NCBI GenBank assembly: GCA_963664225.1
Contig: OY760937.1
Span: forward strand, 2,272,001 to 2,336,000
Origin: Verrucomicrobiia bacterium
GTDB taxonomy: Bacteria > Verrucomicrobiota > Verrucomicrobiia > Limisphaerales > UBA1319
DNA: 64,000 nt
Direction of reading: 5' to 3'
Part shown: piece after piece, positions 1 to 64,000 of the stretch
Position numbering within the stretch: the first letter of the stretch is position 1
How the letters are laid out: every line of letters starts with the position of its first letter
The notes under the pieces: generated by a model
What the model saw: the letters and a program-made list of their open reading frames with translations, nothing else
Databases searched by the model: none
Told to the model about the DNA's origin: nothing
Position numbers and translations under genes: made by a program

Positions 1-1467
1 TTTATTGGACCGAGCAATGAAAGGGATACCCTGGGCCTGGCGGCGGACACAGCGGCCAATCCCCTTCTCTACATCTCTCCCTACGACCTCGATGCGGGCA
101 ATCCTCTCACGTATCTTGGCCCTTACACGTATTTCACCTACGCGGTCAAATATAACGATTTATCAGACAGTGTTGGAGAATTTGTGCGCTTCAGTCAGGC
201 GGAAATGGATCCGTATTCCGAGATTCAGTATGCCTGGACATTCGCAAGAGCCAATCAGGTGGCGGATTTCCGTGTGGAGGGCAAACAGGACGAGGCCACC
301 TTGGAGACACTCGAATCCGTCTTCTTCACCTTCAAAGATCCTGAGTTTCCCGTCCACGCCAGGACCCGGTCGGTTCGGATTCCAGCCACAGGCCGGAAGT
401 TGAAATTCACGTATTGGCTGCAACCGGGAAAAGCGCCTGTGGTTTATATCGCACCCGGTCTGGGAGCTCATCGGTTGTCCCAGACCGCACTGGCGCTGGC
501 CGAGTTGGTTTACAGGAACGGTTTCTCCGCAGTGTGTGTCAGCAGCGCGTTCAATTCCGAGTTCATGGAGCACGCTTCAACAGCCGCCATGCCGGCTTAT
601 CTGCCGGTGGATGGCCACGATTTGCATGTTGCGTTCACGGAAATTGATCGCCGCCTGAATGCACTGTATCCGGATCGTTTGGAGAAGAAAGCGCTGCTGG
701 GCTATTCGATGGGTGCTTTCCATTCCTTGTACATTGCGGCCACCGAACCGACGAACAAGTCGCCACTCATAAAGTTCAACCGTTTCGTTGCCATCAACAC
801 CCCGATTCGATTGATGCATGGGATTTACAAACTGGACGAATTTTATCAGGCACCCCTTGAATGGCCCACGGCAGAACGTGCCGAGAAGATTGAAAACAGC
901 TTTTTAAAGGTGGCCGCCCTGAGCAAAACCACCCTGACCCCGCAAACCTCACTGCCCTTCAACGCCATTGAATCCAAGTTTCTCATCGGGGTGATGTTTC
1001 GACTCACGCTGCGGGATATGATTTACAGCAGTCAGCGGCGCAATAATCAGGGCGTTCTGCAACACCCATTCATGAGCCTCCGGCGCGATCCCGCATACCA
1101 GGAGATTCTCCAGTATTCCTACCGTGATTATTTTGAAAAGTTCGTGGTTCCCTATTACCGGTTCCGGGGGTTGGCAACGCCCACGGGTGAAGCGCTGGAA
1201 AAAGCCGGTGATTTACGGACGTATGATGCCGGCATGCGCGCCAATCCGGACATCCGCGTCATCGTGAATCAAAACGATTTTCTGCTGGAGGCCGGGGATC
1301 TGGCCTGGCTCCAGGCGACGTTCACAACGGAACAATTGACTATATTCAAGCAAGGCGGACATTTGGGGAATCTCCAGAATCCGACAGCGCAAAAGACGAT
1401 TTTGAATGCGCTGGAGGGTTTGAAGACCGAACAGAGACGAACATGCAACCCCAACGTGGCAAAATAG
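1..1467 (+). CDS. MlaA/VacJ-family domain fused to an alpha/beta hydrolase (5'-truncated by window edge)
   Basis: Frame 1 is open from base 1. FIGPSNERDTLG...EMDPYSEIQYAW resembles the MlaA C-terminal motifs (GPSxxRD, DPY). Downstream are hydrolase motifs GYSMG (nucleophile), NQND and GGHLG. Confidence 0.7.
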   Translation, partial: FIGPSNERDTLGLAADTAANPLLYISPYDLDAGNPLTYLGPYTYFTYAVKYNDLSDSVGEFVRFSQAEMDPYSEIQYAWTFARANQVADFRVEGKQDEATLETLESVFFTFKDPEFPVHARTRSVRIPATGRKLKFTYWLQPGKAPVVYIAPGLGAHRLSQTALALAELVYRNGFSAVCVSSAFNSEFMEHASTAAMPAYLPVDGHDLHVAFTEIDRRLNALYPDRLEKKALLGYSMGAFHSLYIAATEPTNKSPLIKFNRFVAINTPIRLMHGIYKLDEFYQAPLEWPTAERAEKIENSFLKVAALSKTTLTPQTSLPFNAIESKFLIGVMFRLTLRDMIYSSQRRNNQGVLQHPFMSLRRDPAYQEILQYSYRDYFEKFVVPYYRFRGLATPTGEALEKAGDLRTYDAGMRANPDIRVIVNQNDFLLEAGDLAWLQATFTTEQLTIFKQGGHLGNLQNPTAQKTILNALEGLKTEQRRTCNPNVAK

Positions 1468-1502
1468 TCGAAGAGTCTCGCGCAACCACACCTGACTCGG
1501 GC

Positions 1503-2561
1503 ATGTATTTGAACGGAATCGCCACAGAGGTTCCACCCCGGCATTTCACGCAAGCGGAATGTTGGGCGGCCCTTCAACAAGCGCCCCAGTTTCAACAACT
1601 CAACGCACGCTCTCATGCGCTGCTTAAAAAAGTATTGTCCGCTGATAATGGCATCGCAACGCGGCACCTGTCGGTGGAGAATTTGGAGGAAGCATTTGTC
1701 CTGACACCCGATACGCTGCACGACCGTTTCGCCCGGCACGCTCCCTTGCTCGCCATGAAAGCCGCTGAACGCGCCCTTGCCAATGCCCGGCTCACGCCCC
1801 CGGAAGTGGACGCTGTCATCATCAGCACCTGCACCGGCTATCTGTGTCCCGGACTCACCAGTTATGTCAGCGAAAGCCTCGGGCTGCGTGCCGACGTGCA
1901 CGCGCTTGATCTGGTCGGGCAAGGCTGTGGTGCGGCGCTGCCGAACTGGCGCACCGCGGAAGCGCTGCTGACCGCGGGCCGGGCGCAACATGTCCTGTCC
2001 GTGTGCGTCGAAATTTGCAGCGCGGCATTCTACCTCGACAACGATCCCGGCGTGCTGATCAGCGCCTGTTTGTTTGGGGATGGTGCGGCAGCGGCCGTGT
2101 TATCCTCTCAACCCTCAGCGCACGCAAGACGGGTGCAATGGAAAGAAGCCATAAGTTCTCTCAACCCGGCAGAGCGCAACTCACTTCGCTTCGAGCAACG
2201 GAACGGCATGCTGCGGAACATCCTGTCCCGCGAAGTACCTGACCTCGCAGCAAAACATGCTGAAAAGATTTTCGTCGAGATGTTTCGCCGCCACCCGCTC
2301 AAGCGCACCGATGTGACCGGCTGGATTATGCATGGCGGAGGTCGTGAGGTGCTGGCCGCCCTGCAAAAACAGCTTGGACTCAACGAAGCTGATTTGCGCC
2401 TGAGTGCCGCCGTCCTGCACGATTTTGGCAATGTCAGCAGTCCGTTCGTGCTCTTCGTCCTGGAAAAGGCGCTGGCTGAAAACGCGCCCGGCGGCTGGTG
2501 GTGGATGTCCTCCTTCGGCGCGGGTTTCAGTTGTCACGGAGCACTCCTGAAGGTGGATTGA
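1503..2561 (+). CDS. Type III polyketide synthase (chalcone/stilbene synthase family)
   Basis: Catalytic Cys (GQGCGAA), His (IMHGGG) and Asn (FGNVSS), plus LFGDGAAA and SFGAGF. ATG at 1503 is preferred over 1443, which overlaps the upstream gene. Confidence 0.93.
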   Translation: MYLNGIATEVPPRHFTQAECWAALQQAPQFQQLNARSHALLKKVLSADNGIATRHLSVENLEEAFVLTPDTLHDRFARHAPLLAMKAAERALANARLTPPEVDAVIISTCTGYLCPGLTSYVSESLGLRADVHALDLVGQGCGAALPNWRTAEALLTAGRAQHVLSVCVEICSAAFYLDNDPGVLISACLFGDGAAAAVLSSQPSAHARRVQWKEAISSLNPAERNSLRFEQRNGMLRNILSREVPDLAAKHAEKIFVEMFRRHPLKRTDVTGWIMHGGGREVLAALQKQLGLNEADLRLSAAVLHDFGNVSSPFVLFVLEKALAENAPGGWWWMSSFGAGFSCHGALLKVD

Positions 2562-2564
2562 ATC

Positions 2565-3269
2565 ATGCTTCGCATTGTCGAACCCGAACTCCTTGACAAC
2601 CTGAATGCCTCCGATCCTCTGGCCGTTGGGTCGCGATCCGATCTTCGCCGGTTGAATTACATCATGGGGCATGCGGCCATTCTGTCGCGCGCGTTTCGCC
2701 TTCACCTCGACGCAATCCCTGCCCCCTCACGTCCGCTCCGACTGGTCGAACTGGGGGCGGGAGATGGAACGCTGCTTTTGCGGCTGGCCCGCCGGTGGTC
2801 GCCGCCGGGTGTGACCGCCCATGTCACATTGGTGGATCGGCAAAATCTTGTTTCAGTGGAAACGCGCCACGCCTTCGCCGCACTCGATTGGTCGATGGAA
2901 AGTGTGAGGATGGATGTCTTTGCGTGGCTTGAATCCTCAACTCCCGTCGTGGATGTGATGCTCGTTAATTTGTTTTTACACCATTTTCAGGACAGGTCAT
3001 TGAAGACACTGCTGCGGCTGGCTGCAGCGAAAACCAATCTGTTTATTGCGTGCGAGCCGCGTCGCACAAATCTCGCGCTCGCCGCCTGCTGCTTTCTCCG
3101 GTTTGTGGGGTGCAACCGCATCACACGCCACGATGCCCATGCGAGTGTGCGCGCCGGATTTGTCCCTGATGAACTCTCCGCGCTCTGGCCTTCTGAAACC
3201 TTTTGGAGGTTGAGGGAACAACCGGACCGACTGTTCAGCCACTGTTTCATCGCTAAAAGAGATGACTGA
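2565..3269 (+). CDS. SAM-dependent methyltransferase-domain protein
   Basis: VELGAGDG motif I, NLFLHHF and N-terminal PELLD. Starts 3 nt after the PKS stop. Confidence 0.85.
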   Translation: MLRIVEPELLDNLNASDPLAVGSRSDLRRLNYIMGHAAILSRAFRLHLDAIPAPSRPLRLVELGAGDGTLLLRLARRWSPPGVTAHVTLVDRQNLVSVETRHAFAALDWSMESVRMDVFAWLESSTPVVDVMLVNLFLHHFQDRSLKTLLRLAAAKTNLFIACEPRRTNLALAACCFLRFVGCNRITRHDAHASVRAGFVPDELSALWPSETFWRLREQPDRLFSHCFIAKRDD

Positions 3270-4296
3270 AATCATCACCATCGTGGGCGGTGGCCTGGCC
3301 GGATTGAGCCTGGGCATCGGACTGCGTCAACGCGGCGTCCCGGTCACGGTGTGGGAAGCCGGACGCTATCCGCGACACAGGGTCTGCGGCGAATTCATCT
3401 CCGGAGGCGGGCAGGATTCGCTGGCCCGACTGGGCTTGTTGGATGGATTGGCAGGCGCGGGCGCTTGCTCCGCGGTGAATGCGGCATTCTTTGCAGGGAG
3501 GTCAATGGCAGCGTTGCGGCCGCTTCCGCGTGCCGCTTTGTGCGTCTCGCGCTTTGTTTTGGATCAATGGCTCGCAAGTGAGTTTCAACGCCTCGGCGGC
3601 GATCTGCGTTTGGGCGCGCGCTGGACCGGCGCATTCGGTCCGGGAATTGTTCATGCCGGCGGTCGCCGTCCGCAGCCCGTGGTGAATGGCTGGCGTTTGT
3701 TCGGGCTCAAAGTTCACGCCCGCAGGATCGAAATGGACGCGGATCTCGAAATGCATTTTGTGCCCGCTGGCTATGTGGGCTTGTGTCGCCTGTCAGGGGG
3801 CGAAGTCAACATCTGCGGCTTGTTTCGCAGCAAGGCGGCCGTGCCCGACCTGGCGCAGCACTGGCGCAATTGGCTGGGTGGGCCGGAAGATTCAGTTCTG
3901 CGTTCGCGTCTGGCCAATGCGCAAATCAATGAAGATTCCTTCTGTTCGGTGGCCGGTCTTTGCCTGCAACCGCGGCGCTCAAGACATCAAAACGAGTGCT
4001 GTATCGGCGATTCCCTGACGATGATTCCGCCGGTGACAGGCAACGGCATGTCGATGGCTCTTGAATCTTCGGAACTGGCCATGGAGCCTCTCGCAGCCTT
4101 CAACCGCGGCGGCCTGACCTGGACGCAAGCACAGCAGGATATATCCAGAAGTTGCGATCTCAAATTCAACACAAGACTGCGTTGGGCCGCGTGGTTGCAA
4201 TGGGCTTTGTTCAATCCGACAGTGCGCTCCGTCCTGCTGTTCCTGACCGCGCGCTCAAAACCGCTCTGGCGCGGCATATTCGAACGGACACGCTGA
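3262..4296 (+). CDS. FAD-dependent oxidoreductase/monooxygenase
   Basis: IVGGGLAG Rossmann motif, YPRHRVCGEF and IGD...PVTGNGMSMA. Overlaps the upstream gene by 8 nt. Confidence 0.88.
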   Translation: MTEIITIVGGGLAGLSLGIGLRQRGVPVTVWEAGRYPRHRVCGEFISGGGQDSLARLGLLDGLAGAGACSAVNAAFFAGRSMAALRPLPRAALCVSRFVLDQWLASEFQRLGGDLRLGARWTGAFGPGIVHAGGRRPQPVVNGWRLFGLKVHARRIEMDADLEMHFVPAGYVGLCRLSGGEVNICGLFRSKAAVPDLAQHWRNWLGGPEDSVLRSRLANAQINEDSFCSVAGLCLQPRRSRHQNECCIGDSLTMIPPVTGNGMSMALESSELAMEPLAAFNRGGLTWTQAQQDISRSCDLKFNTRLRWAAWLQWALFNPTVRSVLLFLTARSKPLWRGIFERTR

Positions 4297-4368
4297 CATC
4301 CACCAGCCTGGCACCGCCTATTTTGATAAACGTCGCACTCATGTATCACGTACTTTAGAGAATACCTG

Positions 4369-4385
4369 GTAGGGTAACACCCCAT
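4369..4385. promoter_or_regulatory. Recurrent near-palindromic site, copy 1 (GTAGGGTAACACCCCAT)
   Basis: Near-identical to 18210 and 21656 and related to 6312 and 32799. -10-like TATTGT at 4408-4413. Confidence 0.7.
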
Positions 4386-4544
4386 GGCACCGCCACGGGT
4401 CCATGTCTATTGTAAAATTAATGAAACCGGAAAGTCCCTGATTAGAAACCATCAGAACGCGAAAACAGCACTTTTAATTAAGCGCAACCGCAAAAGCATT
4501 GTGATGCTTTTATGACCATTACATTGCAACCCATTGAACCCACT

Positions 4545-4670
4545 ATGATTGCACTTATAATTCAACCCATGTTTGCAGCAGCGGGTTACTCGCTGATCTA
4601 TCTTCTGGGAGGAGGGGGTCTTTTGGGAGCCATCATCATTTTCATCATAGCAAAAATGCTTCGCAAATAG
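4545..4670 (+). CDS. Small 41-aa membrane protein (MIALIIQPMFAAAGYSLIYLLGGGGLLGAIIIFIIAKMLRK)
   Basis: Read by hand; below the ORF-track cutoff. Hydrophobic hairpin with a Gly run and a basic C-terminus. First gene after the motif. Confidence 0.7.
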   Translation: MIALIIQPMFAAAGYSLIYLLGGGGLLGAIIIFIIAKMLRK

Positions 4671-4700
4671 TTTATACATCTCAACATCTTGCTCAAGTCC

Positions 4701-5069
4701 ATGAAACACAATAAAAACCGCCATACCGCCCCAAACACAGGGCCTCAGCTCGTGCCCGTTTGTTTTGAATTCACCGATCCGAAAGCCACCACGGTTAGCG
4801 TGGCGGGAACTTTTAACCAGTGGAAACCCGAAGCCAAGACTTTGCATCCCGCCGGGGTTGGTCATTGGATAAAGGAAACGGCTTTGGCGCCCGGAACCTA
4901 CGAATATTGTTTGGTGGTGGACGGCCAGTGGATGCCTGACCCGCTTGCAAAAGAAACCGTGTCAAATCCGTACGGAGGGAGAAACTCGGTTTTAAAAGTG
5001 TTCGGCAATGCGCATGCAGCCCACCTCGACAACGCTGAATTTGAACCAATGAAAGATTCGTTAAAATAG
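4701..5069 (+). CDS. Glycogen-binding (CBM48/AMPK-beta-like) domain protein
   Basis: VSVAGTFNQW...LAPGTYEYCLVVDGQWMPDP...NPYGGRNSVL. Confidence 0.88.
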   Translation: MKHNKNRHTAPNTGPQLVPVCFEFTDPKATTVSVAGTFNQWKPEAKTLHPAGVGHWIKETALAPGTYEYCLVVDGQWMPDPLAKETVSNPYGGRNSVLKVFGNAHAAHLDNAEFEPMKDSLK

Positions 5070-5083
5070 AAAAGCTCGAAATT

Positions 5084-5389
5084 ATGAATAAATACACACA
5101 AGCAATCAGTGATGACCTTGGCCAACTGGCCGAAGACGCGCGCTCTCTGATGGAAGCCACCGCGGACGTGGCCGGAGAAAAGGTAGTGCAGGCCCGAAAG
5201 CGCCTCGCGGCCGCATTGGAACATAGCAAGAAAATTGCGAGCGGTGTGCGCGACAAAGCCGTTGAAGGGGCGAAAACGGCCGACGAAGCAGTCCGGGACA
5301 ACCCTTATCAGGCCATTGGCGCAGGCCTTGGGGTCGGGGTTGTCATCGGATTTCTACTCGCCCGCCTTTACTCCTGCAACCGCGAGTAG
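5084..5389 (+). CDS. DUF883 / YqjD-ElaB family protein
   Basis: Helical N-terminus followed by DEAVRDNPYQAIGAGLGVGVVIGFLL C-terminal anchor. Confidence 0.9.
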   Translation: MNKYTQAISDDLGQLAEDARSLMEATADVAGEKVVQARKRLAAALEHSKKIASGVRDKAVEGAKTADEAVRDNPYQAIGAGLGVGVVIGFLLARLYSCNRE

Positions 5390-6311
5390 GTCCGTTGCGC
5401 CGCACTTTGGATGTGATTCAGGAAGCGAGCAGTGAACAGAAGTCTCACTGTTTCCGCCGGTGAAATCGCCACGCCAAGAACTTTAATTTTGACCATCAGA
5501 TTTTGTGCCGCGTTATCGGGTCACGAAAGAAAATTGGGATAACTGATCCGGTCAACCCATGATGGTTCAATCAAGAGCGGTTCGTCCGGTCGGCTGGCGG
5601 CCATTGCGGCCATGACCCCCCGCCCGGATCGCTGTCTTCACAGCCACGGCCATGAGTCGCCGAGCCACGGCTTTGACCGCCGGGTATGTAGTAGTGGAGA
5701 GAAATGAAAGCGCAACGACGTCAGGTTATTCCCTGACAACAGACTGGGCAATATGCTCCGCTTTCATCCCGGGATGGCAGGTATCAAACATCCGGACCTG
5801 ATATCCCTTTTGGCGGAGAATAGGAGCAGGCGTCTGAATTCCCAAGGACGGGAATGCCGTCCCCTTGACTCTCCCATTGTCCGACGTCGATCGAACCAGT
5901 TCATTGGAAAGCACCCGGCAGAAGCTGTCGTCGCCCACGAAAACCAGGATTATATTAATAATCCGTCATCGTGTTTGCTTTCTGAGGCGTGAATGCGTGC
6001 TCTGGGCACGGGAGTCGTCAACGCTCCTGATGGACGACTGGTTTTCACGAACACTTTATACCAATGTTTTCGAGCGGCAGTTAGGTTTTTACTTACCTCT
6101 TCAATGGGCGCGCATCCGGTACGCCAACTGGACGTTTAAGTCCCAAACCATTGATCCCAACGCAAGGCGATTATTTGCGATAAAACGTGTCGCTTGAAAC
6201 GGCCACGGCGACCGACTCCCGGTGTTCGATTCAAACACGCGCGTTTATGGTCAGGGTGCCATTTTGCCTTTTCCCATAAGTGTCTTATACTTTGAAAGCC
6301 ATTGGCGTGTC

Positions 6312-6329
6312 ATGGGGTGTTTACCCCAT
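6312..6329. promoter_or_regulatory. Recurrent palindromic site, copy 2 (ATGGGGT-GTTT-ACCCCAT)
   Basis: Perfect 7-4-7 inverted repeat about 110 nt upstream of the glucan synthase. -10-like TACTGT at 6353-6358. Confidence 0.7.
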
Positions 6330-6439
6330 AGCGCAGAAGCGTTTCCATCGCGTACTGTGCTGCGACTGGTCTGTCAGATACGGCAATACACTCAAGAGGT
6401 CACCAATTGGAAACTGGTTATGGCGGAAGTAAGAACACC

Positions 6440-9400
6440 ATGCTGAACCTTTCGTCACACTGGCAAACCTGGATGGCCAGGCAGGCACATCCGCTCCCTC
6501 GCGCCAGCGAGCCGCCTTTGCGGGCTGATTTGTTCAGCGTGGACCAACTCGCGCGCCATGCCAGAGCGCTCGCAGCCAATCACCAGGTGGCCACCAGGGA
6601 GGGTTCAAACCGGCTGCTGGATCGATTGGTTCAAAACGAAGAAAGACTCAGAACCTTCAATCGCCAGACTCTGGCCGTGGGTCAAAGCAGGAGAATTACG
6701 CCCGCCGCAGAATGGCTTTTGGATAACTTTTACCTGATCGAGGAACAGATTCAAATGGCCAGAAGGCATCTGCCCCGGGGTTACAGCCGGGAACTGCCCC
6801 GCCTCGTGAATGGCCAATCGGCCGGACTTCCGCGTGTTTACGATATCGTTCTGGAATTGATATCGCATGTGGATGCGCAGATCGATGCGGAACCGCTGGC
6901 CGCCTTTATTGCCGCCTACCAAAACGTGGCACCCTTAAACCTCGGCGAACTGTGGGCCATCCCCATTATGTTGCGCCTGGGATTGATTGAAAATCTCCAG
7001 CGCATCACCACCCTGCTGACCATCGCCCGAGAAGACCGCGATCTGGCGGACTTATGGGTGGACCGATTGCAGGCCATGGCGGAAAAGAATCCCTCCCACC
7101 TCGTCATTGTGGTGGCCGACATGGCAAAAGCGAATCTTCCCTTATCCAGTTCCTTTGTGGCCGAGTTTTGCCAGAGATTATCGCGCCAAAGTCCAGTGTT
7201 GCACCTCGCACGCACATGGCTTGAACAAAGGCTGGTGGAACAAGGACTCTCAATCGAGCAACTGGTTCAACTGGAAAGCCAGAATCAGGCCGCAGACCAG
7301 GTTTCGGTCAGCCACAGTATTTCCAGTCTTCGCCTCTTGAGCGCAATGGACTGGAAGGAATTTGTGGAATCACTGAGTCTTGTCGAGAAGATTTTGCGCA
7401 CAGACCCGGCCAGGCTGTATAGCGCGATGGATTTTTCGACGCGCGATTGCTATCGTCATTCGGTTGAATTCACTGCGCGGCATGGACAACTTTCCGAAGC
7501 GGATGTGGCACTGCGCGCCATTGCAATGGCCGCAGAAAGCGCCGCGCAGAAGGGAATTGAAGATCGGACCTCTCATGTGGGGTTTTACCTGATCGATAAA
7601 GGCGATGCCATTCTGGCGCGGCTGGCGAATGTGCAGTGGCCATGGCGCACATTCATCGAACGGGGCATCCGTCGATTTCCGCTCACTTCCTATGCGGGCG
7701 GAATTGCCCTGGTCACTCTGATCGCCACCTTGGGATTCACCCTGCAGGCATGGAAACTTGAAGTGAACGGCTGGAAACTGACTCTCTTCGCCCTGGCATT
7801 CGTTCTTTGTGCGAGCCAACTGGCTGTGTCATTAGTCAACTGGCTGATAACGCTTTCGGTCAAACCCCGCCTGCTCCCCCGCCTGGATTATTCTTCCGGA
7901 ATTGCCTCAGAATGCAGCACGATGGTGGTCGTCCCCACAATGCTTGCGAGCCTGGAGGGAATCGATCATCTTATCGAGACCCTGGAAATCCACTATCTCT
8001 CGAATCGGGACAAGCATCTTTACTTCGCCTTGCTTACGGATTTTCGCGACGCAGCGGAGGAAATTCTGCCTGGAGATCAACTTTTGCTTGCGAGGGCGAA
8101 GGCTGGAGTCGAAATGCTGGGTCGCAAGTATTCCTCGGATCGAAAAGACCTCTTTTTTTTGCTGCATCGCCCACGCCGCTGGAACGCGAAAGAAGGAGTC
8201 TGGATGGGATACGAGCGCAAGCGGGGTAAGCTGACGGAATTCAACAGCCTGCTAAGGGGAGGCAGTGTCAACAGCTTCTCCGAGATCGTTGGTGACACGG
8301 CCATTCTCCCGTTGATCAAGTATGTCATAACTCTCGACACCGATACCCAATTGCCACGCGATACAGCCAGGCAGCTTGTTGGAACGATGGCTCATCCATT
8401 GAACCGTCCGCTGTTTGATGGCGTAAGCGGAATTGTCACCGAGGGTTACGGCATTCTGCAACCCAGAGTGGGTGTGAGCCTGCCGAGCGCGCGGCGATCA
8501 TGGTTTGTCAGATTATATGCGGGAGACGTAGGGATTGATCCCTACACCCGGGAAGTGTCTGATGTATATCAGGATGTCTTTGAGGAAGGTTCATTTATCG
8601 GGAAAGGTATTTACGATGTGGACGCTTTCCGGCGTGCGATGAGCAAACGCTTCCCGGAGAATGCAATTCTCAGCCACGACTTGTTGGAAGCCTGCCACGC
8701 CCGTTCCGGCCTTGTGAGCGATGTGACATTCTATGAAGATTACCCTTCCCGGTATATCGTGGACGTTGAACGACGGCACCGCTGGATTCGGGGGGATTGG
8801 CAAATCACTCGATGGCTCCTGCCAGGAGTTCCGAGTGCCGATGGCGCTCGAATTCGCAATCCTCTTTCGATTTTGTCTCAATGGAAAATAATCGACAACC
8901 TGAGGCGCAGTCTTGTTCCCATAGCCTTGTTGCTGCTCATGTTGGGTGGCTGGCTTCTCCCACCTCCCCTCGGAAGTCTTGGATTCCTGCTGGTGCTTTT
9001 ACTCATCACTTTTCACGGCATGGTGGCAAATCTGGTCAATTTGTTCTGCAAGCCGAAAGATTTGCCTTTGGCAATGCATTTAAATGGGGTGGCGGGCGCA
9101 TGCGCCCGCCAGTTCGGTCAGACCCTGCTCACTTTGGTTTTTTTACCTTACGAAGCCTTCATCAGTCTGGATGCCATCCTACGAACGCTTTATCGGCTGT
9201 TGGTAACACATAGACGACTCCTTGACTGGCAAACCTCCAGCGACTCCGAAAGGACATCGCGCTCAAGCATCACCAGCTTTTATACCGTGATGTGGATCGC
9301 GCCAGTTATTGCATTGTTTTCCGGCTTGATCCTTGCCGCCACACAGCCGGACCAACTTTCCCTATTCCTGCCGATCCTGGGACTCTGGCTCACCGCGCCT

Positions 9401-12400
9401 TGCATTGCCTGGTGGATCAGCAGGCCCATAGTATCGCCTCCTCCGGATCTGGCGACCGATGATCTGACCTTTTTACGACGCATCGCCCGCAAAACCTGGC
9501 ACTATTTCGAGACTTTTGTCACGGCACAGGAGAACTGGCTTCCACCGGACAATTTTCAAGAGGTTCCAACGCCAACGATCGCATCCCGGACTTCACCCAC
9601 AAATATGGGTCTGGCATTGCTCGCCAATATGGCAGCATGGGATATGGGTTACCTCTCAGCGGGCGGCTTGATAAACCGAACTCAAAAAGCACTTGGGACC
9701 ATGCAAGGTCTCGAACGCCATAACGGCCATTTCTATAATTGGTACGATACTCGGACCCTGCGACCGCTCCTGCCGCTCTATATTTCGAGTGTGGACAGCG
9801 GCAACCTTGCGGGGCATTTGCTTACGCTCAGTTCCGGACTCAGGGAGCAAGCCGATGGACCGATTTTCACACCGCAGATATTTGCCGGTCTGCATGACAC
9901 GGTGAAAGTTCTGAGAGGATTGGCCGGCAAAGACCCCGTAATCACGAAACTCGATGTGGAATTGCAGATGGCGCCTTCCAGCATTCGCAAGGCTTTTACC
10001 CTCCTGGAATGGGCAACAGGCCAGGCCACCGGGATTATTACCTCGCCCGCGCGCCAGGATGATGCATTCAAAGAATGGGCACAAACCCTGAAAGCCCATT
10101 GCGAAGACCATTTGGAGGAGATGCGTTTCATCGCACCATGGCTGGCGCTGCAAAGACCAAATCCGAGCAATATTGTTGAACAACAACTATTCCAACTCGA
10201 CAAAGCTCCCACCTTGAGAGCGATCACGAAATTTGATCAATCGCTCGTTCCATTGGTCGATAAGGCATTGCGGAATCTTACAGCGGCCGCGGACCCATCT
10301 CTTGCAGAGGAAACATATCACCTCACCGTCTTCTTGAGCAGTTTACGCACGGCAACCGAGAATGCCCGCCTACGGTTGCGCGCAATGGAAACCCTGGCCA
10401 CGCAATGCGAGGAATTGGCCGCGATGGATTTCGCCTTTCTATTCGATCCGGCAAGGGAGTTGTTTGCCACCGGGTACAATGTTACCGAACATCGCCGCGA
10501 CGCCAGTTTTTATGACCTGCTCGCCTCGGAGGCCCGCCTGTGCAGTTACGTGGCCATTGCTCTAGGGCAGGTGCCGCAGGACCATTGGTTTTCCATGGGC
10601 CGTTTGCTCGTCTCCGCGAGCAGCGAATCCATATTGGTTTCCTGGAGTGGCTCGATGTTCGAATACCTGATGCCGTTGTTGGTGATGCCAAATTATGAGA
10701 ACACATTACTCGATCACACCTGTAAAGCGGCGGTGCGACAACAGATCGCCTATGGGAAGTTTAGAGGAGTGCCATGGGGCATTTCCGAATCCGGCTATAA
10801 TCTGACTGACGTTCATCTGAATTACCAATACCGGGCTTTCGGCGTGCCGGGTCTGGGTTTGAAAAGAGGGCTGGCCGATGATTTGGTGATCGCTCCTTAT
10901 GCCAGTGCCATGGCGCTGTTGGTTGCACCGGTTGAAGCCTGCAAAAACCTGAGAAATCTGGCTGACGAACAAAATGAAGGACCATTTGGATTCTACGAAG
11001 CGATCGACTACACACCGTCGCGTCAGCGGCCTGAGGAATCGCGTGCCATCATCCGATCCTTCATGGCGCATCATCAGGGAATGAGTTTTCTGGCAATGGC
11101 CAACCTGCCGGGAGTAAATCTCATGCAACGGCGGTTCATGGCCTGCCCCCTGCTCAAGGCCTCTGAATTGCTATTGCAGGAGCGTGTCCCCAAGACGGCG
11201 GCAAATGTTTTCACTGAGGATTTGGAATTGGAGACATCCCGGGTTCCTTCAGGTGAAGTCGAGAGCGTCATGCGTGTGTTCACCAATCCGACATTGCCGG
11301 CGCCGGAGGTTCATCTGTTGTCCAACGGTAATTATCATGTCGTCATCTCCAGTGCGGGAGGGGGCTACAGTCGCTGGCGCGATCTGGCCGTCACACGGTG
11401 GCGTGAAGACGCCACGCGCGATTGCTGGGGGTCCTTTATCTATTTGCGCGACCTGGAGACTGAAGAATTCTGGTCCGCCGCTTATCAGCCTACCTTGCGG
11501 CCGGCGAAAGGCTACGAAGCCATCTTCACACAGGCGCGCGCTGAGTTTCGGCAGCATCGCGGCGGCATCGATATTCACACCGAGATCTGCGTGTCGCCTG
11601 AAGACGACGTGGAGTTGCGGCGCGTCACAATCACCAATCGTTCTTCGGTCACGCGCGTCATTGAATTGACCAGTTACGCCGAAGTGGCTCTTGTGACACC
11701 GGACGCAGACGCGGCACATCCCGCTTTCAGCAATCTGTTTGTGCAAACCGAATTCTCGCGAGCATCATCGTCAATCCTCTGCACCCGTCGTGCCCGCTCC
11801 CCGGAGGAAAAGCCGCCGTGGCTGCTTCATCTAATGCTTTCCACGGGCGGCAATCAGGGAGAGATCTCCTGCGAAACCGATCGATACCGGTTTGTAGGAC
11901 GCGGCCGGACCCTGGCCAATCCTGCCGCAATGCAGGGACTTTTACCATTGTCAAACACGGTCGGTTCCGTCCTGGATCCGATCATTTCTCTGAGGCGTAC
12001 GGTAGCGTTACCACCCAATGAAACCGCCATAATTGATCTGGTTATTGGCATGACCGATAGCCGGGAATCCGCGCTGGCGCATGTCGAAAAATATCAAAGT
12101 TCCCGCATGGCGGACCGTGCCTTCGATCTGGCGTGGACCCACAGCCAGGTGACCTTGCGTCACCTCAACGCCTCGGAGGGAGAGGCGCAGCTCTACGGCC
12201 GGCTGGCCAGTGCATTGATTTATGCCGATTCCGCGCGTCGGGCCATCCCCAGCGTGCTGCTCCACAACCGGCGCGGGCAAAACGGCCTCTGGAGCTACGG
12301 AATCTCCGGTGATGCGCCCATCATCCTTCTTCACATCAGCAACAAAGACAAAGTCGAAATCGTTCGCCAATTGATTCAGGCCCACTCCTATTGGCGCATG

Positions 12401-15130
12401 AAGGGACTGACCGTTGACCTTGTCATCTTGAACGAAGATACTTCAATTTATCGTCAATCCCTCCAGGACCAGATCAAGAGTCTGATCACTTCTGGAATTG
12501 AGGCGCAAATGCTGGATAAACCGGGAGGCATCTTTGTCAGACATCTTGAGCAAATTCCAAATGAGGATCGCATTCTGCTCTATTCAGCGGCAAGAGTCGT
12601 CCTGGATGATGAGAAGGGAACCCTGGCGGAGCAATTGGAACACCGCAGCCTGCTGGAGCCTTTGGTCCCCATCCTGACACACACCCGGTCCGGTTCACCC
12701 AACTCACCTGTGCCGCTCGCTTCACGGGAATTGATTTTCAGGAACGGCCTCGGTGGATTCACCCGCGACGGCCACGAATATGTCATCACCCTTGAGCACG
12801 GACAAATGACGCCCGCACCCTGGATCAATGTGCTGGCCAATCCCACTTTTGGAACGATCATCTCAGAAAGCGGCGCCGGATACACCTGGTGCGATAATTC
12901 CCACGAATTTCGATTAACACCCTGGAGCAACGATCCCGTCCAGGACACCACCGGTGAAGCGCTCTACATTCGTGATGAGCACACCGGGCAGTTTTGGTCT
13001 CCCACGCCGCTGCCCGCGCGCGGCCCCACGCCTTATGTCATCCGGCATGGCTTCGGCTATACGGTGTTCGAGCATACTGAGAACGGCGTTGCTTCCGAGT
13101 TGTGGGTCTATGTGGCAATGGACGCACCGGTAAAATTAATGGTTTTGAAATTGCGCAACGTCTCCGGGTATCCGCGACGCCTGTCTGTCACGGGCTACTG
13201 CGAATGGGTGTTGGGCGACTTGAGGCATAAAGGTCTCCTGCATGTCCAAACCGAAACAGACCTCAAGACCGGCGCCTTGCTGGCACGCAATTATTACAAC
13301 TCCGAATTCCCTGATCGAATTGTGTTCATCGATGTGAACGATCCAACGCGCACGCTCACCGGAGATCGAAAGGAGTTCATTGGCCGAAACGGAAATCTGG
13401 CGCAACCCGCCGCCATGAAGCGAACGCGCCTCTCGGGTAAAACCGGGGCGGGACTGGATCCGTGCGGCGCGGTACAAGTCGCTTTCAATCTGCCCGATGA
13501 ACAGGAACATGAAACGAGTTTTCACCTCGGGGTGGGCCGCAATACGACTGAGGTGCAGAATCTGATCCGACGGTTTCGCCAGTCCGATGCAAACCGGGTG
13601 GCACTGGAAGGTGTGTGGGAGTATTGGAATCGGACTCTCGGCGCTGTGAATGTGGATACGCCGGATTCGTCCGTGAATGTAATGGCCAACGGCTGGCTGT
13701 TGTATCAGACGTTGAGCTGTCGGATCTGGGGGCGGACGGGGTTTTATCAATCCGGCGGCGCCTACGGCTTCCGAGACCAGTTGCAGGACGTGATGGCCCT
13801 GGTGCATGCCGAACCCGCGCTGGCTCGCGAGCATTTGCTGCGCGCCGCCGCGCGTCAATTTCGCGAGGGCGACGTGCAACATTGGTGGCATCCGCCGACC
13901 GGTCGCGGCGTGCGAACGCATTTTTCCGACGACTTCCTTTGGTTGCCTTATGCAACCTGCCGCTATGTCTCGTGCGTTGCCGACACAGGCGTTCTTGATG
14001 AAAAGATACCTTTCCTTCAATCACGTCCGGTCAGGCCGGATGAGGAGGCCTTTTACGATTTGCCCAATCGCGCGGAGGAGTCGGCCACGCTTTATCAGCA
14101 TTGCGTGCGCGCCATTGAGCGCGGTCTGGCATTTGGCGCACATGGCCTTCCGCTGATCGGTTGCGGCGACTGGAATGATGGCATGAATCGGGTGGGAAAC
14201 CAGGGACAAGGCGAAAGCGTCTGGCTGGCCTTCTTCCTTTACGATGTGCTCACCCAGTTTGCGGGGCTGGCTGCCGCACGCAACGATGCCGCCTTTGCCG
14301 AACATTGCACAGTCCAGGCAAAACAACTTCAACTAAACATCGAACAACATGCCTGGGATGGACAATGGTATCGTCGCGCCTACTTCGATAACGGCGAACC
14401 GCTCGGCTCCCAGACCAATCCAGAATGCCAGATCGATTCCCTGCCTCAAAGTTGGTCGGTGATCAGCGGGGCCGGCGATCCTCAACGAACACATCAGGCG
14501 ATGCAATCCGTGGACCAGCGGCTCGTCCACCGCGACGAGGGACTCGTTCAATTATTTGATCCGCCCTTCGACAAATCCGCACTCAATCCCGGCTATATCA
14601 AAGGCTACATTCCCGGCGTCCGTGAAAACGGCGGTCAATATACGCATGGTGCCATTTGGGCCGCCATGGCCTTCGCGATCATGGGCGATCATGAACGGGC
14701 GTGGGAACTCTTCGCACTGCTTAATCCCATTCATCATGGAGGCACCCCAGGACAAATCGCCCTCTATAAAGTGGAGCCGTATGTCGTCGCGGCGGACATT
14801 TATGCGGTCCCGCCGCACACAGGTCGCGGTGGCTGGACTTGGTACACCGGATCGGCCGGCTGGATGTATCGGTTGCTCGTTGAAACCTTGCTGGGTGTAA
14901 ACCGCGAAGGGGATCAACTGCTGTTGAGTCCACATCCACCAAAAAGCTGGGCGACATTCAAAGTCCACTATCGATACCATAAAACCGTTTATCACATCAC
15001 CATCACCCGCCTCCCTGTGGATTCGGTAGGCGTGAATCTGTTATCTCTCGACGGACGTGAGCTATCCGGGAATACGATCCCGCTCCAGGACGATGGACAC
15101 GAACATACCGCCGAAATGAAAGTCCCATGA
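6440..15130 (+). CDS. ndvB: Cyclic beta-1,2-glucan synthase (GT84 plus C-terminal GH94-type phosphorylase region)
   Basis: About 2900 aa. AEWLLDNFY, WMGYERKRGKL, LSHDLLE, RTSPTNMG, SWSGSMFEYLMP, YQSGGAYGFRDQLQD, GDWNDGMN and ENGGQYTH. ATG at 6440 chosen. Confidence 0.92.
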   Translation: MLNLSSHWQTWMARQAHPLPRASEPPLRADLFSVDQLARHARALAANHQVATREGSNRLLDRLVQNEERLRTFNRQTLAVGQSRRITPAAEWLLDNFYLIEEQIQMARRHLPRGYSRELPRLVNGQSAGLPRVYDIVLELISHVDAQIDAEPLAAFIAAYQNVAPLNLGELWAIPIMLRLGLIENLQRITTLLTIAREDRDLADLWVDRLQAMAEKNPSHLVIVVADMAKANLPLSSSFVAEFCQRLSRQSPVLHLARTWLEQRLVEQGLSIEQLVQLESQNQAADQVSVSHSISSLRLLSAMDWKEFVESLSLVEKILRTDPARLYSAMDFSTRDCYRHSVEFTARHGQLSEADVALRAIAMAAESAAQKGIEDRTSHVGFYLIDKGDAILARLANVQWPWRTFIERGIRRFPLTSYAGGIALVTLIATLGFTLQAWKLEVNGWKLTLFALAFVLCASQLAVSLVNWLITLSVKPRLLPRLDYSSGIASECSTMVVVPTMLASLEGIDHLIETLEIHYLSNRDKHLYFALLTDFRDAAEEILPGDQLLLARAKAGVEMLGRKYSSDRKDLFFLLHRPRRWNAKEGVWMGYERKRGKLTEFNSLLRGGSVNSFSEIVGDTAILPLIKYVITLDTDTQLPRDTARQLVGTMAHPLNRPLFDGVSGIVTEGYGILQPRVGVSLPSARRSWFVRLYAGDVGIDPYTREVSDVYQDVFEEGSFIGKGIYDVDAFRRAMSKRFPENAILSHDLLEACHARSGLVSDVTFYEDYPSRYIVDVERRHRWIRGDWQITRWLLPGVPSADGARIRNPLSILSQWKIIDNLRRSLVPIALLLLMLGGWLLPPPLGSLGFLLVLLLITFHGMVANLVNLFCKPKDLPLAMHLNGVAGACARQFGQTLLTLVFLPYEAFISLDAILRTLYRLLVTHRRLLDWQTSSDSERTSRSSITSFYTVMWIAPVIALFSGLILAATQPDQLSLFLPILGLWLTAPCIAWWISRPIVSPPPDLATDDLTFLRRIARKTWHYFETFVTAQENWLPPDNFQEVPTPTIASRTSPTNMGLALLANMAAWDMGYLSAGGLINRTQKALGTMQGLERHNGHFYNWYDTRTLRPLLPLYISSVDSGNLAGHLLTLSSGLREQADGPIFTPQIFAGLHDTVKVLRGLAGKDPVITKLDVELQMAPSSIRKAFTLLEWATGQATGIITSPARQDDAFKEWAQTLKAHCEDHLEEMRFIAPWLALQRPNPSNIVEQQLFQLDKAPTLRAITKFDQSLVPLVDKALRNLTAAADPSLAEETYHLTVFLSSLRTATENARLRLRAMETLATQCEELAAMDFAFLFDPARELFATGYNVTEHRRDASFYDLLASEARLCSYVAIALGQVPQDHWFSMGRLLVSASSESILVSWSGSMFEYLMPLLVMPNYENTLLDHTCKAAVRQQIAYGKFRGVPWGISESGYNLTDVHLNYQYRAFGVPGLGLKRGLADDLVIAPYASAMALLVAPVEACKNLRNLADEQNEGPFGFYEAIDYTPSRQRPEESRAIIRSFMAHHQGMSFLAMANLPGVNLMQRRFMACPLLKASELLLQERVPKTAANVFTEDLELETSRVPSGEVESVMRVFTNPTLPAPEVHLLSNGNYHVVISSAGGGYSRWRDLAVTRWREDATRDCWGSFIYLRDLETEEFWSAAYQPTLRPAKGYEAIFTQARAEFRQHRGGIDIHTEICVSPEDDVELRRVTITNRSSVTRVIELTSYAEVALVTPDADAAHPAFSNLFVQTEFSRASSSILCTRRARSPEEKPPWLLHLMLSTGGNQGEISCETDRYRFVGRGRTLANPAAMQGLLPLSNTVGSVLDPIISLRRTVALPPNETAIIDLVIGMTDSRESALAHVEKYQSSRMADRAFDLAWTHSQVTLRHLNASEGEAQLYGRLASALIYADSARRAIPSVLLHNRRGQNGLWSYGISGDAPIILLHISNKDKVEIVRQLIQAHSYWRMKGLTVDLVILNEDTSIYRQSLQDQIKSLITSGIEAQMLDKPGGIFVRHLEQIPNEDRILLYSAARVVLDDEKGTLAEQLEHRSLLEPLVPILTHTRSGSPNSPVPLASRELIFRNGLGGFTRDGHEYVITLEHGQMTPAPWINVLANPTFGTIISESGAGYTWCDNSHEFRLTPWSNDPVQDTTGEALYIRDEHTGQFWSPTPLPARGPTPYVIRHGFGYTVFEHTENGVASELWVYVAMDAPVKLMVLKLRNVSGYPRRLSVTGYCEWVLGDLRHKGLLHVQTETDLKTGALLARNYYNSEFPDRIVFIDVNDPTRTLTGDRKEFIGRNGNLAQPAAMKRTRLSGKTGAGLDPCGAVQVAFNLPDEQEHETSFHLGVGRNTTEVQNLIRRFRQSDANRVALEGVWEYWNRTLGAVNVDTPDSSVNVMANGWLLYQTLSCRIWGRTGFYQSGGAYGFRDQLQDVMALVHAEPALAREHLLRAAARQFREGDVQHWWHPPTGRGVRTHFSDDFLWLPYATCRYVSCVADTGVLDEKIPFLQSRPVRPDEEAFYDLPNRAEESATLYQHCVRAIERGLAFGAHGLPLIGCGDWNDGMNRVGNQGQGESVWLAFFLYDVLTQFAGLAAARNDAAFAEHCTVQAKQLQLNIEQHAWDGQWYRRAYFDNGEPLGSQTNPECQIDSLPQSWSVISGAGDPQRTHQAMQSVDQRLVHRDEGLVQLFDPPFDKSALNPGYIKGYIPGVRENGGQYTHGAIWAAMAFAIMGDHERAWELFALLNPIHHGGTPGQIALYKVEPYVVAADIYAVPPHTGRGGWTWYTGSAGWMYRLLVETLLGVNREGDQLLLSPHPPKSWATFKVHYRYHKTVYHITITRLPVDSVGVNLLSLDGRELSGNTIPLQDDGHEHTAEMKVP

Positions 15131-15145
15131 ATTGCATAAACCGCC

Positions 15146-16861
15146 GTGGTTAGCACCAGACAATTCATCCGGACACCCCAGGCCTTCAGTTGGGTCGATC
15201 TGGCTGTTGCCGGACTGCTGGCCGCGTTTATCTATGCGCTCGTCACAGTGTCCCACGAATGGATCAGCCCTTTGCAGCAAGTCCCGGAGATCCATCTGGA
15301 GGCGCGATATCTGCCGCTCTATGCGCTCTATAGCCTGTCACGCGGCGTCATGGCATACGGCGTGTCATTCCTGTTCACCATGGTTTATGGCTACGCGATG
15401 GCTCGAGTGACAGGCGCCGAGCGTGTGATGTTGCCCGTGCTCGATATTCTGCAAAGCATCCCTGTGCTAGGCTTTCTGCCGGGATTTGTAATCGGACTGG
15501 TTCACCTGTTTCCACACCGGAACATCGGCCTGGAAATCGCGTCGGTGCTGATGATCTTCACGGGACAGGTGTGGAACATGACGTTTTCGTTTTACTCGTC
15601 GTTGAAATCGGTGCCACCTGATTTGGTGGAGGTCTCCCGTCTCGCCAGAATGTCCTGGTGGGAGCGATTCTTTCGCCTCGACCTCTCATTTTCAGCAAAC
15701 GGATTACTATGGAACAGTATGATGTCGATGGCAGGCGGCTGGTTCTTCCTGATGGTCAGCGAGGCGTTTGTTCTGGGCGAGCACGATTTTCGACTGCCCG
15801 GTCTGGGTTCGTTTATGAGCCTCGCCATCGAGCGCGGCAATGGACAGGCGCAACTGCTCGGAGTGTTTTCGATGCTCGGGATGATTGTGTTCGTTGACCA
15901 GGTGGTCTGGCGACCGCTTGTGGCGTGGTCACACAAGTTCAGTGATGAAGAATCAACGAGCGCATCCGGGTCATGGCTCTGGGAGCGGATTCGACGGTCC
16001 CGCGTCTGGTGGGTCGCGGCGCAATCTTTCAAGTTTTTCCGGCGGCGGGCCAATTCGCCCGCAGTCGCACCCATGACTCACACGGCATGGGCGGGTGCAC
16101 GCTCGGCCAGCGTGCTGCATGGATCAAAACGCATGCTTGCGGGCGTGGTTGGCGCAGGAGTCCTGATTGGTCTGGTGAAGTATTTCCAATTGCTCATGAC
16201 TCTGACGGGCAGCGAATGGCTCCGACTGCTCCAGAGCACCGGGGCGACCTTTCTGCGCGTCGTCGTTGCGGTGATGCTGGCATCGCTTTGGACAATTCCT
16301 GTTGGAGTCATGATTGGCCGGCATCCGCGTTGGTCGCGCGCGTTGCAACCCGTCATTCAGATGGCGGCAAGCTTCCCCGCGCCGATGATCTTCCCGGTGG
16401 TGGTGGGTGGGATGCTCGCATTGGGTGCCGGCTTGGGAATCAGCTCCGTCGTGCTGCTGTTGCTGGGCACGCAGTGGTACATCCTATTCAATGTCATTGC
16501 GGGCAGCAGTGGAATTCCGCGCGAACTCTGGGAAGTGGCCCGTCTATCCCAATTCGACTGGCGCCATCGTTGGCAGCAACTGATTCTGCCCGCCATCTTC
16601 CCAAGCCTGCTCACCGGCTGGATCACCGCGATGGGCGGCGCGTGGAACGCCAGCATCGTCGCCGAATACATGAAGTATCACGGGCAGACACTCAGCACGA
16701 CGGGACTGGGCGCGGCGATCAGCCAGGCGACGGAACGCGGTGATTTTCACATCCTGGCCGCTGCGGTGGGCATCATGGCAATAACAGTCGTGAGCTTCAA
16801 CCGGCTTGTCTGGCGGCCGCTCAGTCACCTGGCGCAAACCCGCTTTACTTTGGACACCTGA
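15146..16861 (+). CDS. ABC transporter permease with two TM modules (NitT/TauT-like)
   Basis: LDILQSIPVLGF, LWNSMMSMAGGWFFL and TAMGGAWNASIVAE; duplicated permease domains. Confidence 0.88.
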   Translation: MVSTRQFIRTPQAFSWVDLAVAGLLAAFIYALVTVSHEWISPLQQVPEIHLEARYLPLYALYSLSRGVMAYGVSFLFTMVYGYAMARVTGAERVMLPVLDILQSIPVLGFLPGFVIGLVHLFPHRNIGLEIASVLMIFTGQVWNMTFSFYSSLKSVPPDLVEVSRLARMSWWERFFRLDLSFSANGLLWNSMMSMAGGWFFLMVSEAFVLGEHDFRLPGLGSFMSLAIERGNGQAQLLGVFSMLGMIVFVDQVVWRPLVAWSHKFSDEESTSASGSWLWERIRRSRVWWVAAQSFKFFRRRANSPAVAPMTHTAWAGARSASVLHGSKRMLAGVVGAGVLIGLVKYFQLLMTLTGSEWLRLLQSTGATFLRVVVAVMLASLWTIPVGVMIGRHPRWSRALQPVIQMAASFPAPMIFPVVVGGMLALGAGLGISSVVLLLLGTQWYILFNVIAGSSGIPRELWEVARLSQFDWRHRWQQLILPAIFPSLLTGWITAMGGAWNASIVAEYMKYHGQTLSTTGLGAAISQATERGDFHILAAAVGIMAITVVSFNRLVWRPLSHLAQTRFTLDT

Positions 16862-16863
16862 TT

Positions 16864-18177
16864 ATGGCAACCCCTCTTTTGGAAATCCGAAACGTGTCCC
16901 AGTCCTTCCCCGGCGCTGGTGGCGGGACCGTGGAAATACTCCATGACATCAACCTCGAAATCCGCGAGCACGAAGTTGTGGCAATCCTGGGGCCATCGGG
17001 ATGTGGCAAATCGACGCTGCTGCGCGCCATCATCGGCCTGGAACCTCCCACCTCGGGCCAAATCCTGTTTCGAGGCAAATTGCAGTCCGGACTGAATGCA
17101 TCGACCTCTTTGGTGTTCCAAAACTTTGCGCTGTTCCCGTGGTTGAACGTGCAGCAAAACGTGGCGGTCGGATTGTCGCATCTGCCGCTGGACGACGCCG
17201 GGCGGGAAAAGCGCGTGCGCGAGGTGCTTGGCATGGTGGGCCTTGGCGGTTCCGAGGAAGCATATCCAAGGGAGCTTTCGGGCGGCATGAAGCAGCGCGT
17301 CGGGCTGGCCCGCGCCCTTGCCGTCGAACCGGAGATCCTCTGCATGGATGAACCTTTCAGCGCCCTTGACGTCTTCACCAGCGAGACATTACGCAACGAA
17401 GTCATCGACATCTACACCCGCAAGACCGCTCCGCTAAACAGCATCCTGATGGTGACACACAGCATTAGCGAAGGGGTCTTCATGGCGACGCGACTCGTGG
17501 TGATGGGCGCCCACCCCGGCATCATTCGAGCGGTCCTCGACAACGCGCTGCCCTACCCGCGTGACGAGCATCACCCGGATTTCGTCGCTCTTACCCAAAA
17601 GCTCCACGAACTGATCACGCAGACGGTGTTACCACCCGCACTGGCCCCGGCCACGGTTGAAGGTGTTGGAAAACCACCCATCCAGTCGATTCCAGCCGTC
17701 TCGCTCAGCAGCGCCATCGGTTTGCTCGAAGTTCTTGAAAACGAAGGCAGCCTTGAGTTGTTCGAACTGACGCGCCACGTGGATATCGAGCTGACCCAAC
17801 TCCTCCCCATTGTGAAAGCCGCCGGGACACTGAGCTGGGTCAGGACGACGGGCGGCCGCGTTGAGATGACCGAGGAAGGACGGCAGTTCCTCGCCGCCGA
17901 CGTCACCTCGCGCAAGCATCAGCTCAACACCACACTGAGAGGCCTGTTCGTTTTCGATTTCATCTTAAATGCCCTCAACCAGTCTTCGAACAATCAAATT
18001 AATGAGCAGGTGGTACTGACCGAATTTGCGCGTAAGTTTCCGCACGAACGTCCGCAACGCATCCTCCGAACCGTCGTCGCCTGGGCGCGCTACGCTGAAT
18101 TATTTCAGTACAACAGCACTCGGAAGACGCTGCATGGACTTCACCAAGGTGCGGCCATCTCGAAACCCACGCTGTAG
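16864..18177 (+). CDS. ABC transporter ATP-binding protein with C-terminal AAA-associated domain
   Basis: Walker A GPSGCGKST, LSGGMKQ signature, MDEPFSALD and a C-terminal WARYAELF. Confidence 0.92.
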   Translation: MATPLLEIRNVSQSFPGAGGGTVEILHDINLEIREHEVVAILGPSGCGKSTLLRAIIGLEPPTSGQILFRGKLQSGLNASTSLVFQNFALFPWLNVQQNVAVGLSHLPLDDAGREKRVREVLGMVGLGGSEEAYPRELSGGMKQRVGLARALAVEPEILCMDEPFSALDVFTSETLRNEVIDIYTRKTAPLNSILMVTHSISEGVFMATRLVVMGAHPGIIRAVLDNALPYPRDEHHPDFVALTQKLHELITQTVLPPALAPATVEGVGKPPIQSIPAVSLSSAIGLLEVLENEGSLELFELTRHVDIELTQLLPIVKAAGTLSWVRTTGGRVEMTEEGRQFLAADVTSRKHQLNTTLRGLFVFDFILNALNQSSNNQINEQVVLTEFARKFPHERPQRILRTVVAWARYAELFQYNSTRKTLHGLHQGAAISKPTL

Positions 18178-18209
18178 CGCAGAGATTCCGGGACTCAGGA
18201 TGTTCTCTG

Positions 18210-18226
18210 GTAGGGTTACACCCCAT
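18210..18226. promoter_or_regulatory. Recurrent site, copy 3 (GTAGGGTTACACCCCAT)
   Basis: Identical over 21 nt to 21656-21676; upstream of DUF3309. No clear -10 at the matching distance. Confidence 0.7.
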
Positions 18227-18354
18227 GGCAGTCACGGTATATTCGAACGAGGTTCATGGCATGAAAAGCAGACCATTCGTTGAAAAGTCAGATTAATAAA
18301 TTCGATGGCCATTGGCGGGTGGTCTGCATCCAATCCTTCAATGAAAGAAATGTT

Positions 18355-18510
18355 ATGTTAGGCACTGTTCTGGTTGTTCTACTTGTTTTGATGTTGATCG
18401 GCTCGTTCCCCGCCTGGCCTCACAGCCGGAACTGGGGGTACGGTCCTAGCGGCGGACTGGGCCTTGTTCTGACGATCCTGGTCGTCCTGCTTTTGTTGGG
18501 AAGGATTTGA
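18355..18510 (+). CDS. DUF3309 family small membrane protein
   Basis: PAWPHSRNWGYGPSGGLGLVL signature. Confidence 0.9.
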   Translation: MLGTVLVVLLVLMLIGSFPAWPHSRNWGYGPSGGLGLVLTILVVLLLLGRI

Positions 18511-18613
18511 TCGTCGCTCCATGCCGGGCTTTTGTAGCCTCGCGGGCGAGGAATTGGGCGGAGCGTAACTGAACACTCTGGACGAAGAGAATCTGAAAGC
18601 TTTGGATTTATTT

Positions 18614-18805
18614 ATGATTCAATTGAATTTCACAGACGAAGAGGAAACTCTCTTAAGAGAAGAAGTGAGCAAGCGCCTTGTCGATCTGAACAACGAGATT
18701 GCCCACACGGATACCATGGATTTCAAAGAGATGCTCCAACGCCGTCGCGAGATGTTCCATAAATTGCTCCAAAAACTGCCCGATATCCCGGGAAGCACCC
18801 CATGA
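18614..18805 (+). CDS. Small helical hypothetical protein
   Basis: MIQLNFTDEEETLLREEV...EIAHTDTMDFKEML; amphipathic and co-directional with neighbours. Confidence 0.7.
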   Translation: MIQLNFTDEEETLLREEVSKRLVDLNNEIAHTDTMDFKEMLQRRREMFHKLLQKLPDIPGSTP

Positions 18806-18948
18806 CCATGCAGTGGTATTGGATCCGCGAGGCGACGGATAACGCACTTTTGCGCGGTGCTCAATTTAGTTCCGGGCCGCCTTCGGAGAAACATTTTATT
18901 AAATTTACCGTCAAGTCGGCGGCGAACCAAAGAGAAAGCATAACACAA

Positions 18949-19152
18949 ATGAATAAACTTGAAATCAAAGGTGATTGGAATATCACCAAGGGCAAACTGA
19001 AACAGAAGTGGGCCAAACTCACGGATGACGATCTTCAATGGGCCGAAGGAAAACAGGAAGAATTGGTGGGCCGCATCCAGAAGCGCACCGGCGAGAGCCG
19101 TGAAGCGATCGAAAAAGCCATCAAGGAAACCTCGTCCTGTGGCTGCAAATAG
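18949..19152 (+). CDS. csbD: CsbD family general stress protein
   Basis: IKGDWNITKGKLKQKWAKLTDDDL...EGKQEELVGRIQKRTG. Confidence 0.92.
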   Translation: MNKLEIKGDWNITKGKLKQKWAKLTDDDLQWAEGKQEELVGRIQKRTGESREAIEKAIKETSSCGCK

Positions 19153-19354
19153 GTTGTTGACCGCGCGGGCGAACTGAGAGGCGGCATCCTTGCTGGTTTT
19201 AATGGGTGGAGTCTCGCATGGCTGTCGCCTGCCCCATCCACTGTTAATCGTCCGTCACACCCGGCTGATGAATGATTTGAATGGAATCAGCATTCGGTTT
19301 GGGACATTGATGAGCATTCATCTGCCGAGGCGCGATGGACATTGAGCGTTTACC

Positions 19355-20512
19355 ATGGAGCAGTCCGACATTAATTCCGCAGAGCCATTGACTTCAGAGG
19401 ACATCCTCGCAACATCACAGGCAGAAGGCCCCGGCACATCCCCACTTCCCCAATCAACGGACGATGTGGGGGCGAACAAAACAGCATTATTTCAAAACGT
19501 GCTGATTTTCTTCGGCGCGATTACTTTTCTGTTTTTCGCGCGCCCGGTAATCCTGCCGATTTTCCTGGCGGTTGTGGGGGCAATGACTTTGAAACCATTA
19601 ATCCGTTGGATGTCGGAATTTCATCTCCATCCGGCCATTTCGGCCGCGTTAGTGCTCTGCCTCCTGGTTTCCGCGATTGCAATCGGTTTCCTGCAATTCA
19701 GCCAGCCGGCGATGGCCTGGATGAATGATGCGCCGACCCATATGGTGCAATTGCGACAACGCGTTCAGAAACTATTCCCGCGCGCGGCCCGTTTCAGCCG
19801 GTTGGCAGACGCCGTGAACAACCTGGGCGCGACGGAATCAGAGCAAACCAAGGCAACGACGGTCGAAATCAAAACCAGCCGCGTTCCCACCACGTTTATA
19901 AATTGGACTGGAACATTCCTTGCGGGCGTTGGTGAGACCCTGGTTTTGCTTTATCTTTTGCTCGCATCGGGCGATTTGTTTTTGCAGAAACTAGTCCGAG
20001 TGATGCCAACCTTTGGCGACAAAAAGCGGGCCGTCGAGATCAGCCATGAGGTTCAGCAAAACATTACCAACTATCTGTTTTCTGTCACGCTGATCAATAT
20101 TGGTTTGGGACTTGTCGTCAGTATAGGCCTGTATTTGCTGGGCGTGCCGAACGCCGCCATGTGGGGAATGCTGGTGGCGTGCCTGAATTTTATCCCCTAT
20201 TTTGGTCCCATCGGTGGCATCCTATTGCTGGCGATGGTGGGCCTGCTCACTTTCGACACGCTGTTCAAAGGTCTCCTGCCGCCCTTCTGGTATCTGTTGT
20301 TGCATCTGCTTGAATCCAACTTGATCACCCCGGTATTGCTCGGGCGACGCTTCACGCTCAATCCTGTGGTGATTTTTGTTTCGTTAATCTTTTGGACCTG
20401 GCTGTGGGGTGTGCCGGGCGCCCTGTTGTCAGTGCCGATCCTGGTCTCCATCAAGGTGGTTTGCGATCGGGTGTCCACGTTGTCCTCCGTCAGCGAACTG
20501 CTCAGCAGTTGA
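19355..20512 (+). CDS. AI-2E family transporter
   Basis: LNFIPYFGP, LESNLITPVLLG and WLWGVPGALLSVPIL. Confidence 0.9.
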   Translation: MEQSDINSAEPLTSEDILATSQAEGPGTSPLPQSTDDVGANKTALFQNVLIFFGAITFLFFARPVILPIFLAVVGAMTLKPLIRWMSEFHLHPAISAALVLCLLVSAIAIGFLQFSQPAMAWMNDAPTHMVQLRQRVQKLFPRAARFSRLADAVNNLGATESEQTKATTVEIKTSRVPTTFINWTGTFLAGVGETLVLLYLLLASGDLFLQKLVRVMPTFGDKKRAVEISHEVQQNITNYLFSVTLINIGLGLVVSIGLYLLGVPNAAMWGMLVACLNFIPYFGPIGGILLLAMVGLLTFDTLFKGLLPPFWYLLLHLLESNLITPVLLGRRFTLNPVVIFVSLIFWTWLWGVPGALLSVPILVSIKVVCDRVSTLSSVSELLSS

Positions 20513-20575
20513 TGCCGATTGCGAGGCATGATGAACCGCGATCAAGACCACGATCTCACTTGAAGAACAACCGGC

Positions 20576-21526
20576 ATGAAGGATCCCTCACACAGAAACA
20601 GCCAGAGGACGATCTCCAGCAAGAGAAACCGAAGACCGCCAGTGGGTCTGAGCCACGGTGCCAGCCTCGTTAGAATTGCCCGCCGTCCATGGTCAATAAC
20701 CTGGCTCACCATCAATAAGTTCATCGGAATCGACGGGGCGCAATGGGCGAGCGCTTTTGCCTTCAACGCCTTTTTCGCTCTGTTTCCCTTGATCGTCCTC
20801 TTTGTCACGATTGCCTCTTCCATGATTGACCGTGATAGGGCGGGAAGAGATGTCATCGCCTTTGTGGAAACCTACGTTCCCATTAACGGCGAGATGCAGC
20901 GTTACATATTCGACACCATCGCCGGGGTCGTCAAGGCTCGCGAGCAAATGGGCGCAGCCGCGTTTCTCATCCTCATCTGGGCCACCCTCCAGGGCTTCAC
21001 CGCGCTGATTTGTGCGATCAACCGCGCCTGGGGTTACGAAGCATACAACTGGTGGCGGCTGCCGCTGAAAAGCCTCCTGCTGCTGGGCATCACGGCGGGT
21101 TCAGTCCTCCTCGGAATGGGAGTGCCGGTGCTGTTGAGAGTGGCCGGGGGCTGGCTTTTTCCCGGCGGTGCATTCCATTCCTGGGTGTATGGCCTCGGAG
21201 GCTTCTTGATCCCGCTCACCGTGATTTTCTCCGGACTGAGTTTGTTTTACACGTCGGCTCCCCGGCGACGCACGACGTTTGCCGAGGTCTGGGTTGGCGC
21301 CCTGTGCGCCACGGTTCTCTTGCGGACGTGCGAAAGCCTGTTCGTAATTTATCTGAAGGACTTCGCAACATTGAACGCGGTCTATGGAGCGTTTGGCGGT
21401 TTTATGGCCTTGCTGCTGTGGATCTATCTTTCGGGCTGCATCTTTATTCTCGGTGGCTGCATGTGCGCCACTCAGGCGGAAATCTCGAGATCGACTGCGG
21501 CAACAGCCACCACGGGAGCAGTCTAA
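20576..21526 (+). CDS. YihY/BrkB family membrane protein
   Basis: AFAFNAFFALFP, AINRAWG and VYGAFGGFMALLLWIY. Confidence 0.9.
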   Translation: MKDPSHRNSQRTISSKRNRRPPVGLSHGASLVRIARRPWSITWLTINKFIGIDGAQWASAFAFNAFFALFPLIVLFVTIASSMIDRDRAGRDVIAFVETYVPINGEMQRYIFDTIAGVVKAREQMGAAAFLILIWATLQGFTALICAINRAWGYEAYNWWRLPLKSLLLLGITAGSVLLGMGVPVLLRVAGGWLFPGGAFHSWVYGLGGFLIPLTVIFSGLSLFYTSAPRRRTTFAEVWVGALCATVLLRTCESLFVIYLKDFATLNAVYGAFGGFMALLLWIYLSGCIFILGGCMCATQAEISRSTAATATTGAV

Positions 21527-21655
21527 CGAACGCAACTTAATTGATCATTCGTTTTGCCTTGCCTTTTGTTGTATAAACAACTTACTCTCAACCCCTTGAG
21601 GGCCCCGAAGTACAGAAAATGTTTTCCACTCGCGCCGGAATAAATGATTCGAACA

Positions 21656-21672
21656 GTAGGGTTACACCCCAT
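21656..21672. promoter_or_regulatory. Recurrent site, copy 4 (GTAGGGTTACACCCCAT)
   Basis: Followed by TGa-TATAGA at 21691-21699 and the ATG at 21708. Confidence 0.7.
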
Positions 21673-21707
21673 GGCATTCCCCAGTCCTTTTGATATAGAT
21701 TATTCAC

Positions 21708-22124
21708 ATGAACGAGAAGTATCTCCATCAAGCTGGCAACACCGGTTTCATGCTGTGGGCATCCTTCCTGCTCACTCTAAACGGTTGCGTGCACGAGGTT
21801 AGCAGGCCGCGGCCCGAAAACGTTTATATGCTGCCGCCGACACAGTCAGCCCCGGTCTATCTCGATCAGGATGACTACGTATATTATCCGCGCTATCGAA
21901 TGTACTATGGAAGCCACTCGCAACGCTATTTTTATCAGGATGGCCGTTCCTGGGTGTCACGGTCTGAACCGGGGAGCATATCTGTCCATGTTCTGCAGTC
22001 TTCCCCGTCTGTGCCGCTTGGTTTTCATGATGCCCCACAGGCGCACCACTCGCAAATTATCCGCAAATACCCAAGACGATGGACGCCGCAGGGGGAGAAA
22101 CAAAACCAGCGCCAGAGTCACTAA
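21708..22124 (+). CDS. Putative lipoprotein, Tyr-rich
   Basis: Hydrophobic stretch and lipobox LNGC; DDYVYYPRYRMYY. Confidence 0.7.
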   Translation: MNEKYLHQAGNTGFMLWASFLLTLNGCVHEVSRPRPENVYMLPPTQSAPVYLDQDDYVYYPRYRMYYGSHSQRYFYQDGRSWVSRSEPGSISVHVLQSSPSVPLGFHDAPQAHHSQIIRKYPRRWTPQGEKQNQRQSH

Positions 22125-22153
22125 ATAGCACGGTTACAAGCCATTCAATTCCC

Positions 22154-22621
22154 ATGTTCACGCCATCGACCACAGTAAAGCCGGTTAATACTTTCAACGA
22201 CCAAACCGAGCCTGTACCCGACCAGACCATGATCGGTCCACCGATCCGCATACTGGTGGTGGAGGACGATTCGCTGGTCCTCGCACTCTATTCCAATGTG
22301 TTGTTACGCTCAGGCTATCAAGTGGACACGGCGGAAGACGGCGACGAGGGTTGGAAAGCGATTGATCTGGCAGCATGCACGGCTGAGAGTTACGACCTCC
22401 TGATCACTGACAACAGCATGCCGAAAGTAACGGGCGTTGAACTCATCGCCAAATTGCGCTCTGAAAATATGAGTTTGCCGGTGATCCTGGCCACGGGGCT
22501 GGCGCCCGGGGATACAGAGGCTCTCCGTCTTTCGGCCATTTTAATCAAGCCCTTTTCAACAACCGAGTTATTGCAAACGGTCCGGGAAGTCCTGCAAGGC
22601 GCCGCCGTTCGCCGGGCATAG
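22154..22621 (+). CDS. Single-domain response regulator (receiver)
   Basis: ILVVEDD, LLITDNSMP and LIKPF. Start codon uncertain (22154 or 22229). Confidence 0.88.
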   Translation: MFTPSTTVKPVNTFNDQTEPVPDQTMIGPPIRILVVEDDSLVLALYSNVLLRSGYQVDTAEDGDEGWKAIDLAACTAESYDLLITDNSMPKVTGVELIAKLRSENMSLPVILATGLAPGDTEALRLSAILIKPFSTTELLQTVREVLQGAAVRRA

Positions 22622-22639
22622 AATCTTGTTTTGTTGTAA

Positions 22640-22711
22640 CAAGACCTCGTCGCTAAAATGGTCAACGACATCGACGGTGTCAACAGAGTTGTCAGCAACA
22701 TGACGTTTGAA
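22640..22711 (+). pseudogene. Remnant of a BON/OsmY-domain gene C-terminus
   Basis: Translates as QDLVAKMVNDIDGVNRVVSNMTFE, resembling the BON end (..I.GV..V.N.L.). Preceded by in-frame TAA, with no upstream part. Confidence 0.5.
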
Positions 22712-22964
22712 GTTGCGTCAGGGTCGAATAGCTCAGGCCCCCCATCTCTACCGGCAGTTGTGTGGCAGCGCAGCAGCCGGTAGCGTTCCCAATGCTGGCT
22801 GGCGCGTGAAAGCGCGCCAGCCGGCTCTGCTTCCAAAACAAATCCAATCCAAAACCTCTGCCTTTCGCAAACCAGCGTCTGGTCATCAGATCGCAATAGA
22901 GCATTGGGATCAGCGGCGCTGGCAGGATTGAGCGATTTTCAAGTTCCGAATTTGGAGTCAACCT

Positions 22965-24368
22965 TCAGGACTTCAGGGGCGCCTTCCTCCGCGTCGTGGT
23001 ATTCGCCATTGGAATCTCGGCCCGGATGATCGTCCCCTGCCCCGGCGAGGATTCCACGCTGAATTTTCCACCCACCATCTCCACCCGTTCCCGCATGCCG
23101 ATCAAGCCCAGGTGTTTGTTTTTCGCGCCGTGTAAATAACGCGCCACGTTGAAGGACTTGCCGTTGTCTTTGATCTCCATGCAGGCCATGGCAGATATTT
23201 TTTGAATGCTCACCAACACCCGGCTGGCTTCCGAATGACGGGCAACATTGTTGAGCGCGGACTGAACCACCCGATAGATCACGGTGATTTTGGCGCTGCT
23301 CAATTTTTCCACTTCGGCAATAGTGGTGAAGCGGACGCGGATGTTGGTCTGCTTTGTAAATTCCTTCATGAAGGAATGCAGGGTGGCGATCAGCCCCAGG
23401 TCGTCCAACAGCGTCGGGCGCAGTTCGCGTGCGAATCGATGGACAATGTTGACTGACTTTTCCACCATTTTTTGGGCGCGGGCAATTTTTCTCCTGATGA
23501 CTTCAGGATTAACCATGGTCTCCCGGGACAGGGCTTCCAGATGGACATTGATCCCCACCAGAGTCTGGGCGATGTCATCATGGAGATCGCGGCTGATTTT
23601 CCTGCGTTCCTCCTCCTGGACCTGGAGAACACGACGGGTAAGAAGACGCATTTGCTCCTGCATGCGGCGTGCCTTTTCCAACATCCTGGTTTGATGTTCC
23701 TCGCTTTTCTTAAGCGCTTCTTCCACAACCTGCCGCCGAAGAATTTCCCGATGCAGCTCCTGGTTCCTGACGGCCAGGGCTTCCAGACGGAGTTGCGCCT
23801 CGGCAGCCCGCTTCACAGAGGTAATATCGGCCACCGCCACCCGGCACCATTTCCGCGGATCACTGATCGAGACGGCGGGCACAGCCTGAAGGCTGGCCCA
23901 AATAGGGTCGTCGGCATCGTTCAGAAGAGCCACCTCGCAATTCTGTTTCCCGGTCCCCGCGAAGGTTTTCTGGAGAAAGGCCCGAAACATTGGCTGGGAT
24001 GCGGAGTCCACAAAGCGCTCGAGGCGTCCATGATACAAAAGAGATCGTTCCAAGCCGAGCATGGCGGCTCCCGTCAGGTTCACCTCCAGAATCTGACCCT
24101 CTTCATCCAGGGAAAAATAACCGACCGGGGCAAAATCATAGAGGTCGGTGTACTTCTCCACCAGCGTTTCCATCCGGTCCCTGGCCTCCTGGAGTTCCGT
24201 GTTCTGCATCTCCAGTTCGATATGATGGACCTGCAGTTCGTGAAGCAGACGGCTCGCGTCCGCCTCGGGCTTCTGCGTCCCGACCCGTAGCCGCTGCTGC
24301 TGCAATTGGGCTTCGGCGTTTCGGCGCAAGTCCGTCAGACCGGCTGGCTTCTTCGGCTTCTTAATCAT
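22965..24368 (-). CDS. PAS sensor histidine kinase, HisKA_3 (NarX/UhpB-like) class
   Basis: ERRKISRDLHDDIAQ H-box and LGLIGMRERV; N-terminal HELQVHHIELEMQN coil plus PAS. Confidence 0.92.
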   Translation of the reverse strand: MIKKPKKPAGLTDLRRNAEAQLQQQRLRVGTQKPEADASRLLHELQVHHIELEMQNTELQEARDRMETLVEKYTDLYDFAPVGYFSLDEEGQILEVNLTGAAMLGLERSLLYHGRLERFVDSASQPMFRAFLQKTFAGTGKQNCEVALLNDADDPIWASLQAVPAVSISDPRKWCRVAVADITSVKRAAEAQLRLEALAVRNQELHREILRRQVVEEALKKSEEHQTRMLEKARRMQEQMRLLTRRVLQVQEEERRKISRDLHDDIAQTLVGINVHLEALSRETMVNPEVIRRKIARAQKMVEKSVNIVHRFARELRPTLLDDLGLIATLHSFMKEFTKQTNIRVRFTTIAEVEKLSSAKITVIYRVVQSALNNVARHSEASRVLVSIQKISAMACMEIKDNGKSFNVARYLHGAKNKHLGLIGMRERVEMVGGKFSVESSPGQGTIIRAEIPMANTTTRRKAPLKS

Positions 24369-26116
24369 GGCGTGGCACTGATTTTTGGTTGTTTTTCCAT
24401 GACTTGTGAAATGAGTTCCTGAAGTTTTCCAATGTCGAAGGGTTTCGCCAGCGCCCCCTTGAACCCGTGTCGTCGATGCTCCAAAACCACTGGATCGTTT
24501 GGGTAACCACTCATGATAATGGCCTTGACTGCCGGATCCATCCGAAGCAGCGCCTCCATGGTCTTCTGCCCCCCCATGCCGGCGCGCACGGTCAAGTCCA
24601 GAATCACCGCATCGAAGGTTCGCCCCAGTTCTTTCGATTTCCCATAAATGTTGAGGGCGCTTTGGCCGTCCACCGCCAACTCCACCTCATGTCCCAGCTT
24701 CCGGAGCGTTGCCCCGAGAACACTTCTCACATCCTCATCGTCATCCATGAGCAGAATCCTCCCGGGCCGGGCAGATCGCTTCAGGACAGCGGTTTTCGCC
24801 GGGGCAATGTTTTTCCTGGAGACAGGCAGATAGATGCGGAAGGTGGTTCCCACCCCCACCGTTGACTCCACAAGGATTGCGCCACCATGTTTCTCAATGA
24901 TGGAATGGCAGATGGTCAGTCCCAATCCCATGCCCTTCTGTTCACCTCTTTGTTTGGTCGAAAAATAGGGGTCGAAAATCTTTGGCAAGGTCTCCCGGGC
25001 AATTCCCCCGCCCTGGTCGGCCATGCTCAAGCCAATATAATTGCCTGGTGGCAGGGATGGATGATCTTCGTGGCCGAAAACAATATTTTCTGCCCGGATG
25101 GTGAGCATTCCTCCATCCGGCATGGCCTCCCGTGCATTTTGGGCCATGTTGCGAATGACCTGCGCGATCTGCGACGCATCCACATCCGCAGTCCACAGTT
25201 CGTCCGCCAGCGCGAATTGACTACGCACCCGGGAACCGCTCAAGGCGAGCCCCACGGATTCCTGGATCAGCCCAGACAAGGAGGTTGCATTCACGATCAG
25301 GGCACCTCCTGGCGCAAAGGTGATGAGCTGCTGGGTGAGTCCGCGGGCCAGCAAAGTGGCTCTTTTCGCATCCTCAATCCGCCCCACCAATTCTCCCCCG
25401 GCTGCACTGGCCATCCCGGCCAGTTCCAGGTTCATGAGGATGACGGTGAGCAGATTGTTAAAATCATGGGCGATGCCACCTGCCAGAATGCCGGTGGATT
25501 CGAGCTTGCTCAGGATCAGACGATCCTCTTCCGCCCGTTTAATCTCGGTAATATCGGCCATGACCGCGCGACACTCCAGCTTTGAGCCGGACACCGTGGC
25601 CGCAATCCGCACTTCGAGCGGGGGCTGCCCTTCCCTGAGAATGGATAACTCACAGAGTTCCCTCGCCTTGCTCTTGAATACCTTCTTGAGAAAGGCGTTG
25701 AACGAAGCAAGGCCGTCCGGGCAAACGAAAAGTCCGAAGCGCCGTTTGACAAACCTGGAGCGCTCAAGGCCCAACAGGCTGGCGCATGTCAGATTGGCCT
25801 CGCAAATGACTCCCTCCTGGTCAAGGGTGAAGTAACCCACGGGTGCGAAATCATAGAGGTCGCTGTACTTCTCCATGAGCGACTCCATCTGGTCCCTCGC
25901 TTGCTGGAGTTCCTCATTCTGCAACTCCAACTCGATCTGATGCACTTGCAACTCGTGGACAAGGCGCTGCGTGTCGGCCACAGATCGTCCCAACCCGGCT
26001 TCCAGGTGCCGCTCCTTGAGACGCGCTTCAGCGCGGTGCCGCAGTTCGACGGCATCCATGGAGATATTGGGTTTATTATGCATGGCTTGTTTCTCGACGG
26101 GTGCGTTACGGCTCAC
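24365..26116 (-). CDS. PAS hybrid histidine kinase / receiver
   Basis: AGGIAHDFNNLL, IFDPYFSTK and GMGLGL; receiver LLMDDD / VILD / AKPF. GTGA overlap with the upstream stop. Confidence 0.92.
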   Translation of the reverse strand: MSRNAPVEKQAMHNKPNISMDAVELRHRAEARLKERHLEAGLGRSVADTQRLVHELQVHQIELELQNEELQQARDQMESLMEKYSDLYDFAPVGYFTLDQEGVICEANLTCASLLGLERSRFVKRRFGLFVCPDGLASFNAFLKKVFKSKARELCELSILREGQPPLEVRIAATVSGSKLECRAVMADITEIKRAEEDRLILSKLESTGILAGGIAHDFNNLLTVILMNLELAGMASAAGGELVGRIEDAKRATLLARGLTQQLITFAPGGALIVNATSLSGLIQESVGLALSGSRVRSQFALADELWTADVDASQIAQVIRNMAQNAREAMPDGGMLTIRAENIVFGHEDHPSLPPGNYIGLSMADQGGGIARETLPKIFDPYFSTKQRGEQKGMGLGLTICHSIIEKHGGAILVESTVGVGTTFRIYLPVSRKNIAPAKTAVLKRSARPGRILLMDDDEDVRSVLGATLRKLGHEVELAVDGQSALNIYGKSKELGRTFDAVILDLTVRAGMGGQKTMEALLRMDPAVKAIIMSGYPNDPVVLEHRRHGFKGALAKPFDIGKLQELISQVMEKQPKISATP

Positions 26117-28809
26117 GGAGTCTCGGTGGCGGTCCCACTTTTCTTAACGGTCTTCGCCGGCTTGACGGACTGTGCCTGAAAACGCTCTTCCAGGCTGGCA
26201 TGCTGATCCCGCAATTGCGCCTCCAGGGTTTTTGCCACGGTAATGTCCGTAAACGTGATGACCAGGCCGTCAATGCGGTTGTCCAGCGTGCGATAAGGCA
26301 TGATGCGCACCGTGAACCAGCGGCCGCCGCTGGCGCCAATGGGCTTTTCGACCGGGACGAGCGACTGAAGCACATTGCGCGCATCCTCCGACAGCTCCCG
26401 GTAACTAAGTTCGGAGGCCAGGTCGGTGATGGGTCGGCCCACATCGCCGGGGATCAGCTTGATGATTTTGTTCACCTGAGTGGTGAACCGCCGCACTTTG
26501 AGGTCGTTATCCAGAAACACTGTGGCGATGTCCGTGCTGTTGAGCAGGTTCTTCATGTCGTTGTTGGAGCGGGACAGCTCGTCCAACTTGGCCTGCAACT
26601 CCGCGTTCAACGTCTGAAGTTCCTCGTTCATCGATTGCATCTCCTCCTTCGAGGTGGTGAGCTCCTCGTTGGTGGACTGCAATTCCTCATTCGTGGATTG
26701 CATTTCCTCATTGGTGGATCTGAGCTCCTCCTGCGAAGTCTGCATCTCTTCGCGAGTGCTTCGCGCCTCTTCACGCGCTTCCTGCAACTCGCGCTGCAAT
26801 TCTGCCAGGTGCGGGGAATGAGACGCAGTTTTGGGGAACTTTCCCATCACTTTGGGTTCTGCGGGCGTAATCGCATCCTTGAATACGATCATCGCCAATC
26901 CCTTCAAAGGGCCGTCTTCCTCGAGCCGTTGAACGGTCACATCCACAAATTGGTCGCCGCCATCGTTTCCAATTTTAAGGCTGCGGAGCGTTGACGGGCC
27001 TTTTTCACGAAGGGCCTTCTGGAAGATGCCGGTCAATTCATAGCGGATCCCTTCGCGGGCCATGGCAAAAATGTTCCAGTTGGCTTTTCCAGCAGCGGGT
27101 TCGAGGTATTTACCTGTTCGACCACTAATGTAAAAAATGTCTCCCTTGTCATTAACAAGCGCCGCCGGAGGCGCGTATCGCTGCAGAACCAATTGATCCG
27201 CGAGGGTTTGAAGACTGGGGGGCGGTTTGGGGGCCTGGCGGGATTCCTGCCCGCCGGGTAGAAGCGTGCTAAATGTGGATGGAAATTCAACCGGGTCTGT
27301 TTGCAAGACCGATTCAGATCTCCAGAAAAGCCGCGATTTGCCGTTGGTCGGAGTAAATAGCTCGGAGAAGCCGCCAATCGTTTCCGCACTGCCGAGAAAT
27401 AGAATGCCACCGGGGTTCAGACTATAGTGAAACAACGGAAACAGCTTCTTTTGCATTTCAGGTGCCAGATAAATCAACAAATTGCGGCAACTCAGGATGT
27501 CGAGCTTGGTAAACGGCGGGTCCATGATGAGGTTTTGAGTGGCAAAGGTCACCATCTCGCGAATCTCCTTGCGCACCCGGTATCCGCTGGCTTCCTTGTT
27601 GAAGAATCGGGCCAGTCTCTCTGGCGACACGTCTGCGGCGATATTATCGGGATAAACTCCCTGACGGGCCTTGTCGATGGCGTCGCGATCCAGATCGGTG
27701 GCAAAGACCTGCATTGTGTAATGCACCTTGGGCATCGCTGACTCCACGGCCTCTTTGAGCACCATGGCCAGGGAATAGGCTTCCTCCCCGCTGGAGCAGC
27801 CCACCACCCAGGCCCGCAGTGTCTGACCGGAAGATCGCTTGTTGAGAAGTTGTGGGATGGCTTGTTTGCGCAACTGATCCCATGCCGCGGGATCGCGGAA
27901 AAAGTTCGTCACTCCGATCAACAACTCCTTGAATAACAAGTCCAGTTCCTGGGAGTTCTCCTGTAAATACCGGATGTAAGAGTCAATCTTGACAATCTGA
28001 TGAATACTCATGCGGCGCTCGATCCGGCGATAAAAGGTGTTTCTTTTATAGAGAGAGAAGTCATGGCCGGTGTGGGCGCGGAGCAGAATCACCACCTTGC
28101 TTAGCGCACTTTGGGTCTTGTCTATCAAAAGGCCCTCGGGCTTTGCGATGAGCGAGCTGTGCAGAAGAAAGGCGATGATCTTCTCAGGCAGTTGCTCCGC
28201 TGGAGCCACCAAATCCGCCAGGCCGGTCTCCACCGCGCTGCGCGGCATGCCATCGAATTTTGCCGATCCAGGGTCCTGTACCAGCACCAGGCCTGCTTTT
28301 TCCTTGATCGCCCGAATGCCCAGGGTGCCGTCCGATCCCATGCCGGACAGGATCACCCCCACACTCCGCTCCTGCTGATCCTGCGCGAGGGAACGCAGAA
28401 AAAAATCGATCGGCAGGCGCAGGCCCCTGGGAGCGCTCGGCTCCAGAAGGTGCAGCACCCCGTGCAGGATGGACATATCCTTGTTCGGGGGAATCACATA
28501 GACACAGTCTGGTTCCACTTTGGATTCATCCCTGACCTGGAGGACTTTCATACCCGTGGCGCGCTGGAGCAGTTCGGTCAGGATCCCCTTGCGCGTGGGA
28601 TCAAGATGCTGGACGATCACGAACGCCATGCCGCTGCCCGCCGGGACATGCCCGAGGAATTGTTCCAATGCTTCGAGTCCTCCTGCGGAAGCGCCGATTC
28701 CAACGATGGGAAACGAAACGCTGGCGGGTGGAGACGCGGCTTCTTTGTCCGTGGAAACTGAGGTGGCAGTCTTCTCCTGACGGCGTTTCGGTATTCCTTT
28801 ACGTTTCAT
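26113..28809 (-). CDS. CheB methylesterase / CheR methyltransferase fusion with methyl-accepting coiled coil and PAS (MAC-type)
   Basis: GASAGG, VQH and SGMGSDG (CheB); VTNFFRD and GCSSGEEAYS (CheR); EEMQSTNEELQSTNEEL heptads. Start uncertain. Confidence 0.92.
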   Translation of the reverse strand: MKRKGIPKRRQEKTATSVSTDKEAASPPASVSFPIVGIGASAGGLEALEQFLGHVPAGSGMAFVIVQHLDPTRKGILTELLQRATGMKVLQVRDESKVEPDCVYVIPPNKDMSILHGVLHLLEPSAPRGLRLPIDFFLRSLAQDQQERSVGVILSGMGSDGTLGIRAIKEKAGLVLVQDPGSAKFDGMPRSAVETGLADLVAPAEQLPEKIIAFLLHSSLIAKPEGLLIDKTQSALSKVVILLRAHTGHDFSLYKRNTFYRRIERRMSIHQIVKIDSYIRYLQENSQELDLLFKELLIGVTNFFRDPAAWDQLRKQAIPQLLNKRSSGQTLRAWVVGCSSGEEAYSLAMVLKEAVESAMPKVHYTMQVFATDLDRDAIDKARQGVYPDNIAADVSPERLARFFNKEASGYRVRKEIREMVTFATQNLIMDPPFTKLDILSCRNLLIYLAPEMQKKLFPLFHYSLNPGGILFLGSAETIGGFSELFTPTNGKSRLFWRSESVLQTDPVEFPSTFSTLLPGGQESRQAPKPPPSLQTLADQLVLQRYAPPAALVNDKGDIFYISGRTGKYLEPAAGKANWNIFAMAREGIRYELTGIFQKALREKGPSTLRSLKIGNDGGDQFVDVTVQRLEEDGPLKGLAMIVFKDAITPAEPKVMGKFPKTASHSPHLAELQRELQEAREEARSTREEMQTSQEELRSTNEEMQSTNEELQSTNEELTTSKEEMQSMNEELQTLNAELQAKLDELSRSNNDMKNLLNSTDIATVFLDNDLKVRRFTTQVNKIIKLIPGDVGRPITDLASELSYRELSEDARNVLQSLVPVEKPIGASGGRWFTVRIMPYRTLDNRIDGLVITFTDITVAKTLEAQLRDQHASLEERFQAQSVKPAKTVKKSGTATETP

Positions 28810-29161
28810 AATCCTTTGTCCTGCATCCGCAGAATGGGTCGCAACCGCCGCCATTGCGGGCTCGCCACATTGAGGCGACTGCTGCAACTGCCGGTTTTTG
28901 TCGGCCAGTGCCGTTGCCCGGTGGCGCCAGGCTTCATTGCGGTAACTTTATTTTGCACGATCGGATCAATAATCTCAACAACATATCTTGAAGCCCTGGG
29001 TAAAAACCCGCCCGGGAGCTTTCCCTCCGCACGCTCCCGGAGCGTGTCCAGTTCCCGCCTGAGGGTCCTGCTCCACGCCGCCTTCACTGCATTCATCACA
29101 TTCATGCGCCATCCGATTCGAATTGATTGGATCCAATGGGTGTTCGGTTCGCCCTCTCAAC

Positions 29162-30454
29162 TCAATCTTTTGTGGCGGATGCCCCGCTTTTGGCGAAAGG
29201 AACTTTTACCCGTATGGTGGTGCCCTGCCCGGGATCGGACTCGATGGTTAAGACGCCACACGCAAAAACCGCGCGTTCGCGCATGCCAAGCAAACCAATA
29301 TTGGGTTTCGCCTTTCGCGTGCCCGGGTGCCGATCCGGATCGAAGCCCACCCCGTCGTCCTGGATTGTCATCTCGACACCCGTGACATCGTGCGTCAGAA
29401 GTATGTTGACATGTCGGGCGCGGGCGTGTTTCTCCACATTCGTCAAGGCTTCCTGGAAAATGCGGTAGAGTGCCAGTTCGGTATCGGCGGGCAGCCGTTT
29501 TGTCAACTTCGCACAACTCACTTGCAAGCCCACACCGATTTTTTCAGCGAACTCCTCGCTGTCCCTGCGCAGGAGTGAGGCCAGACCCAGATGCTCCAAA
29601 ACGCTGGGGAGCAGGTTTTGGGAAATGCGCTCCACCTCCTCGACCGTCATGCCGATGATCGCCTGGAGTTTTATCGCCTCCTCCTTCGCCGACCTGTTGT
29701 GGGCCGGAAGCCTGTTCACCAGCACCTGGCTCCGAACCTGGACAGCGCAGAGCATCTGTGTCACGGTGTCGTGCAATTCCAGCGCCACGCGGGCGCGTTC
29801 AACTTCCTGCGCCTGCACCACGCGGTGCGTTAAGGCCCGCAGCAGTTCCTCGCTTCGGCGGGACTCCGTCAAGTCCGTCACCACCATGCCGATGGTCGCG
29901 CGATTTGAGCCATCCTCTGCTGTTGGACGAATGGAGATTTGCGCGGGCACTTGCGATCCGTCGCCGCACTTGAGCGTCACCTGGATTTTGGATCCGGATT
30001 TGCCGACCCTTTTCATAAGTGGGCGGAGGATGGCCAGATCTTCTGCGGAAAGAAACCGACGAAAGGACGTGCTGATCACCTGCTCCAGCGGACATTTGAC
30101 CATTCTGGAAAAGCACTGGTTGGCATAGAGAATCAGCTTTTCGGTGGTCAGCGTGAGCGCCCCTTCATTCATGGATTCGATGAGCACCCGATAGGGGTGC
30201 TCGGCGCCTTCCAGCGTGAACACCTGTGAGCCTTCCTTGCCCGCGACCATCACCGTATCCACCTCGCCGGTGCGGATGGCGCGGAGCGTTTCCTCGGCGG
30301 CGGCAAGGCGGGTGCGGAGTTGGTCCAATTCGCCGTCGTTCACCGCTGTGGGGCGACTGCCGTGCTGTCGAAGCTTGCGTGGGGGCGCCGGCCCGGGCGG
30401 CGCATCGGAAGTGGAACGAGTCTGGCGGGGCGTCTTCAAAGTGCGATTTTGCAT
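29162..30454 (-). CDS. PAS sensor histidine kinase, HisKA_3 class, with KaiB-cluster-type N-terminus
   Basis: AEETLRAIRTGEVD, ERARVALELHD, QEALTNVEKH and DDGVGF. Confidence 0.92.
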   Translation of the reverse strand: MQNRTLKTPRQTRSTSDAPPGPAPPRKLRQHGSRPTAVNDGELDQLRTRLAAAEETLRAIRTGEVDTVMVAGKEGSQVFTLEGAEHPYRVLIESMNEGALTLTTEKLILYANQCFSRMVKCPLEQVISTSFRRFLSAEDLAILRPLMKRVGKSGSKIQVTLKCGDGSQVPAQISIRPTAEDGSNRATIGMVVTDLTESRRSEELLRALTHRVVQAQEVERARVALELHDTVTQMLCAVQVRSQVLVNRLPAHNRSAKEEAIKLQAIIGMTVEEVERISQNLLPSVLEHLGLASLLRRDSEEFAEKIGVGLQVSCAKLTKRLPADTELALYRIFQEALTNVEKHARARHVNILLTHDVTGVEMTIQDDGVGFDPDRHPGTRKAKPNIGLLGMRERAVFACGVLTIESDPGQGTTIRVKVPFAKSGASATKD

Positions 30455-30789
30455 TTTGCGCTCAAATCAACCCCGACGAACAGGCCGTTGATATTCGCAA
30501 GGTTTCCGATGAAAAGGCGCACGGGGGTTGGAAATTTTATGATCAGCGTCGGGGTTGCCACGATCTGGTTTTTACGCGCCATTTCTGGCTGCTGATAGAT
30601 GTCGATCACTTCCAGGTCGCAGTTGCCTTTCATCTTGGTTTCGATTAATTGGCGAACGTGCAGGACGGCTTGGTGCGAGCGCTCCGTGGCTCCCGCCACA
30701 AACAGTCGCAGGACGTATTTATCCTTGGACCTGGCGGTCAGTGACTTCAAGGTGGTCTTGGCTGGGCGGCGGGTTATTTTGGTGATCAT
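30436..30789 (-). CDS. kaiB: KaiB family protein
   Basis: YVLRLFVAG, LEVIDIYQQP and IVATPTL. Confidence 0.92.
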   Translation of the reverse strand: MITKITRRPAKTTLKSLTARSKDKYVLRLFVAGATERSHQAVLHVRQLIETKMKGNCDLEVIDIYQQPEMARKNQIVATPTLIIKFPTPVRLFIGNLANINGLFVGVDLSAKCKIAL

Positions 30790-30816
30790 GGGCGTGGGTC
30801 GTGGTTAATCAGTCGC

Positions 30817-30919
30817 TCACAAATCCAGCCCGATGATTACTCGAGCGGTATCGGTTAATCTGCCAGGAATGGTCCGAACCGGCTTTGGCAATTCGCCGAT
30901 TGATTGTTTTGATTTTCAT
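30817..30919 (-). pseudogene. kaiB: Internally deleted second kaiB
   Basis: ATG coupled to the kaiC stop (TGATG) reads MKIKTI. In a shifted frame, 30900-30817 reads IGELPKPVRTIPGRLTDTARVIIGLDL*, a KaiB C-terminus. Confidence 0.8.
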
Positions 30920-32676
30920 CAACATCTCCTTGGCAGTTTTGGTTTGCCCCGCGCGCCGACTGCCACCTTGATATCCGCCTGACGCAGTCGGCTTGATTCC
31001 GCCCGTTCGGTGCCCAGCACGGAAGTGCGCGTGCCAACCTGTTCGGCGATCCGCCGCAGTTCCGCGGCTTCGGTTTCGTAATCGGAGCGCAGTCCGCTGA
31101 TCTGTCGTTCGAGCGCGCCTCGTTTGCGCTCCACCTCCCGCTTGAGCTGGGCGGCTTCCTGCTGGCCAGCGAGCACTGCGGCTTTTTCGAGCGCTCCCTG
31201 CGCCGCGCGGGCGGAACCGGTCAACACGCCACTGGCCCCGATATAGGCGTCCACGACATCAATGCCCCGGTCCGAAATCAGAAACTCGCGGATTTGGTTC
31301 GAGTGTGACATCCCGCGCGCTTTGAGCACGTATAGCACGCGATTGCGTTCACCGTTCCCTTCAAAGTCCTGCAATAACACCCAGGCGTCCATGAGCGAGG
31401 ACATGGCGTTTTCGCTCTGTTGCAGGGCGTGCCCGCCCTCCGTCAGACTGGTGAAGAGCGAGGTGATTTGACCGGCTTTCAAATAGTCAATCAGCCGCGT
31501 CACCATCCCCTTGCCCTCGTAGTCAGCGCCGGAATCCATCAGGCTGGTGATCGGATCCACGATGACAACGTGGGGTTTAAAGGTGGCGATCTCCTTGAAC
31601 ATGGTGGCCAGGTGCATTTCCAGGCCGTAGAGAGATGGCCGCGCCGAGTGAAACCGCAGCAAGCCGCGCTTGACCAGAGGCTCCAGGCGCAATCCGATCG
31701 AACGCATGTTACGGATGATCTGGTCGGGAGATTCTTCAAACGAGAAAAAGAGCACACGCTCCCCGCGCAGGGCGGCCGCCTGGGCAAAGTTGGCGGAGAT
31801 GATGGTCTTGCCCGTGCCGGCTGTGCCCGTGAGCAGGATGCTGCTCCCACGAAAGAATCCCTTCCCGCCCAGCATCGCGTCAAGCCGGTGTATTCCAGTG
31901 GCAATCCGCTCATCCGACACCGTGTGATTCAGCGACAGCGACGTGATCGGCAGCACGCTGATGCCCTCGGCGCCGATGAGAAACGGAAACTCGTTGGTGC
32001 CGTGTTGCGCGCCGCGATATTTCACCACCCGCAAATGACGCGTGGCAATCTGGTCATTGACCCGGTGGTCAAGCAGGATGACGCAGTCGGACACGTACTC
32101 CTCCAGCCCGTGGCGCGTCATTTGATCGCGCCCACGCTCCGCCGTGATGACCGCGGTCATGCCCTTTTCCTTGAGCCAGCGGAAGAGTCGGCGCAACTCG
32201 GAGCGCAGGATGGCTTCGTTGGGCAGGCTGGCGAACAACACTTCCAGTGTGTCCAGCACAACGCGTTTGGCGCCGATGGAATCAATCGCATGACCGAGCC
32301 GGACGAACAATCCTTCCAGGTCATAGTCCCCACTTTCCTGAATTTCGCTGCGCTCCACATGGACGTAATCGATGACGATCTTTTTGCTCAGGACCAGTCC
32401 TTCCAGATCGAATCCGAGCGACGCGACGTTGGCCTTCAACTCCTTCTCGGTCTCTTCAAAAGCCATCAGCACGCCCGGCTCGCCGAAGGTCGCCGCTCCG
32501 CGCACGAGGAATTCCGCCGCCAGTAGCGTCTTGCCACAACCTGCGCCGCCACATACCAGCGTGGGCCGTCCGCGCGGCAACCCGCCGCCAGTGATTTCGT
32601 CGAGCCCCTGGATGCCCGTGGGACACTTTGGCAATGGAATTGCAGTTGAGGCGAAGTGGAAATTATTCTTTTTCAT
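30919..32676 (-). CDS. kaiC: KaiC double-domain ATPase/kinase with C-terminal coiled coil
   Basis: Two Walker A motifs (GGAGCGKT, GTAGTGKT), AFEE and SFEE, KYRG and KARG; SSLMD at the phosphosite position. Confidence 0.95.
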   Translation of the reverse strand: MKKNNFHFASTAIPLPKCPTGIQGLDEITGGGLPRGRPTLVCGGAGCGKTLLAAEFLVRGAATFGEPGVLMAFEETEKELKANVASLGFDLEGLVLSKKIVIDYVHVERSEIQESGDYDLEGLFVRLGHAIDSIGAKRVVLDTLEVLFASLPNEAILRSELRRLFRWLKEKGMTAVITAERGRDQMTRHGLEEYVSDCVILLDHRVNDQIATRHLRVVKYRGAQHGTNEFPFLIGAEGISVLPITSLSLNHTVSDERIATGIHRLDAMLGGKGFFRGSSILLTGTAGTGKTIISANFAQAAALRGERVLFFSFEESPDQIIRNMRSIGLRLEPLVKRGLLRFHSARPSLYGLEMHLATMFKEIATFKPHVVIVDPITSLMDSGADYEGKGMVTRLIDYLKAGQITSLFTSLTEGGHALQQSENAMSSLMDAWVLLQDFEGNGERNRVLYVLKARGMSHSNQIREFLISDRGIDVVDAYIGASGVLTGSARAAQGALEKAAVLAGQQEAAQLKREVERKRGALERQISGLRSDYETEAAELRRIAEQVGTRTSVLGTERAESSRLRQADIKVAVGARGKPKLPRRC

Positions 32677-32798
32677 TCAATGACATTCGCTTCAAGCGCG
32701 GGTGAAATACCGGGTGTATCCGATAATGGCAGATCTTGGTTTTATTTAATGACCGCATGTTGCTGGTTCCATACTAACCCTTTAGATTGGAATGTTAT

Positions 32799-32816
32799 AT
32801 GGGGTGAACACCCCAT
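32799..32816. promoter_or_regulatory. Recurrent palindromic site, copy 5 (ATGGGGT-GAAC-ACCCCAT), upstream of kaiC
   Basis: Perfect 7-4-7 inverted repeat. Minus-strand -10-like TAGTAT at 32776-32771, at the same spacing as in copy 1. Confidence 0.7.
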
Positions 32817-33184
32817 GGTGCGCAGCCATTCCTTCTCCTAACGTGGTGGCACCGAAACCTTTGCCGCCACACATAAGCCACAAACAAAATCCATGCCAAA
32901 AAGCTGTGCTGCAATGCGATTTTCAGCACAACGGCAATTGCTGATTCAAGGGGATAGGATCATGGGCCGGTGGCGTTCATGAACAAATTTGACTTCGGCG
33001 TGACCTCCTGCTTTCGATCCGCACAAATGGATTCGAGACTCACGTTTCCTATTGTGAGAACGGTTGATCTTGTGTCGCGCAGAAAATGCCCCCATTCTCC
33101 AATCTCCCAACACGCATTCGCGTTCTGTCCTCCAGAGACCTGCGAAGGCACTGCGTTGCCCGGGAAAAGCAACGATTGAACAAC

Positions 33185-33388
33185 TTAAAAATAACCGCGA
33201 ATCGATATCCAGAGAATGACCAGGGAAAGAACCCCGGCCACGGTAATCCAGATCGCGGATAAAAAATAAGAAAGGGCCATCAACACCAAGCCGATAAGAA
33301 ACGGCGCAAATTCCTGCCTTTTCCTTCCATAGACAAAGATCGCGAGACCGAGCGTTCCCCAGATAAATGAGGCAATAAATGTGGCCAT
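33185..33388 (-). CDS. Small membrane protein
   Basis: MATFIASFIWGTLGLAIFVYGRKRQ...; three hydrophobic segments. Start uncertain. Confidence 0.65.
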   Translation of the reverse strand: MATFIASFIWGTLGLAIFVYGRKRQEFAPFLIGLVLMALSYFLSAIWITVAGVLSLVILWISIRGYF

Positions 33389-33690
33389 AAAAATCAGCCC
33401 AGCAGGCCCGGAGTGGGCGGTTTCCGAGCGTCGGTTTTTTGAGTTCCGGGGAATGCCGTTTTCACACTCATCGAGTTGAATATCCTCCGACTGCGTCCTC
33501 TCTTCAAGTCTGGGATTCAACCCTGCGGGGGCAAATACCTTCCGGCTTTAAGGAACTTGAAAGAGACCGGCCGGTTCGTTGGGCGGGGCTCCGCGGCCTG
33601 GCGGCATTTTCGGGGGTCTGGTGGCGCGCAGAGGAAATGCAGCGCGGGCTTGTTCTCTGCGGTTAATCGGCTAGAGTGGCGGAGTCATTC

Positions 33691-34197
33691 ATGAATACAA
33701 CCAAGCTCAAAACCCCCAGGGACAGCCGCGTTGAGTCCCGTTACATCGTGATGCCGCAGCACGCCAACGATTACGGCATCGCATTTGGCGGCACGATCAT
33801 GGCGTGGATTGACATGGTTGCGGGGATGGTGGCCCAGAAACATTGCGGCTGCGAGGTGGTCACGGTGAGCATCGATAAACTCTCGTTTCACGAGCCGGTC
33901 CAGATCGGCGACCACGTGGTGCTCAAAGCCAGCGCGAATTATGTGGGCACCACCTCGATGGAAATCGGGGTTCAAGTGACGCGGGAAAACCCCTACAGCG
34001 GCGAATCCCGGCGCGCCACCACGGCCTATCTGACTTTTGTCGGCATCTCCAAAAGCGGCCGTCCCGTGCCCATTCCGGGACTGCAGCCGGAGTCTCCCGA
34101 CGAAATCCGGCGTTATGAAAATGCCCGGCTCCGCGTGGAGTCGCGCAAGGAATTGCTCAAAAAAATCAAAGCCAAAAACCCGCCCGGTCCGGCTTGA
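33691..34197 (+). CDS. Acyl-CoA thioesterase (hotdog fold, YciA-like)
   Basis: PQHANDYGIAFGGTIMAWID, VGTTSMEIGV and AYLTFV. Confidence 0.92.
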   Translation: MNTTKLKTPRDSRVESRYIVMPQHANDYGIAFGGTIMAWIDMVAGMVAQKHCGCEVVTVSIDKLSFHEPVQIGDHVVLKASANYVGTTSMEIGVQVTRENPYSGESRRATTAYLTFVGISKSGRPVPIPGLQPESPDEIRRYENARLRVESRKELLKKIKAKNPPGPA

Positions 34198-34239
34198 CCC
34201 TCTTGAAAGGGTCTTATAGGTTTGGCGAAACTCTTGAAC

Positions 34240-35196
34240 ATGAGAATTTTAATCCTCTTCGCTTTGATGGTGGCCGTGGCCGCGAATCGCACCGCAGCCG
34301 AACCGGCTTTGGCCGACGGCATCGCCGTGGTGGTCAATGACGTGGTGATCACTTACCGGGACGTCGAATCCTCCATCGGGCCGGCCATCGAGTTGCTGAC
34401 CCGGCAATACGAGAAAGATCAGGCGACATTTCAAAAGAAAGTCACCGAGTTGCAACGGGAGAGCATCGAGGAATTGGTCGAGCGGCAGCTTATTTTGTTC
34501 GATTTCACCAACTCAGGATACAATCTGCCCGAAAGCATCATCGACGACAGTGTTCAGCAGCGCATTCGGGACGATTACCGGGACCGTGTCACATTGACCA
34601 AGACGCTGCGGGCCCAGGGCATGACTTACGAGACCTTCAAGAGAAACGTCCGGGAAAACATCGTCATCGGAGCTTTGCGTGATAAACACATCAACCAGGC
34701 CCTGATCATTTCCCCGCAGAAAATCGAGGCCTACTATCAGACCAACAAGACGCAGTTTCAGATGGAGGATCAGGTTCACCTGCGCATGATTGTGCTCAAC
34801 AAGGCCAAGGACGATCCCACGGCTGCGCCCGCGCTGGCCAAGGAAATTCTAAGCAAGCTCGACGGGGGCACCTCCTTTGCCGAGATGGCGGGAGTTTATT
34901 CGGAAGGCTCGCAGAAAAGCCAGGGCGGCGATTGGGGGTGGGTGGACCGCTCGGTGTTGCGCAAGGACCTGGTCGATACCGCCTTTTCCCTGAAGCCCGG
35001 CCAGCACAGCGGGGTGATCGACACCCCGGAAGCCTGCTACCTCATGCTGGTGGAGGATGTTCGCGGTTCGCACCTCAAGCCCATGGTTGAAGTGCGCGCG
35101 GACATCGAGAAGACCCTCATGGCTCAGGAGCAGGGTCGCCTTCAAAAACAATGGATCGAACGGCTCAAGAAAAAAGCCTACATCCGCTACTACTGA
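34240..35196 (+). CDS. SurA-like periplasmic peptidyl-prolyl isomerase (parvulin)
   Basis: Signal peptide, DGIAVVVNDVVIT, FAEMAGVYSEG..GGDWGW; directly upstream of pdxA. Confidence 0.88.
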   Translation: MRILILFALMVAVAANRTAAEPALADGIAVVVNDVVITYRDVESSIGPAIELLTRQYEKDQATFQKKVTELQRESIEELVERQLILFDFTNSGYNLPESIIDDSVQQRIRDDYRDRVTLTKTLRAQGMTYETFKRNVRENIVIGALRDKHINQALIISPQKIEAYYQTNKTQFQMEDQVHLRMIVLNKAKDDPTAAPALAKEILSKLDGGTSFAEMAGVYSEGSQKSQGGDWGWVDRSVLRKDLVDTAFSLKPGQHSGVIDTPEACYLMLVEDVRGSHLKPMVEVRADIEKTLMAQEQGRLQKQWIERLKKKAYIRYY

Positions 35197-35244
35197 CGCG
35201 CATGGGCGTTAAACGTTTTGACGCCCGGTCCGCGTTTTCAACCC

Positions 35245-36228
35245 ATGTCCCAATGGATTGGCATTTGTCTGGGCGATCCGACCGGTATCGGGCCTGAGAT
35301 TACGCTCAAAACCCTCGAGCGGGAGTTGCCTTCGGACGATGTCCGCTATTTAATCCTGGGCGATTTGCCCCTGCTCCAGCGCCTTTCCCGCGCATTGCAA
35401 CTGCAACTTCCGCTCGTTCCCTTTCGCAATTACGAGATGACAGAGCGGGTGGCTGTATTCAATCCCCTGTCGGAGCCGTTGCCCGAGAACCTGCCCCAGG
35501 GCGGGTCGGAAGCCGCCCGCGCAGCGGTGGCGTGGCTCGAAGAAGGCGCCCGGCGCTGCTTGAGTGGTTCCATCAAGGCCATCCTCACCGCGCCTGTCAG
35601 CAAGGAAGCCATCATTCGAGCGGGCATCCCATTCGTCGGCCAGACCGAGCACCTGAGCCGGATGGCTGGAACCGCGCGCACGGGAATGTTGCTCATGGGC
35701 GAAGACGACCGGGGACGCTGGCTGCGCGTCCTCCTGGCCACCACGCATGTCCCCATCAAGGATCTCCCTGCGGCCCTGACCCGCGCGAAGGTCGAACTGG
35801 CCATCGAAATGGCCGCGCTCGCCTGCCGACAACTTCGCCTAAGCCGCGCGCGTATTGGCGTCTGCGGCCTCAATCCGCACGCCGGGGAAGGTGGAAAAAT
35901 GGGAACCGAGGAAATCACAACCATCTCTCCAGCCGTGAACGCCGGGCGCGCCGCCGGGATGGACGCCTGCGGGCCTGTTGCCGCCGACGCCTTGTTTTAT
36001 CAGGCTTATCGGGGGGATTTCGACATGGTGGTGGCCATGTATCACGATCAGGGGTTGGCTCCGCTCAAAATGATCGGCTTCGAAAAAGGCATCAACTGGA
36101 CCGTGGGCCTTCCCTTCATCCGCACCTCACCCGATCACGGCACCGCCTACAACATCGTTGGACAGAACGTGGCGAACCCCTCCAGCATGGTCGCCGCACT
36201 GCGATTGGCCAAGTTTTTGACGCCGTAA
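35245..36228 (+). CDS. pdxA: 4-hydroxythreonine-4-phosphate dehydrogenase
   Basis: GDPTGIGPE, GLNPHAGE, AMYHDQG and RTSPDHGTA. Confidence 0.95.
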   Translation: MSQWIGICLGDPTGIGPEITLKTLERELPSDDVRYLILGDLPLLQRLSRALQLQLPLVPFRNYEMTERVAVFNPLSEPLPENLPQGGSEAARAAVAWLEEGARRCLSGSIKAILTAPVSKEAIIRAGIPFVGQTEHLSRMAGTARTGMLLMGEDDRGRWLRVLLATTHVPIKDLPAALTRAKVELAIEMAALACRQLRLSRARIGVCGLNPHAGEGGKMGTEEITTISPAVNAGRAAGMDACGPVAADALFYQAYRGDFDMVVAMYHDQGLAPLKMIGFEKGINWTVGLPFIRTSPDHGTAYNIVGQNVANPSSMVAALRLAKFLTP

Positions 36229-36329
36229 GTGTCAGTCCTCGCCTTTGACACTCGCCTCATGCAGCAGTTTGCAAACGCCGTGTTGCCCGGCAGACCGGGA
36301 TGGATATCTCTCGAGCGCCCAGGGCGCAA

Positions 36330-36797
36330 TCAGGCCTTGCCCTTGACCTTGGAATTGTCGTTTTCGGCCGATTTGAGCGCCAGATTCAGAAAGCCGATGA
36401 GCTTGGCCATGTTTACCGGTTTGTAGAGAACGACGGTTTTGGTGCGCTTGATAAAGGCATCGACTTTGGGATGACCTTCGTGGCCGGTGATGACGATGAA
36501 CCGGCGGCAGAGATGGGGTTTGGTTCTCTCAATGGCCTGGAAAAACATGTCGCCGGCCATATTGGGCATCATCATATCGCACAGGATGACGTCCACGTCC
36601 TCTTTCATGACGGCTTTGAGGGCCTCGACGCCATCGGTGGCTGTGCTCACACGAAACCCCTTGCCTTCGAGCAATTCCTTGTTGAGTTGCAGCCATTCCA
36701 AGTCATCATCCACCATTAAAACATGTCTCATAACCGGTCCGAACCTTACCGCGCTTTGCGGATTATTACGGTTTTGAGAGTCGGAAAGCAATTTCAT
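36330..36797 (-). CDS. Single-domain response regulator
   Basis: VLMVDDD, ILCDMMMP and LYKP. Confidence 0.85.
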   Translation of the reverse strand: MKLLSDSQNRNNPQSAVRFGPVMRHVLMVDDDLEWLQLNKELLEGKGFRVSTATDGVEALKAVMKEDVDVILCDMMMPNMAGDMFFQAIERTKPHLCRRFIVITGHEGHPKVDAFIKRTKTVVLYKPVNMAKLIGFLNLALKSAENDNSKVKGKA

Positions 36798-36931
36798 TTC
36801 ACGGTAAATAGCGATTAAAACGGGATCTGATAAAAAGAAAGAAACCGGCCGCGCGATCCATTTCGATTGCCGCGGGAAACGGGGCGCGTTTTCCCTTGCC
36901 CGGCGCGGAAGGGTTGATTAGGCTCAAGGCC

Positions 36932-37936
36932 ATGAAATGTTGGTCTATCCGACTGGCCCTGATCCTTTTAGTGGTTCTGGCCGTGCCCTATCGGTGTCCT
37001 GCCCCCCTGATTTACCGCGTGGGGGAGGGCTGGTCTTACGAGGCGGTGGGCGGAACCAAATGGGAGCGCGCGCGCGCCAAAGACCAATTGGAAGTGGCGC
37101 AGCAGGCCTTTGAGAAGAAACAATACTCCGTGGCCCGCAAAGCCGCCAGCCGCGTGGTCAAACGCTGGCCTTTCTCGGATTATGCGCCTCAGGCGCAATA
37201 CCTTTTGGCCCGCATCCACGCAATGAGCGGCAATGATGAAAAGGCCTTTAAGGAATATCAAAAGCTGATCGAAAAATATCCCAAGGTCGAAAATTATCAG
37301 GAGGTTCTCAAGAAGCAGTATGACATCGCCAATCGCTACCTTGCCGGGGAATGGTTTAAATTGTGGGGCGTAATCCCCCTGGGGCCGTCGATGGACAAAA
37401 CAGTGGCGATGTACGAGAAGGTGATCAAGAACGGGCCGTTCAGCGAGGTTGCCCCCCAGTCCCAGCTTAACATCGGCGCGGCCCATGAAAAACGCTACTT
37501 CAAGGAATACACCAAGGCGGCCCAGGCGTATGAAAAGGCTGCGGACCGCTACCACGATCAGCCCAAAGTTGCGGCGGAGGCCCAATTCAAGACTGGCATG
37601 GCCTTCACCAAACAGGCCCGCACGGCGGAATATGACCAGAGCGTGGCTGGCAAAGCCATCGCCGCCTTCTCCGATTTCAACGTTCTTTACCCCGACGATC
37701 CGCGCGTATCGGAGTCCCAAAAGATCATCGCTTCCCTGAAAACCGAGCAGGCCCGCGGCTGCTACGCCATCGCCAAATTTTACGAAAAGCGCAAGCGTTG
37801 GAACGGTGCCCTCATTTACTACAACGAGGTCCTGGTCAAAGACCCCAGCTCAATTTACGCCACGGAAGCCAAGCAGCGCATCGAGGCGCTTAAAAAACGG
37901 ACGGCAGCGACGCCTCCGCCTGCCACAAAGAAATGA
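36932..37936 (+). CDS. bamD: Outer membrane assembly factor BamD-like TPR protein
   Basis: TPR repeats, YDQSVAGKAI..F...YP and IAKFYEK...GALIYY; adjacent to lptE. Confidence 0.8.
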   Translation: MKCWSIRLALILLVVLAVPYRCPAPLIYRVGEGWSYEAVGGTKWERARAKDQLEVAQQAFEKKQYSVARKAASRVVKRWPFSDYAPQAQYLLARIHAMSGNDEKAFKEYQKLIEKYPKVENYQEVLKKQYDIANRYLAGEWFKLWGVIPLGPSMDKTVAMYEKVIKNGPFSEVAPQSQLNIGAAHEKRYFKEYTKAAQAYEKAADRYHDQPKVAAEAQFKTGMAFTKQARTAEYDQSVAGKAIAAFSDFNVLYPDDPRVSESQKIIASLKTEQARGCYAIAKFYEKRKRWNGALIYYNEVLVKDPSSIYATEAKQRIEALKKRTAATPPPATKK

Positions 37937-38475
37937 AGACCCTAACGGCCCGATTTGCGCAATGGTCACCCTCCTGGTGTCTGGCGGTCATGATCCTGTC
38001 CTTGCTGGGAGCGGGCTGCGGCGGTTACAAGCTCGGCCCGACCAGCGGCATTGCCGCCGGATCACGGTCCATTCAGATCAACTTTTTCCAAAACAAAACG
38101 CTGGAACCCCGCCTGGTCGAGTCGATCAACAACGCGCTCCGCAAAAACCTCCAGCAGGAGGGCACCTACCGCCTGGCCACTGATGATGACGGCGACATCG
38201 TCGTCAACGGCACCATCACCGATTTCAAGCGTTCAGCGGTCGGTTTCCAACCGGCGGACATCCTGACCGTTCGCGATTACCTGATCTTCCTCACGGTACA
38301 TGTGCGCGCCACGGAACGGCTGACCGGCAAGGTCGTGCTGGATCGCGAATCCTACGGACGCACCACAATTCGCGTTGGGGCGGATCTGGCGAGCGCCGAG
38401 CGCGAGGCGGTGCCGATGCTTGCGGACGATCTGGCCAAGCGGGTGACCTCCATGCTGGTGGACGGTGCGTGGTAA
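37933..38475 (+). CDS. lptE: LPS assembly lipoprotein LptE family
   Basis: Lipobox AGC-GGYKLG and FFQNKTLEPRL. Confidence 0.8.
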   Translation: MKTLTARFAQWSPSWCLAVMILSLLGAGCGGYKLGPTSGIAAGSRSIQINFFQNKTLEPRLVESINNALRKNLQQEGTYRLATDDDGDIVVNGTITDFKRSAVGFQPADILTVRDYLIFLTVHVRATERLTGKVVLDRESYGRTTIRVGADLASAEREAVPMLADDLAKRVTSMLVDGAW

Positions 38476-38541
38476 GGAGACCGGCGGAGATGGGACGGAC
38501 GTTGGTTGCCACTGCGGCGCTTCATCACTATTCTAACCTGA

Positions 38542-39324
38542 ATGCATAAGATCGCGTTTCAATTTGGGCCCCTGGCCATCCATTGGTATGGGGTCATGGT
38601 CGCGCTGGGTTTCCTGGCGGGATTATGGACGGCCAGCCGCCGGGCTCCGCAGGATGGGATTCATCCAGAACGAATTCTCGACTTGGGGCCCTGGCTCATT
38701 GTGGGCGCCATTGTGGGATCCCGCCTGCTGTTTGTGATTTCCTATTGGGACGAGTATTTCGCACGGCAGCCGTGGTACGAGATATTCATGATCCAACGCG
38801 GCGGTCTGGTATTTTACGGGGGATTGATTGGATCGTTTGCCGCCGGGGTGATTTTTATACGATGGAAGAAACTGCCCTTTCTCAAAGTGGCGGACGTGAT
38901 GGCCCCGAGCATCGCGCTGGGCCATGCCTTTGGCCGGATCGGCTGTCTGATGAATGGCTGCTGTTACGGCAAACCCACGCAATGCTTTCTGGCGATCCAT
39001 TTCCCCGTTGATCACGAAACGGGCGGCGCCGGGGTGCATCCGACGGAAATTTACGAGTCGGTTCTCAATGCCCTGCTTTACCTCGGTTTGGCCTGGATGT
39101 TCCGTCGCAAGAAATTCGACGGCCAGATCTTTGCGCTGTATCTCCTGATCTATTCGGTATTGCGGGCCACGGTGGAGTGTTTCCGCGGGGATTATTCCTC
39201 TTTGATCCTGGGTTGGATCACGCCCGGGCAGGTGGCCAGCGCGGTGACCTTCGCACTAGGGTTAGTCATGTGGCGCATGGCCTCGCGCAGGAAAACCAAT
39301 GCCACGATCGCCATTAAACCATAG
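38542..39324 (+). CDS. lgt: Prolipoprotein diacylglyceryl transferase
   Basis: IHWYGVM, GGLVFYGG, GRIGCLMNGCCYG and HPTEIYE. Confidence 0.95.
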   Translation: MHKIAFQFGPLAIHWYGVMVALGFLAGLWTASRRAPQDGIHPERILDLGPWLIVGAIVGSRLLFVISYWDEYFARQPWYEIFMIQRGGLVFYGGLIGSFAAGVIFIRWKKLPFLKVADVMAPSIALGHAFGRIGCLMNGCCYGKPTQCFLAIHFPVDHETGGAGVHPTEIYESVLNALLYLGLAWMFRRKKFDGQIFALYLLIYSVLRATVECFRGDYSSLILGWITPGQVASAVTFALGLVMWRMASRRKTNATIAIKP

Positions 39325-39359
39325 AGTTTTGCGGAGGTGGAAGGGATGGAAGGTTGCCC

Positions 39360-40313
39360 ATGAGCGAACGCGACGAATTTTTTCAGGTGGAGGAAACACG
39401 CACCGGTGAACGGCTGGATGTGTATCTATGCGCGCGTTATCCGATGGCCTCGCGTGGAGCCTTGCAACGGATGATCGATGAAGGCCATATCCGGGTCAAT
39501 GGCCAGCCCGCCAAATGCTCGCACCGGCCCCGTCGCGGCGAGCAGGTGGAAGTTCACTGGCCGGACGCCCGGCCAGCGGAAGCGCAGCCTGAGAACATTG
39601 CCCTGGAGATTCTGTTCGAGGACGACGACTTATTGGTTCTCAACAAGCCGTCGGGCCTGGTGGTGCATCCGGCCGCCGGCAATGAGGAGCATACCCTGGT
39701 CAATGCCCTGCTGTATCATTGCGCGGGTCATTTGAGCGGCATTGGCGGCGTGGCCAGGCCCGGCATCGTGCATCGGCTCGACAAGGACACCAGCGGCTGC
39801 CTGGTGGTCGCCAAGAATGACGAGGCTCACCATGGCCTGGCGGAACAATTCGAAAACCGCACCACTGTCAAAATTTACCATGCCGTTTTGTGCGGTGCGC
39901 TGTCCCGCGAATCCGGCGAAATTCACGGCGCCATTGCCCGACATCCCAGCCACCGCAAGCGCATGGCCGTGACCGAGGGGGAAGGCCGGGACGCCTGGAC
40001 GAGCTACAAAGTGTTGGAACGGCTTCGCTCCGCCACACTGGTCGCCGCGCAGATTCACACCGGACGCACGCATCAAATCCGGGTTCACTTTCAGCATCTG
40101 GGATTTCCACTGGCTGGTGACACGACCTACGGCGCACGCCAAAACATACGCCTGACCGAGCAAACCGGCTGTCACTTTGCGCGGCAATTACTGCATTCTT
40201 TTTCGCTGAGGTTCACACATCCGCGAACGCAGAAATCGCTTACATTCGAGGCACCGTGGCCGACCGATTTTCGGGAGGCCGTGGCCGCCTTGAAAATCGT
40301 CAGCGCAGTCTGA
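39360..40313 (+). CDS. RluA/RluD family pseudouridine synthase with S4 domain
   Basis: NKPSGLVVHP, GIVHRLDKDTSG and TGRTHQIRVH. Confidence 0.95.
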   Translation: MSERDEFFQVEETRTGERLDVYLCARYPMASRGALQRMIDEGHIRVNGQPAKCSHRPRRGEQVEVHWPDARPAEAQPENIALEILFEDDDLLVLNKPSGLVVHPAAGNEEHTLVNALLYHCAGHLSGIGGVARPGIVHRLDKDTSGCLVVAKNDEAHHGLAEQFENRTTVKIYHAVLCGALSRESGEIHGAIARHPSHRKRMAVTEGEGRDAWTSYKVLERLRSATLVAAQIHTGRTHQIRVHFQHLGFPLAGDTTYGARQNIRLTEQTGCHFARQLLHSFSLRFTHPRTQKSLTFEAPWPTDFREAVAALKIVSAV

Positions 40314-40331
40314 TGGAATACTGGCTTTGCG

Positions 40332-41564
40332 TTACGGCGCGGTTTTCTTGAGGCCAAAAGCGTAGAGCACGCCGTCCTCCGCGCCAATGACCACGCAGCC
40401 GCCAGAAACAGCGGGCGAGGCTGAAATGGGCTGGCCGATTTCGTAGGACCAAAGCTCCCGGCCATCGACCAGGGAAAGCAGATACAAACGGCCATCGTCT
40501 GAACCCGCCACCACTTTATCTCCGCAGATCACCGGCGAAACATCGACTTTACCGCGAGTCGGGAACACCCACAATTTTTCCCCGGTCTCGCGCTTCAGGC
40601 AATGGACCCGTTTGTCCCTGGAACCGACGACAATCCGATCGCGGGCGATCGCGGGGGACGAAAAGAAAGGAAACGCTTTGTCCGTGTAAATCCAGTTTGT
40701 GGCGCCTTTCTGAACATCGATGCTCAGAAACATGTTTTCATACTGGCCCACGTAGGCGCGGGAACCGTCCAACGCAGCGGAGCCCGCGATATAGCCACCG
40801 GCCTCGACTTGGCGGACCTGCTGCCCATCCGCCAGTGAGACGACGTGTAACATGGCATCACATCCACCAAACACGGCCAGCCCTTCCGCAACCGCAGGTG
40901 AACCATTGATGTAATTCGCGCTCGTGTAGCTCCAGATGCCCTTGCCGGTGGCTGAATCAACGCAGTGGAGTTTGAAATCGTAACTCCCCACAAGAATCCA
41001 CGGTGCACCGCCCTTGGGCGATTTGATCCAATTGGGCGCGCCGGGTATACGATCTCCCGTCTCGTATTTCCAAAGGAACTTGCCGACATCGGCGTCCAGG
41101 GCATAAAGGAAAGCGTCGTCCGACCCGATATACACTCGCCCGTCGAGCACGAGAGGCGAGGATTCGATCGCGCCTGCAGTTTGGTAAGACCACAATTTTT
41201 TACCGTCCGCCAGATTCAATGCATAGACGTTACTGTCCGAGCAACCCACATAGACGCGTCCGCCCACAATGGCCGCGGAGGATTTGATCGAATCGCCTCC
41301 CTTGAAAGTCCATAGCAAGTCGAGTTTGGCAGGCAGTGAACCCGCCGCCACGCCAATCAGCGATGGCGCACCCCGATACATGGGCCAGTCCGCACGGATG
41401 GTGTTGGTGTCCGAAGCGCCAACTTTGGAGTCCTGGTGCCCCAAGCCTGCGGCGTTTGTTGCGGATAAACTCGCTGGGTCCGCTTTAGCACCGATGGCCA
41501 GCAGGAGGATTAGGATTCCAGCCTGAAGGACCAGACGGATGGGATTGAACAATGCCCGATTCAT
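40332..41564 (-). CDS. PQQ-like beta-propeller repeat protein (BamB/AfsK-like)
   Basis: Repeated SSP....VYVGS.D..LYAL..dGk.lW units and a signal peptide. Start chosen at MNRALF. Confidence 0.88.
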   Translation of the reverse strand: MNRALFNPIRLVLQAGILILLLAIGAKADPASLSATNAAGLGHQDSKVGASDTNTIRADWPMYRGAPSLIGVAAGSLPAKLDLLWTFKGGDSIKSSAAIVGGRVYVGCSDSNVYALNLADGKKLWSYQTAGAIESSPLVLDGRVYIGSDDAFLYALDADVGKFLWKYETGDRIPGAPNWIKSPKGGAPWILVGSYDFKLHCVDSATGKGIWSYTSANYINGSPAVAEGLAVFGGCDAMLHVVSLADGQQVRQVEAGGYIAGSAALDGSRAYVGQYENMFLSIDVQKGATNWIYTDKAFPFFSSPAIARDRIVVGSRDKRVHCLKRETGEKLWVFPTRGKVDVSPVICGDKVVAGSDDGRLYLLSLVDGRELWSYEIGQPISASPAVSGGCVVIGAEDGVLYAFGLKKTAP

Positions 41565-41738
41565 GTTGCTGGAATGTAGTGCCTGGGACGCCAGACTTTC
41601 AAACCTCAATTTGAGAAGGTCATCCAATTCGGTTGGATTCAGGAGCGCCGGCGCAGGGGAGTTGAACCCAGCTTTGAAGTGTATCGGGTGCTGGGGCGAA
41701 ATTCCCAGCACCCAACCCGATCGCCATAATGCGAGGGC

Positions 41739-44700
41739 TTACGGCACGACGCTTACGCGGTAGAATCCCTGGTCGGCGATTTTGTTGACCAGAACCCGCT
41801 TTTGCGTGGTGGTGGCGGTGACATTGGTTTCTGTCTGCCAGGCTCCACCAAGTGCGGTGATGCTCTCAACCTTGTATTGTTTGCCAGGCACAGTTTGGAA
41901 GTACATCGCCAATTGTCCATCGCCTGCAGGAGTTTTATCCCCTTCCATCAATGCATCCAGCCGAGGCACTTGCTCGCATATAAGCGCAGATTGCGCATTG
42001 GTGGGATCCGTCCCAGCCTGCATTTCCTGAAGGTTGTTCAAACCGTCATGGTCGGCGTCATCCGCCTCCGCGCTGGCGGAAGGATATCTATCAAGCAAAC
42101 CAGACGACTTTACCCATTCCTGATAGGTGGGTGGTTGGATCCATAAAGCGGTTGGGCGCCCCGCATAGGTCGTCCCCCAACCTGTGGCGCCAGCGCGATA
42201 ATAAACCGTCACTTTGGTGGCATTATCGAATATGGTGGGAGCTTCAAGCATTGGCGCATTTCCATCAAACAATGCGACGGCCAGGTTTGTGCAGTTGGCG
42301 AATGCAAAGGATCCGATATTCGTGACGCTGTTGGGGATGGTTACATTGGCCAGTCCGGTGCATTTGTAGAATGTAAAGCGAGGAAGCCTGGTGATTCCGC
42401 TGGAAATTATGGCGTTAGTCAGGTTGGTGCATTCAGCGAACGCTGACTGCGACATATTAGTGACGCCTCCGGGAATGGTGATGCCCGCCAGGCCACCGCA
42501 TTTGTTGAAGGCAAATGCCCCGATGCTGGTAACGCTGTTTGGAATTATGAGATTCGTCAGGCCAATGCAACCAGAATACGTCCCATTCCCAATGCTCGTG
42601 ATATTGTCGGGGATTGTGACATTCCCCAGGCTCACGCAATTAGTGAACATGGCATCCGCGAGATTGGTGATGCTTGTCGGAATGTTGACACCCATGAGTC
42701 TGCTGCAACCGTTGAATGCATAAGTTCCTATGTTGGTGACGGTGTTGGGGATCGTGACATTTGTCAGGCTGCCGCATCCGGCAAACGCCTGTATTCCAAT
42801 GGTCGTTGTCCCGATGGGAATGATATATTCTCCAGTCATGCCTAGTGGACCTTGAATCATTTGTGTCAGGCTTTTGTCAAATAGCACTCCGTCCACGCTG
42901 GCGTAGAGTGTGTTCCCCTCGTCCACTGCGATTGCCATAAGGTTACGGCAACCGTTGAACGTATAGAGTCCAATATTAGTCACGCTGGCCGGAATTGTGA
43001 TGGTCGTCAGACCGGTGCAGTTAGCAAAAGCGGAATTCTGAATTGACCTGAGGCCATTTGCCATCACAACATTCGTCAGGCTGATGCAACCATTAAAAGC
43101 ACTGCCACCGATATTGGAAATGCCGAGGGGCAGAATGATCTGCGTAAGTTTTTTGCAGTTGTAGAATGCCTGTCTCCCAAGGTTGGTGACACTGTTTGGA
43201 ATCAGGATACCTGTCAGGTTGTTACAATCTTGGAATGCAGAATCACCAATGCTCGCGGTCTCGTTCGGAATAATGAGAATAGTCAAACCGATGCAACCGT
43301 AGAACGCACCGGTCCCGATGCTGTTGACGCTGTTTGGAATGGTAATCCCCGCCAGATTGGTGCAGCCCAGGAACGTATTATCACCCATGTTGGTAACGCC
43401 ATTGGGGATGACCACATTCGTTAGGCGTATGTTGTATGCGAATGCAGAATTTCCGATTTTGGTGACTTGCTTTCCCTGAATGCTGTCTGGGATGGTAATG
43501 TTCCCGTTCGATCCGGTGTATGAGTTGATTGTCACAAACGAGCCTGATATGCTGTAGGTGTAATCGGTATCAATGGGCTGCTGGTTCCATATTGCCGTTG
43601 GCCGATCTGCAAAGGTGCCGCCCCAACCTATGGTTCCAAGGCGATAATATACGGTCACATTGGTTGCATTAACAAACCAGCCATAATCAGGAGTATATGA
43701 GGGGGCATCGCCTTCGAAATACACGCTCCTCAGACTGGTGCAGGAGGCAAAAACCCCAAATCCAAGGTTCGTAACACTGTTTGGGATCGTAATGCTTGTC
43801 AGGTTGGTGCAGCTCTGAAACGCATAATTCCCGATGCCTGACACACTCATGCCATTGATGGTATTTGTCAGAATCACATTGCCGCCGGGGCCTGTGTATT
43901 TTGTAATTGTGAGAGTGCCGCCAGATATGGAGTACTCGAAATCGCCCTGAACGGGCTGATCGGCCCATAAAGCCGTCGGTTGTCCTGAAAAAGTGGTTTT
44001 CCAACCTTCCGTTCCTGAGCGGTAATACACTGTCGTTTTTGAGCTTGCATCAAATACATCATAGGGCCAGGAAAGTGTCGGAGCGTTTCCCTCGAAATAG
44101 ACACCCGCCAATTGGGTGCAATAAGAGAAGACCGATGCACCGATTAATTTTAAACTTTCAGGGATGATCACACTTTTTAAATGGGTGCAGCTTTGGAACG
44201 CGCCAAATTCAATGTTTGTGACAGTGTTGGGAATCGTGATGTTTGTAATATTACTGCAGGCACTAAACGCAGAAATCCCGATGCTCATGACGCCATTTGG
44301 AATCGTGATATTCGTGAGCCTGCTGCAGTCAGTAAAAGCAGCTTGCCCTATTCTGGTCACACTGTTTGGCAGAGTAATAGCCGAAAGGTTGGAGCATCCC
44401 TTGAAAGAACAATCGTTAATACTTTTAATTCCGTGTGGGATGTTAATGCTTTGGAGGCTGGTACAGTTGTAAAATACATATTCTCCGATTTCGGTAACCC
44501 CGCCTGGGAGGGTGACATGTGTCAGACCTGTGCAACCTCCAAACGCATTATATCCCAAGCGGGCAAGGGTACCAGGCATCTCAATATTTGTCATGACGGT
44601 ATTGCCATAGAACGCACATACTTCAATGTTGGTAACACCATTGGGAACAATGTAGTCCCCAAAGCCAGGTCCTGTATATGCGATAAGCGTTGTCTGATTC

Positions 44701-45614
44701 TTGTCAAATAACACGCCGTCAATACTGCTATACGCCTTATTGAGGGCGTCCACCATGAAGTTTGTCAGGCTATAGCAACCGGCGAAAGCCCCATTGCCAA
44801 TAACCGCAACACTTTTGGGAATCAGGACATTCGTCAGGCCGGTGCATAGTGAAAAAGCCGAACTTCCGATATTGGTGAGGCCATCTGTGAGCGTAACACT
44901 TTTGAGTCTAGTGCATTGATCAAACGCCTGATCCCCGATGCTGGTGGCACTGCCTGGGATTACGACACTGGAAAGTCCGATGCACCTGGCGAACGCCCTA
45001 AATCCTAGATTTGTAACATTGTTGGGGATGTTTATGCTGGTCAGGTTGCTGCACCACGAGAACGCCTCGCTGCCGATATATGTGACACTGTTTGGAACCG
45101 TGATGCTGGTCAGGTTTCCACATACAACGAATGCTGCATCCCCGATTTTACTGATGCCCTCGGGCAAAGTGACACTAGTCAGATTGCTGCAGCAAGCGAA
45201 TATATAATTTCCGATATTGGTGACGCTGGTGGGGATTACGATCTCTGTCAGCGACACGCAATCTCGGAACGCACCTTCATCGATGTTCCTGACACTGTTG
45301 GGGATCGTAACGCTCGTAATGTTGCTGCAACCTGAGAAAGCGTAATAACTGATATTGACAATTGGTTTGTCCAGGATGGTGTCTGGTATGGCAACATTGC
45401 CGCCGGGACCGGTGTATCGCGTGATGGTAATAAATGAGTCGTCTGTCGAAAAAGTGTAGTCACCCAACGTCTCCGCTCGGCCTATCGTCAAAAAAACTGA
45501 TAAAACCAGGAACAGTGGGATGAGGCTCCATCGTAAAACGGATGGGTGTTGGATGATTTGAAACGTTTTCAAACGTGAAATTGCCGCCAGGATAACCGTG
45601 AAAAGTCTGTTCAT
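41739..45614 (-). CDS. BspA-like leucine-rich-repeat surface protein
   Basis: Dozens of TpLRR units (IPNSVTxIGxxAFxxCxxL) in three capped modules and a C-terminal DADHDGLNNLQEMQAGTDP. Start uncertain. Confidence 0.92.
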   Translation of the reverse strand: MNRLFTVILAAISRLKTFQIIQHPSVLRWSLIPLFLVLSVFLTIGRAETLGDYTFSTDDSFITITRYTGPGGNVAIPDTILDKPIVNISYYAFSGCSNITSVTIPNSVRNIDEGAFRDCVSLTEIVIPTSVTNIGNYIFACCSNLTSVTLPEGISKIGDAAFVVCGNLTSITVPNSVTYIGSEAFSWCSNLTSINIPNNVTNLGFRAFARCIGLSSVVIPGSATSIGDQAFDQCTRLKSVTLTDGLTNIGSSAFSLCTGLTNVLIPKSVAVIGNGAFAGCYSLTNFMVDALNKAYSSIDGVLFDKNQTTLIAYTGPGFGDYIVPNGVTNIEVCAFYGNTVMTNIEMPGTLARLGYNAFGGCTGLTHVTLPGGVTEIGEYVFYNCTSLQSINIPHGIKSINDCSFKGCSNLSAITLPNSVTRIGQAAFTDCSRLTNITIPNGVMSIGISAFSACSNITNITIPNTVTNIEFGAFQSCTHLKSVIIPESLKLIGASVFSYCTQLAGVYFEGNAPTLSWPYDVFDASSKTTVYYRSGTEGWKTTFSGQPTALWADQPVQGDFEYSISGGTLTITKYTGPGGNVILTNTINGMSVSGIGNYAFQSCTNLTSITIPNSVTNLGFGVFASCTSLRSVYFEGDAPSYTPDYGWFVNATNVTVYYRLGTIGWGGTFADRPTAIWNQQPIDTDYTYSISGSFVTINSYTGSNGNITIPDSIQGKQVTKIGNSAFAYNIRLTNVVIPNGVTNMGDNTFLGCTNLAGITIPNSVNSIGTGAFYGCIGLTILIIPNETASIGDSAFQDCNNLTGILIPNSVTNLGRQAFYNCKKLTQIILPLGISNIGGSAFNGCISLTNVVMANGLRSIQNSAFANCTGLTTITIPASVTNIGLYTFNGCRNLMAIAVDEGNTLYASVDGVLFDKSLTQMIQGPLGMTGEYIIPIGTTTIGIQAFAGCGSLTNVTIPNTVTNIGTYAFNGCSRLMGVNIPTSITNLADAMFTNCVSLGNVTIPDNITSIGNGTYSGCIGLTNLIIPNSVTSIGAFAFNKCGGLAGITIPGGVTNMSQSAFAECTNLTNAIISSGITRLPRFTFYKCTGLANVTIPNSVTNIGSFAFANCTNLAVALFDGNAPMLEAPTIFDNATKVTVYYRAGATGWGTTYAGRPTALWIQPPTYQEWVKSSGLLDRYPSASAEADDADHDGLNNLQEMQAGTDPTNAQSALICEQVPRLDALMEGDKTPAGDGQLAMYFQTVPGKQYKVESITALGGAWQTETNVTATTTQKRVLVNKIADQGFYRVSVVP

Positions 45615-46271
45615 AATTACGAATTCGTTATCATTGTCATTGTTTATGCAATGAAATATTGAAGCTCCTCGGGACCCCGTTTCCCAATAACACCTCGCAC
45701 TAGCCTTTGTCCATTGCATTGGCAACCATGCCCTCCGACGGGCCCATTGAACCCTGCGGAGGGTTACCAGCAACAATCATGCCGTTTTATGCGCTCCGAT
45801 CCCCTTGGTTCCTGTGTGTTCACAGGCACACCTATCCGGTGTAAAAAGCTTGCTTTATCTGAAAAAAAACGCAAGTCACTGTAGAAGAATATGTTACCGG
45901 GTATGTGCGCCATCACAGGTCGGAACAAAAGCAATGTGTTTTCACGTTCATAATCAATGGATTGAAACATTTTATGGATGGGTACATGTGAAGTTCAAAT
46001 AATGTTGTAATACATTTATCACCAATATAATACACTCACATAAAAGTTTTTGTTAATGCGGTAAATGTCGTTTAAGGAAAGGTGTGGAAACGCGGCAGAC
46101 CCGGCGTGAATCACACTTCCGATGGAAGGGCTTGGTGAATACCGCCAAAATTCGTTTATTTGGATGCTGTTTCCTTTTTTGTGGAATTTTGCGTCACACT
46201 CACGCGCTTAATTGGGTTTAATGCAGGGCATTCGCCAGAAATGCCGCTGCGGCTGAAGAGGTTGCCGCAGT

Positions 46272-47729
46272 TCAAGTCAGCGCCGCATCCTGTAATCTCG
46301 GTTGAGGGATTTCCGGAGGCTGGATCGGAGTGGCGGGCGTGTTCAATGGGAGGCTGATGGTGAAGAGTGAGCCTTTCTGAGGTTCGCTCGAAACGGTGAC
46401 TTTCCCTCGATGGGCTTCGACCACTGCCTTGACCAGACTGAGGCCCAGACCGAGACCTTTTTGCGCGCGGCTTTTGTCCCCACGATAGAGCCGATCCCAG
46501 ATGCGGGGTTGATCTTCGGGCAAAATCCCCATGCCGTTATCGAGAACCTGAATGACGGCCTGGTCACCATCGACGCCGACTGTTACATCCACCCGACCCC
46601 CTTCCGGCGTGTATTTGATGGCGTTATCGACGAGATTGGCCAGGGCTTGCTGAATGCGGACACGGTCGGCATTCAGAGCCACGGGCGCGGAAGCATTCTG
46701 CAAAAGAGTGACTTTTTTCTCTTCGGCGACAATGGAGTAAAGTTCGAGAACATCGCCCGCCAGCGCCGTCAGGTCAAAAGTGGAGAGGTTGATCTTCATG
46801 GTGCCGGTTTCGGCTTCCGAGATGTCCATGAGGGTCTTGAGCATGGTCAGAACGCGCTCGGATTCCTCCATGGAATCCGCCAGGGCCTCGCGGCAGGCTG
46901 CGGCGTCATCGGGAGTTTGCAATGCCATTTCAGCCGTTCCACGCAAACGCGCCATGGGGGTGCGCAAGTCATGCGCCACGTTGTCGAGGGCCTCACGCAT
47001 TCCGCGTATCAATGTCTCGTTTTTTTCGAGAACGCGGTTGAACAAGGTGACCAATTCATCCAACTCGTCCCCGGTCTGCCGGGAAGGAACGCGAGCGGTC
47101 ATTCGACCGGTTTCAATGATCGAACGGGCGGTCTGGATCAACTGGCGCACGGGATGCAGCGCGCGATAAGTCAGCCATGCGCCAGCGCCAAAACCGATGA
47201 GCACCACGCCCAAGAGGACCACGCCGAAGACAAGTCGAAAGCGCGCAAGCAGGATCTGGGAGTTCTCCAGGCTTTTGCCCACTTGTATGAAACTGCCGTC
47301 GCGCATCGGCGCGGTCATGATGATCCAGCGGGAGTCCTCGCGGTCGCCGCGCACCACCAGCCAGGGCTGGTTTTGCTGGATAGCCTGGGCGGACTTCAGA
47401 TCAAAGCCCTTCCAGTCCTCGGGAATGTTCATGAACGTGGCGGTGTTTCCCCATCCAGTCACGCGGATGAAGAAGGCGTTTTTGTCGTTCACGCGGGCGG
47501 TGAGAAACCGCTGGCGCAGAAGAGGCAGGCCGCCGCTTTCGTACCAGGCGCGGTATTCCTCCACACGGGCGCGAATGACCTCTTTTTCGTTTTGCTGAAT
47601 GAGTTCCGCGAGCACCACGTAGGCGAGCAGAAACAACGCCAGGGAGGCCGCCATGAAGATCGCGGCGTACCATAGATTCAGACGCAGGCTGAAGCTGCGT
47701 CCGGCGCGTTCAACATGGCTTGAGGACAT
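46272..47729 (-). CDS. HAMP sensor histidine kinase
   Basis: Two TM helices, [17 protein letters not shown] and GLGLGL. Confidence 0.93.
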
Positions 47730-48393
47730 AGCCAACCCCGCGGACGGTATGAATCATTTTGTTTTCGAAATCGCGATCGATTTTATTGCGCAACCGGCAG
47801 ACCAGCACATCCACCACGTTGGTCTGGGGATCGAAGCTGTAGTCCCAGACATGTTCGAGAATAAGGGTCTTGGAAACCAAACGGCCCGCATTGCGCGCCA
47901 GGTAATCCAACAGGGCGAATTCGCGCGCCTGCAGTTCCACGGCGCGCCCGGCGCGTGTGACTTCGCGCGTGACCATGTTCAAAGTCAGGTCCCCGACGGT
48001 CAGCGTGGTGGGTTCCGTGGCATTGCTCGCGCGGCGGATCAGGGCTTGAACGCGCGCGAGCAGTTCGCTGAAGGCAAAGGGTTTGACCAGGTAATCGTCC
48101 CCGCCGGATTGAAGACCCTTGATCCGATCGTCCACGCTGGCCCGCGCGCTGAGGAAAATGACCGGGATGTTTATTTTATGTGAACGCAGTTCCTGCACCA
48201 CGCTCAGGCCGTCCTTGCCGGGCAGCATGATATCGACGACCGCTGCATCGTAAGGCGCGCCCTGGGCCATGGCCAAACCTTCCTCCCCGTCGGGGGCGTG
48301 GTCCACCGCAAAACCGTTTTCCTTGAGTCCCTTGACTACAAACGAAGCGATCTTACGGTCATCCTCTATTACAAGAAGTCGCATGTCCATCAT
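47710..48393 (-). CDS. OmpR-family response regulator, CusR/CopR-like
   Basis: [15 protein letters not shown] and [15 protein letters not shown]...IHTVRGVGY. Confidence 0.93.
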
Positions 48394-48431
48394 GCTTCAA
48401 TCCTTTAACGTTTCCGTCAAGTCATGCCCTT

Positions 48432-48468
48432 AAAAATTGAAGCGGCGGGAAACCACACCCGCCGCTTC
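48432..48468 (-). terminator. Hairpin after degQ, probable intrinsic terminator
   Basis: GAAGCGGCGGG / CCCGCCGCTTC 11-bp stem followed on the minus strand by AATTTTT. Confidence 0.6.
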
Positions 48469-48539
48469 GTCCCGGTCACTCAACCAAGGCAGTCATTAAC
48501 CACTGACTGAAAAGTGAATATCAAATGACCGGCGTCGAT

Positions 48540-50045
48540 TTATTTCTTTTTGCTTTCATCGACCACGATGAAACGCATGCCACCCCGGCTGAAGACGCGC
48601 AGGAGGATTTGTTTGGATTTGATGTGTTTGCTGATCTCGACGGCGGTTTCCGCGTCCTTGACCGGCTGATGATTGATCTCGACCACCACATCGCCTTCGC
48701 GCAATCCGGCCTCATACGCCGGTGTGGAGGGATCCAACTCGGTGATCACCGCACCCTGAAGACGAGGAGGCAGATTAAGCTCCTGACGGATGCCCGGAGT
48801 GATATCACCGACCGTAACTCCATTCAACGCGTCGCTCTCCTCGGCATCCTGATCAGGCTTGCCGCTGCCCAGACTGGCCTGGTCCTCGCTGGGCATGGCC
48901 TTAAGAACCACGTCGAATGACTTCTCCGAACCCTGACGCAGAACCTTTACAGACACCTTCGTTCCGGGTGCCAGCTGACTGACGATGAGTTGGAGATTGC
49001 GTCTATCGGCCACGGTTTTGCCATTGAGCTCGATGATGACATCGCCAATTTTAATGCCGGCTTCGCCCGCTGCGCTCTTCTCGGTGACATCGCCCACGAG
49101 GGCGCCACCGGATTCGGGAACTTTGAATTCCCTGGCCAGAGCCGGAGTGATGTCTTGAATAGCCACACCCAAAAATCCGCGTTCGACACGGCCATTTTTG
49201 AGCAGGCTGTCCATCACGTTCTTGGCGAGATTGATGGGAACCGCGAAGCCGACGCCCTGATTGCCACCGGTACGGCTGAGGATGGCGGTGTTGATACCGA
49301 TCACGCGGCCTTCGGCGTCCACGAGAGCCCCGCCGGAGTTTCCGGGATTGATGGCCGCATCGGTCTGGATGAAGTCCTCGTAGGCTTCAATGCCCATCCC
49401 CCCCCGGCCCATGGCGCTGACAATGCCCATGGTCACGGACCGGGCCAGGCCGAAGGGGCTGCCGATGGCCAGAACCACATCGCCCACCTCCACCTGGTCG
49501 CTATTGGCCAGTGTGGCGAATGGGAGATCCTTGCCATTGATTTTCACAATGGCGATATCGGTCTTGGGATCACGCCCCACAATCTTGGCGTCCAACTCGG
49601 TCTTTTTATCCGAGAGAGTGACTTTGATTTCGTCCGCACCGTCCACCACATGGTTATTGGTGATGATATAGCCATCCTTGGTAACGATAATGCCAGATCC
49701 CAGGCTGTTCTCCTTCTGGGTGCGCGGCATGGCCTGGCCCCGTCCTTCGAATTGATCGCCGAAAAATCGGCGGAACATCGGATCCTCGAACGGACTCATA
49801 AATTGCCGCCTTGGATCGAGTTTGATGGTCTTGGTCGTGGAAATGTTGACCACGCTGGGCGCGGCCTTTTTAACCACGTTTGCATAACTGGCGGTGAAAT
49901 GGCCGGTACGGGCGATGGGTGCATCGTCGGTTTTGATGTCAGCGGAGGGCCAGTCCAGCGCGCGGCTGCTGGCCACCATGCCAAATACGACGCCAGCCAG
50001 GATTAACGCGGCGGGCGCCATGGTTTTAAGGAGTCGATTTTTCAT
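48540..50045 (-). CDS. DegP/DegQ (HtrA) serine protease with two PDZ domains
   Basis: TNNHVV, DIA and IQTDAAINPGNSGG. Confidence 0.95.
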   Translation of the reverse strand: MKNRLLKTMAPAALILAGVVFGMVASSRALDWPSADIKTDDAPIARTGHFTASYANVVKKAAPSVVNISTTKTIKLDPRRQFMSPFEDPMFRRFFGDQFEGRGQAMPRTQKENSLGSGIIVTKDGYIITNNHVVDGADEIKVTLSDKKTELDAKIVGRDPKTDIAIVKINGKDLPFATLANSDQVEVGDVVLAIGSPFGLARSVTMGIVSAMGRGGMGIEAYEDFIQTDAAINPGNSGGALVDAEGRVIGINTAILSRTGGNQGVGFAVPINLAKNVMDSLLKNGRVERGFLGVAIQDITPALAREFKVPESGGALVGDVTEKSAAGEAGIKIGDVIIELNGKTVADRRNLQLIVSQLAPGTKVSVKVLRQGSEKSFDVVLKAMPSEDQASLGSGKPDQDAEESDALNGVTVGDITPGIRQELNLPPRLQGAVITELDPSTPAYEAGLREGDVVVEINHQPVKDAETAVEISKHIKSKQILLRVFSRGGMRFIVVDESKKK

Positions 50046-50154
50046 AACGTATGTTTCTTAAATGTATCAAAGCTTTCCGGCATTCAGCCTTGCTGCCTTT
50101 GGCCGGTCACGAAATCACTATCGCACAGAACCCTTAACCCTTCCTTTCTGGAAC

Positions 50155-50170
50155 ATTACAATAATGTAAG
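50155..50170. promoter_or_regulatory. Cop/Cus-box-like inverted repeat upstream of degQ
   Basis: Minus strand CTTACA-TTAT-TGTAAT; a CusR-like regulator lies downstream in the same orientation. Confidence 0.55.
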
Positions 50171-50362
50171 AGAAACAAAAAAATGGCGAAAGAACTGATT
50201 TGCGATGCAATCCATTCATTACCAGAATAATGCATTTGTTTTCACAGGGCATCCAAGGGTTTGGCAACTGAACTAACACCCAAATTAGTGTCCAAAATAG
50301 CTTTACACCCTCCATGGTTGCCCATAAATTGACCTGACGATTAAAGAAGAATGTTAGGGAAT

Positions 50363-50626
50363 ATGGAAGCAAACGCGAAAGCAAAGCAGATTGTAGATTA
50401 TCGGATTCATGAGCGCGACACCGGTTCGGCCGATGTCCAGATAGCGCTGTTGACCCAACGGATCAATCACTTGACCGAGCACCTGCAACAAAATAAGAAA
50501 GATCACGGTTCGCGCCGTGGTCTGATCATGATGGTGGGCCAGCGGCGGAAATTGCTGGATTATCTGCATCGTACCGATGCCCCCCGCTATCATACGATCA
50601 CAAAGAAGTTAAAGCTTCGTAAATAG
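50363..50626 (+). CDS. rpsO: 30S ribosomal protein S15
   Basis: [13 protein letters not shown]...[10 protein letters not shown]. Confidence 0.97.
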
Positions 50627-50719
50627 GTTTTCATAAGCCGTCTGTGTGTGCATCTGGATTCTCTCCCGGTGTTGCGGAGACGGTTTTCCTTGTTTTTCTC
50701 TAATCAATGGCCCTGACAG

Positions 50720-50838
50720 GATGCGTGTTGGGTGTAATCCATTATGCGGTTCAAACGCATCAAAACAAGCGAAGGACCACTGACTCGGGGAAATTTCATT
50801 CAGCACCAGCAAAAACCGGTATTGAATGAAGTTCCTCC
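50720..50838 (+). promoter_or_regulatory. Structured pnp leader (two hairpins)
   Basis: GATGCGT...ACGCATC (50720-50761) and GGGGAAATTTCATTCA...TGAATGAAGTTCCTCC (50787-50838). Confidence 0.5.
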
Positions 50839-50869
50839 GCGTTTGTGGCATTAGAAAGAAGAGAATAGT

Positions 50870-53788
50870 ATGATAGCAAGAGCCACGGCCCAAGTTGGAG
50901 GAGGCCAGATATTAATCGAAACCGGCAAAATTGCAAAACAGGCTGACGGTTCCGTCACCGTGCAATTGGGTGAAACCATCGTCATCGTAGCGGCCGTCGC
51001 CGCTGTAAAAGCCAAACCCGGCCAGGAATTTTTCCCCTTAACTGTCGATTACCGCGAAAAAGCGGCCGCAGCAGGCAAATTTCCCGGCGGCTATTTCAAA
51101 CGGGAAGGTCGTCCCACAGAGAAGGAAATTTTAACCTGCCGCCTCATCGACCGTCCGATCCGCCCCCTATTCCCCCATCATTGGTTCAACGAAGTGCAGG
51201 TGCAGAGCATCGTGTTGAGCGCCGATGGCGAGAACGATCCCGATATGCTGGCACTCGTCGGAGCTTCGGCTGCATTGTGCCTGAGCGACATCCCCTGGGC
51301 GGGTCCCCTGGGCAGTGTGCGCGTGGGACGCGTGGGCGGCAATTTCATTGCCTTCCCGACGCATACCCAGATGCTGGAAAGCGATCTGGACCTGGTCTAT
51401 GTGGGCAGCGAAAAAGAAATGCTCATGTTCGAAGGCAGCGCCAAGGAAATTCCTGAAGCGGATTTCAAGGCCGCCCTGCAATTCGCCCAAGAGAGCATCC
51501 AACCCATCATTGCGGCCCAGAAGGAATTGGTCGCCACCGCCGGCAGAGCCAAACGCAAAATCACCCTCACCGGTCCCGGCCAGGAAATGATCAGCGCGGC
51601 CAAAGCATTGGCGGGCGATCGCCTTGTGCCGGCCCTCCTGACCCCGGACAAAATGGAGCGCGAAGACGCTTGTGGGACCCTGGCCACGGAGATTGGCGCG
51701 AAATTGGTTGAGAAATTCGGCGCGGAAAAAGCCACGGACTCCTGCGTTAAAGAGATTTTCTACACCCTCCAGAAGGAAGCGGTTCGGAGCCTTATCCTCC
51801 AGCAGGGCAAACGCCTTGATGGCCGTGGATTTGAAGATATCCGCCCCATCTCGGGCGAAGTGGGCGTGTTCCCCCGGGCTCATGGCTCGGCGGTGTTCAC
51901 GCGCGGTGAAACCCAGGCGGCCACACTAGTCACCCTGGGCACTTCGGAAGACGCCCAGGAATTTGATTCCTACACCGGTGGCGCCACCGAAAAGAAGTTC
52001 ATCCTTCATTATAATTTTCCGAACTTCTCCGTGGGAGAAACCGGACGCATCAGCGGCCCCGGCCGTCGCGAGATCGGCCACGGCGCATTGGCGGAACGCT
52101 CCATCGAACCGATGCTCCCGCTCAAGGAGTTCCCTTATGCGGTGCGTGTGACCTGCGAAATCATGGAGTCCAACGGATCCAGCTCCATGGCCTCCGTTTG
52201 CGGCGGCACGCTGGCTCTTATGGATGCGGGTGTTCCGATGATCCGCCCTGTGGCGGGCATCAGCGTGGGCCTGTGCACCGAATTCGGCGCAGACGACCAG
52301 ATCAAGAAATACGAGCTTTTGACCGACATCATCGGTTGGGAAGACGCTTACTGCGACATGGACTGCAAGATCGCGGGAACCGTCAACGGCATCACCGGCT
52401 TCCAGCTCGACCTCAAGCTTGCGGGTCTCCCGATGGCTTTGATGAGCGAGGCCATTGACAAGGCTTACAAGGCCCGTCTGAACATTCTCGAGACCATGGC
52501 CAAAACCCTGGCCGCGCCCCGTGCCGAACTGAGCAAGTACGCTCCGCGCATCGTGACGGTCAAGATCAACCCCGAGAAGATCGGCGCCCTCATTGGGCCT
52601 GGCGGCAAGAACATCAAGCGCATCGTCGAGGAATCCGGTTGCGAGATCAACATCGAGGACGACGGCACGGTGAATATTTATTCCGTGAGCGAAGCCGGCA
52701 TGGCCAAGGCCCGCCAGGAGATCGAGGGCATGACCGCCCAGATCGAAGTCGGCAAGATCTATCGTGGCCGCGTTGTCACCATCAAGGAATTCGGCTGCTT
52801 TGTCGAAGTGTTCCCGGGCCAGGACGGCCTGGTCCACATCAGCGAGCTGGCCAATTTCCGCGTCAAACAGGCCGAAGACATCGTCAAAATGGGCGATGAA
52901 ATCTGGGTCAAATGCATTGGTGTCGATGAAAAGGGCCGCGTCCGCCTCTCCCGCAAAGCCGCCATGGCCGAGCGTGATCAACTGGCCGGTGAAGAAGCTC
53001 CCAAAGCTCCTGAAGCCGCAGTCGAAGTCGATGTCGAGGCTGATGTTGAAGAAGATCAACCCGAAGAAATCCAGCCGGAACGCCCGGTGGAACGTCTCGA
53101 ACGCCCTGAGCGTGCTGAACGTCTTGAGCGCCCTGAGCGGACCGAACGGCCTGAGCCGCGCGGCGAGCGCTGCCCCGATCGCGCTCCTGAACGCACCGCC
53201 GAGCGTCCCGCACCACGTTCTTCTGAGCGCGCCCCTGAGCGTCGTGGAGATCGCGGCGAACGCCGTTTCGATCGCGCCCCTGAACGGGGTTCCGGTCGTG
53301 GTTCCGAGCGTTTTTCGGATCGCGCCCCTGAACGGGGTTCAGACCGTACTGAACGTTCCCCTGAACGCGGAAGCGAACGGGCTCCTGAACGGTCTTTCGA
53401 TCGCGCCCCCGAACGTGGCAATGAGCGCCTCCCTGAACGCGCCCCTGAGCGCCGTGGTGAAAGGTCTTCGGATCGCGACTCCGGTCGTGGTTATTCGGAT
53501 CGTCCTGAACGCGGCAACGAACGGTATCCTGAGCGCAGTTCCGACCGTCCAGAACGGGGCAATGAACGCCTCCCTGAACGCGCCCCCGAGCGCGCTCCCG
53601 AGCGCCGTGGCGAAAGGTCCTCGGATCGCGACTCCGGTCGTGGTTATTCCCGCGGCTCCGATCGCTTTGCCGATCGTGGTGGCGAACGCAACCCGGATCG
53701 CGCACCCGAACGGAGTTCGGACCGCCCCGAGCGTGGTAACGAACGCAACCCGGATCGGGATTCAGGTCGCGACAGCGATCTGAGATAA
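50870..53788 (+). CDS. pnp: Polyribonucleotide nucleotidyltransferase with an approximately 270-aa low-complexity C-terminal extension
   Basis: [17 protein letters not shown] and [12 protein letters not shown] (LIGPGGKNI) and S1 (DGLVHISEL); follows rpsO. Confidence 0.96.
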
Positions 53789-53808
53789 TTGCGCTGAGAA
53801 AGCACTTG

Positions 53809-53838
53809 AAGGCGGACTGGAAACAGTCCGCCTTTTTT
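53809..53838 (+). terminator. Rho-independent terminator after pnp
   Basis: AAGGCGGACTG-GAAA-CAGTCCGCCTT followed by a T run. Confidence 0.9.
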
Positions 53839-53859
53839 ATTGGATTGGGTCGTGGAATG

Positions 53860-55215
53860 TCACTTAGCTGGCGAACTGGATTGGGCCGCTTTGGAAGGAG
53901 GCTCTGAAATGGTCAGGGCCAGCAGTCCCATGGCGAGCAGTGCGCCGCCGAGCATCATGAGCGCCGCCAGGTTGCTACCGGTATGGTCCTTGATGATGCC
54001 GACCAGGTAGGGTCCGGCAAAACCACCGAGGTTTCCGACTGAATTAATAAGGGCGATGCCCCCCGCTGCCGCCGTTCCACTCAGAAAAGTCGTTCCAAGA
54101 GCCCAGAACGGGCCGAGGGTGGATTTTAGTCCGACGAACGCCAGGATGAGTGCCGCCATGGACAGCCAGGGATTGTGCAGCCAGCCGCTGAGGGCAAAAC
54201 CCGCTGCGGAAGTCATTGCGCCCAAAGCCACTGGCCATCGCCGGTGCCCGGTTCGATCGGAGTAGCGCCCCATGGCGAGCATGGCCACGGCAGCGGCGAG
54301 GTAAGGAACGGCGTTGAGAAAACCAACCACAGCGTCGCTGGTACCGGACAACTCTTTGACGATGGTGGGCAGCCACATTTCATAGCCGTAGCCCCCCACG
54401 TTGAGCAGAAAGTAGAGCAGGCAGAACAGCCATACGCGTCCGCTGGTAAAGGCATCGGTAAGGCGATGGCGTTGAGACTGTTCCGAGCTTGCGGCGTCTT
54501 CGGCAATCCGATGCTCAACCCACTGTTTTTCCCTGTCCGTAAGCCACCGGGCCTGACGGGGGCCGTTGGGCAGGTAAATTAAAACGATCACGCCCAAAAG
54601 CACGGCTGGAATCCCCTCGATCACGAACAGCCATTGCCAGCCCGCCATGCCGCCTAATCCGTTCATGCCCAGGATCATTCCGGAGATGGGGGATCCGATA
54701 ATGCCGGCGATCACTCCGCCGGTGGCAAAAAAAGCAACGGTTCGGGCTCGTTCCCGCGCGGGAAACCAGAATGTCAGATAGAGGATCACGCCTGGGAAGA
54801 AGCCCGCTTCCGCAGCGCCAAGCAGGAACCGCGCACAATAAAACGCAGTGGCGCTCTTGATAAAGATCATCCCCATGGAAACAAGCCCCCAGAGGGCCAT
54901 GATGCGGGCGATCCATATCCGCGCACCGACGCGGTGAAGTACTAGATTACTAGGGACTTCGCAAAGGAAGTAGCCGATGAAGAACAGACCGGCTCCAAGG
55001 CCGTAAACGCGGCCAAAAACCGCCGGATCGACGCCCAGAACCTGTTGCAGGTGAAGCTTGGCGAATCCAACGTTAATGCGATCAATATAGGCGATGATAT
55101 AGCAGACGAACAGAAGCGGGAGGAGATGCCAGGTGATTTTGGAAAGAAGGGCGCGCTGTTCATCGGGACTGATCTCATCGCGCCGAATGTCCCCACTATG
55201 CGTTTGTGTCTGCAT
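53860..55215 (-). CDS. MFS transporter (anion:cation symporter / TtuB-like)
   Basis: AYIDRINVGFA, EVPSN, RFLLGAAEAGFFPG and INSVGNLGGF. Confidence 0.92.
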   Translation of the reverse strand: MQTQTHSGDIRRDEISPDEQRALLSKITWHLLPLLFVCYIIAYIDRINVGFAKLHLQQVLGVDPAVFGRVYGLGAGLFFIGYFLCEVPSNLVLHRVGARIWIARIMALWGLVSMGMIFIKSATAFYCARFLLGAAEAGFFPGVILYLTFWFPARERARTVAFFATGGVIAGIIGSPISGMILGMNGLGGMAGWQWLFVIEGIPAVLLGVIVLIYLPNGPRQARWLTDREKQWVEHRIAEDAASSEQSQRHRLTDAFTSGRVWLFCLLYFLLNVGGYGYEMWLPTIVKELSGTSDAVVGFLNAVPYLAAAVAMLAMGRYSDRTGHRRWPVALGAMTSAAGFALSGWLHNPWLSMAALILAFVGLKSTLGPFWALGTTFLSGTAAAGGIALINSVGNLGGFAGPYLVGIIKDHTGSNLAALMMLGGALLAMGLLALTISEPPSKAAQSSSPAK

Positions 55216-55321
55216 GAATGTCGTGAGCTGAGTTCGATGCAGTCTGACAGGTTCGACCGCCGGGTGCAAGCCCGGGAACCCGAACGCAAAATCGCGCGAT
55301 CCGGTTTGGCGCGAGGGAAGT

Positions 55322-55786
55322 TTAGATCCCTTCGCCGCCGGTGAATTCGGCGGAGAATATCTCTTCTTTTGACACGGGCACGCCCTTGAAAACCTGGCCC
55401 AAGGTGGCCGAATCCATCAGGCGCGTGACGTAGTTGCGGGCGTCATAGAAGACGCGGCGGAAGCGGCAGACCGGCTCCTGGGTGCAACGGGCGTAACCGG
55501 AGACGGATACGCAGTCGATGGGGGCGAGAATGCCGTCGAAGAACCGAACGACTTCGCCCATGGTGATCTGGTCCGGTTTTTTGGCGAGGACGTAGCCGCC
55601 GCGGATGCCGGCCACGCTTTCGACCCAGCCCTTGCTTTTGAGGTCGAGCATGATGTGTTCGAGGAACCGCTTGGGGACGTCGTTGCGGCGGGCCAGTTCA
55701 CGAATGGGGATGGGCGCACGCCCGTGGTATTCCACCAGAGTCATCAAGGCCCGCAAGGCGTAGTCGGTTTTTTTCGAAATTCTCAT
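55322..55786 (-). CDS. Rrf2 family transcriptional regulator
   Basis: KKTDYALRAL, GIRGGYVLA and three Cys (CVS..C....C) that could bind Fe-S. Confidence 0.92.
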   Translation of the reverse strand: MRISKKTDYALRALMTLVEYHGRAPIPIRELARRNDVPKRFLEHIMLDLKSKGWVESVAGIRGGYVLAKKPDQITMGEVVRFFDGILAPIDCVSVSGYARCTQEPVCRFRRVFYDARNYVTRLMDSATLGQVFKGVPVSKEEIFSAEFTGGEGI

Positions 55787-55834
55787 ACCACGAATCACGA
55801 TAATACAAGGCGTGTTTAACGCAATGGCGGAAAT

Positions 55835-55867
55835 AAAAATGCCGCCGGGTTTTCACCTCGGCGGCAT
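55835..55867 (-). terminator. Intrinsic terminator after the DUF1080 gene
   Basis: ATGCCGCCG...CGGCGGCAT stem with a minus-strand T run. Confidence 0.75.
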
Positions 55868-55934
55868 GGAAAAACGAGCGTTCAACCGGTTGACCACGGG
55901 TTGACCGTAGTGACCGCAGTTGACCGCAGGGATG

Positions 55935-57266
55935 TCAGAGCGGCTTGATGCGGATGTTGCGGAACATCACCGGGTCGTTGTGGCCGGCGAATCCGAAGAA
56001 TCCCGATTTGCGGTCTTTTCCAGGGTGAGGGCTGTTGGCCATGAACTGGGTGATCTTGCTCACGTCGGCATTGTTGATGGTGGTGCCATTGAGTTCGACC
56101 TTGATGGTGGAGCCTTTGACGGTGACCTGGTAGTAATTCCACTCGCCCACGGGACGGAGGTGTCCGCGAACGGCCGGGGACTGGCCATAGATGGAACCAC
56201 AGTATTGGCGCGGATCCAGATCCTTGTATTGGGCCGAGGTATCGTCGAGGACCTGAATTTCGCACATGCCGGCATAGGCGGTGTCGCCCTGGCCGTTATA
56301 GCGAATGGCCAGGCCGTTGTTGCCGCCCGGGGGCAGTTTGAATTCCAGGCGCACGATGAAGTCGCTGAAATCCTGGTTGTAATAGATGGTGCCGCCTTTG
56401 CCCGCCTTGCATTGGATGGCGCCGGCATTGACCTCATACTCGCTGATGGGACCGGCCCAACCGGTGAAGTCCTTACCGTTGAATATGGGAATGAAGCCGG
56501 GTTCGGCGAGCATTTGATTGGCTTCGACGGTGGGAATCTCGCGGATGAAGAGGTTGCGCCAGCGGATTTCGCCGCCGTGGGTCTGTAATTGGATGAAGCC
56601 GCCGGCCCAGAGTGGCGTGGAGCGGTCCCAGAAATTCTCCATGGTGGCGTGATCGACGACGAGTTTGTCGTTCAGATAAACGGTGGTTTTATCGCCGACC
56701 TGGAGAATGCGCAGATGATTCCATTCGCCGAACGGCTTGTCGGCGAGTACGAGGGGATCCTTGCCCGGCGCGCCGGGGCTGTTGTTCCAGAGACCGCCGG
56801 AGCCCTTGTCCGCGCCGATGTTCCATTTGCCGCCCGCCTCGGTGTAATCCCAGATCTGGACCTGGGGATTGCCGCGCAGATAAACGCCGCTGTCGGCCCC
56901 GGCCACGGTTTTGTAATCGATTAATAACTCGATATCGCCATACGATTTGTCCGTGGTGGCGTAGGGACCTTCGCCATCGTTGATCAGTTCGGCGTTTTCC
57001 ACGCGCCAATGTTTGGTGAACTCAGGCTTGTTGGCCTCAAACTTGGCGGTGCGCTGTTCGGGGGTCATGGCCTCGATCTGCCGGGGATCGAAGTGCTCCA
57101 GACCGCGCCATCCGGTGAGGTCTTTGCCGTTGAATAGTGCGGTGAATCCCGGCGGCGGGGTGACTGTTTGCGCGCTGGCGAGGGAACCGCACAGCAAGGC
57201 TGCGGACATGAAGCCCGCGAATAATGCGGGCCGGAAAAAGGCCCTTTGGAGGTCGTTGGTTTTCAT
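55935..57266 (-). CDS. Tandem DUF1080 (3-keto-disaccharide hydrolase-like) secreted protein
   Basis: Two LFNGKDLTGW / IFNGKDFTGW domains, GEWN, FRNIRIK and a signal peptide. Confidence 0.9.
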   Translation of the reverse strand: MKTNDLQRAFFRPALFAGFMSAALLCGSLASAQTVTPPPGFTALFNGKDLTGWRGLEHFDPRQIEAMTPEQRTAKFEANKPEFTKHWRVENAELINDGEGPYATTDKSYGDIELLIDYKTVAGADSGVYLRGNPQVQIWDYTEAGGKWNIGADKGSGGLWNNSPGAPGKDPLVLADKPFGEWNHLRILQVGDKTTVYLNDKLVVDHATMENFWDRSTPLWAGGFIQLQTHGGEIRWRNLFIREIPTVEANQMLAEPGFIPIFNGKDFTGWAGPISEYEVNAGAIQCKAGKGGTIYYNQDFSDFIVRLEFKLPPGGNNGLAIRYNGQGDTAYAGMCEIQVLDDTSAQYKDLDPRQYCGSIYGQSPAVRGHLRPVGEWNYYQVTVKGSTIKVELNGTTINNADVSKITQFMANSPHPGKDRKSGFFGFAGHNDPVMFRNIRIKPL

Positions 57267-57334
57267 AATTGTTGAGAGGTTTAATTAGCTCAGATCATGC
57301 ACGGGGTCAACCGAAAGGAATTTGTGTTAAGGAA

Positions 57335-57489
57335 TTAACCACAAAGGCACTGGGAAAGTGACGGGGGTTGGATGAAGAGTGGAAATCTTAACCGGATGGA
57401 ACGGGTGGAATATTTAACCGGAAAGAAAGGGTTTAAAAAATAGCCGCCCGGAGAAAATAACCGCAAATAAAGGGTAGAATATTTAACCG
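57335..57489. repeat. Cluster of degenerate short repeats (TTAACC[G/A] units) flanking the intron
   Basis: GAATATTTAACCG at 57408 and 57477; related units at 57335, about 57382 and about 57457. Confidence 0.55.
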
Positions 57490-59456
57490 GTAGAGTAGAG
57501 AGGAGAGCACGGGATGAAAGGCGCAAAGGCCAATGACCGCCGCTCACCTCTCCCTCGTCAAACCGGACATGCAGATTTCCCACATCCGGCTTTCGCCAGA
57601 GTCGTCTTTTCCAGATTGCATTCACAATGCCTTCAGACCCAGTGTTTCGAGATGGGCATAGAGCGTGACTCCCTGACGGACGCGCCAGCCCCGCTGGCTT
57701 CGTCGTCGCAGGTGTTTGCCCAGCCGCACTCTCACGAAGTGGTTGATCTGGCGAAAGGCCCGTCGGGGTTGTCCGAGGTTGAAGTAGTTGCTCCAACCCC
57801 GCAAATGACGGTTGATCCGCCCGATCAACTCCGGCAGCGGCGTATGACTTTGCCCGGCATTGATCAGCAGTCGCAACGCCTGCCTCTCCCGTTCCATCGC
57901 CTTGCCCGAAGGACACAGGTTGAGGTAGTGAAACGCCCTGCCGAATTGATCCCGGTCATACCGGAAGGTGTAGCCCAGAAAGTCCAGGCTTTGCTCGTTG
58001 ACGTTGACCACCCGGGTTTTGTCCCGGTTGATTTCCAGTGTGAGCCAGCCCTCCAGCTTTTCCTCAATCCATGCTCGCAGCTTGGGACCCATATACCGGG
58101 CCATGACCACAAAGTCGTCCGCATAGCGAACGAGCCGGGCATCCGCCCAGTGCGCCGGTCCATCCGCCCTTTGGAACAGGTGGTCGAACCAGTGCAGGTA
58201 TATGTTGGCCAGTAACGGAGAGAGGACTCCGCCTTGCGGCGTGCCCCGATCCCGGCGGTTGACCCGAGGCGGTTCCTCTCCTTGGGGAGGTTCCACCACG
58301 GGGGCCGCCAGCCATTGCCGGATGAGTCCCAAAACCGCGCCGTCCACCACGCGCATCCGCACGCAAGCCAGAAGCTTGTCGTGAGGGATGCTGTCGAAGT
58401 ATCCGGACAGGTCCGCGTCATACACTGCGTTCTTCCCCTCCTTCAGGTGTTTTTGGAGGGTTTGCAATGCGTCGTGCGCCGACCGTCCGGGCCGAAACCC
58501 GTAGGAACAATCCTCAAAGTCCGCTTCGAAGATGGGCTCCAGAATCAGCAATACCGCCGCTTGCACCACCCGGTCCTTCACCGTCGGGATTCCCAGTGGC
58601 CGCAGTTTTCCGTTTGCCTTCGGTATATAGACCCGCCGCACCGGTTGGGCGCGGTAGGTCTTGTCCCGCAGGCTCTGCCTGATCGTTCCCAGAAACGCCG
58701 CTTCACTTTCAGGTGTCGCGGTGATCTGGTCGATGCTCACTCCGTCCACGCCCGGTGCCCCGCCATTGCGCCGCACCGCAGCCCATGCCGCTTGCAGCAC
58801 CTCCGGCAGGAACACCAGTCCGTAGAGGCTGTAGAAGCGGAATCGCTTCTCTTGTTTGGCTTTCCGGCCCAGCTTCTGTCTCAGTTCCTGAAGTTTGGGC
58901 GGCAGGATCGCTTCCCGAAAGGAAAGTTCCTCCACCGCTTGTTCTGTCGTGGAAGTTTTCACTTCAATCAGCTCCAGTTCCCTCTGACTCGGCTTGACTC
59001 TGGCCAGGGCTCCTTGGCTCCATCCCGGCTTGACCGGGATTTCGCAGCTACTATGAGCCCGTCCGACTCCCTGATCCTGAGCGCCCGCCGGTTATGGCTT
59101 CCCGACGTGCGTTCCCCGGTCTCGGGACCGAGGTTCAGGCAGGGTCTCCCAAGTTCCTGATGGTTGTTTGGGTACGCGCTGTCTCCTCTGACCCCGGGGA
59201 GCTTGAAGGGTGCTTCTGGTCGAATCTTCCCCTCCAATGCTGGCTTCACCTTCTCTGACAGGCTGGCCACTCCCGCTTTAGAGTAACGAGGCTGAATCGA
59301 GTTCGCAGACGCTACGGCTCGCACCTTTGCCTTGCCCAGCTTGAACGCGGCGGGTCGCCCCACCACGCTTTGGACGCGGCTACATGACTCTCGACCTGTT
59401 ATCATGATCAACTCGTTGCATTTGACTACAGCCACCAAACTTTGCTTGGCGCTTTC
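57490..59456 (-). mobile_element. Group II intron with RT/maturase ORF
   Basis: Domain V AAGCCGGATGTGGGAAATCTGCATGTCCGGTTTG, domain VI with bulged A and a 3' end of CTACTCTAC. The 5' boundary is inferred from EBS1 CAGAGA (59257-59252) pairing with exon TCTTTG. Confidence 0.88.
57622..58962 (-). CDS. ltrA: Group II intron reverse transcriptase/maturase, no endonuclease domain
   Basis: [50 protein letters not shown] and X domain LRGWSNYF. Confidence 0.95.
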
Positions 59457-59536
59457 CAAAGAACTCAAAGATCACATAGAAAGAAGGGAGCGAAGGGAAA
59501 CCAACATGGATGGGAAGGATGGACAGGAATTTTCGG

Positions 59537-59980
59537 TCACAATGGCTTGCCGCATTGCTGGCAGAATTTGGAGTCTTCTTCGTTGAGTTTGCCGCAGCTC
59601 GGGCACTTGATCATGATGACTTTTTCGGATTTGCCGCCGAGGCTGATCTGGGCCTCGTCCAGGACGTCTTTGATCATGCCCCCGGCCATGCGGCTGTAGG
59701 GCTCAAGGTCCTCACGCGCCTTGTCGGGGTCCAGAACAATGCCTGAACCGGCCAGGCCGCGCGCGCCAATGCCCCTGATGATTCCGCCGACAATCAAGAG
59801 GCCCATGCCTCCAAAGGCCCGGAACATCATGGATTTTGCGTTGGATTCGAAGTTTGAGAAGTCTCCAAAGTGCAATGCAAAGGAGATAAATACCGAGGCG
59901 AACAGAAGCCCTCCAATGACCATCACGGCTGTGCCGAGGTAGTATGCGGTCTTTCGTTCGTCTGAAATGGGCTGTTTCAT
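59537..59980 (-). CDS. Membrane protein with C-terminal zinc ribbon
   Basis: Two TM helices and CPSCG...SKFCQQCG. Confidence 0.85.
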   Translation of the reverse strand: MKQPISDERKTAYYLGTAVMVIGGLLFASVFISFALHFGDFSNFESNAKSMMFRAFGGMGLLIVGGIIRGIGARGLAGSGIVLDPDKAREDLEPYSRMAGGMIKDVLDEAQISLGGKSEKVIMIKCPSCGKLNEEDSKFCQQCGKPL

Positions 59981-60088
59981 GTTATGTCCGGTTCGGCTGA
60001 GTATGAAATCATTTCCGCGTCCCAGTATTATACCGGCTTTGACTGGATGCCACTATAATTGCCGGTCGGTTTTGGAGGGAGAGAGGAG

Positions 60089-60147
60089 GGCTCGGCAGGA
60101 ACGTGGCCCTGACGGCGAAGATGGCTCGGCGGGAGCCTCGCCCTACC
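60089..60147. repeat. Two REP-like units (GGCTCGGCGGGAGCCTCGCCCTACC and a degenerate copy)
   Basis: 60123-60147 and 60089-60113 share GGCTCGGC.GGA.C..GCCCT. Confidence 0.55.
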
Positions 60148-60227
60148 AATGATCCTTGCTGGCGTCACAGAGGGTTATGGGGCGCGTTGATCCAAAAATA
60201 TCACTGGACCCGTATGGCATTCGTTTT

Positions 60228-60254
60228 GCAGATTGGAAATCTGCGGTACGGCAG
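60228..60254. repeat. Left part of the REP-like palindrome interrupted by IS110
   Basis: GCAGATTGGAAATCTGCGGTACGGCAG matches 61641-61667 with one mismatch and continues at 61452. Confidence 0.8.
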
Positions 60255-60262
60255 CAACGGTG

Positions 60263-61201
60263 TCATGGAGCAACACAGAATTTGGGATCTTTTAGGGCAT
60301 GATTCATCAATACGATGAGTTTCCGCATCACTGCTGTCAGCGCCACTTTGGGCTTCTTGCCCGCCGCCCGCAGCCTCTTATAAAAGGCCTTGAGGATGGA
60401 ATTGCAGCGCACCGCTGCCACGGAGGCCATGTAGAGGGCGCGGCGCACCCCGGTCCGGCCGCCACCAATGTGACGCTGGCCTTCCCAAGGGCCGCTCTGG
60501 CGCACCCGCGGGGCCAGCCCCGCCAGGGCTGCCGCCTGGCCCCGGTTGAGGGTTCCCAGTTCGGGCATCTGCGCCACTACCGTCACGGCCGTCAGCATCC
60601 CCACGCCGGGAATTTCCGCCAGGCGGGTGACTTGTTTTTGCTCGACGGCGTGGCGGGCCAGGGCGGCGGTTAATTCGGCCAGCACTGCGGCCAAACGGCT
60701 TTCCAGATGCCGTATCAGCTTGGCGTGTTCGGTGCGGACGAAGGGTGAGTCGTGGTGTTCGGCCTGATTTTTGGCGATGGTCAGGAGATCTTTGAGTTGT
60801 TCGCGCCAGGTCACCAGGGCGGTGAGCTCAGTGTGGGCTGGCGTCGGGGCGGTGGTGGCAGCGGGCTCCAGGGCCTTGCCGAAGGCGCTCAGGCTGGCAG
60901 CATCGATCGGATCGCTCTTGGCCCGCTGGCCGGTGGCGCGGGCGAAGGCACGGGTCTGGGCCGGGTTGACCACGCTGACGGGTAAACCGGCCGTGTGAAG
61001 TGCCGCCACGACGGCACGCTCATAGCCGCCAGTGGCTTCGAGGATCACGTGGGCACCGGGCACAGCACCCAGACATTGGACCAGTTGTGTGTGCCCCGCC
61101 GCATCGTTGGTCACGTCCAGGAGCCGTCCGGGAAGGTGAAGTTGGAGAGTGGCCTTGGCGACGTCCAGACCGACATGGACAGGGGTGGATTTTTCAGTCA
61201 T
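60263..61201 (-). CDS. IS110 DEDD recombinase (312 aa)
   Basis: VGLDVAK, ILEATGGYE, KSDPIDA, IPGVG, GLAP..RQSG (catalytic Ser) and ALTAVMRKL. ATG at 61201. Confidence 0.95.
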   Translation of the reverse strand: MTEKSTPVHVGLDVAKATLQLHLPGRLLDVTNDAAGHTQLVQCLGAVPGAHVILEATGGYERAVVAALHTAGLPVSVVNPAQTRAFARATGQRAKSDPIDAASLSAFGKALEPAATTAPTPAHTELTALVTWREQLKDLLTIAKNQAEHHDSPFVRTEHAKLIRHLESRLAAVLAELTAALARHAVEQKQVTRLAEIPGVGMLTAVTVVAQMPELGTLNRGQAAALAGLAPRVRQSGPWEGQRHIGGGRTGVRRALYMASVAAVRCNSILKAFYKRLRAAGKKPKVALTAVMRKLIVLMNHALKDPKFCVAP

Positions 61202-61210
61202 AATATTAAA

Positions 61211-61435
61211 GTTGTTCGGACTCATTCTTGCAAATACGAGCTGGCGTTGTAACACGCCGCTCTGGTAACGGTTCGAGTTTCGGACAAAGGCGAGCGCGAT
61301 TCATGCTGCCGTACGGTCTGGCTTTCACCAGACCAAGATTGGAACGAACACGCGTCCGCCGTCCCTTCCCCGCCTGCAGGCGGGGAAGGGACACCACTTC
61401 TTTCTTGTTCAACGCGAACCAACAAACAAGTGGCA
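61211..61435 (-). ncRNA. Predicted bridge RNA (5' hairpin, target-binding loop, donor-binding loop)
   Basis: Guides match the flanking target (TTCCAATCT, GTACGGCAG) and the circle junction (ACCGTTAC, TGCAAG). RNA ends are approximate. Confidence 0.85.
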
Positions 61436-61451
61436 AATTCAAACATACAAG

Positions 61452-61716
61452 GTTGGAAACCTGCGCTACGAGTTGCGGTTTGGACGCGCAAGCAGGTGGG
61501 TGGCTGCGTAACAGCAGCAACGGTGACTGTGCTTTGGGTTGCTGAGGGTTCAGAGCGGTAAGCCGGTCTGGAGACCGGCGCTCCACTTGCGGTTTTGCAC
61601 ATTCCTGAAGATTGGATTGCGCGCGTGCATTCCACGGTCTGCAGATTGGAAATCTGCGATACGGCAGACAGGATGTCTGCGCTACGAGTTGCGGTCTGGA
61701 CGCGCAAGCAGGTGGG
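61452..61716. repeat. REP-like palindrome cluster with a 40-bp direct repeat
   Basis: 61461-61500 versus 61677-61716 differ at one base; hairpins GCCGGTC/GACCGGC (61562-61579), GCAGATT/AATCTGC and GCAGAC/GTCTGC. Confidence 0.8.
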
Positions 61717-61785
61717 GCGGGGTTTTCGATGATCGCCGTTTTAGCTGTGAGGCCGGGCGGCGTTGCGTTATAGTGGGTGCTGAGA

Positions 61786-62901
61786 ATGGATAGTATTCAA
61801 TTAGACGCGAAGGTTAAGGAATTCGAAGATCGTGTGAACGGGACGTTGACGCCCGCGAAGGACGGGCCGTTCTGGCGCGAGACCTGGGCACTCGTCAAGG
61901 AAATCGACCGCGAATTCAAGACGGCTGTTTATGCCACGGAGGCGGATAAAAAGGCCGCCCTGTACCGATTCCAAAATATTGTGGATCAGATGCGGATCGA
62001 TCGGAAACGGGAGGATGCAAGGCAGGCGTCCCAGGCCAAGGGATTGACCGTGCTGCGATCCAGGATCATCAATCAGGCGCGGGCGGCGTGGCCGCGGCAG
62101 GACGGGTTCGCGGTCATGGTGAAGGAATTGACGGGTTCCAATCTGGCCGATCTGGCCGAACCGGCGCCTGTAAAAAAGGTTAAAACGCCTCCTTTGATGC
62201 CGGACACCGATCCGCGCGAGCGCGAGAGATACCGGCTGGAGAAATTGTCCGAGCGCATGCAAGTGGCGCGGGATCTTTTCGATGCGCAAAAGGAGGATCT
62301 GGTGCCCAAGGCCCAGACGGATTGCGCCAGGATTCTGGAGGCGGTTGAGGCCGAGTTAAACAAGGCCCTGGAGCTGTGGAAGAAGGAAACCGTGGAGCGC
62401 AAGCAGAAGCGGGGCGCCACTTTCGAGCAACGGAAGCAGGAGAAGCTGCGCCTGATCGCGGAGATGCACAAGCTCATTGCGAGCGCGGGCCAGGCGGGGT
62501 TCAAGGACCGATCCGACGCGCTGATGGCGGAGTGGAAAAAGGTGGGGTCCGCAGGCATGGATTATGAGGACGACCTTTGGGCGAAGTTCAAGAGCGCGAT
62601 CAATTCCTTCTGGGAGGCCAGAAAGGGCAGCCAGACTCAGAAGCTCCAGGCCCGGTTGGACAACCAGGTGGATTTTTTGCAGAAGATGCAGCAATCCGTG
62701 GAGCACGACAAAGGGGTGCTGCGAGAGAAACGCGAAAAGCTGCTGAACGTGTTCGATGGTCCCCGGGCGGAACTGATCCGCAAACAGTTGGGGGCCGTTG
62801 TGGTATCGCTGGAGCAAAAAATCCAGGCCAAGCGGATCAAAGTCAAAGAGCTTCAGTCAGAGATCACGGCGATCCGGCGCAATCTGCGGGATGCGGAATA
62901 G
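61786..62901 (+). CDS. Coiled-coil protein with DUF349-like repeat
   Basis: EWKKVGSA...EDDLWAKFKSAINSFW; highly charged and helical. Confidence 0.75.
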   Translation: MDSIQLDAKVKEFEDRVNGTLTPAKDGPFWRETWALVKEIDREFKTAVYATEADKKAALYRFQNIVDQMRIDRKREDARQASQAKGLTVLRSRIINQARAAWPRQDGFAVMVKELTGSNLADLAEPAPVKKVKTPPLMPDTDPRERERYRLEKLSERMQVARDLFDAQKEDLVPKAQTDCARILEAVEAELNKALELWKKETVERKQKRGATFEQRKQEKLRLIAEMHKLIASAGQAGFKDRSDALMAEWKKVGSAGMDYEDDLWAKFKSAINSFWEARKGSQTQKLQARLDNQVDFLQKMQQSVEHDKGVLREKREKLLNVFDGPRAELIRKQLGAVVVSLEQKIQAKRIKVKELQSEITAIRRNLRDAE

Positions 62902-62934
62902 AGGCTTGTTGCCACTTGCTGGCGAGGCTTGAAA

Positions 62935-64000
62935 TCAAGCCTGATGGCGGGCCTGGCGGCGGGAGGCGACCCCGGTTTTTTCCGCGCTTTTCGGATTTGG
63001 GACGGTGGTTTCCAGGTTGAACGTTCGCAGAAAAACAGGCATGTCGCTGCGTCCGCCCCGCTGATAATCCCTGAGCTGTGCAGGGGCGACGCTCTGCGGG
63101 TCCAAACCCTTAACCCGTGTGAGATATTCAAACACCCATTGGGCCAGACGCAGGAGGGCGATGCTGTGTCCCCGGCCCGCCTGATTGTAGAGCCACTCGG
63201 CAAATTCCATGAACGCGTGAAAGGCCGATGGCGCTCCCTGCCAAAGCATCGGGGCGGTTTCCACGAACTGACCGCTATTGGCCACGAGATCCCAGGCGCG
63301 GGCGAAGCGCCGAATCCGCTGCAGCGTGGCGAAGTCGAGCCGGTTGTTGCGGAGGATTTCGTAGGGCGGGTGCGGGTTGTAAACCATTTCCCATTCGGCG
63401 TCGTGGTTCGCAATGGGCGCGCCGTGCAAGCGTTTCAAGATGCCCACCTGGATTTCCTGGGGCTGCAACGCGAGCAACCGGTCGAAGCCCACCGCAAAAC
63501 TCTCCAGCGTTTCCCCCGGCAATCCCGCGATGAGGTCCGCATGGATATGGGCGTGGGTGTGCGCGCGCAGGTAACGGAGATTCGCCTCCGCCTGGGGCAG
63601 GTCCTGAAGGCGATGGATGCGCGCGGCGACTTCGGGATTGAAGGTCTGAATGCCCGCCTCCAATTGTATCGTGCCGCCGGGGAAGCGCGCAATCAACTGG
63701 CGCAGGGGTTCCGGGAGGCGGTCCGGCACGATCTCGAAATGCAGAAAGAGGCCGGGACGCATGCGTTCGAGAAAATATTCCAGAATGGCCTGGCTGATCG
63801 CGGGGTTGAGATTAAAGGTGCGATCCACGAACTTGAACTGCGTGGCGCCGCGTTCCAGCAGGCGGTCGAACTCCGCAAGAACGCGCTCCAACGGAAACGG
63901 ACGCACGGCGTCATCGAGCGAGGAGAGACAGAAATCGCAGGAGAACGGGCAACCGCGGGAGGCTTCCACGTAGAGGAGGCGCGAACGGATGTCCGAATCG
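62935..64000 (-). CDS. Radical SAM protein, probably B12-binding/DUF4080 type (5'-truncated)
   Basis: EASRGCPFSCDFC (CxxxCxxC), FKFVDRTFN and HADLIAGLPGE; the frame runs off the window edge. Confidence 0.88.
   Translation of the reverse strand, partial: DSDIRSRLLYVEASRGCPFSCDFCLSSLDDAVRPFPLERVLAEFDRLLERGATQFKFVDRTFNLNPAISQAILEYFLERMRPGLFLHFEIVPDRLPEPLRQLIARFPGGTIQLEAGIQTFNPEVAARIHRLQDLPQAEANLRYLRAHTHAHIHADLIAGLPGETLESFAVGFDRLLALQPQEIQVGILKRLHGAPIANHDAEWEMVYNPHPPYEILRNNRLDFATLQRIRRFARAWDLVANSGQFVETAPMLWQGAPSAFHAFMEFAEWLYNQAGRGHSIALLRLAQWVFEYLTRVKGLDPQSVAPAQLRDYQRGGRSDMPVFLRTFNLETTVPNPKSAEKTGVASRRQARHQA

Follow-up and report, generated by a model that had tools for sequence, protein, structure and literature searches.

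A palindromic promoter element and a candidate stress-protection regulon linked to kaiC and kaiB in Verrucomicrobiota

Closest described systems

The closest described systems include several NarL-family response regulators, with which HisKA_3 histidine kinases pair. In E. coli, NarL and NarP control nitrate respiration and recognize sites of the form TACYYMT-N2-AKRRGTA, in a 7-2-7 arrangement. VraR, of the VraR/LiaR group of the Firmicutes, is a stress-responsive activator of this family, and the sites of LiaR are reportedly variable in organization, going by the title of one paper (PMC4482077). In Mycobacterium, DevR/DosR works with the kinases DosS and DosT, and its proximal box lies close to the -35 position. 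The alphaproteobacterial PhyR-NepR-EcfG system acts through partner switching on an ECF sigma factor, with promoters of the form GGAAC-N16/17-CGTT, while sigma-54 promoters carry an invariant GG and GC 10 nt apart. The cyanobacterial clock is the KaiABC-SasA/CikA-RpaA system, and the 568-aa KaiC of structures 8dba and 8fwi is presumably the KaiA-independent hourglass KaiC of Rhodobacter. The passages of PMC3177182 that deal with the DevR/DosR box describe a 20-bp palindrome with G4G5G6A7C8T9 in each half, of which at least two tandem copies are required per promoter. For the KaiB3-KaiC3 system, the output is stated to be unidentified (PMC11372060).

Analysis of a 64,000-nt stretch of DNA from a Verrucomicrobiia bacterium (the window), of the 5.78-Mb genome that contains it and of related genomes of the Verrucomicrobiota showed a palindromic motif, its set promoter geometry and conservation, the content of the regulon, and genomic linkage to a regulator and kinases. 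As in DevR/DosR, a NarL-family regulator and HisKA_3 kinases accompany a G-rich palindromic box with GGG-containing half-sites, and the predicted stress or dormancy regulon includes a nitroreductase and the system's own signalling genes. Membership in the DevR/DosR regulon was nevertheless rejected: compared with the box in those passages, the half-sites are GGGGT/ACCCC rather than GGGACT, and most promoters have a single 17- or 18-bp site rather than tandem boxes. The sensor domains are PAS rather than GAF, the phylum is another, and this system is linked to KaiBC. DevR was the sixth-best solved match to the regulator (E 4e-25), behind VraR, DesR and NarL.

With E. coli NarL and NarP the locus shares a REC+GerE regulator and a C-rich half-site of similar length. 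The likeness to TACYYMT suggested by the sequence-only reading proved superficial: the sites read RTRGGGT-N3/4-ACCCCAT, so that their halves (ATGGGGT...ACCCCAT) point the opposite way and the spacer is 3 or 4 rather than 2. An E. coli-type 7-2-7 site was thus rejected, and the regulon is one of stress protection, not nitrate respiration. VraR, the closest solved relative of the regulator (5hev, E 7e-45, full length), differs in recognition sequence and regulon; no LiaF-type partner occurs here, and the inputs would be PAS kinases and KaiBC. The gene content overlaps that of the PhyR-NepR-EcfG regulon (CsbD, DUF883, PRC-barrel, Dps and BON/OsmY-type proteins), and in both systems multiple PAS kinases would feed one output. 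However, a DNA-binding response regulator would stand here in place of the ECF sigma factor, and the promoters have a TAnnnT -10 element and lack GGAAC/CGTT.

The motif and its promoters

All five proposed motif copies were found in the window. A 17-bp asymmetric site, GTAGGGTAACACCCCAT, lies at 4369-4385 on the + strand (31.9 bits with a position weight matrix, PWM), and an 18-bp palindrome, ATGGGGTGTTTACCCCAT, at 6312-6329 (32.7 and 30.2 bits on the two strands). The 17-bp site GTAGGGTTACACCCCAT occurs twice on the + strand, at 18210-18226 and 21656-21672 (34.0 bits each), and a further 18-bp palindrome, ATGGGGTGAACACCCCAT, lies at 32799-32816 (32.8 and 32.6 bits on the two strands). The motif has two forms, the 18-bp palindrome ATGGGGT-N4-ACCCCAT and the asymmetric 17-bp GTAGGGT-N3-ACCCCAT; position matrices give the inverted repeat RTRGGGT-N3/4-ACCCCAT as their joint consensus. 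A single dimer would not usually be expected to read two spacings, N3 as well as N4. A pattern search allowing one mismatch gave 4 strand matches where 0.16 were expected. Within the window, matches reaching 12 bits are confined to these five loci and there are therefore none in 33-64 kb, as had been noted for the housekeeping half. Two weaker candidates, at 18787-18803 (before csbD) and 28995-29012 (before cheBR), scored below 12 bits and were unsupported as sites; in relatives, the motif is found directly upstream of csbD in two loci and of cheBR in one.

The PWM was trained solely on loci of other genomes and then run on the genome containing the window, with at least 20 bits required for a strong site and three Markov-3 simulated genomes as controls. 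Thirty-nine strand matches, representing 28 loci, reached this threshold, compared to 0, 0 and 1 in the simulated genomes. A further 26 matches of 12-20 bits were at chance level, the simulated genomes having 15-24 matches of at least 12 bits. A 41-kb stretch around the window start accounts for eleven of the 28 loci. Twenty loci fell in the 11% of the genome left uncovered by a crude ORF map with 89% coverage (binomial P 5e-14), and for the other eight the sole cover came from a 5'-extended downstream ORF or from ORFs of ~100-180 aa, one of which matched no family in a Pfam scan.

The four -10-like hexamers that had been proposed are present, 21-23 nt after the motif: TATTGT (4408-4413) for the 4369 site, TACTGT (6353-6358) for the 6312 site in the direction of a glucan synthase-like gene, TATAGA/TAGATT (21694-21701) for the 21656 site, and TAGTAT (+ strand 32771-32776) for the 32799 site in the direction of kaiC. 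On its other side the 32799 site has TAACGT (32839-32844), toward a 69-aa ORF (32970-33179), making it the sole palindrome in the genome with TAnnnT on both sides. The 18210 site is atypical in geometry, with no TAnnnT at 21-23 nt and TATATT at offset 11 instead. Genome-wide, 18 of the 39 strand matches (0.56 expected) had TAnnnT at 21-23 nt past the ACCCCAT end, as did 69 of 161 in relatives. Of the asymmetric 17-bp sites, 6 of 11 (36 of 68 in relatives) had this hexamer past the ACCCCAT end, and none had it past the opposite end (0/11 and 0/68). From this fixed distance, the site is predicted to span about -52 to -35. The hexamer at the -35 position of 56 productive sites reads T56 R50 G49 C42 R45 N and has on average 2.5 of 6 matches to TTGACA, which may not be the -35 consensus of the phylum. 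The idea that the motif abuts the -35 position at a set distance from the -10 element was thus borne out for this genome and for 80 loci in others. With transcription starts predicted from sequence, the TAnnnT register and the poor TRGCRN hexamer at -35 are those of a class II (-35-overlapping) activator-dependent promoter. When the orientation of the ORFs flanking asymmetric sites was compared in a crude test, there were 1 forward-only and 2 reverse-only cases in this genome, and 19 and 5 in relatives.

Genes downstream of the motif

Pfam agreed with the original gene calls for DUF883, CsbD, DUF3309, AI-2E, BrkB/YihY, GH94 glucan synthase, CBM48/AMPK1_CBM, KaiC, KaiB, two HisKA_3 kinases and CheB-CheR. 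The predicted unit of the 4369 site (+) consists of CBM48 (4689-5069) and DUF883 (5084-5389) genes; in relatives, the motif precedes the CBM48 orthologue in 4 of 7 loci, an example of its conservation upstream of orthologues. The 6312 site precedes a cyclic beta-1,2-glucan synthase-like gene (6407-15130), whose orthologue has the motif upstream in one of two loci, and then two ABC transporter genes (15146-18177). Downstream of the 18210 site on the + strand is DUF3309 (18280-18510), followed on the same strand by csbD (CsbD domain, ORF 18802-19152), an AI-2E transporter (19355-20512) and BrkB/YihY (20576-21526). The predicted targets of the 21656 site are a 138-aa protein of no known family (21708-22124), the start codon of which nearly coincides with the predicted transcription start, and a receiver-only response regulator (ORF 22079-22621). 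Both orthologous loci of the 138-aa protein have the motif upstream, at 36 and 396 nt. At the window's left edge, 1..4296 (+) is the end of a unit that begins at a motif 819 nt before the window (genome 2271181, 29.4 bits). It contains a small ORF, a 656-aa MlaA-like protein ending at 1467, a type III polyketide synthase (1443-2561), a methyltransferase (2565-3269) and an FAD monooxygenase (3262-4296). The motif precedes orthologues of the MlaA-like protein in 4 of 9 loci, and a type III polyketide synthase gene lies directly 3' of the motif in two loci of relatives (L033 and L049).

Pfam analysis also bore out the expectation of stress- or osmotic-type downstream genes, in this genome and in relatives. 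The motif-downstream genes of this genome include CsbD, CBM48-DUF883, DUF3309, an sll1863-family stress protein, PRC, PRC+BON and SOD-Dps, as well as nitroreductase, phosphoketolase, LemA/M48, cyclic glucan synthase, the type III polyketide synthase operon and kaiC-kaiB. In relatives they include BON (nine cases), ferritin/Dps (three), desaturase (three), YflT (two), OsmC and entericidin. The five palindromes hold up as real binding-site-like promoter elements of what, judged by gene content, are predicted to be about 28 stress-protection units in this soil bacterium, with counterparts in its relatives.

On the - strand, kaiC (30919-32676), kaiB (30436-30789) and a PAS-HisKA_3 kinase (29162-30454) form the predicted unit of the 32799 site (29162..32676); in relatives, just two of the eight kaiC genes examined had the motif within 600 nt upstream. 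KaiC passed the NCBIfam KaiC equivalog NF006799 (716 bits, cut-off 408), with 8dba as the nearest solved KaiC (E 1e-190). KaiB scored 71.5 bits against a Pfam cut-off of 27 and was under the NCBIfam KaiB cut-offs. KaiA (PF07688) was not found in the genome at E 0.01, and the Synechococcus control was positive. By these homology searches, the Kai genes are a KaiBC-only system and not a KaiABC circadian oscillator. As in the cyanobacterial system, relatives have kaiC-kaiB, a histidine kinase and a DNA-binding response regulator in one operon, but the kinase is PAS-HisKA_3 with no KaiB-like domain by Pfam, and the regulator is NarL-type rather than OmpR-type. A second - strand unit (22965..28887), with overlapping stop and start codons, encodes by Pfam a CheB-CheR-PAS fusion (26113-28887), a hybrid kinase (24365-26116) and a PAS-HisKA_3 kinase (22965-24368), and has no site of at least 12 bits upstream by PWM.

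The putative regulator and competing explanations

The NarL/LuxR-type regulator predicted to read the motif has a candidate: a REC+GerE gene (Pfam) at genome 2265530-2266207 (L001:11530-12207), located 5.8 kb ahead of the window. Motif sites lie on both sides of this gene, 379 nt upstream and 107 nt downstream. Like NarL/FixJ proteins it has a receiver domain (Response_reg, 2.4e-28, residues 6-118) and a C-terminal GerE helix-turn-helix (3.8e-19, residues 155-210). It aligns full-length to the VraR, DesR, NarL and DevR structures and scored 137 bits against NCBIfam NarL, under the 250-bit cut-off. The palindrome at 2265134 has no TAnnnT at 21-23 nt on its regulator-facing side. Orthologues 64-78% identical were found in 80 loci of other Verrucomicrobiota, 65 of which contain a loose form of the motif (310 per Mb, compared to 14 per Mb in the genome containing the window). 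Four loci have the motif 103-145 nt in front of the regulator gene itself, and in 25 cases in relatives the first ORF 3' of the motif is a HisKA_3 kinase gene preceding the regulator. Of the 70 loci with enough upstream DNA, 64 have such a kinase gene terminating within 800 nt upstream of the regulator. In the genome containing the window no HisKA_3 kinase gene adjoins the regulator, and the partner kinases expected of a NarL/FixJ protein were identified via the relatives' loci. Both HisKA_3 kinases of the window, taken earlier as a pointer to such a regulator, are orthologues of kinases in relatives' regulator operons: that at 22965-24368 is the best match in this genome (58% identity) to kinases co-operonic with the regulator, and that at 29162-30454 is 65% identical to one lying between kaiB and the regulator (L037). 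In 13 loci of relatives the regulator is co-operonic with kaiB, and with kaiC where the sequence reaches.

Among 200 sampled genomes of the phylum, at least 90% complete, the strict motif occurred in 12 of the 21 with a regulator orthologue and 11 of the 179 without (Fisher P 4e-8, related genomes not being independent). In eleven of the 12, the regulator gene and a site are no more than 3 kb apart. The strict motif was not found in the other nine regulator-positive genomes, eight of which form one clade in a quick tree (families f36/f35), where just the CACCCCATRGC half is kept near the regulator gene and the recognition helix is the same.

We consider it about 70% probable that the motif is the operator of this two-component response regulator, with class II-type activation. 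A genuine operator could instead be read by another protein, such as a paralogue (genome 4474338 or 5266668), a stand-alone GerE protein or an unrelated factor, with the neighbouring regulator a mere member of the regulon. The paralogues are 64% and 52% identical with near-identical recognition helices, a GerE-only protein lies directly 3' of the motif in L045, and the clade just described lacks the full palindrome. In addition, genomes G007 (5 loci, 87% complete) and G183 (2 loci) carry sites and yielded no regulator orthologue with this query. However, there is no PWM match of at least 12 bits near either paralogue, the linkage of motif and regulator holds across orders, and the kinase-regulator operon is itself preceded by the motif, making a different reader unlikely. 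Somewhat less probable still is that the regulator represses, occluding the -35 region until a stress signal frees the promoter. The site does overlap the -35 position by at least 1 base, and the 18210 motif itself contains a -35-like GTTACA 17 nt before TATATT, but the poor match to TTGACA is typical of activator-dependent promoters (with the reservation made above on the phylum's consensus), and a strict helical register to the -10 element with the better half-site promoter-proximal fits recruitment rather than occlusion.

Conservation is highest in the proximal block ACCCCATRGC, which is also directional, TGGCA is similar to the sigma-54 -24 element, and a weak G/G/C signal follows 11-13 nt further on, features that an alternative sigma factor (ECF or sigma-54 type) using the block as its -35 element would explain in place of a transcription-factor site. 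This is improbable, as the -10 element is the TAnnnT typical of housekeeping-type sigma factors, ACCCCA is 23 nt from it and too distant for a -35 element, and the upstream and proximal halves form an inverted repeat. A sigma-54 promoter was rejected since 93 of 190 sites have A where the GG should begin, and the conserved element is TAnnnT instead. An EcfG-type promoter was rejected since the position matrices lack its elements and none of the 35 sigma-70-family genes lies inside the 2.263-2.305 Mb island. No Sigma70_r2 was found among the relatives' ORFs scanned, and weak region-4 matches sit on the GerE helix-turn-helix. That the motif arose by chance, belongs to a mobile repeat or acts as an RNA hairpin or terminator is hardly credible, even though the 18-bp form can make a 7-bp hairpin and a distant genome (G234) has a similar 17-bp palindrome scattered across genes of mobile or defence type. 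The 17-bp form shows no tendency to fold (z-score -0.5), the motif lies upstream of the -10 element and has no T-run after it, and the simulated genomes and conserved orthologous sites speak against chance. The flanks of the copies share no sequence beyond the motif, so that, with most loci outside ORF cover, a mobile or REP-type repeat was rejected.

Returning to activation by the NarL/LuxR-type regulator, we infer that it binds the site and activates rather than represses, and we infer the nature of the input from the linked genes. A dimer of the phosphorylated regulator would bind the inverted repeat, centred near -43.5 and abutting the weak -35 region, and would recruit RNA polymerase with a housekeeping-type sigma factor to the TAnnnT -10 element. 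The promoters with a site would then form one general-stress, osmotic or dormancy-type regulon, resembling DosR in its logic. The likely inputs are the two PAS-HisKA_3 kinases of the window and, via them, the KaiC-KaiB pair. Signalling genes inside the predicted regulon include kaiC-kaiB-kinase, two receiver-only regulators and hybrid kinases, and in relatives the regulator operon is itself a predicted member, which therefore suggests feedback. Judged from these sequence comparisons, the most probable activator of the regulon is a single DNA-binding response regulator with genetic links to a KaiC/KaiB timer.

Motif copies and their promoter geometry

All five copies of the inverted repeat reported by the sequence-only reading were found exactly where it had placed them: GTAGGGTAACACCCCAT at window positions 4369-4385, ATGGGGTGTTTACCCCAT at 6312-6329, GTAGGGTTACACCCCAT at both 18210-18226 and 21656-21672, and ATGGGGTGAACACCCCAT at 32799-32816. 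The copies at 6312 and 32799 are 18-bp palindromes, and the other three have an asymmetric 17-bp form. The gene calls made for the window were confirmed by Pfam, which identified CBM48 (AMPK1_CBM), DUF883, a 2907-aa GH94/GT2 cyclic-glucan-synthase-like protein, DUF3309, CsbD, AI-2E and BrkB/YihY proteins, as well as the signalling proteins: a receiver-only regulator, two PAS-HisKA_3 kinases, a hybrid kinase, a CheB-CheR-PAS fusion, KaiB and KaiC. The only Rfam match in the window was a group II intron on the minus strand at 57490-59415 (RF02005 at 59182-59415, 70.4 bits; RF00029 at 57490-57594, 43.4 bits).

Two position weight matrices, one for a spacer of 3 and one for a spacer of 4, were trained on loci from other genomes only and then used to scan the genome (5.78 Mb, one contig, 56% G+C). 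There were 39 strand hits of at least 20 bits, representing 28 loci, far above the 0, 0 and 1 in three simulated order-3 Markov genomes. Below a gap in the scores came 26 hits between 12 and 20 bits, a number in line with the simulated genomes, in which 15-24 hits reached 12 bits. Within the window only the five reported loci reached 12 bits, and therefore no site was present in its housekeeping half, as had been noted; the weaker candidates proposed at 18787 and 28995 both fell below 12 bits and are not supported. Eleven of the 28 loci were located within 41 kb (genome 2,263,564-2,304,816). Twenty were free of ORF cover in a crude longest-ORF map that occupies 89% of the genome (P = 5e-14), and at the other eight the only cover came from the 5' extension of the downstream ORF or from ORFs of approximately 100-180 aa. 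The single one of these small ORFs that was included in a Pfam scan had no family, with four others outside it.

When 29 strand hits from this genome and 190 sites from relatives were anchored at the end of ACCCCAT, the same consensus was found in both sets: R-T-R-G-G-G-T, a spacer of 3 or 4, and (C)ACCCCAT followed by R-G-C. An A at +23 (20 of 29 and 108 of 190 in relatives) and a T at +27 (21 of 29 and 117 of 190) are the marks of a TAnnnT hexamer starting 22 nt past the site. Over all strand hits, TAnnnT was found at offsets 21-23 from the ACCCCAT end in 18 of 39 cases here (0.56 expected) and in 69 of 161 in relatives, which bears out the earlier remark that a -10-like hexamer lies beyond the motif. 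At asymmetric 17-bp sites the hexamer was beyond the ACCCCAT end in 6 of 11 cases (36 of 68 in relatives) and never beyond the other end (0 of 11 and 0 of 68). The 18-bp palindromes had a -10 on one side in 5 of 8 cases (28 of 51 in relatives) and on both sides in one of eight, the site at 32799 (3 of 51 in relatives). Taking the -10 hexamer as -12 to -7, the site would span approximately -52 to -35 with its centre near -43.5. The hexamer at the -35 position, T-R-G-C-R-N in 56 productive sites, matched TTGACA at 2.5 of 6 positions. A weak G/G/C preference was also seen at +11 to +13 past the motif, in the spacer before the -10 (93, 98 and 81 of 190 sites at the relatives' loci L011-L090). Consensus promoter and terminator scans gave nothing above chance level.

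Start codons of the longest downstream ORFs peaked 34-35 nt past the site (17 of 173), about the expected position of transcription start. ATG was not enriched at this position (14 of 28 vs 76 of 145), so leaderless transcripts from the motif promoters are only a hint. The orientation of ORFs of at least 100 aa around asymmetric sites was forward-only in one case versus reverse-only in two in this genome, and 19 versus 5 in relatives.

A candidate regulator and its association with the motif

The sequence-only reading had predicted a NarL/LuxR-type regulator, and a gene for a 225-aa REC+GerE protein is present outside the window, 5.8 kb before its start (genome 2265530-2266207; L001:11530-12207). 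It is flanked by a palindromic site at 2265134-2265151 and a site at 2266314-2266331, the latter preceding genes for a receiver-only regulator, a PAS kinase and a hybrid kinase. The nearest solved structures were VraR (E = 7e-45), DesR, NarL and DevR, and no NCBIfam equivalog cut-off was reached. Two paralogues are encoded at 4474338-4474994 (L092, 64% identical) and 5266668-5267312 (L117, 52% identical), both with recognition helices near-identical to that of the regulator; the first adjoins a HisKA_3 kinase gene, and the matrix scan found no sites of at least 12 bits near either paralogue.

Proteins 64-78% identical to the regulator were encoded at 80 loci of other Verrucomicrobiota, taken from more than 572 relatives. 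A loose form of the motif occurred in 65 of the 80 loci, at 310 per Mb compared to 14 per Mb genome-wide, and its recurring positions were just past the stop codon, approximately 100-170 nt before the start codon and approximately 2 kb upstream. The last of these marks the start, as in L025 and L045, of an operon in which genes for a HisKA_3-only protein and a HisKA_3 kinase precede the regulator. In 64 of the 70 loci with enough sequence, the distance from the end of a HisKA_3 kinase gene to the regulator downstream of it was below 800 nt.

Association between motif and regulator was also seen across genomes. In 40 genomes of the same order, the loose pattern (GGGT-N3/4-ACCCCAT) had 29 hits in G020, 25 in G028 and 20 in G008, compared to 2-3 for a reversed control pattern, and genomes lacking any motif hit had no close regulator. 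The loose pattern was too noisy to serve as a phylogenetic marker (49 loose vs 8 strict hits in G075, 14 vs 1 in G120), so the profile was redone with a strict pattern in 200 genomes of the phylum that were at least 90% complete, giving 114 strand hits versus 10 for the reversed control. Regulator orthologues were called at E ≤ 1e-55 among the candidates scored, at most 14 per genome. The strict motif was present in 12 of the 21 genomes with an orthologue and in 11 of the 179 with none found among the candidates scored (odds ratio 20; Fisher P = 4e-8, which overstates the association because the genomes include kin that do not count independently). A site was within 3 kb of the regulator gene in all but one of the 12 genomes with both.

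Eight of the nine regulator-positive genomes without the strict motif belong to one clade, families f36/f35, in a quick tree used solely for separating this clade. Its regulators keep the recognition helix ISIKTVEKHR, and the sequence near them (L098-L106) has the proximal CACCCCATRGC half only, the distal half being degenerate. Genome G234 has 15 perfect ATGGGGTCWGACCCCAT palindromes of 17 bp and no regulator orthologue was found in it. Seven of these lie within 10 kb, among P63C, Bro-N, ORF6N, Tle1-like and AAA/PD-(D/E)XK genes (L093, which is G234:C4:42001-60000, and L094). Given these mobile or defence-type neighbors, G234 was treated as carrying a different element rather than as an exception to the pairing; its palindrome may represent an independent intergenic repeat belonging to a mobile or defence island.

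We assign a probability of roughly 70% to the reading, drawn from comparative sequence analysis, that the regulator, in its phosphorylated form, binds as a dimer to the inverted repeat and activates these promoters. The dimer would be centred at approximately -43.5 and would activate promoters with a poor -35 and a TAnnnT -10, and at the asymmetric 17-bp form transcription would run strictly in one direction, the better half being adjacent to the polymerase. It is unlikely that a different protein, such as a paralogue or a GerE-only protein, reads the site; the sites in G007 (87% complete, five loci) and G183 (two loci), in which no orthologue was found with this query, would fit this rival, and the site-to-gene proximity noted above for genomes with both speaks against it.

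That the regulator represses is a less probable reading still. The site at 18210 (window 18210-18243) is an exception to the usual geometry: the -10 at 21-23 nt is missing, TATATT is found at offset 11, and GTTACA, within the motif and 17 nt ahead of TATATT, would therefore be the -35, so that binding could repress there, or the true start could be elsewhere. The conserved block reaches the -35 position, and several features make it very improbable that it is itself an alternative sigma element: the -10 is TAnnnT and lies 23 nt away, the symmetry is inverted, the first G varies, and the island has no sigma gene. We give almost no credence to chance, a repeat or a hairpin as the source of the motif: its palindromic form would suit a hairpin, hairpin potential is absent in the 17-bp form (z-score -0.5), and the flanks of the copies are unrelated to each other, which argues against a mobile repeat.

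Predicted regulon

Units behind sites in this genome include a group related to stress and protection: CBM48-DUF883, DUF3309 (with csbD, AI-2E and BrkB downstream on the same strand), an sll1863-family stress protein, PRC-barrel, PRC+BON, superoxide dismutase followed by Dps/ferritin, nitroreductase, and LemA with an M48 peptidase. An envelope and metabolism group contains the glucan synthase and its ABC transporter, a GT4 glycosyltransferase, a 1777-aa DUF7507 surface protein, a B12/radical-SAM enzyme, phosphoketolase, an ATP synthase alpha/beta-type subunit, two copies of cytochrome c + DUF302, a P-type ATPase and a 2'-5' RNA ligase-like protein. Signalling is represented by the kaiC-kaiB-kinase unit, CheB, a PAS hybrid kinase and two units with a receiver-only regulator, one in which it accompanies a 138-aa protein of no known family and one in which it goes with a PAS kinase and a hybrid kinase. 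Several small ORFs without a known family complete the set.

In the envelope and metabolism group, a further site precedes a small ORF and genes for an MlaA-like protein, a type III PKS, a methyltransferase and an FAD monooxygenase. The PKS-methyltransferase-monooxygenase row (window 1443-4296, plus strand) is part of this motif-driven unit, and a type III PKS is directly behind the motif in two other genomes (L033:2493-3557 and L049:4173-5531); a stress-induced phenolic lipid is a possibility for its product. The cytochrome c + DUF302 pairs follow sites at genome 1345275 (L003) and 2854121 (L008), and since the 30 nt downstream of the two sites are identical and the gene pair is the same, these are a duplicated regulon unit.

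For relatives, one ORF per oriented site, the longest with a start 25-350 nt downstream, was taken from the 80 regulator-flanking loci, giving 173 ORFs, of which 63 matched proteins of this genome's regulon or its neighbors. The motif was kept upstream of orthologues of CBM48 (4 of 7 loci), the MlaA-like protein (4 of 9), the radical-SAM enzyme (2 of 2), a 65-aa ORF (4 of 6) and the 138-aa protein (2 of 2), and was also found upstream of CsbD (two loci), CheB-CheR (one) and the regulator itself (four). Of the 110 unmatched ORFs, 17 were left out as duplicates or as overlapping the regulator or another listed ORF, and 51 of the 93 scanned had no Pfam family. Families in the others include triple-BON (9), ferritin/Dps (3), fatty-acid desaturase (3), a 760-aa GT4 (4), YflT (2), type III PKS (2), OsmC, entericidin, DUF948, MlaE and GrpE. 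The two sets agree with the general-stress or osmotic character first suggested for the downstream genes, and the predicted content is that of a general-stress, osmotic or dormancy regulon. The earlier interpretation is supported and extended to a predicted two-component NarL-family stress regulon.

The closest system in logic is the DevR/DosR dormancy system, which likewise has a NarL-family regulator, HisKA_3 kinases, a palindrome whose halves contain GGG, and a stress regulon. The half-site differs (G4G5G6A7C8T9 for DevR/DosR, as given in PMC3177182), and there are single boxes here instead of tandem ones, PAS instead of GAF sensors, and a Kai linkage. The motif matched none of the E. coli-type NarL 7-2-7 site, the EcfG promoter and the sigma-54 promoter in their consensus sequences. 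A full-text literature search found no description of the motif, regulator or regulon, and a search of mostly titles and abstracts found no general stress response or global regulator for Verrucomicrobiota.

Possible link to the Kai proteins

The kaiC-kaiB-kinase unit of the window is behind a 33-bit site. KaiC, whose nearest match was the 568-aa KaiC of 8dba/8fwi, is the weakest conserved member of the regulon, with a site within 600 nt upstream in two of eight relatives (33.6 and 22.5 bits); in G028, kaiC directly follows a kinase gene. No KaiA was found in the genome, and the Kai part is a KaiBC-only system. KaiC-like proteins reportedly improve stress resistance in Pseudomonas, according to a preprint (10.1101/2022.01.26.477890). 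The HisKA_3-only first gene of the relatives' regulator operon encodes 240 aa (L045:4092-4811, L025:4089-4814), with a weak RsbU_N match at its N-terminus (E = 6.8e-5, below the cut-off). Because the KaiA fold is common to the RsbU N-domain, according to PMC11372060, this protein could be a KaiA-like adaptor.

In one relative (L037) a PAS-HisKA_3 kinase, kaiC, two copies of kaiB, a second PAS-HisKA_3 kinase, a 188-aa ORF and the regulator are encoded in a tightly packed row, followed by the motif and a receiver-only regulator. Its kinases share 58% and 65% identity with those encoded in the window at 22965-24368 and 29162-30454, and the KaiB of the window is 69% identical to the second one of L037. 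A module found uninterrupted in relatives is thus split into three pieces here, all within the motif-rich 41 kb. Of the 61 loci with enough sequence, 13 had kaiB no more than 3 kb upstream of the regulator gene. On the basis of this gene row, the proximity of kaiB to the regulator and the site before the window's kaiC unit, we tentatively propose, at somewhat less than even odds, that a KaiA-less KaiC-KaiB timer acts through the two PAS-HisKA_3 kinases on the regulator, setting the level of a phylum-wide general-stress or dormancy regulon, with kaiC under the motif as feedback. For cyanobacterial KaiB3-KaiC3, PMC11372060 states that output components are unidentified.

What is offered is one regulator, a sharply defined 17/18-bp site, a fixed promoter geometry, predicted cognate kinases and a regulon of approximately 28 units, with many products that belong to no known family. 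Verrucomicrobiota are abundant in soil, peat and water, and the motif could help in annotating stress genes across the phylum's many uncultured genomes. Furthermore, the KaiBC proteins of a non-photosynthetic bacterium are linked to a predicted DNA-binding output, so that the long-open question of what such Kai systems control becomes directly testable. If the proposed timer is real, a KaiBC system outside the cyanobacteria would for the first time have a defined transcriptional output, with a regulator, a DNA motif and approximately 28 target promoters.

Follow-up and report, generated by a model that had tools for sequence, protein, structure and literature searches.

The locus described here raises the question of how an insertion sequence chooses the place at which it inserts, and whether that choice is made by an RNA encoded within the element itself. 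The bridge-RNA mechanism has been in the literature since 2024, when orthologues were already predicted in their thousands. Within the window, by which we mean the whole 64,000-nucleotide stretch of contig OY760937.1 (Verrucomicrobiia bacterium) that was analyzed, an IS110-group insertion sequence of 1195 bp occupies positions 60255-61449 on the minus strand, with CT on each flank; coordinates below refer to the minus strand unless another strand is given. A preliminary description had proposed that this element carries a bridge RNA with four readable guides, and every sequence string on which it relied, flanks and ends included, is present on that strand where it had been placed. We consider it very probable that this is a complete IS110-group element that chooses its insertion site by means of a bridge RNA from its own left end.

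The boundaries of the element are defined by its copies. It starts with TGTATG and finishes with ACCGTTG, and five copies of 1195 bp with these same ends are found in the genome. On the left it is preceded by the target TTCCAAC (61452-61458), which is the 3′ arm of a hairpin in a host repeat, and by one copy of the CT core (61450-61451); on the right it is followed by the second copy of the core (60253-60254) and by the right target GCCGTAC (60246-60252). The junctions accordingly read TTCCAAC-CT (61458-61450) and CT-GCCGTAC (60254-60246). CT is found on both flanks of five of five copies, and this core dinucleotide is the only duplication at the junctions. No terminal inverted repeat and no end-to-end inverted pair was found among the 25 longest of 73 inverted pairs in the repeat search. 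The recombinase gene (60263-61201; 312 aa plus stop) leaves a non-coding left end of 248 nt and a right end of only 8 nt past the stop codon, a layout that places the element in the IS110 group and not in the IS1111 group by the criterion given in the available text of PMC11208160. At 1.3 kb from the element, a 446-aa frame with RVT_1 and group II intron maturase domains is located at 57622-58962 on the same strand.

The recombinase matches PF01548 (DEDD_Tnp_IS110; E 9.6e-18) and PF02371 (Transposase_20; E 2e-18), and aligns over its full length with the IS621 transposase 8wt6 (phmmer, E 5.2e-35) and with ISCro4 9t56 (E 6.2e-34). It has both the DEDD RuvC-like domain with four acidic residues and the C-terminal Tnp domain with Ser-Gly: D13, E55, D97, D100 and S236-G237 align with IS621 D11, E60, D102, D105 and S241-G242, the catalytic residues named in the accessible portion of PMC11208158 (the numbering of the deposited IS621 chain is that of the paper plus 2, an offset derived from the motif). 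An alignment of 35 proteins brings together the window protein, 32 relatives and those of two sister elements in this genome; within it, D13, D97, D100, S236 and G237 are invariant (35/35) and E55 is kept in 34. Related loci, 80 in all, were obtained from a scan of one genome per species. The closest relative, on a 1.9-kb metagenome contig, has 70% protein identity, followed by Verrucomicrobiota at 52-62% and by Alphaproteobacteria and others at 35-47%.

The left end encodes a conserved, structured RNA. The 248-nt sequence folds at -108 kcal/mol (z = -6.28), and none of 200 shuffled sequences was equally stable. A consensus fold of 12 aligned upstream regions contains 44 pairs, 29 of them with compensatory change; 91.4% of the paired cells can pair, compared with 77.2 +/- 1.0 after shuffling (0/500 reach the observed value) and with 39-46% when partners are slid by one to three columns. 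The parts follow one another as a 5′ hairpin, an internal loop with an inner hairpin, a linker, and a second internal loop with an inner hairpin; each internal loop has an outer stem as well, and the structure shows covariation. The 5′ stem-loop (61361-61392), which is inverted pair I1 of the repeat search, has perfect arms of 16 nt, and 12 of the 14 pairs of this helix 1 are changed on both sides among the relatives. In the target-binding loop, the 5′ strand (61346-61360; helix 2) and the 3′ strand (61289-61302) of the outer stem enclose an inner hairpin with a GAAA loop (61334-61315; GGTCTGGT-GAAA-GCCAGACC), in which all four pairs of helix 3 are compensatory. Each of the five copies has an A.C mismatch at 61355 in the outer stem. 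In the donor-binding loop, seven of the nine pairs of helix 5, which belongs to the inner hairpin (61238-61262; stem GAGCGGCGT/ACGCCAGCTC), show compensatory change. Across relatives the stems are conserved and the loops variable.

The RNA had been delimited as 61435-61211. The modelled core is 61393-61214, and the limit at 61435 takes in one extra conserved upstream hairpin (61394-61434), of whose 10 pairs 7 show compensatory change among 10 sequences. The exact ends of the RNA given here are putative, as is the activity of the window copy itself. A covariance model (R1) of the 180-position core, built from 12 relatives, gave 10 hits in the element's own genome, namely its five copies plus five of sister IS110 elements, three of one and two of the other. 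Among the 80 related loci, 74 had plus-strand hits adjoining or upstream of the recombinase gene, down to 37% protein identity; the six without a hit were L033, L071, L082, L094, L095 and L096, of which at least L033 has nearly no upstream DNA. A scan of 59800-62000 against Rfam 15 (E up to 10) gave chance-level hits only, with no bridge RNA family among them; the best, with E 0.3 and 20.6 bits where the threshold was 40, belonged to an unrelated family.

The first internal loop can be read against the flanks of the element. The left target guide TTCCAATCT (61336-61344) has the sense of the target top strand, and so would pair with the bottom strand, and it ends in the two core bases. On the other side of the inner hairpin lies the right target guide GUACGGCAG (61306-61314). 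In the window copy, the left guide matches 8/9 and the right guide 9/9 bases of the flanks. The string GTACGGCAG (61314-61306) occurs twice in the 64-kb window, as the guide and as the complement of the right flank, against 0.21 occurrences expected from shuffles. TTCCAAYCT occurs seven times against 1.16 expected, an excess explained by the fact that this string belongs to a repeat family. An independent repeat search also returned an 11-nt perfect inverted match (pair I14) between 61314-61304 and the right junction 60256-60246, in which the right target guide and the next two bases are set against the last two bases of the element, CT and GCCGTAC.

The relation between guides and flanks was also examined across relatives. 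Loops were taken from the model alignment, the loci were grouped into 39 guide families, and one locus was used per family. Element ends were set without use of the target loop: the right end as the left-donor-guide heptamer plus CT with at most one mismatch, and the left end as CT followed by TG, Y and R, with TGTA preferred. Unique boundary candidates were obtained on the left in 48/62 loci and on the right in 52/62. The left guide matched the left flank at 4.09 of 6.85 positions in 33 cognate pairs, compared with 2.05 in 1,038 non-cognate pairs; the right guide matched the right flank at 5.31 of 6.88 positions in 32 cognate pairs, compared with 2.14 in 978 non-cognate pairs. On neither side did any of 20,000 shuffles reach the observed sum. 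The left side was low (0-2 of 7) in 8/33 families; they were retained in the totals, and some appear to reflect errors of register made by the boundary rule. Two earlier procedures had been set aside. Under a first boundary rule, the left end was placed where the reverse complement of the right donor guide had its nearest match, and at several loci (e.g., L025, L030, and L034) this position was wrong. A test that scanned for the best guide match at any CT (200 nt upstream, 750 nt downstream) was too noisy and was replaced by the fixed-boundary test; in it the cognate guide was strictly best in 5/36 loci on the left and 6/29 on the right, and the best site was often the true junction.

The guides can be delimited from the same families. 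On the right flank (28 families), agreement with the guide is 86-100% at positions +1 to +5 and drops to 36% at +6 and 43% at +7, the background level seen in non-cognate pairs (32% and 39%). The first two bases on the 3′ side of loop 1 are GT in 23/33 families. From the per-position matches and this conserved GU (61314-61313), the programmable right target guide in this clade is best described as the core plus five bases (7 nt), which in the window element corresponds to ACGGCAG (61312-61306). The right guide had been called long and fully complementary over 9 nt; the 9/9 match is real for the window copy, and the length is overstated for the clade. We attribute the match partly to coincidence with the conserved GU, opposite which the other four copies have AT or TT at +6/+7. 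Some orthologues with right target guides longer than the four bases of IS621 are described in the available text of PMC11208160. On the left flank (23 families), matches fall from 83-91% at -1 to -4 to 57% at -5, 48% at -6 and 22% at -7.

The second loop can be read in the same way against the joined ends of the element, with ACCGTTAC facing ACCGTTGC and CAAG facing CTTG. The left donor guide ACCGTTAC (61265-61272) specifies ACCGTTA-C, compared with ACCGTTG-C at the actual right end, with a single A.C mismatch, at position 7. Among relatives, the left donor guide and the actual right end vary in concert (ACCGTTG, ACGGTTG, ACAGTCG, ACCGTTA, and ACGGTAG). The putative right donor guide is AU-UUG-CAAG (61227-61235), in which CAAG pairs with CT and TG and AU, beyond a 3-nt bulge, could form pairs with the left-end bases A13 and T14. 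The right donor guide of IS621 is described as discontiguous in this manner (A157-U158 / C162-G165) in the accessible part of PMC11208158, and relatives with UU at the place of AU have AA in the left end. The pairing is probably discontiguous in our element as well. The contiguous pairing of TGCAAG (61232-61227) with one G.T, as suggested initially, could still form, and the IS621-like pattern fits at least as well.

Beyond each 3′ guide lie two bases that correspond to the handshake positions as defined in the available text of PMC11208158, and these are complementary to partner DNA at position 7. In the target-binding loop they are CA (61304-61305), complementary to TG, the last two bases of the right end, and part of pair I14. 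In the donor-binding loop they are AA (61225-61226), the first A being complementary to the T specified next to the core by the left target guide. In 32/32 families (29 C-G and 3 U-A), the base that follows the right target guide complements the final right-end base (donor position 7), a value reached by 4/20,000 shuffles, and the base after CAAG is complementary to the guide-specified core-adjacent base in 20/27 (0/20,000 shuffles).

The copies within the genome (one contig, 5.78 Mb) provide a second line of evidence on site choice. All five copies are exactly 1195 bp and four are identical; the RNA is identical in all five, and the window copy differs in codons only. All five are inserted in one repeat family, CGTAGCGCAG-[9 nt]-CT-GCCGTWY-CGCRG-RTTTCCAAY-CYGC, which forms two tandem hairpins, with the element in the 3′ arm of the first. 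The reconstructed pre-insertion sites are TTCCAAC-CT-GCCGTAC for the window copy, TTCCAAC-CT-GCCGTAT, TTCCAGT-CT-GCCGTTT (two copies) and ATCCTGT-CT-GCCGTAT. Their left targets match 8, 8, 8, 8 and 6 of 9 guide bases, respectively; the 6/9 site ATCCTGT-CT was used nonetheless. The presence of other copies at sites unrelated to the guides would have spoken against the proposal, and what was found instead is that all five lie at CT-GCCGT sites of a single repeat family. The two TTCCAGT copies (G000 2.570 and 2.579 Mb) have near-identical right flanks, and the five copies may therefore represent four independent insertion events.

A census of all CT sites on both strands (538,890 sites), scored on the six left positions adjacent to the core and on the five right positions upheld by the comparison of families, contained no perfect guide match. 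Occupied sites were found in the class with five left and five right matches (4/8 sites) and in the class with four and five (1/45); the class with six and four had none (0/6), and there were none elsewhere. Under random choice among CT sites, the probability of at least four of five insertions in the top eight sites is ~1e-19.

The repeat family has features of its own. Its head, CGTAGCGCAG, is present in 56 copies, often in arrays with a period of ~200-900 nt (e.g., G000:C1:2221736-2224194, 1962858-1964492, and 3670061-3671605), and there is a variant that is four bases shorter and without the insertion core context. A joint from 60249 to 61451 in DNA runs X3 and X5, which skips 1201 letters, was considered as a sign of excision and rejected: it is four letters short of the true empty site, its shorter side is only 22 letters, and it fits the paralogous repeat that is 4 nt shorter. 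In at least three repeat copies (window ~61516-61532, minus; G000:C1:4456913, minus; G000:C1:3481336, plus), the right-end sequence (C)ACCGTYG-CT replaces the left-target loop; a normal right half follows, and the element itself is absent. The 4456913 sequence is exactly what would result if a copy at a ACATCCTGT-type site had undergone deletion between two GACA microhomologies, and these element-less repeats may be scars of lost copies. A decayed fragment at G000:C1:3572927-3573005 (L011) retains GGTTTCCAAC-CT and, at 96% identity, the initial 67 nt of the left end before unrelated DNA begins; it looks like the relic of an old insertion.

Two sister IS110 elements of 1155-1173 bp are found in the same genome, L110-L112 and L113-L114 (G000:C1 1.738, 1.795, 3.173, 0.771 and 2.702 Mb). 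Their recombinases are 53-56% identical to that of the window, and the L110 frame is cut short at 274 aa. The sister elements have nearly the same donor ends and different target loops, TTTCCTTCT / GCGAGGAG and CCATTCCCT / GTCGGGAG. They are located at C/T-rich sites resembling their own loops (5/7 and 4/7 matches on the left, 4/6 and 4/6 on the right). In relatives from alphaproteobacterial metagenome bins (L075-L078, L083-L093, L098, and L101), AT replaces the CT core; their right target guide ends in AT, and AT is found at both junctions, e.g., ATCCGGG-AT with the left end TGTATG.

Transcription of the bridge RNA may depend on the circular form of the element. A -10-like hexamer, TATGTT (61442-61447), in the left end and a -35-like hexamer, TTGCTC (60268-60273), in the right end would be separated by 17 nt across the circle junction, forming a candidate promoter only when the ends are joined. 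The combination TTGCTC-17 nt-TATGTT agrees with the consensus at 7/12 positions, and TTG is found at the -35 place in 22/28 families. The concept of such a junction promoter comes from the available text of PMC11208158, and by analogy with IS621 we infer that the bridge RNA is transcribed from it. A promoter scan found no minus-strand promoter in the integrated state. On the plus strand, a promoter-like site at 61176-61204 (TGGACA-17-CATAAT, 10/12 to consensus; one found against 0.2 expected) opposes the start of the recombinase gene and points into the bridge RNA region, where it could give a possible antisense transcript.

Sequences related to the bridge RNA are present in public data. Eight public runs contain part of the element, and four were compared against it. 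Two RNA libraries from two studies, labelled as soil metagenome, yielded one short contig each, covering 61220-61391 (172 nt) and 61220-61352. Their common 3′ end at 61220 lies one base past the closing stem (GAG, 61223-61221), and the letters beyond it are presumably sequencing adapters. The contigs stem from a relative, with 4-5 differences; such libraries can contain DNA, and the contigs do not show the ends of an RNA. Both have the same four differences, at 61304, 61335, 61339 and 61341, and one differs also at 61355, where the A.C mismatch of the outer stem becomes G-C. Two of the shared differences turn the left target guide into TTCTAGTCT, a third falls on the base that follows it and the fourth on the second handshake base; the right target guide is unchanged. 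The contigs give a weak hint that the bridge RNA exists as a discrete species and that its guides drift. Cover of the recombinase gene in the RNA runs consisted of only two pieces of 32-34 nt with 90-95% likeness, a scarcity to which we attach no weight, and no circle junction was seen in the four runs compared.

Taken with the published mechanism, a probable course of events can be outlined. The bridge RNA has one or two 5′ stem-loops followed by two internal loops, the first of which would read the target. The second would read the junction at which the ends of the circular element meet: ACCGTTAC would bind the right end, and AU..CAAG the core and left end. The two-base handshake extensions after each 3′ guide would match the partner DNA after strand exchange, which four subunits of the 312-aa DEDD/Ser recombinase, assembled as a tetramer, would carry out adjacent to CT. 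In nature, the element targets the 3′ arm of the first hairpin in the tandem-hairpin repeat scattered over the genome.

Several other readings deserve consideration, of which the one with the most to recommend it concerns the window copy in particular. The preliminary description had called its recombinase intact. The reading frame is uninterrupted and none of the five catalytic residues is missing; three codons distinguish it from the four identical copies (T6A, W232R, and R307K). W232R, found in the window copy only, affects a residue four positions ahead of the catalytic S236 that is Y, F, W or H in 34/35 aligned proteins, the R of the window copy being the sole exception. Contigs from the DNA runs carry the W232 variant of the four copies, and an exact look-up in a collection of 15 billion proteins found neither variant. 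It is possible, if doubtful, that W232R weakens the recombinase and that the window copy, still of the bridge-RNA kind, is non-autonomous and mobile only with the recombinase of its sister copies, which carry the same RNA. Against this stands IS621, an active element with R at the position aligned with 232, for which reason the substitution need not disable the enzyme.

A different explanation would have the choice of site depend mainly on recognition of the hairpin repeat, by protein or through structure, with RNA matches contributing little. In its favor, the arms of the hairpin keep pairing through compensatory changes (GCAGGTT-TCC-AACCTGC, GCAGACT-TCC-AGTCTGC, and GCAGACA-TCC-TGTCTGC), all five insertions are in the 3′ arm of such a hairpin, and one of them is at the site with only 6/9 left-guide matches. 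For ISPpu10, the accessible part of a preprint (10.64898/2026.03.19.712850) describes the target stem-loop as a second layer of specificity. This explanation is nonetheless improbable as the main one, given that loops track flanks across 32-33 families from different phyla with unrelated targets, and that the commonest hairpin variant, which matches the left guide less well, is rarely occupied (one of 45 sites in its class, compared with four of eight in the better class). Far less credible still, and in our judgment nearly negligible, is the suggestion that the left-end structure is a leader that regulates the recombinase gene, with complementarity to the flanks as a by-product of insertion into repeats. 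The structure does end 13-19 nt ahead of the start codon, and TTCCAATCT is common in the host repeat, as its sevenfold occurrence in the window illustrates; such a leader would not account for guide-flank covariation on both sides in 32-33 families, for covariation at the handshake positions, or for loops that vary while stems are conserved.

Site choice by the bridge RNA could also have consequences for the host repeat. The three element-less repeats with right-end sequence, together with the changes in the RNA-library contigs (two in the left guide and none in the right), are the basis for a reading in which element and repeat shape each other: lost copies would leave donor-like half-sites readable by the donor loop, the bridge RNA would drive recombination between chromosomal repeats, and drift of one or two guide bases would retarget a lineage among repeat variants. 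We regard this extension as unlikely.

The comparison with known systems favors the bridge-RNA reading. The architecture claimed initially, that of IS110/IS621 bridge RNAs, is upheld by the agreement of protein family, RNA fold, strand sense of the four guides, the other copies and cross-species covariation. As far as the available text of PMC11208160 and PMC11208158 describes it, IS621 of Escherichia coli (177-nt bridge RNA) shares both protein domains with the window element, as well as the catalytic residues D, E, D, D and S-G; its RNA likewise lies in the long left end and follows the order of 5′ stem-loop, target-binding loop and donor-binding loop. Shared features extend to the CT core in all four guides, the 9-nt left target guide and 8-nt left donor guide, the possibility of a discontiguous right donor guide, the handshake positions after each 3′ guide, and a target in a repeated extragenic hairpin element (REP in the case of IS621, as in that of ISPpu10). 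The window element differs in being a distant protein match (phmmer E 5e-35) with donor and target sequences of its own, in its programmable right target guide (7 nt, compared with 4 nt in IS621 as described there), in its extra upstream hairpin, and in residue 232, aromatic in this clade and R in IS621. ISPpu10 and ISPpu9, IS110-family elements of Pseudomonas putida, likewise insert in one conserved intergenic stem-loop repeat with multiple copies per genome, according to the accessible portions of 10.64898/2026.03.19.712850 and PMC12288879; host phylum, guides and repeat family are different. The IS1111 group and its seekRNAs, as presented in the available text of PMC11208160 and PMC13604230, belong to the same family of recombinases and likewise have target and donor loops in their RNA; they differ from the window element by having the RNA in the right end and long subterminal inverted repeats.

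The element is thus well supported, on the basis of its sequence, as a new example of a known bridge-RNA system and not as a new kind, and the supplementary lists of PMC11208160 may include this clade or element already. It adds a compact and fully annotated orthologue (protein of 312 aa, RNA core of ~172-180 nt) whose host lineage is distant from E. coli. Its 7-nt programmable right guide, compared with 4 nt in IS621, could mean higher intrinsic specificity. The genome also amounts to a natural experiment, in which three sister elements have common donor ends and different target loops, and the genome-wide census indicates that guide match ranks the occupied sites. The element would therefore be a reasonable candidate both for tool development and for the study of how guides drift along a repeat family.
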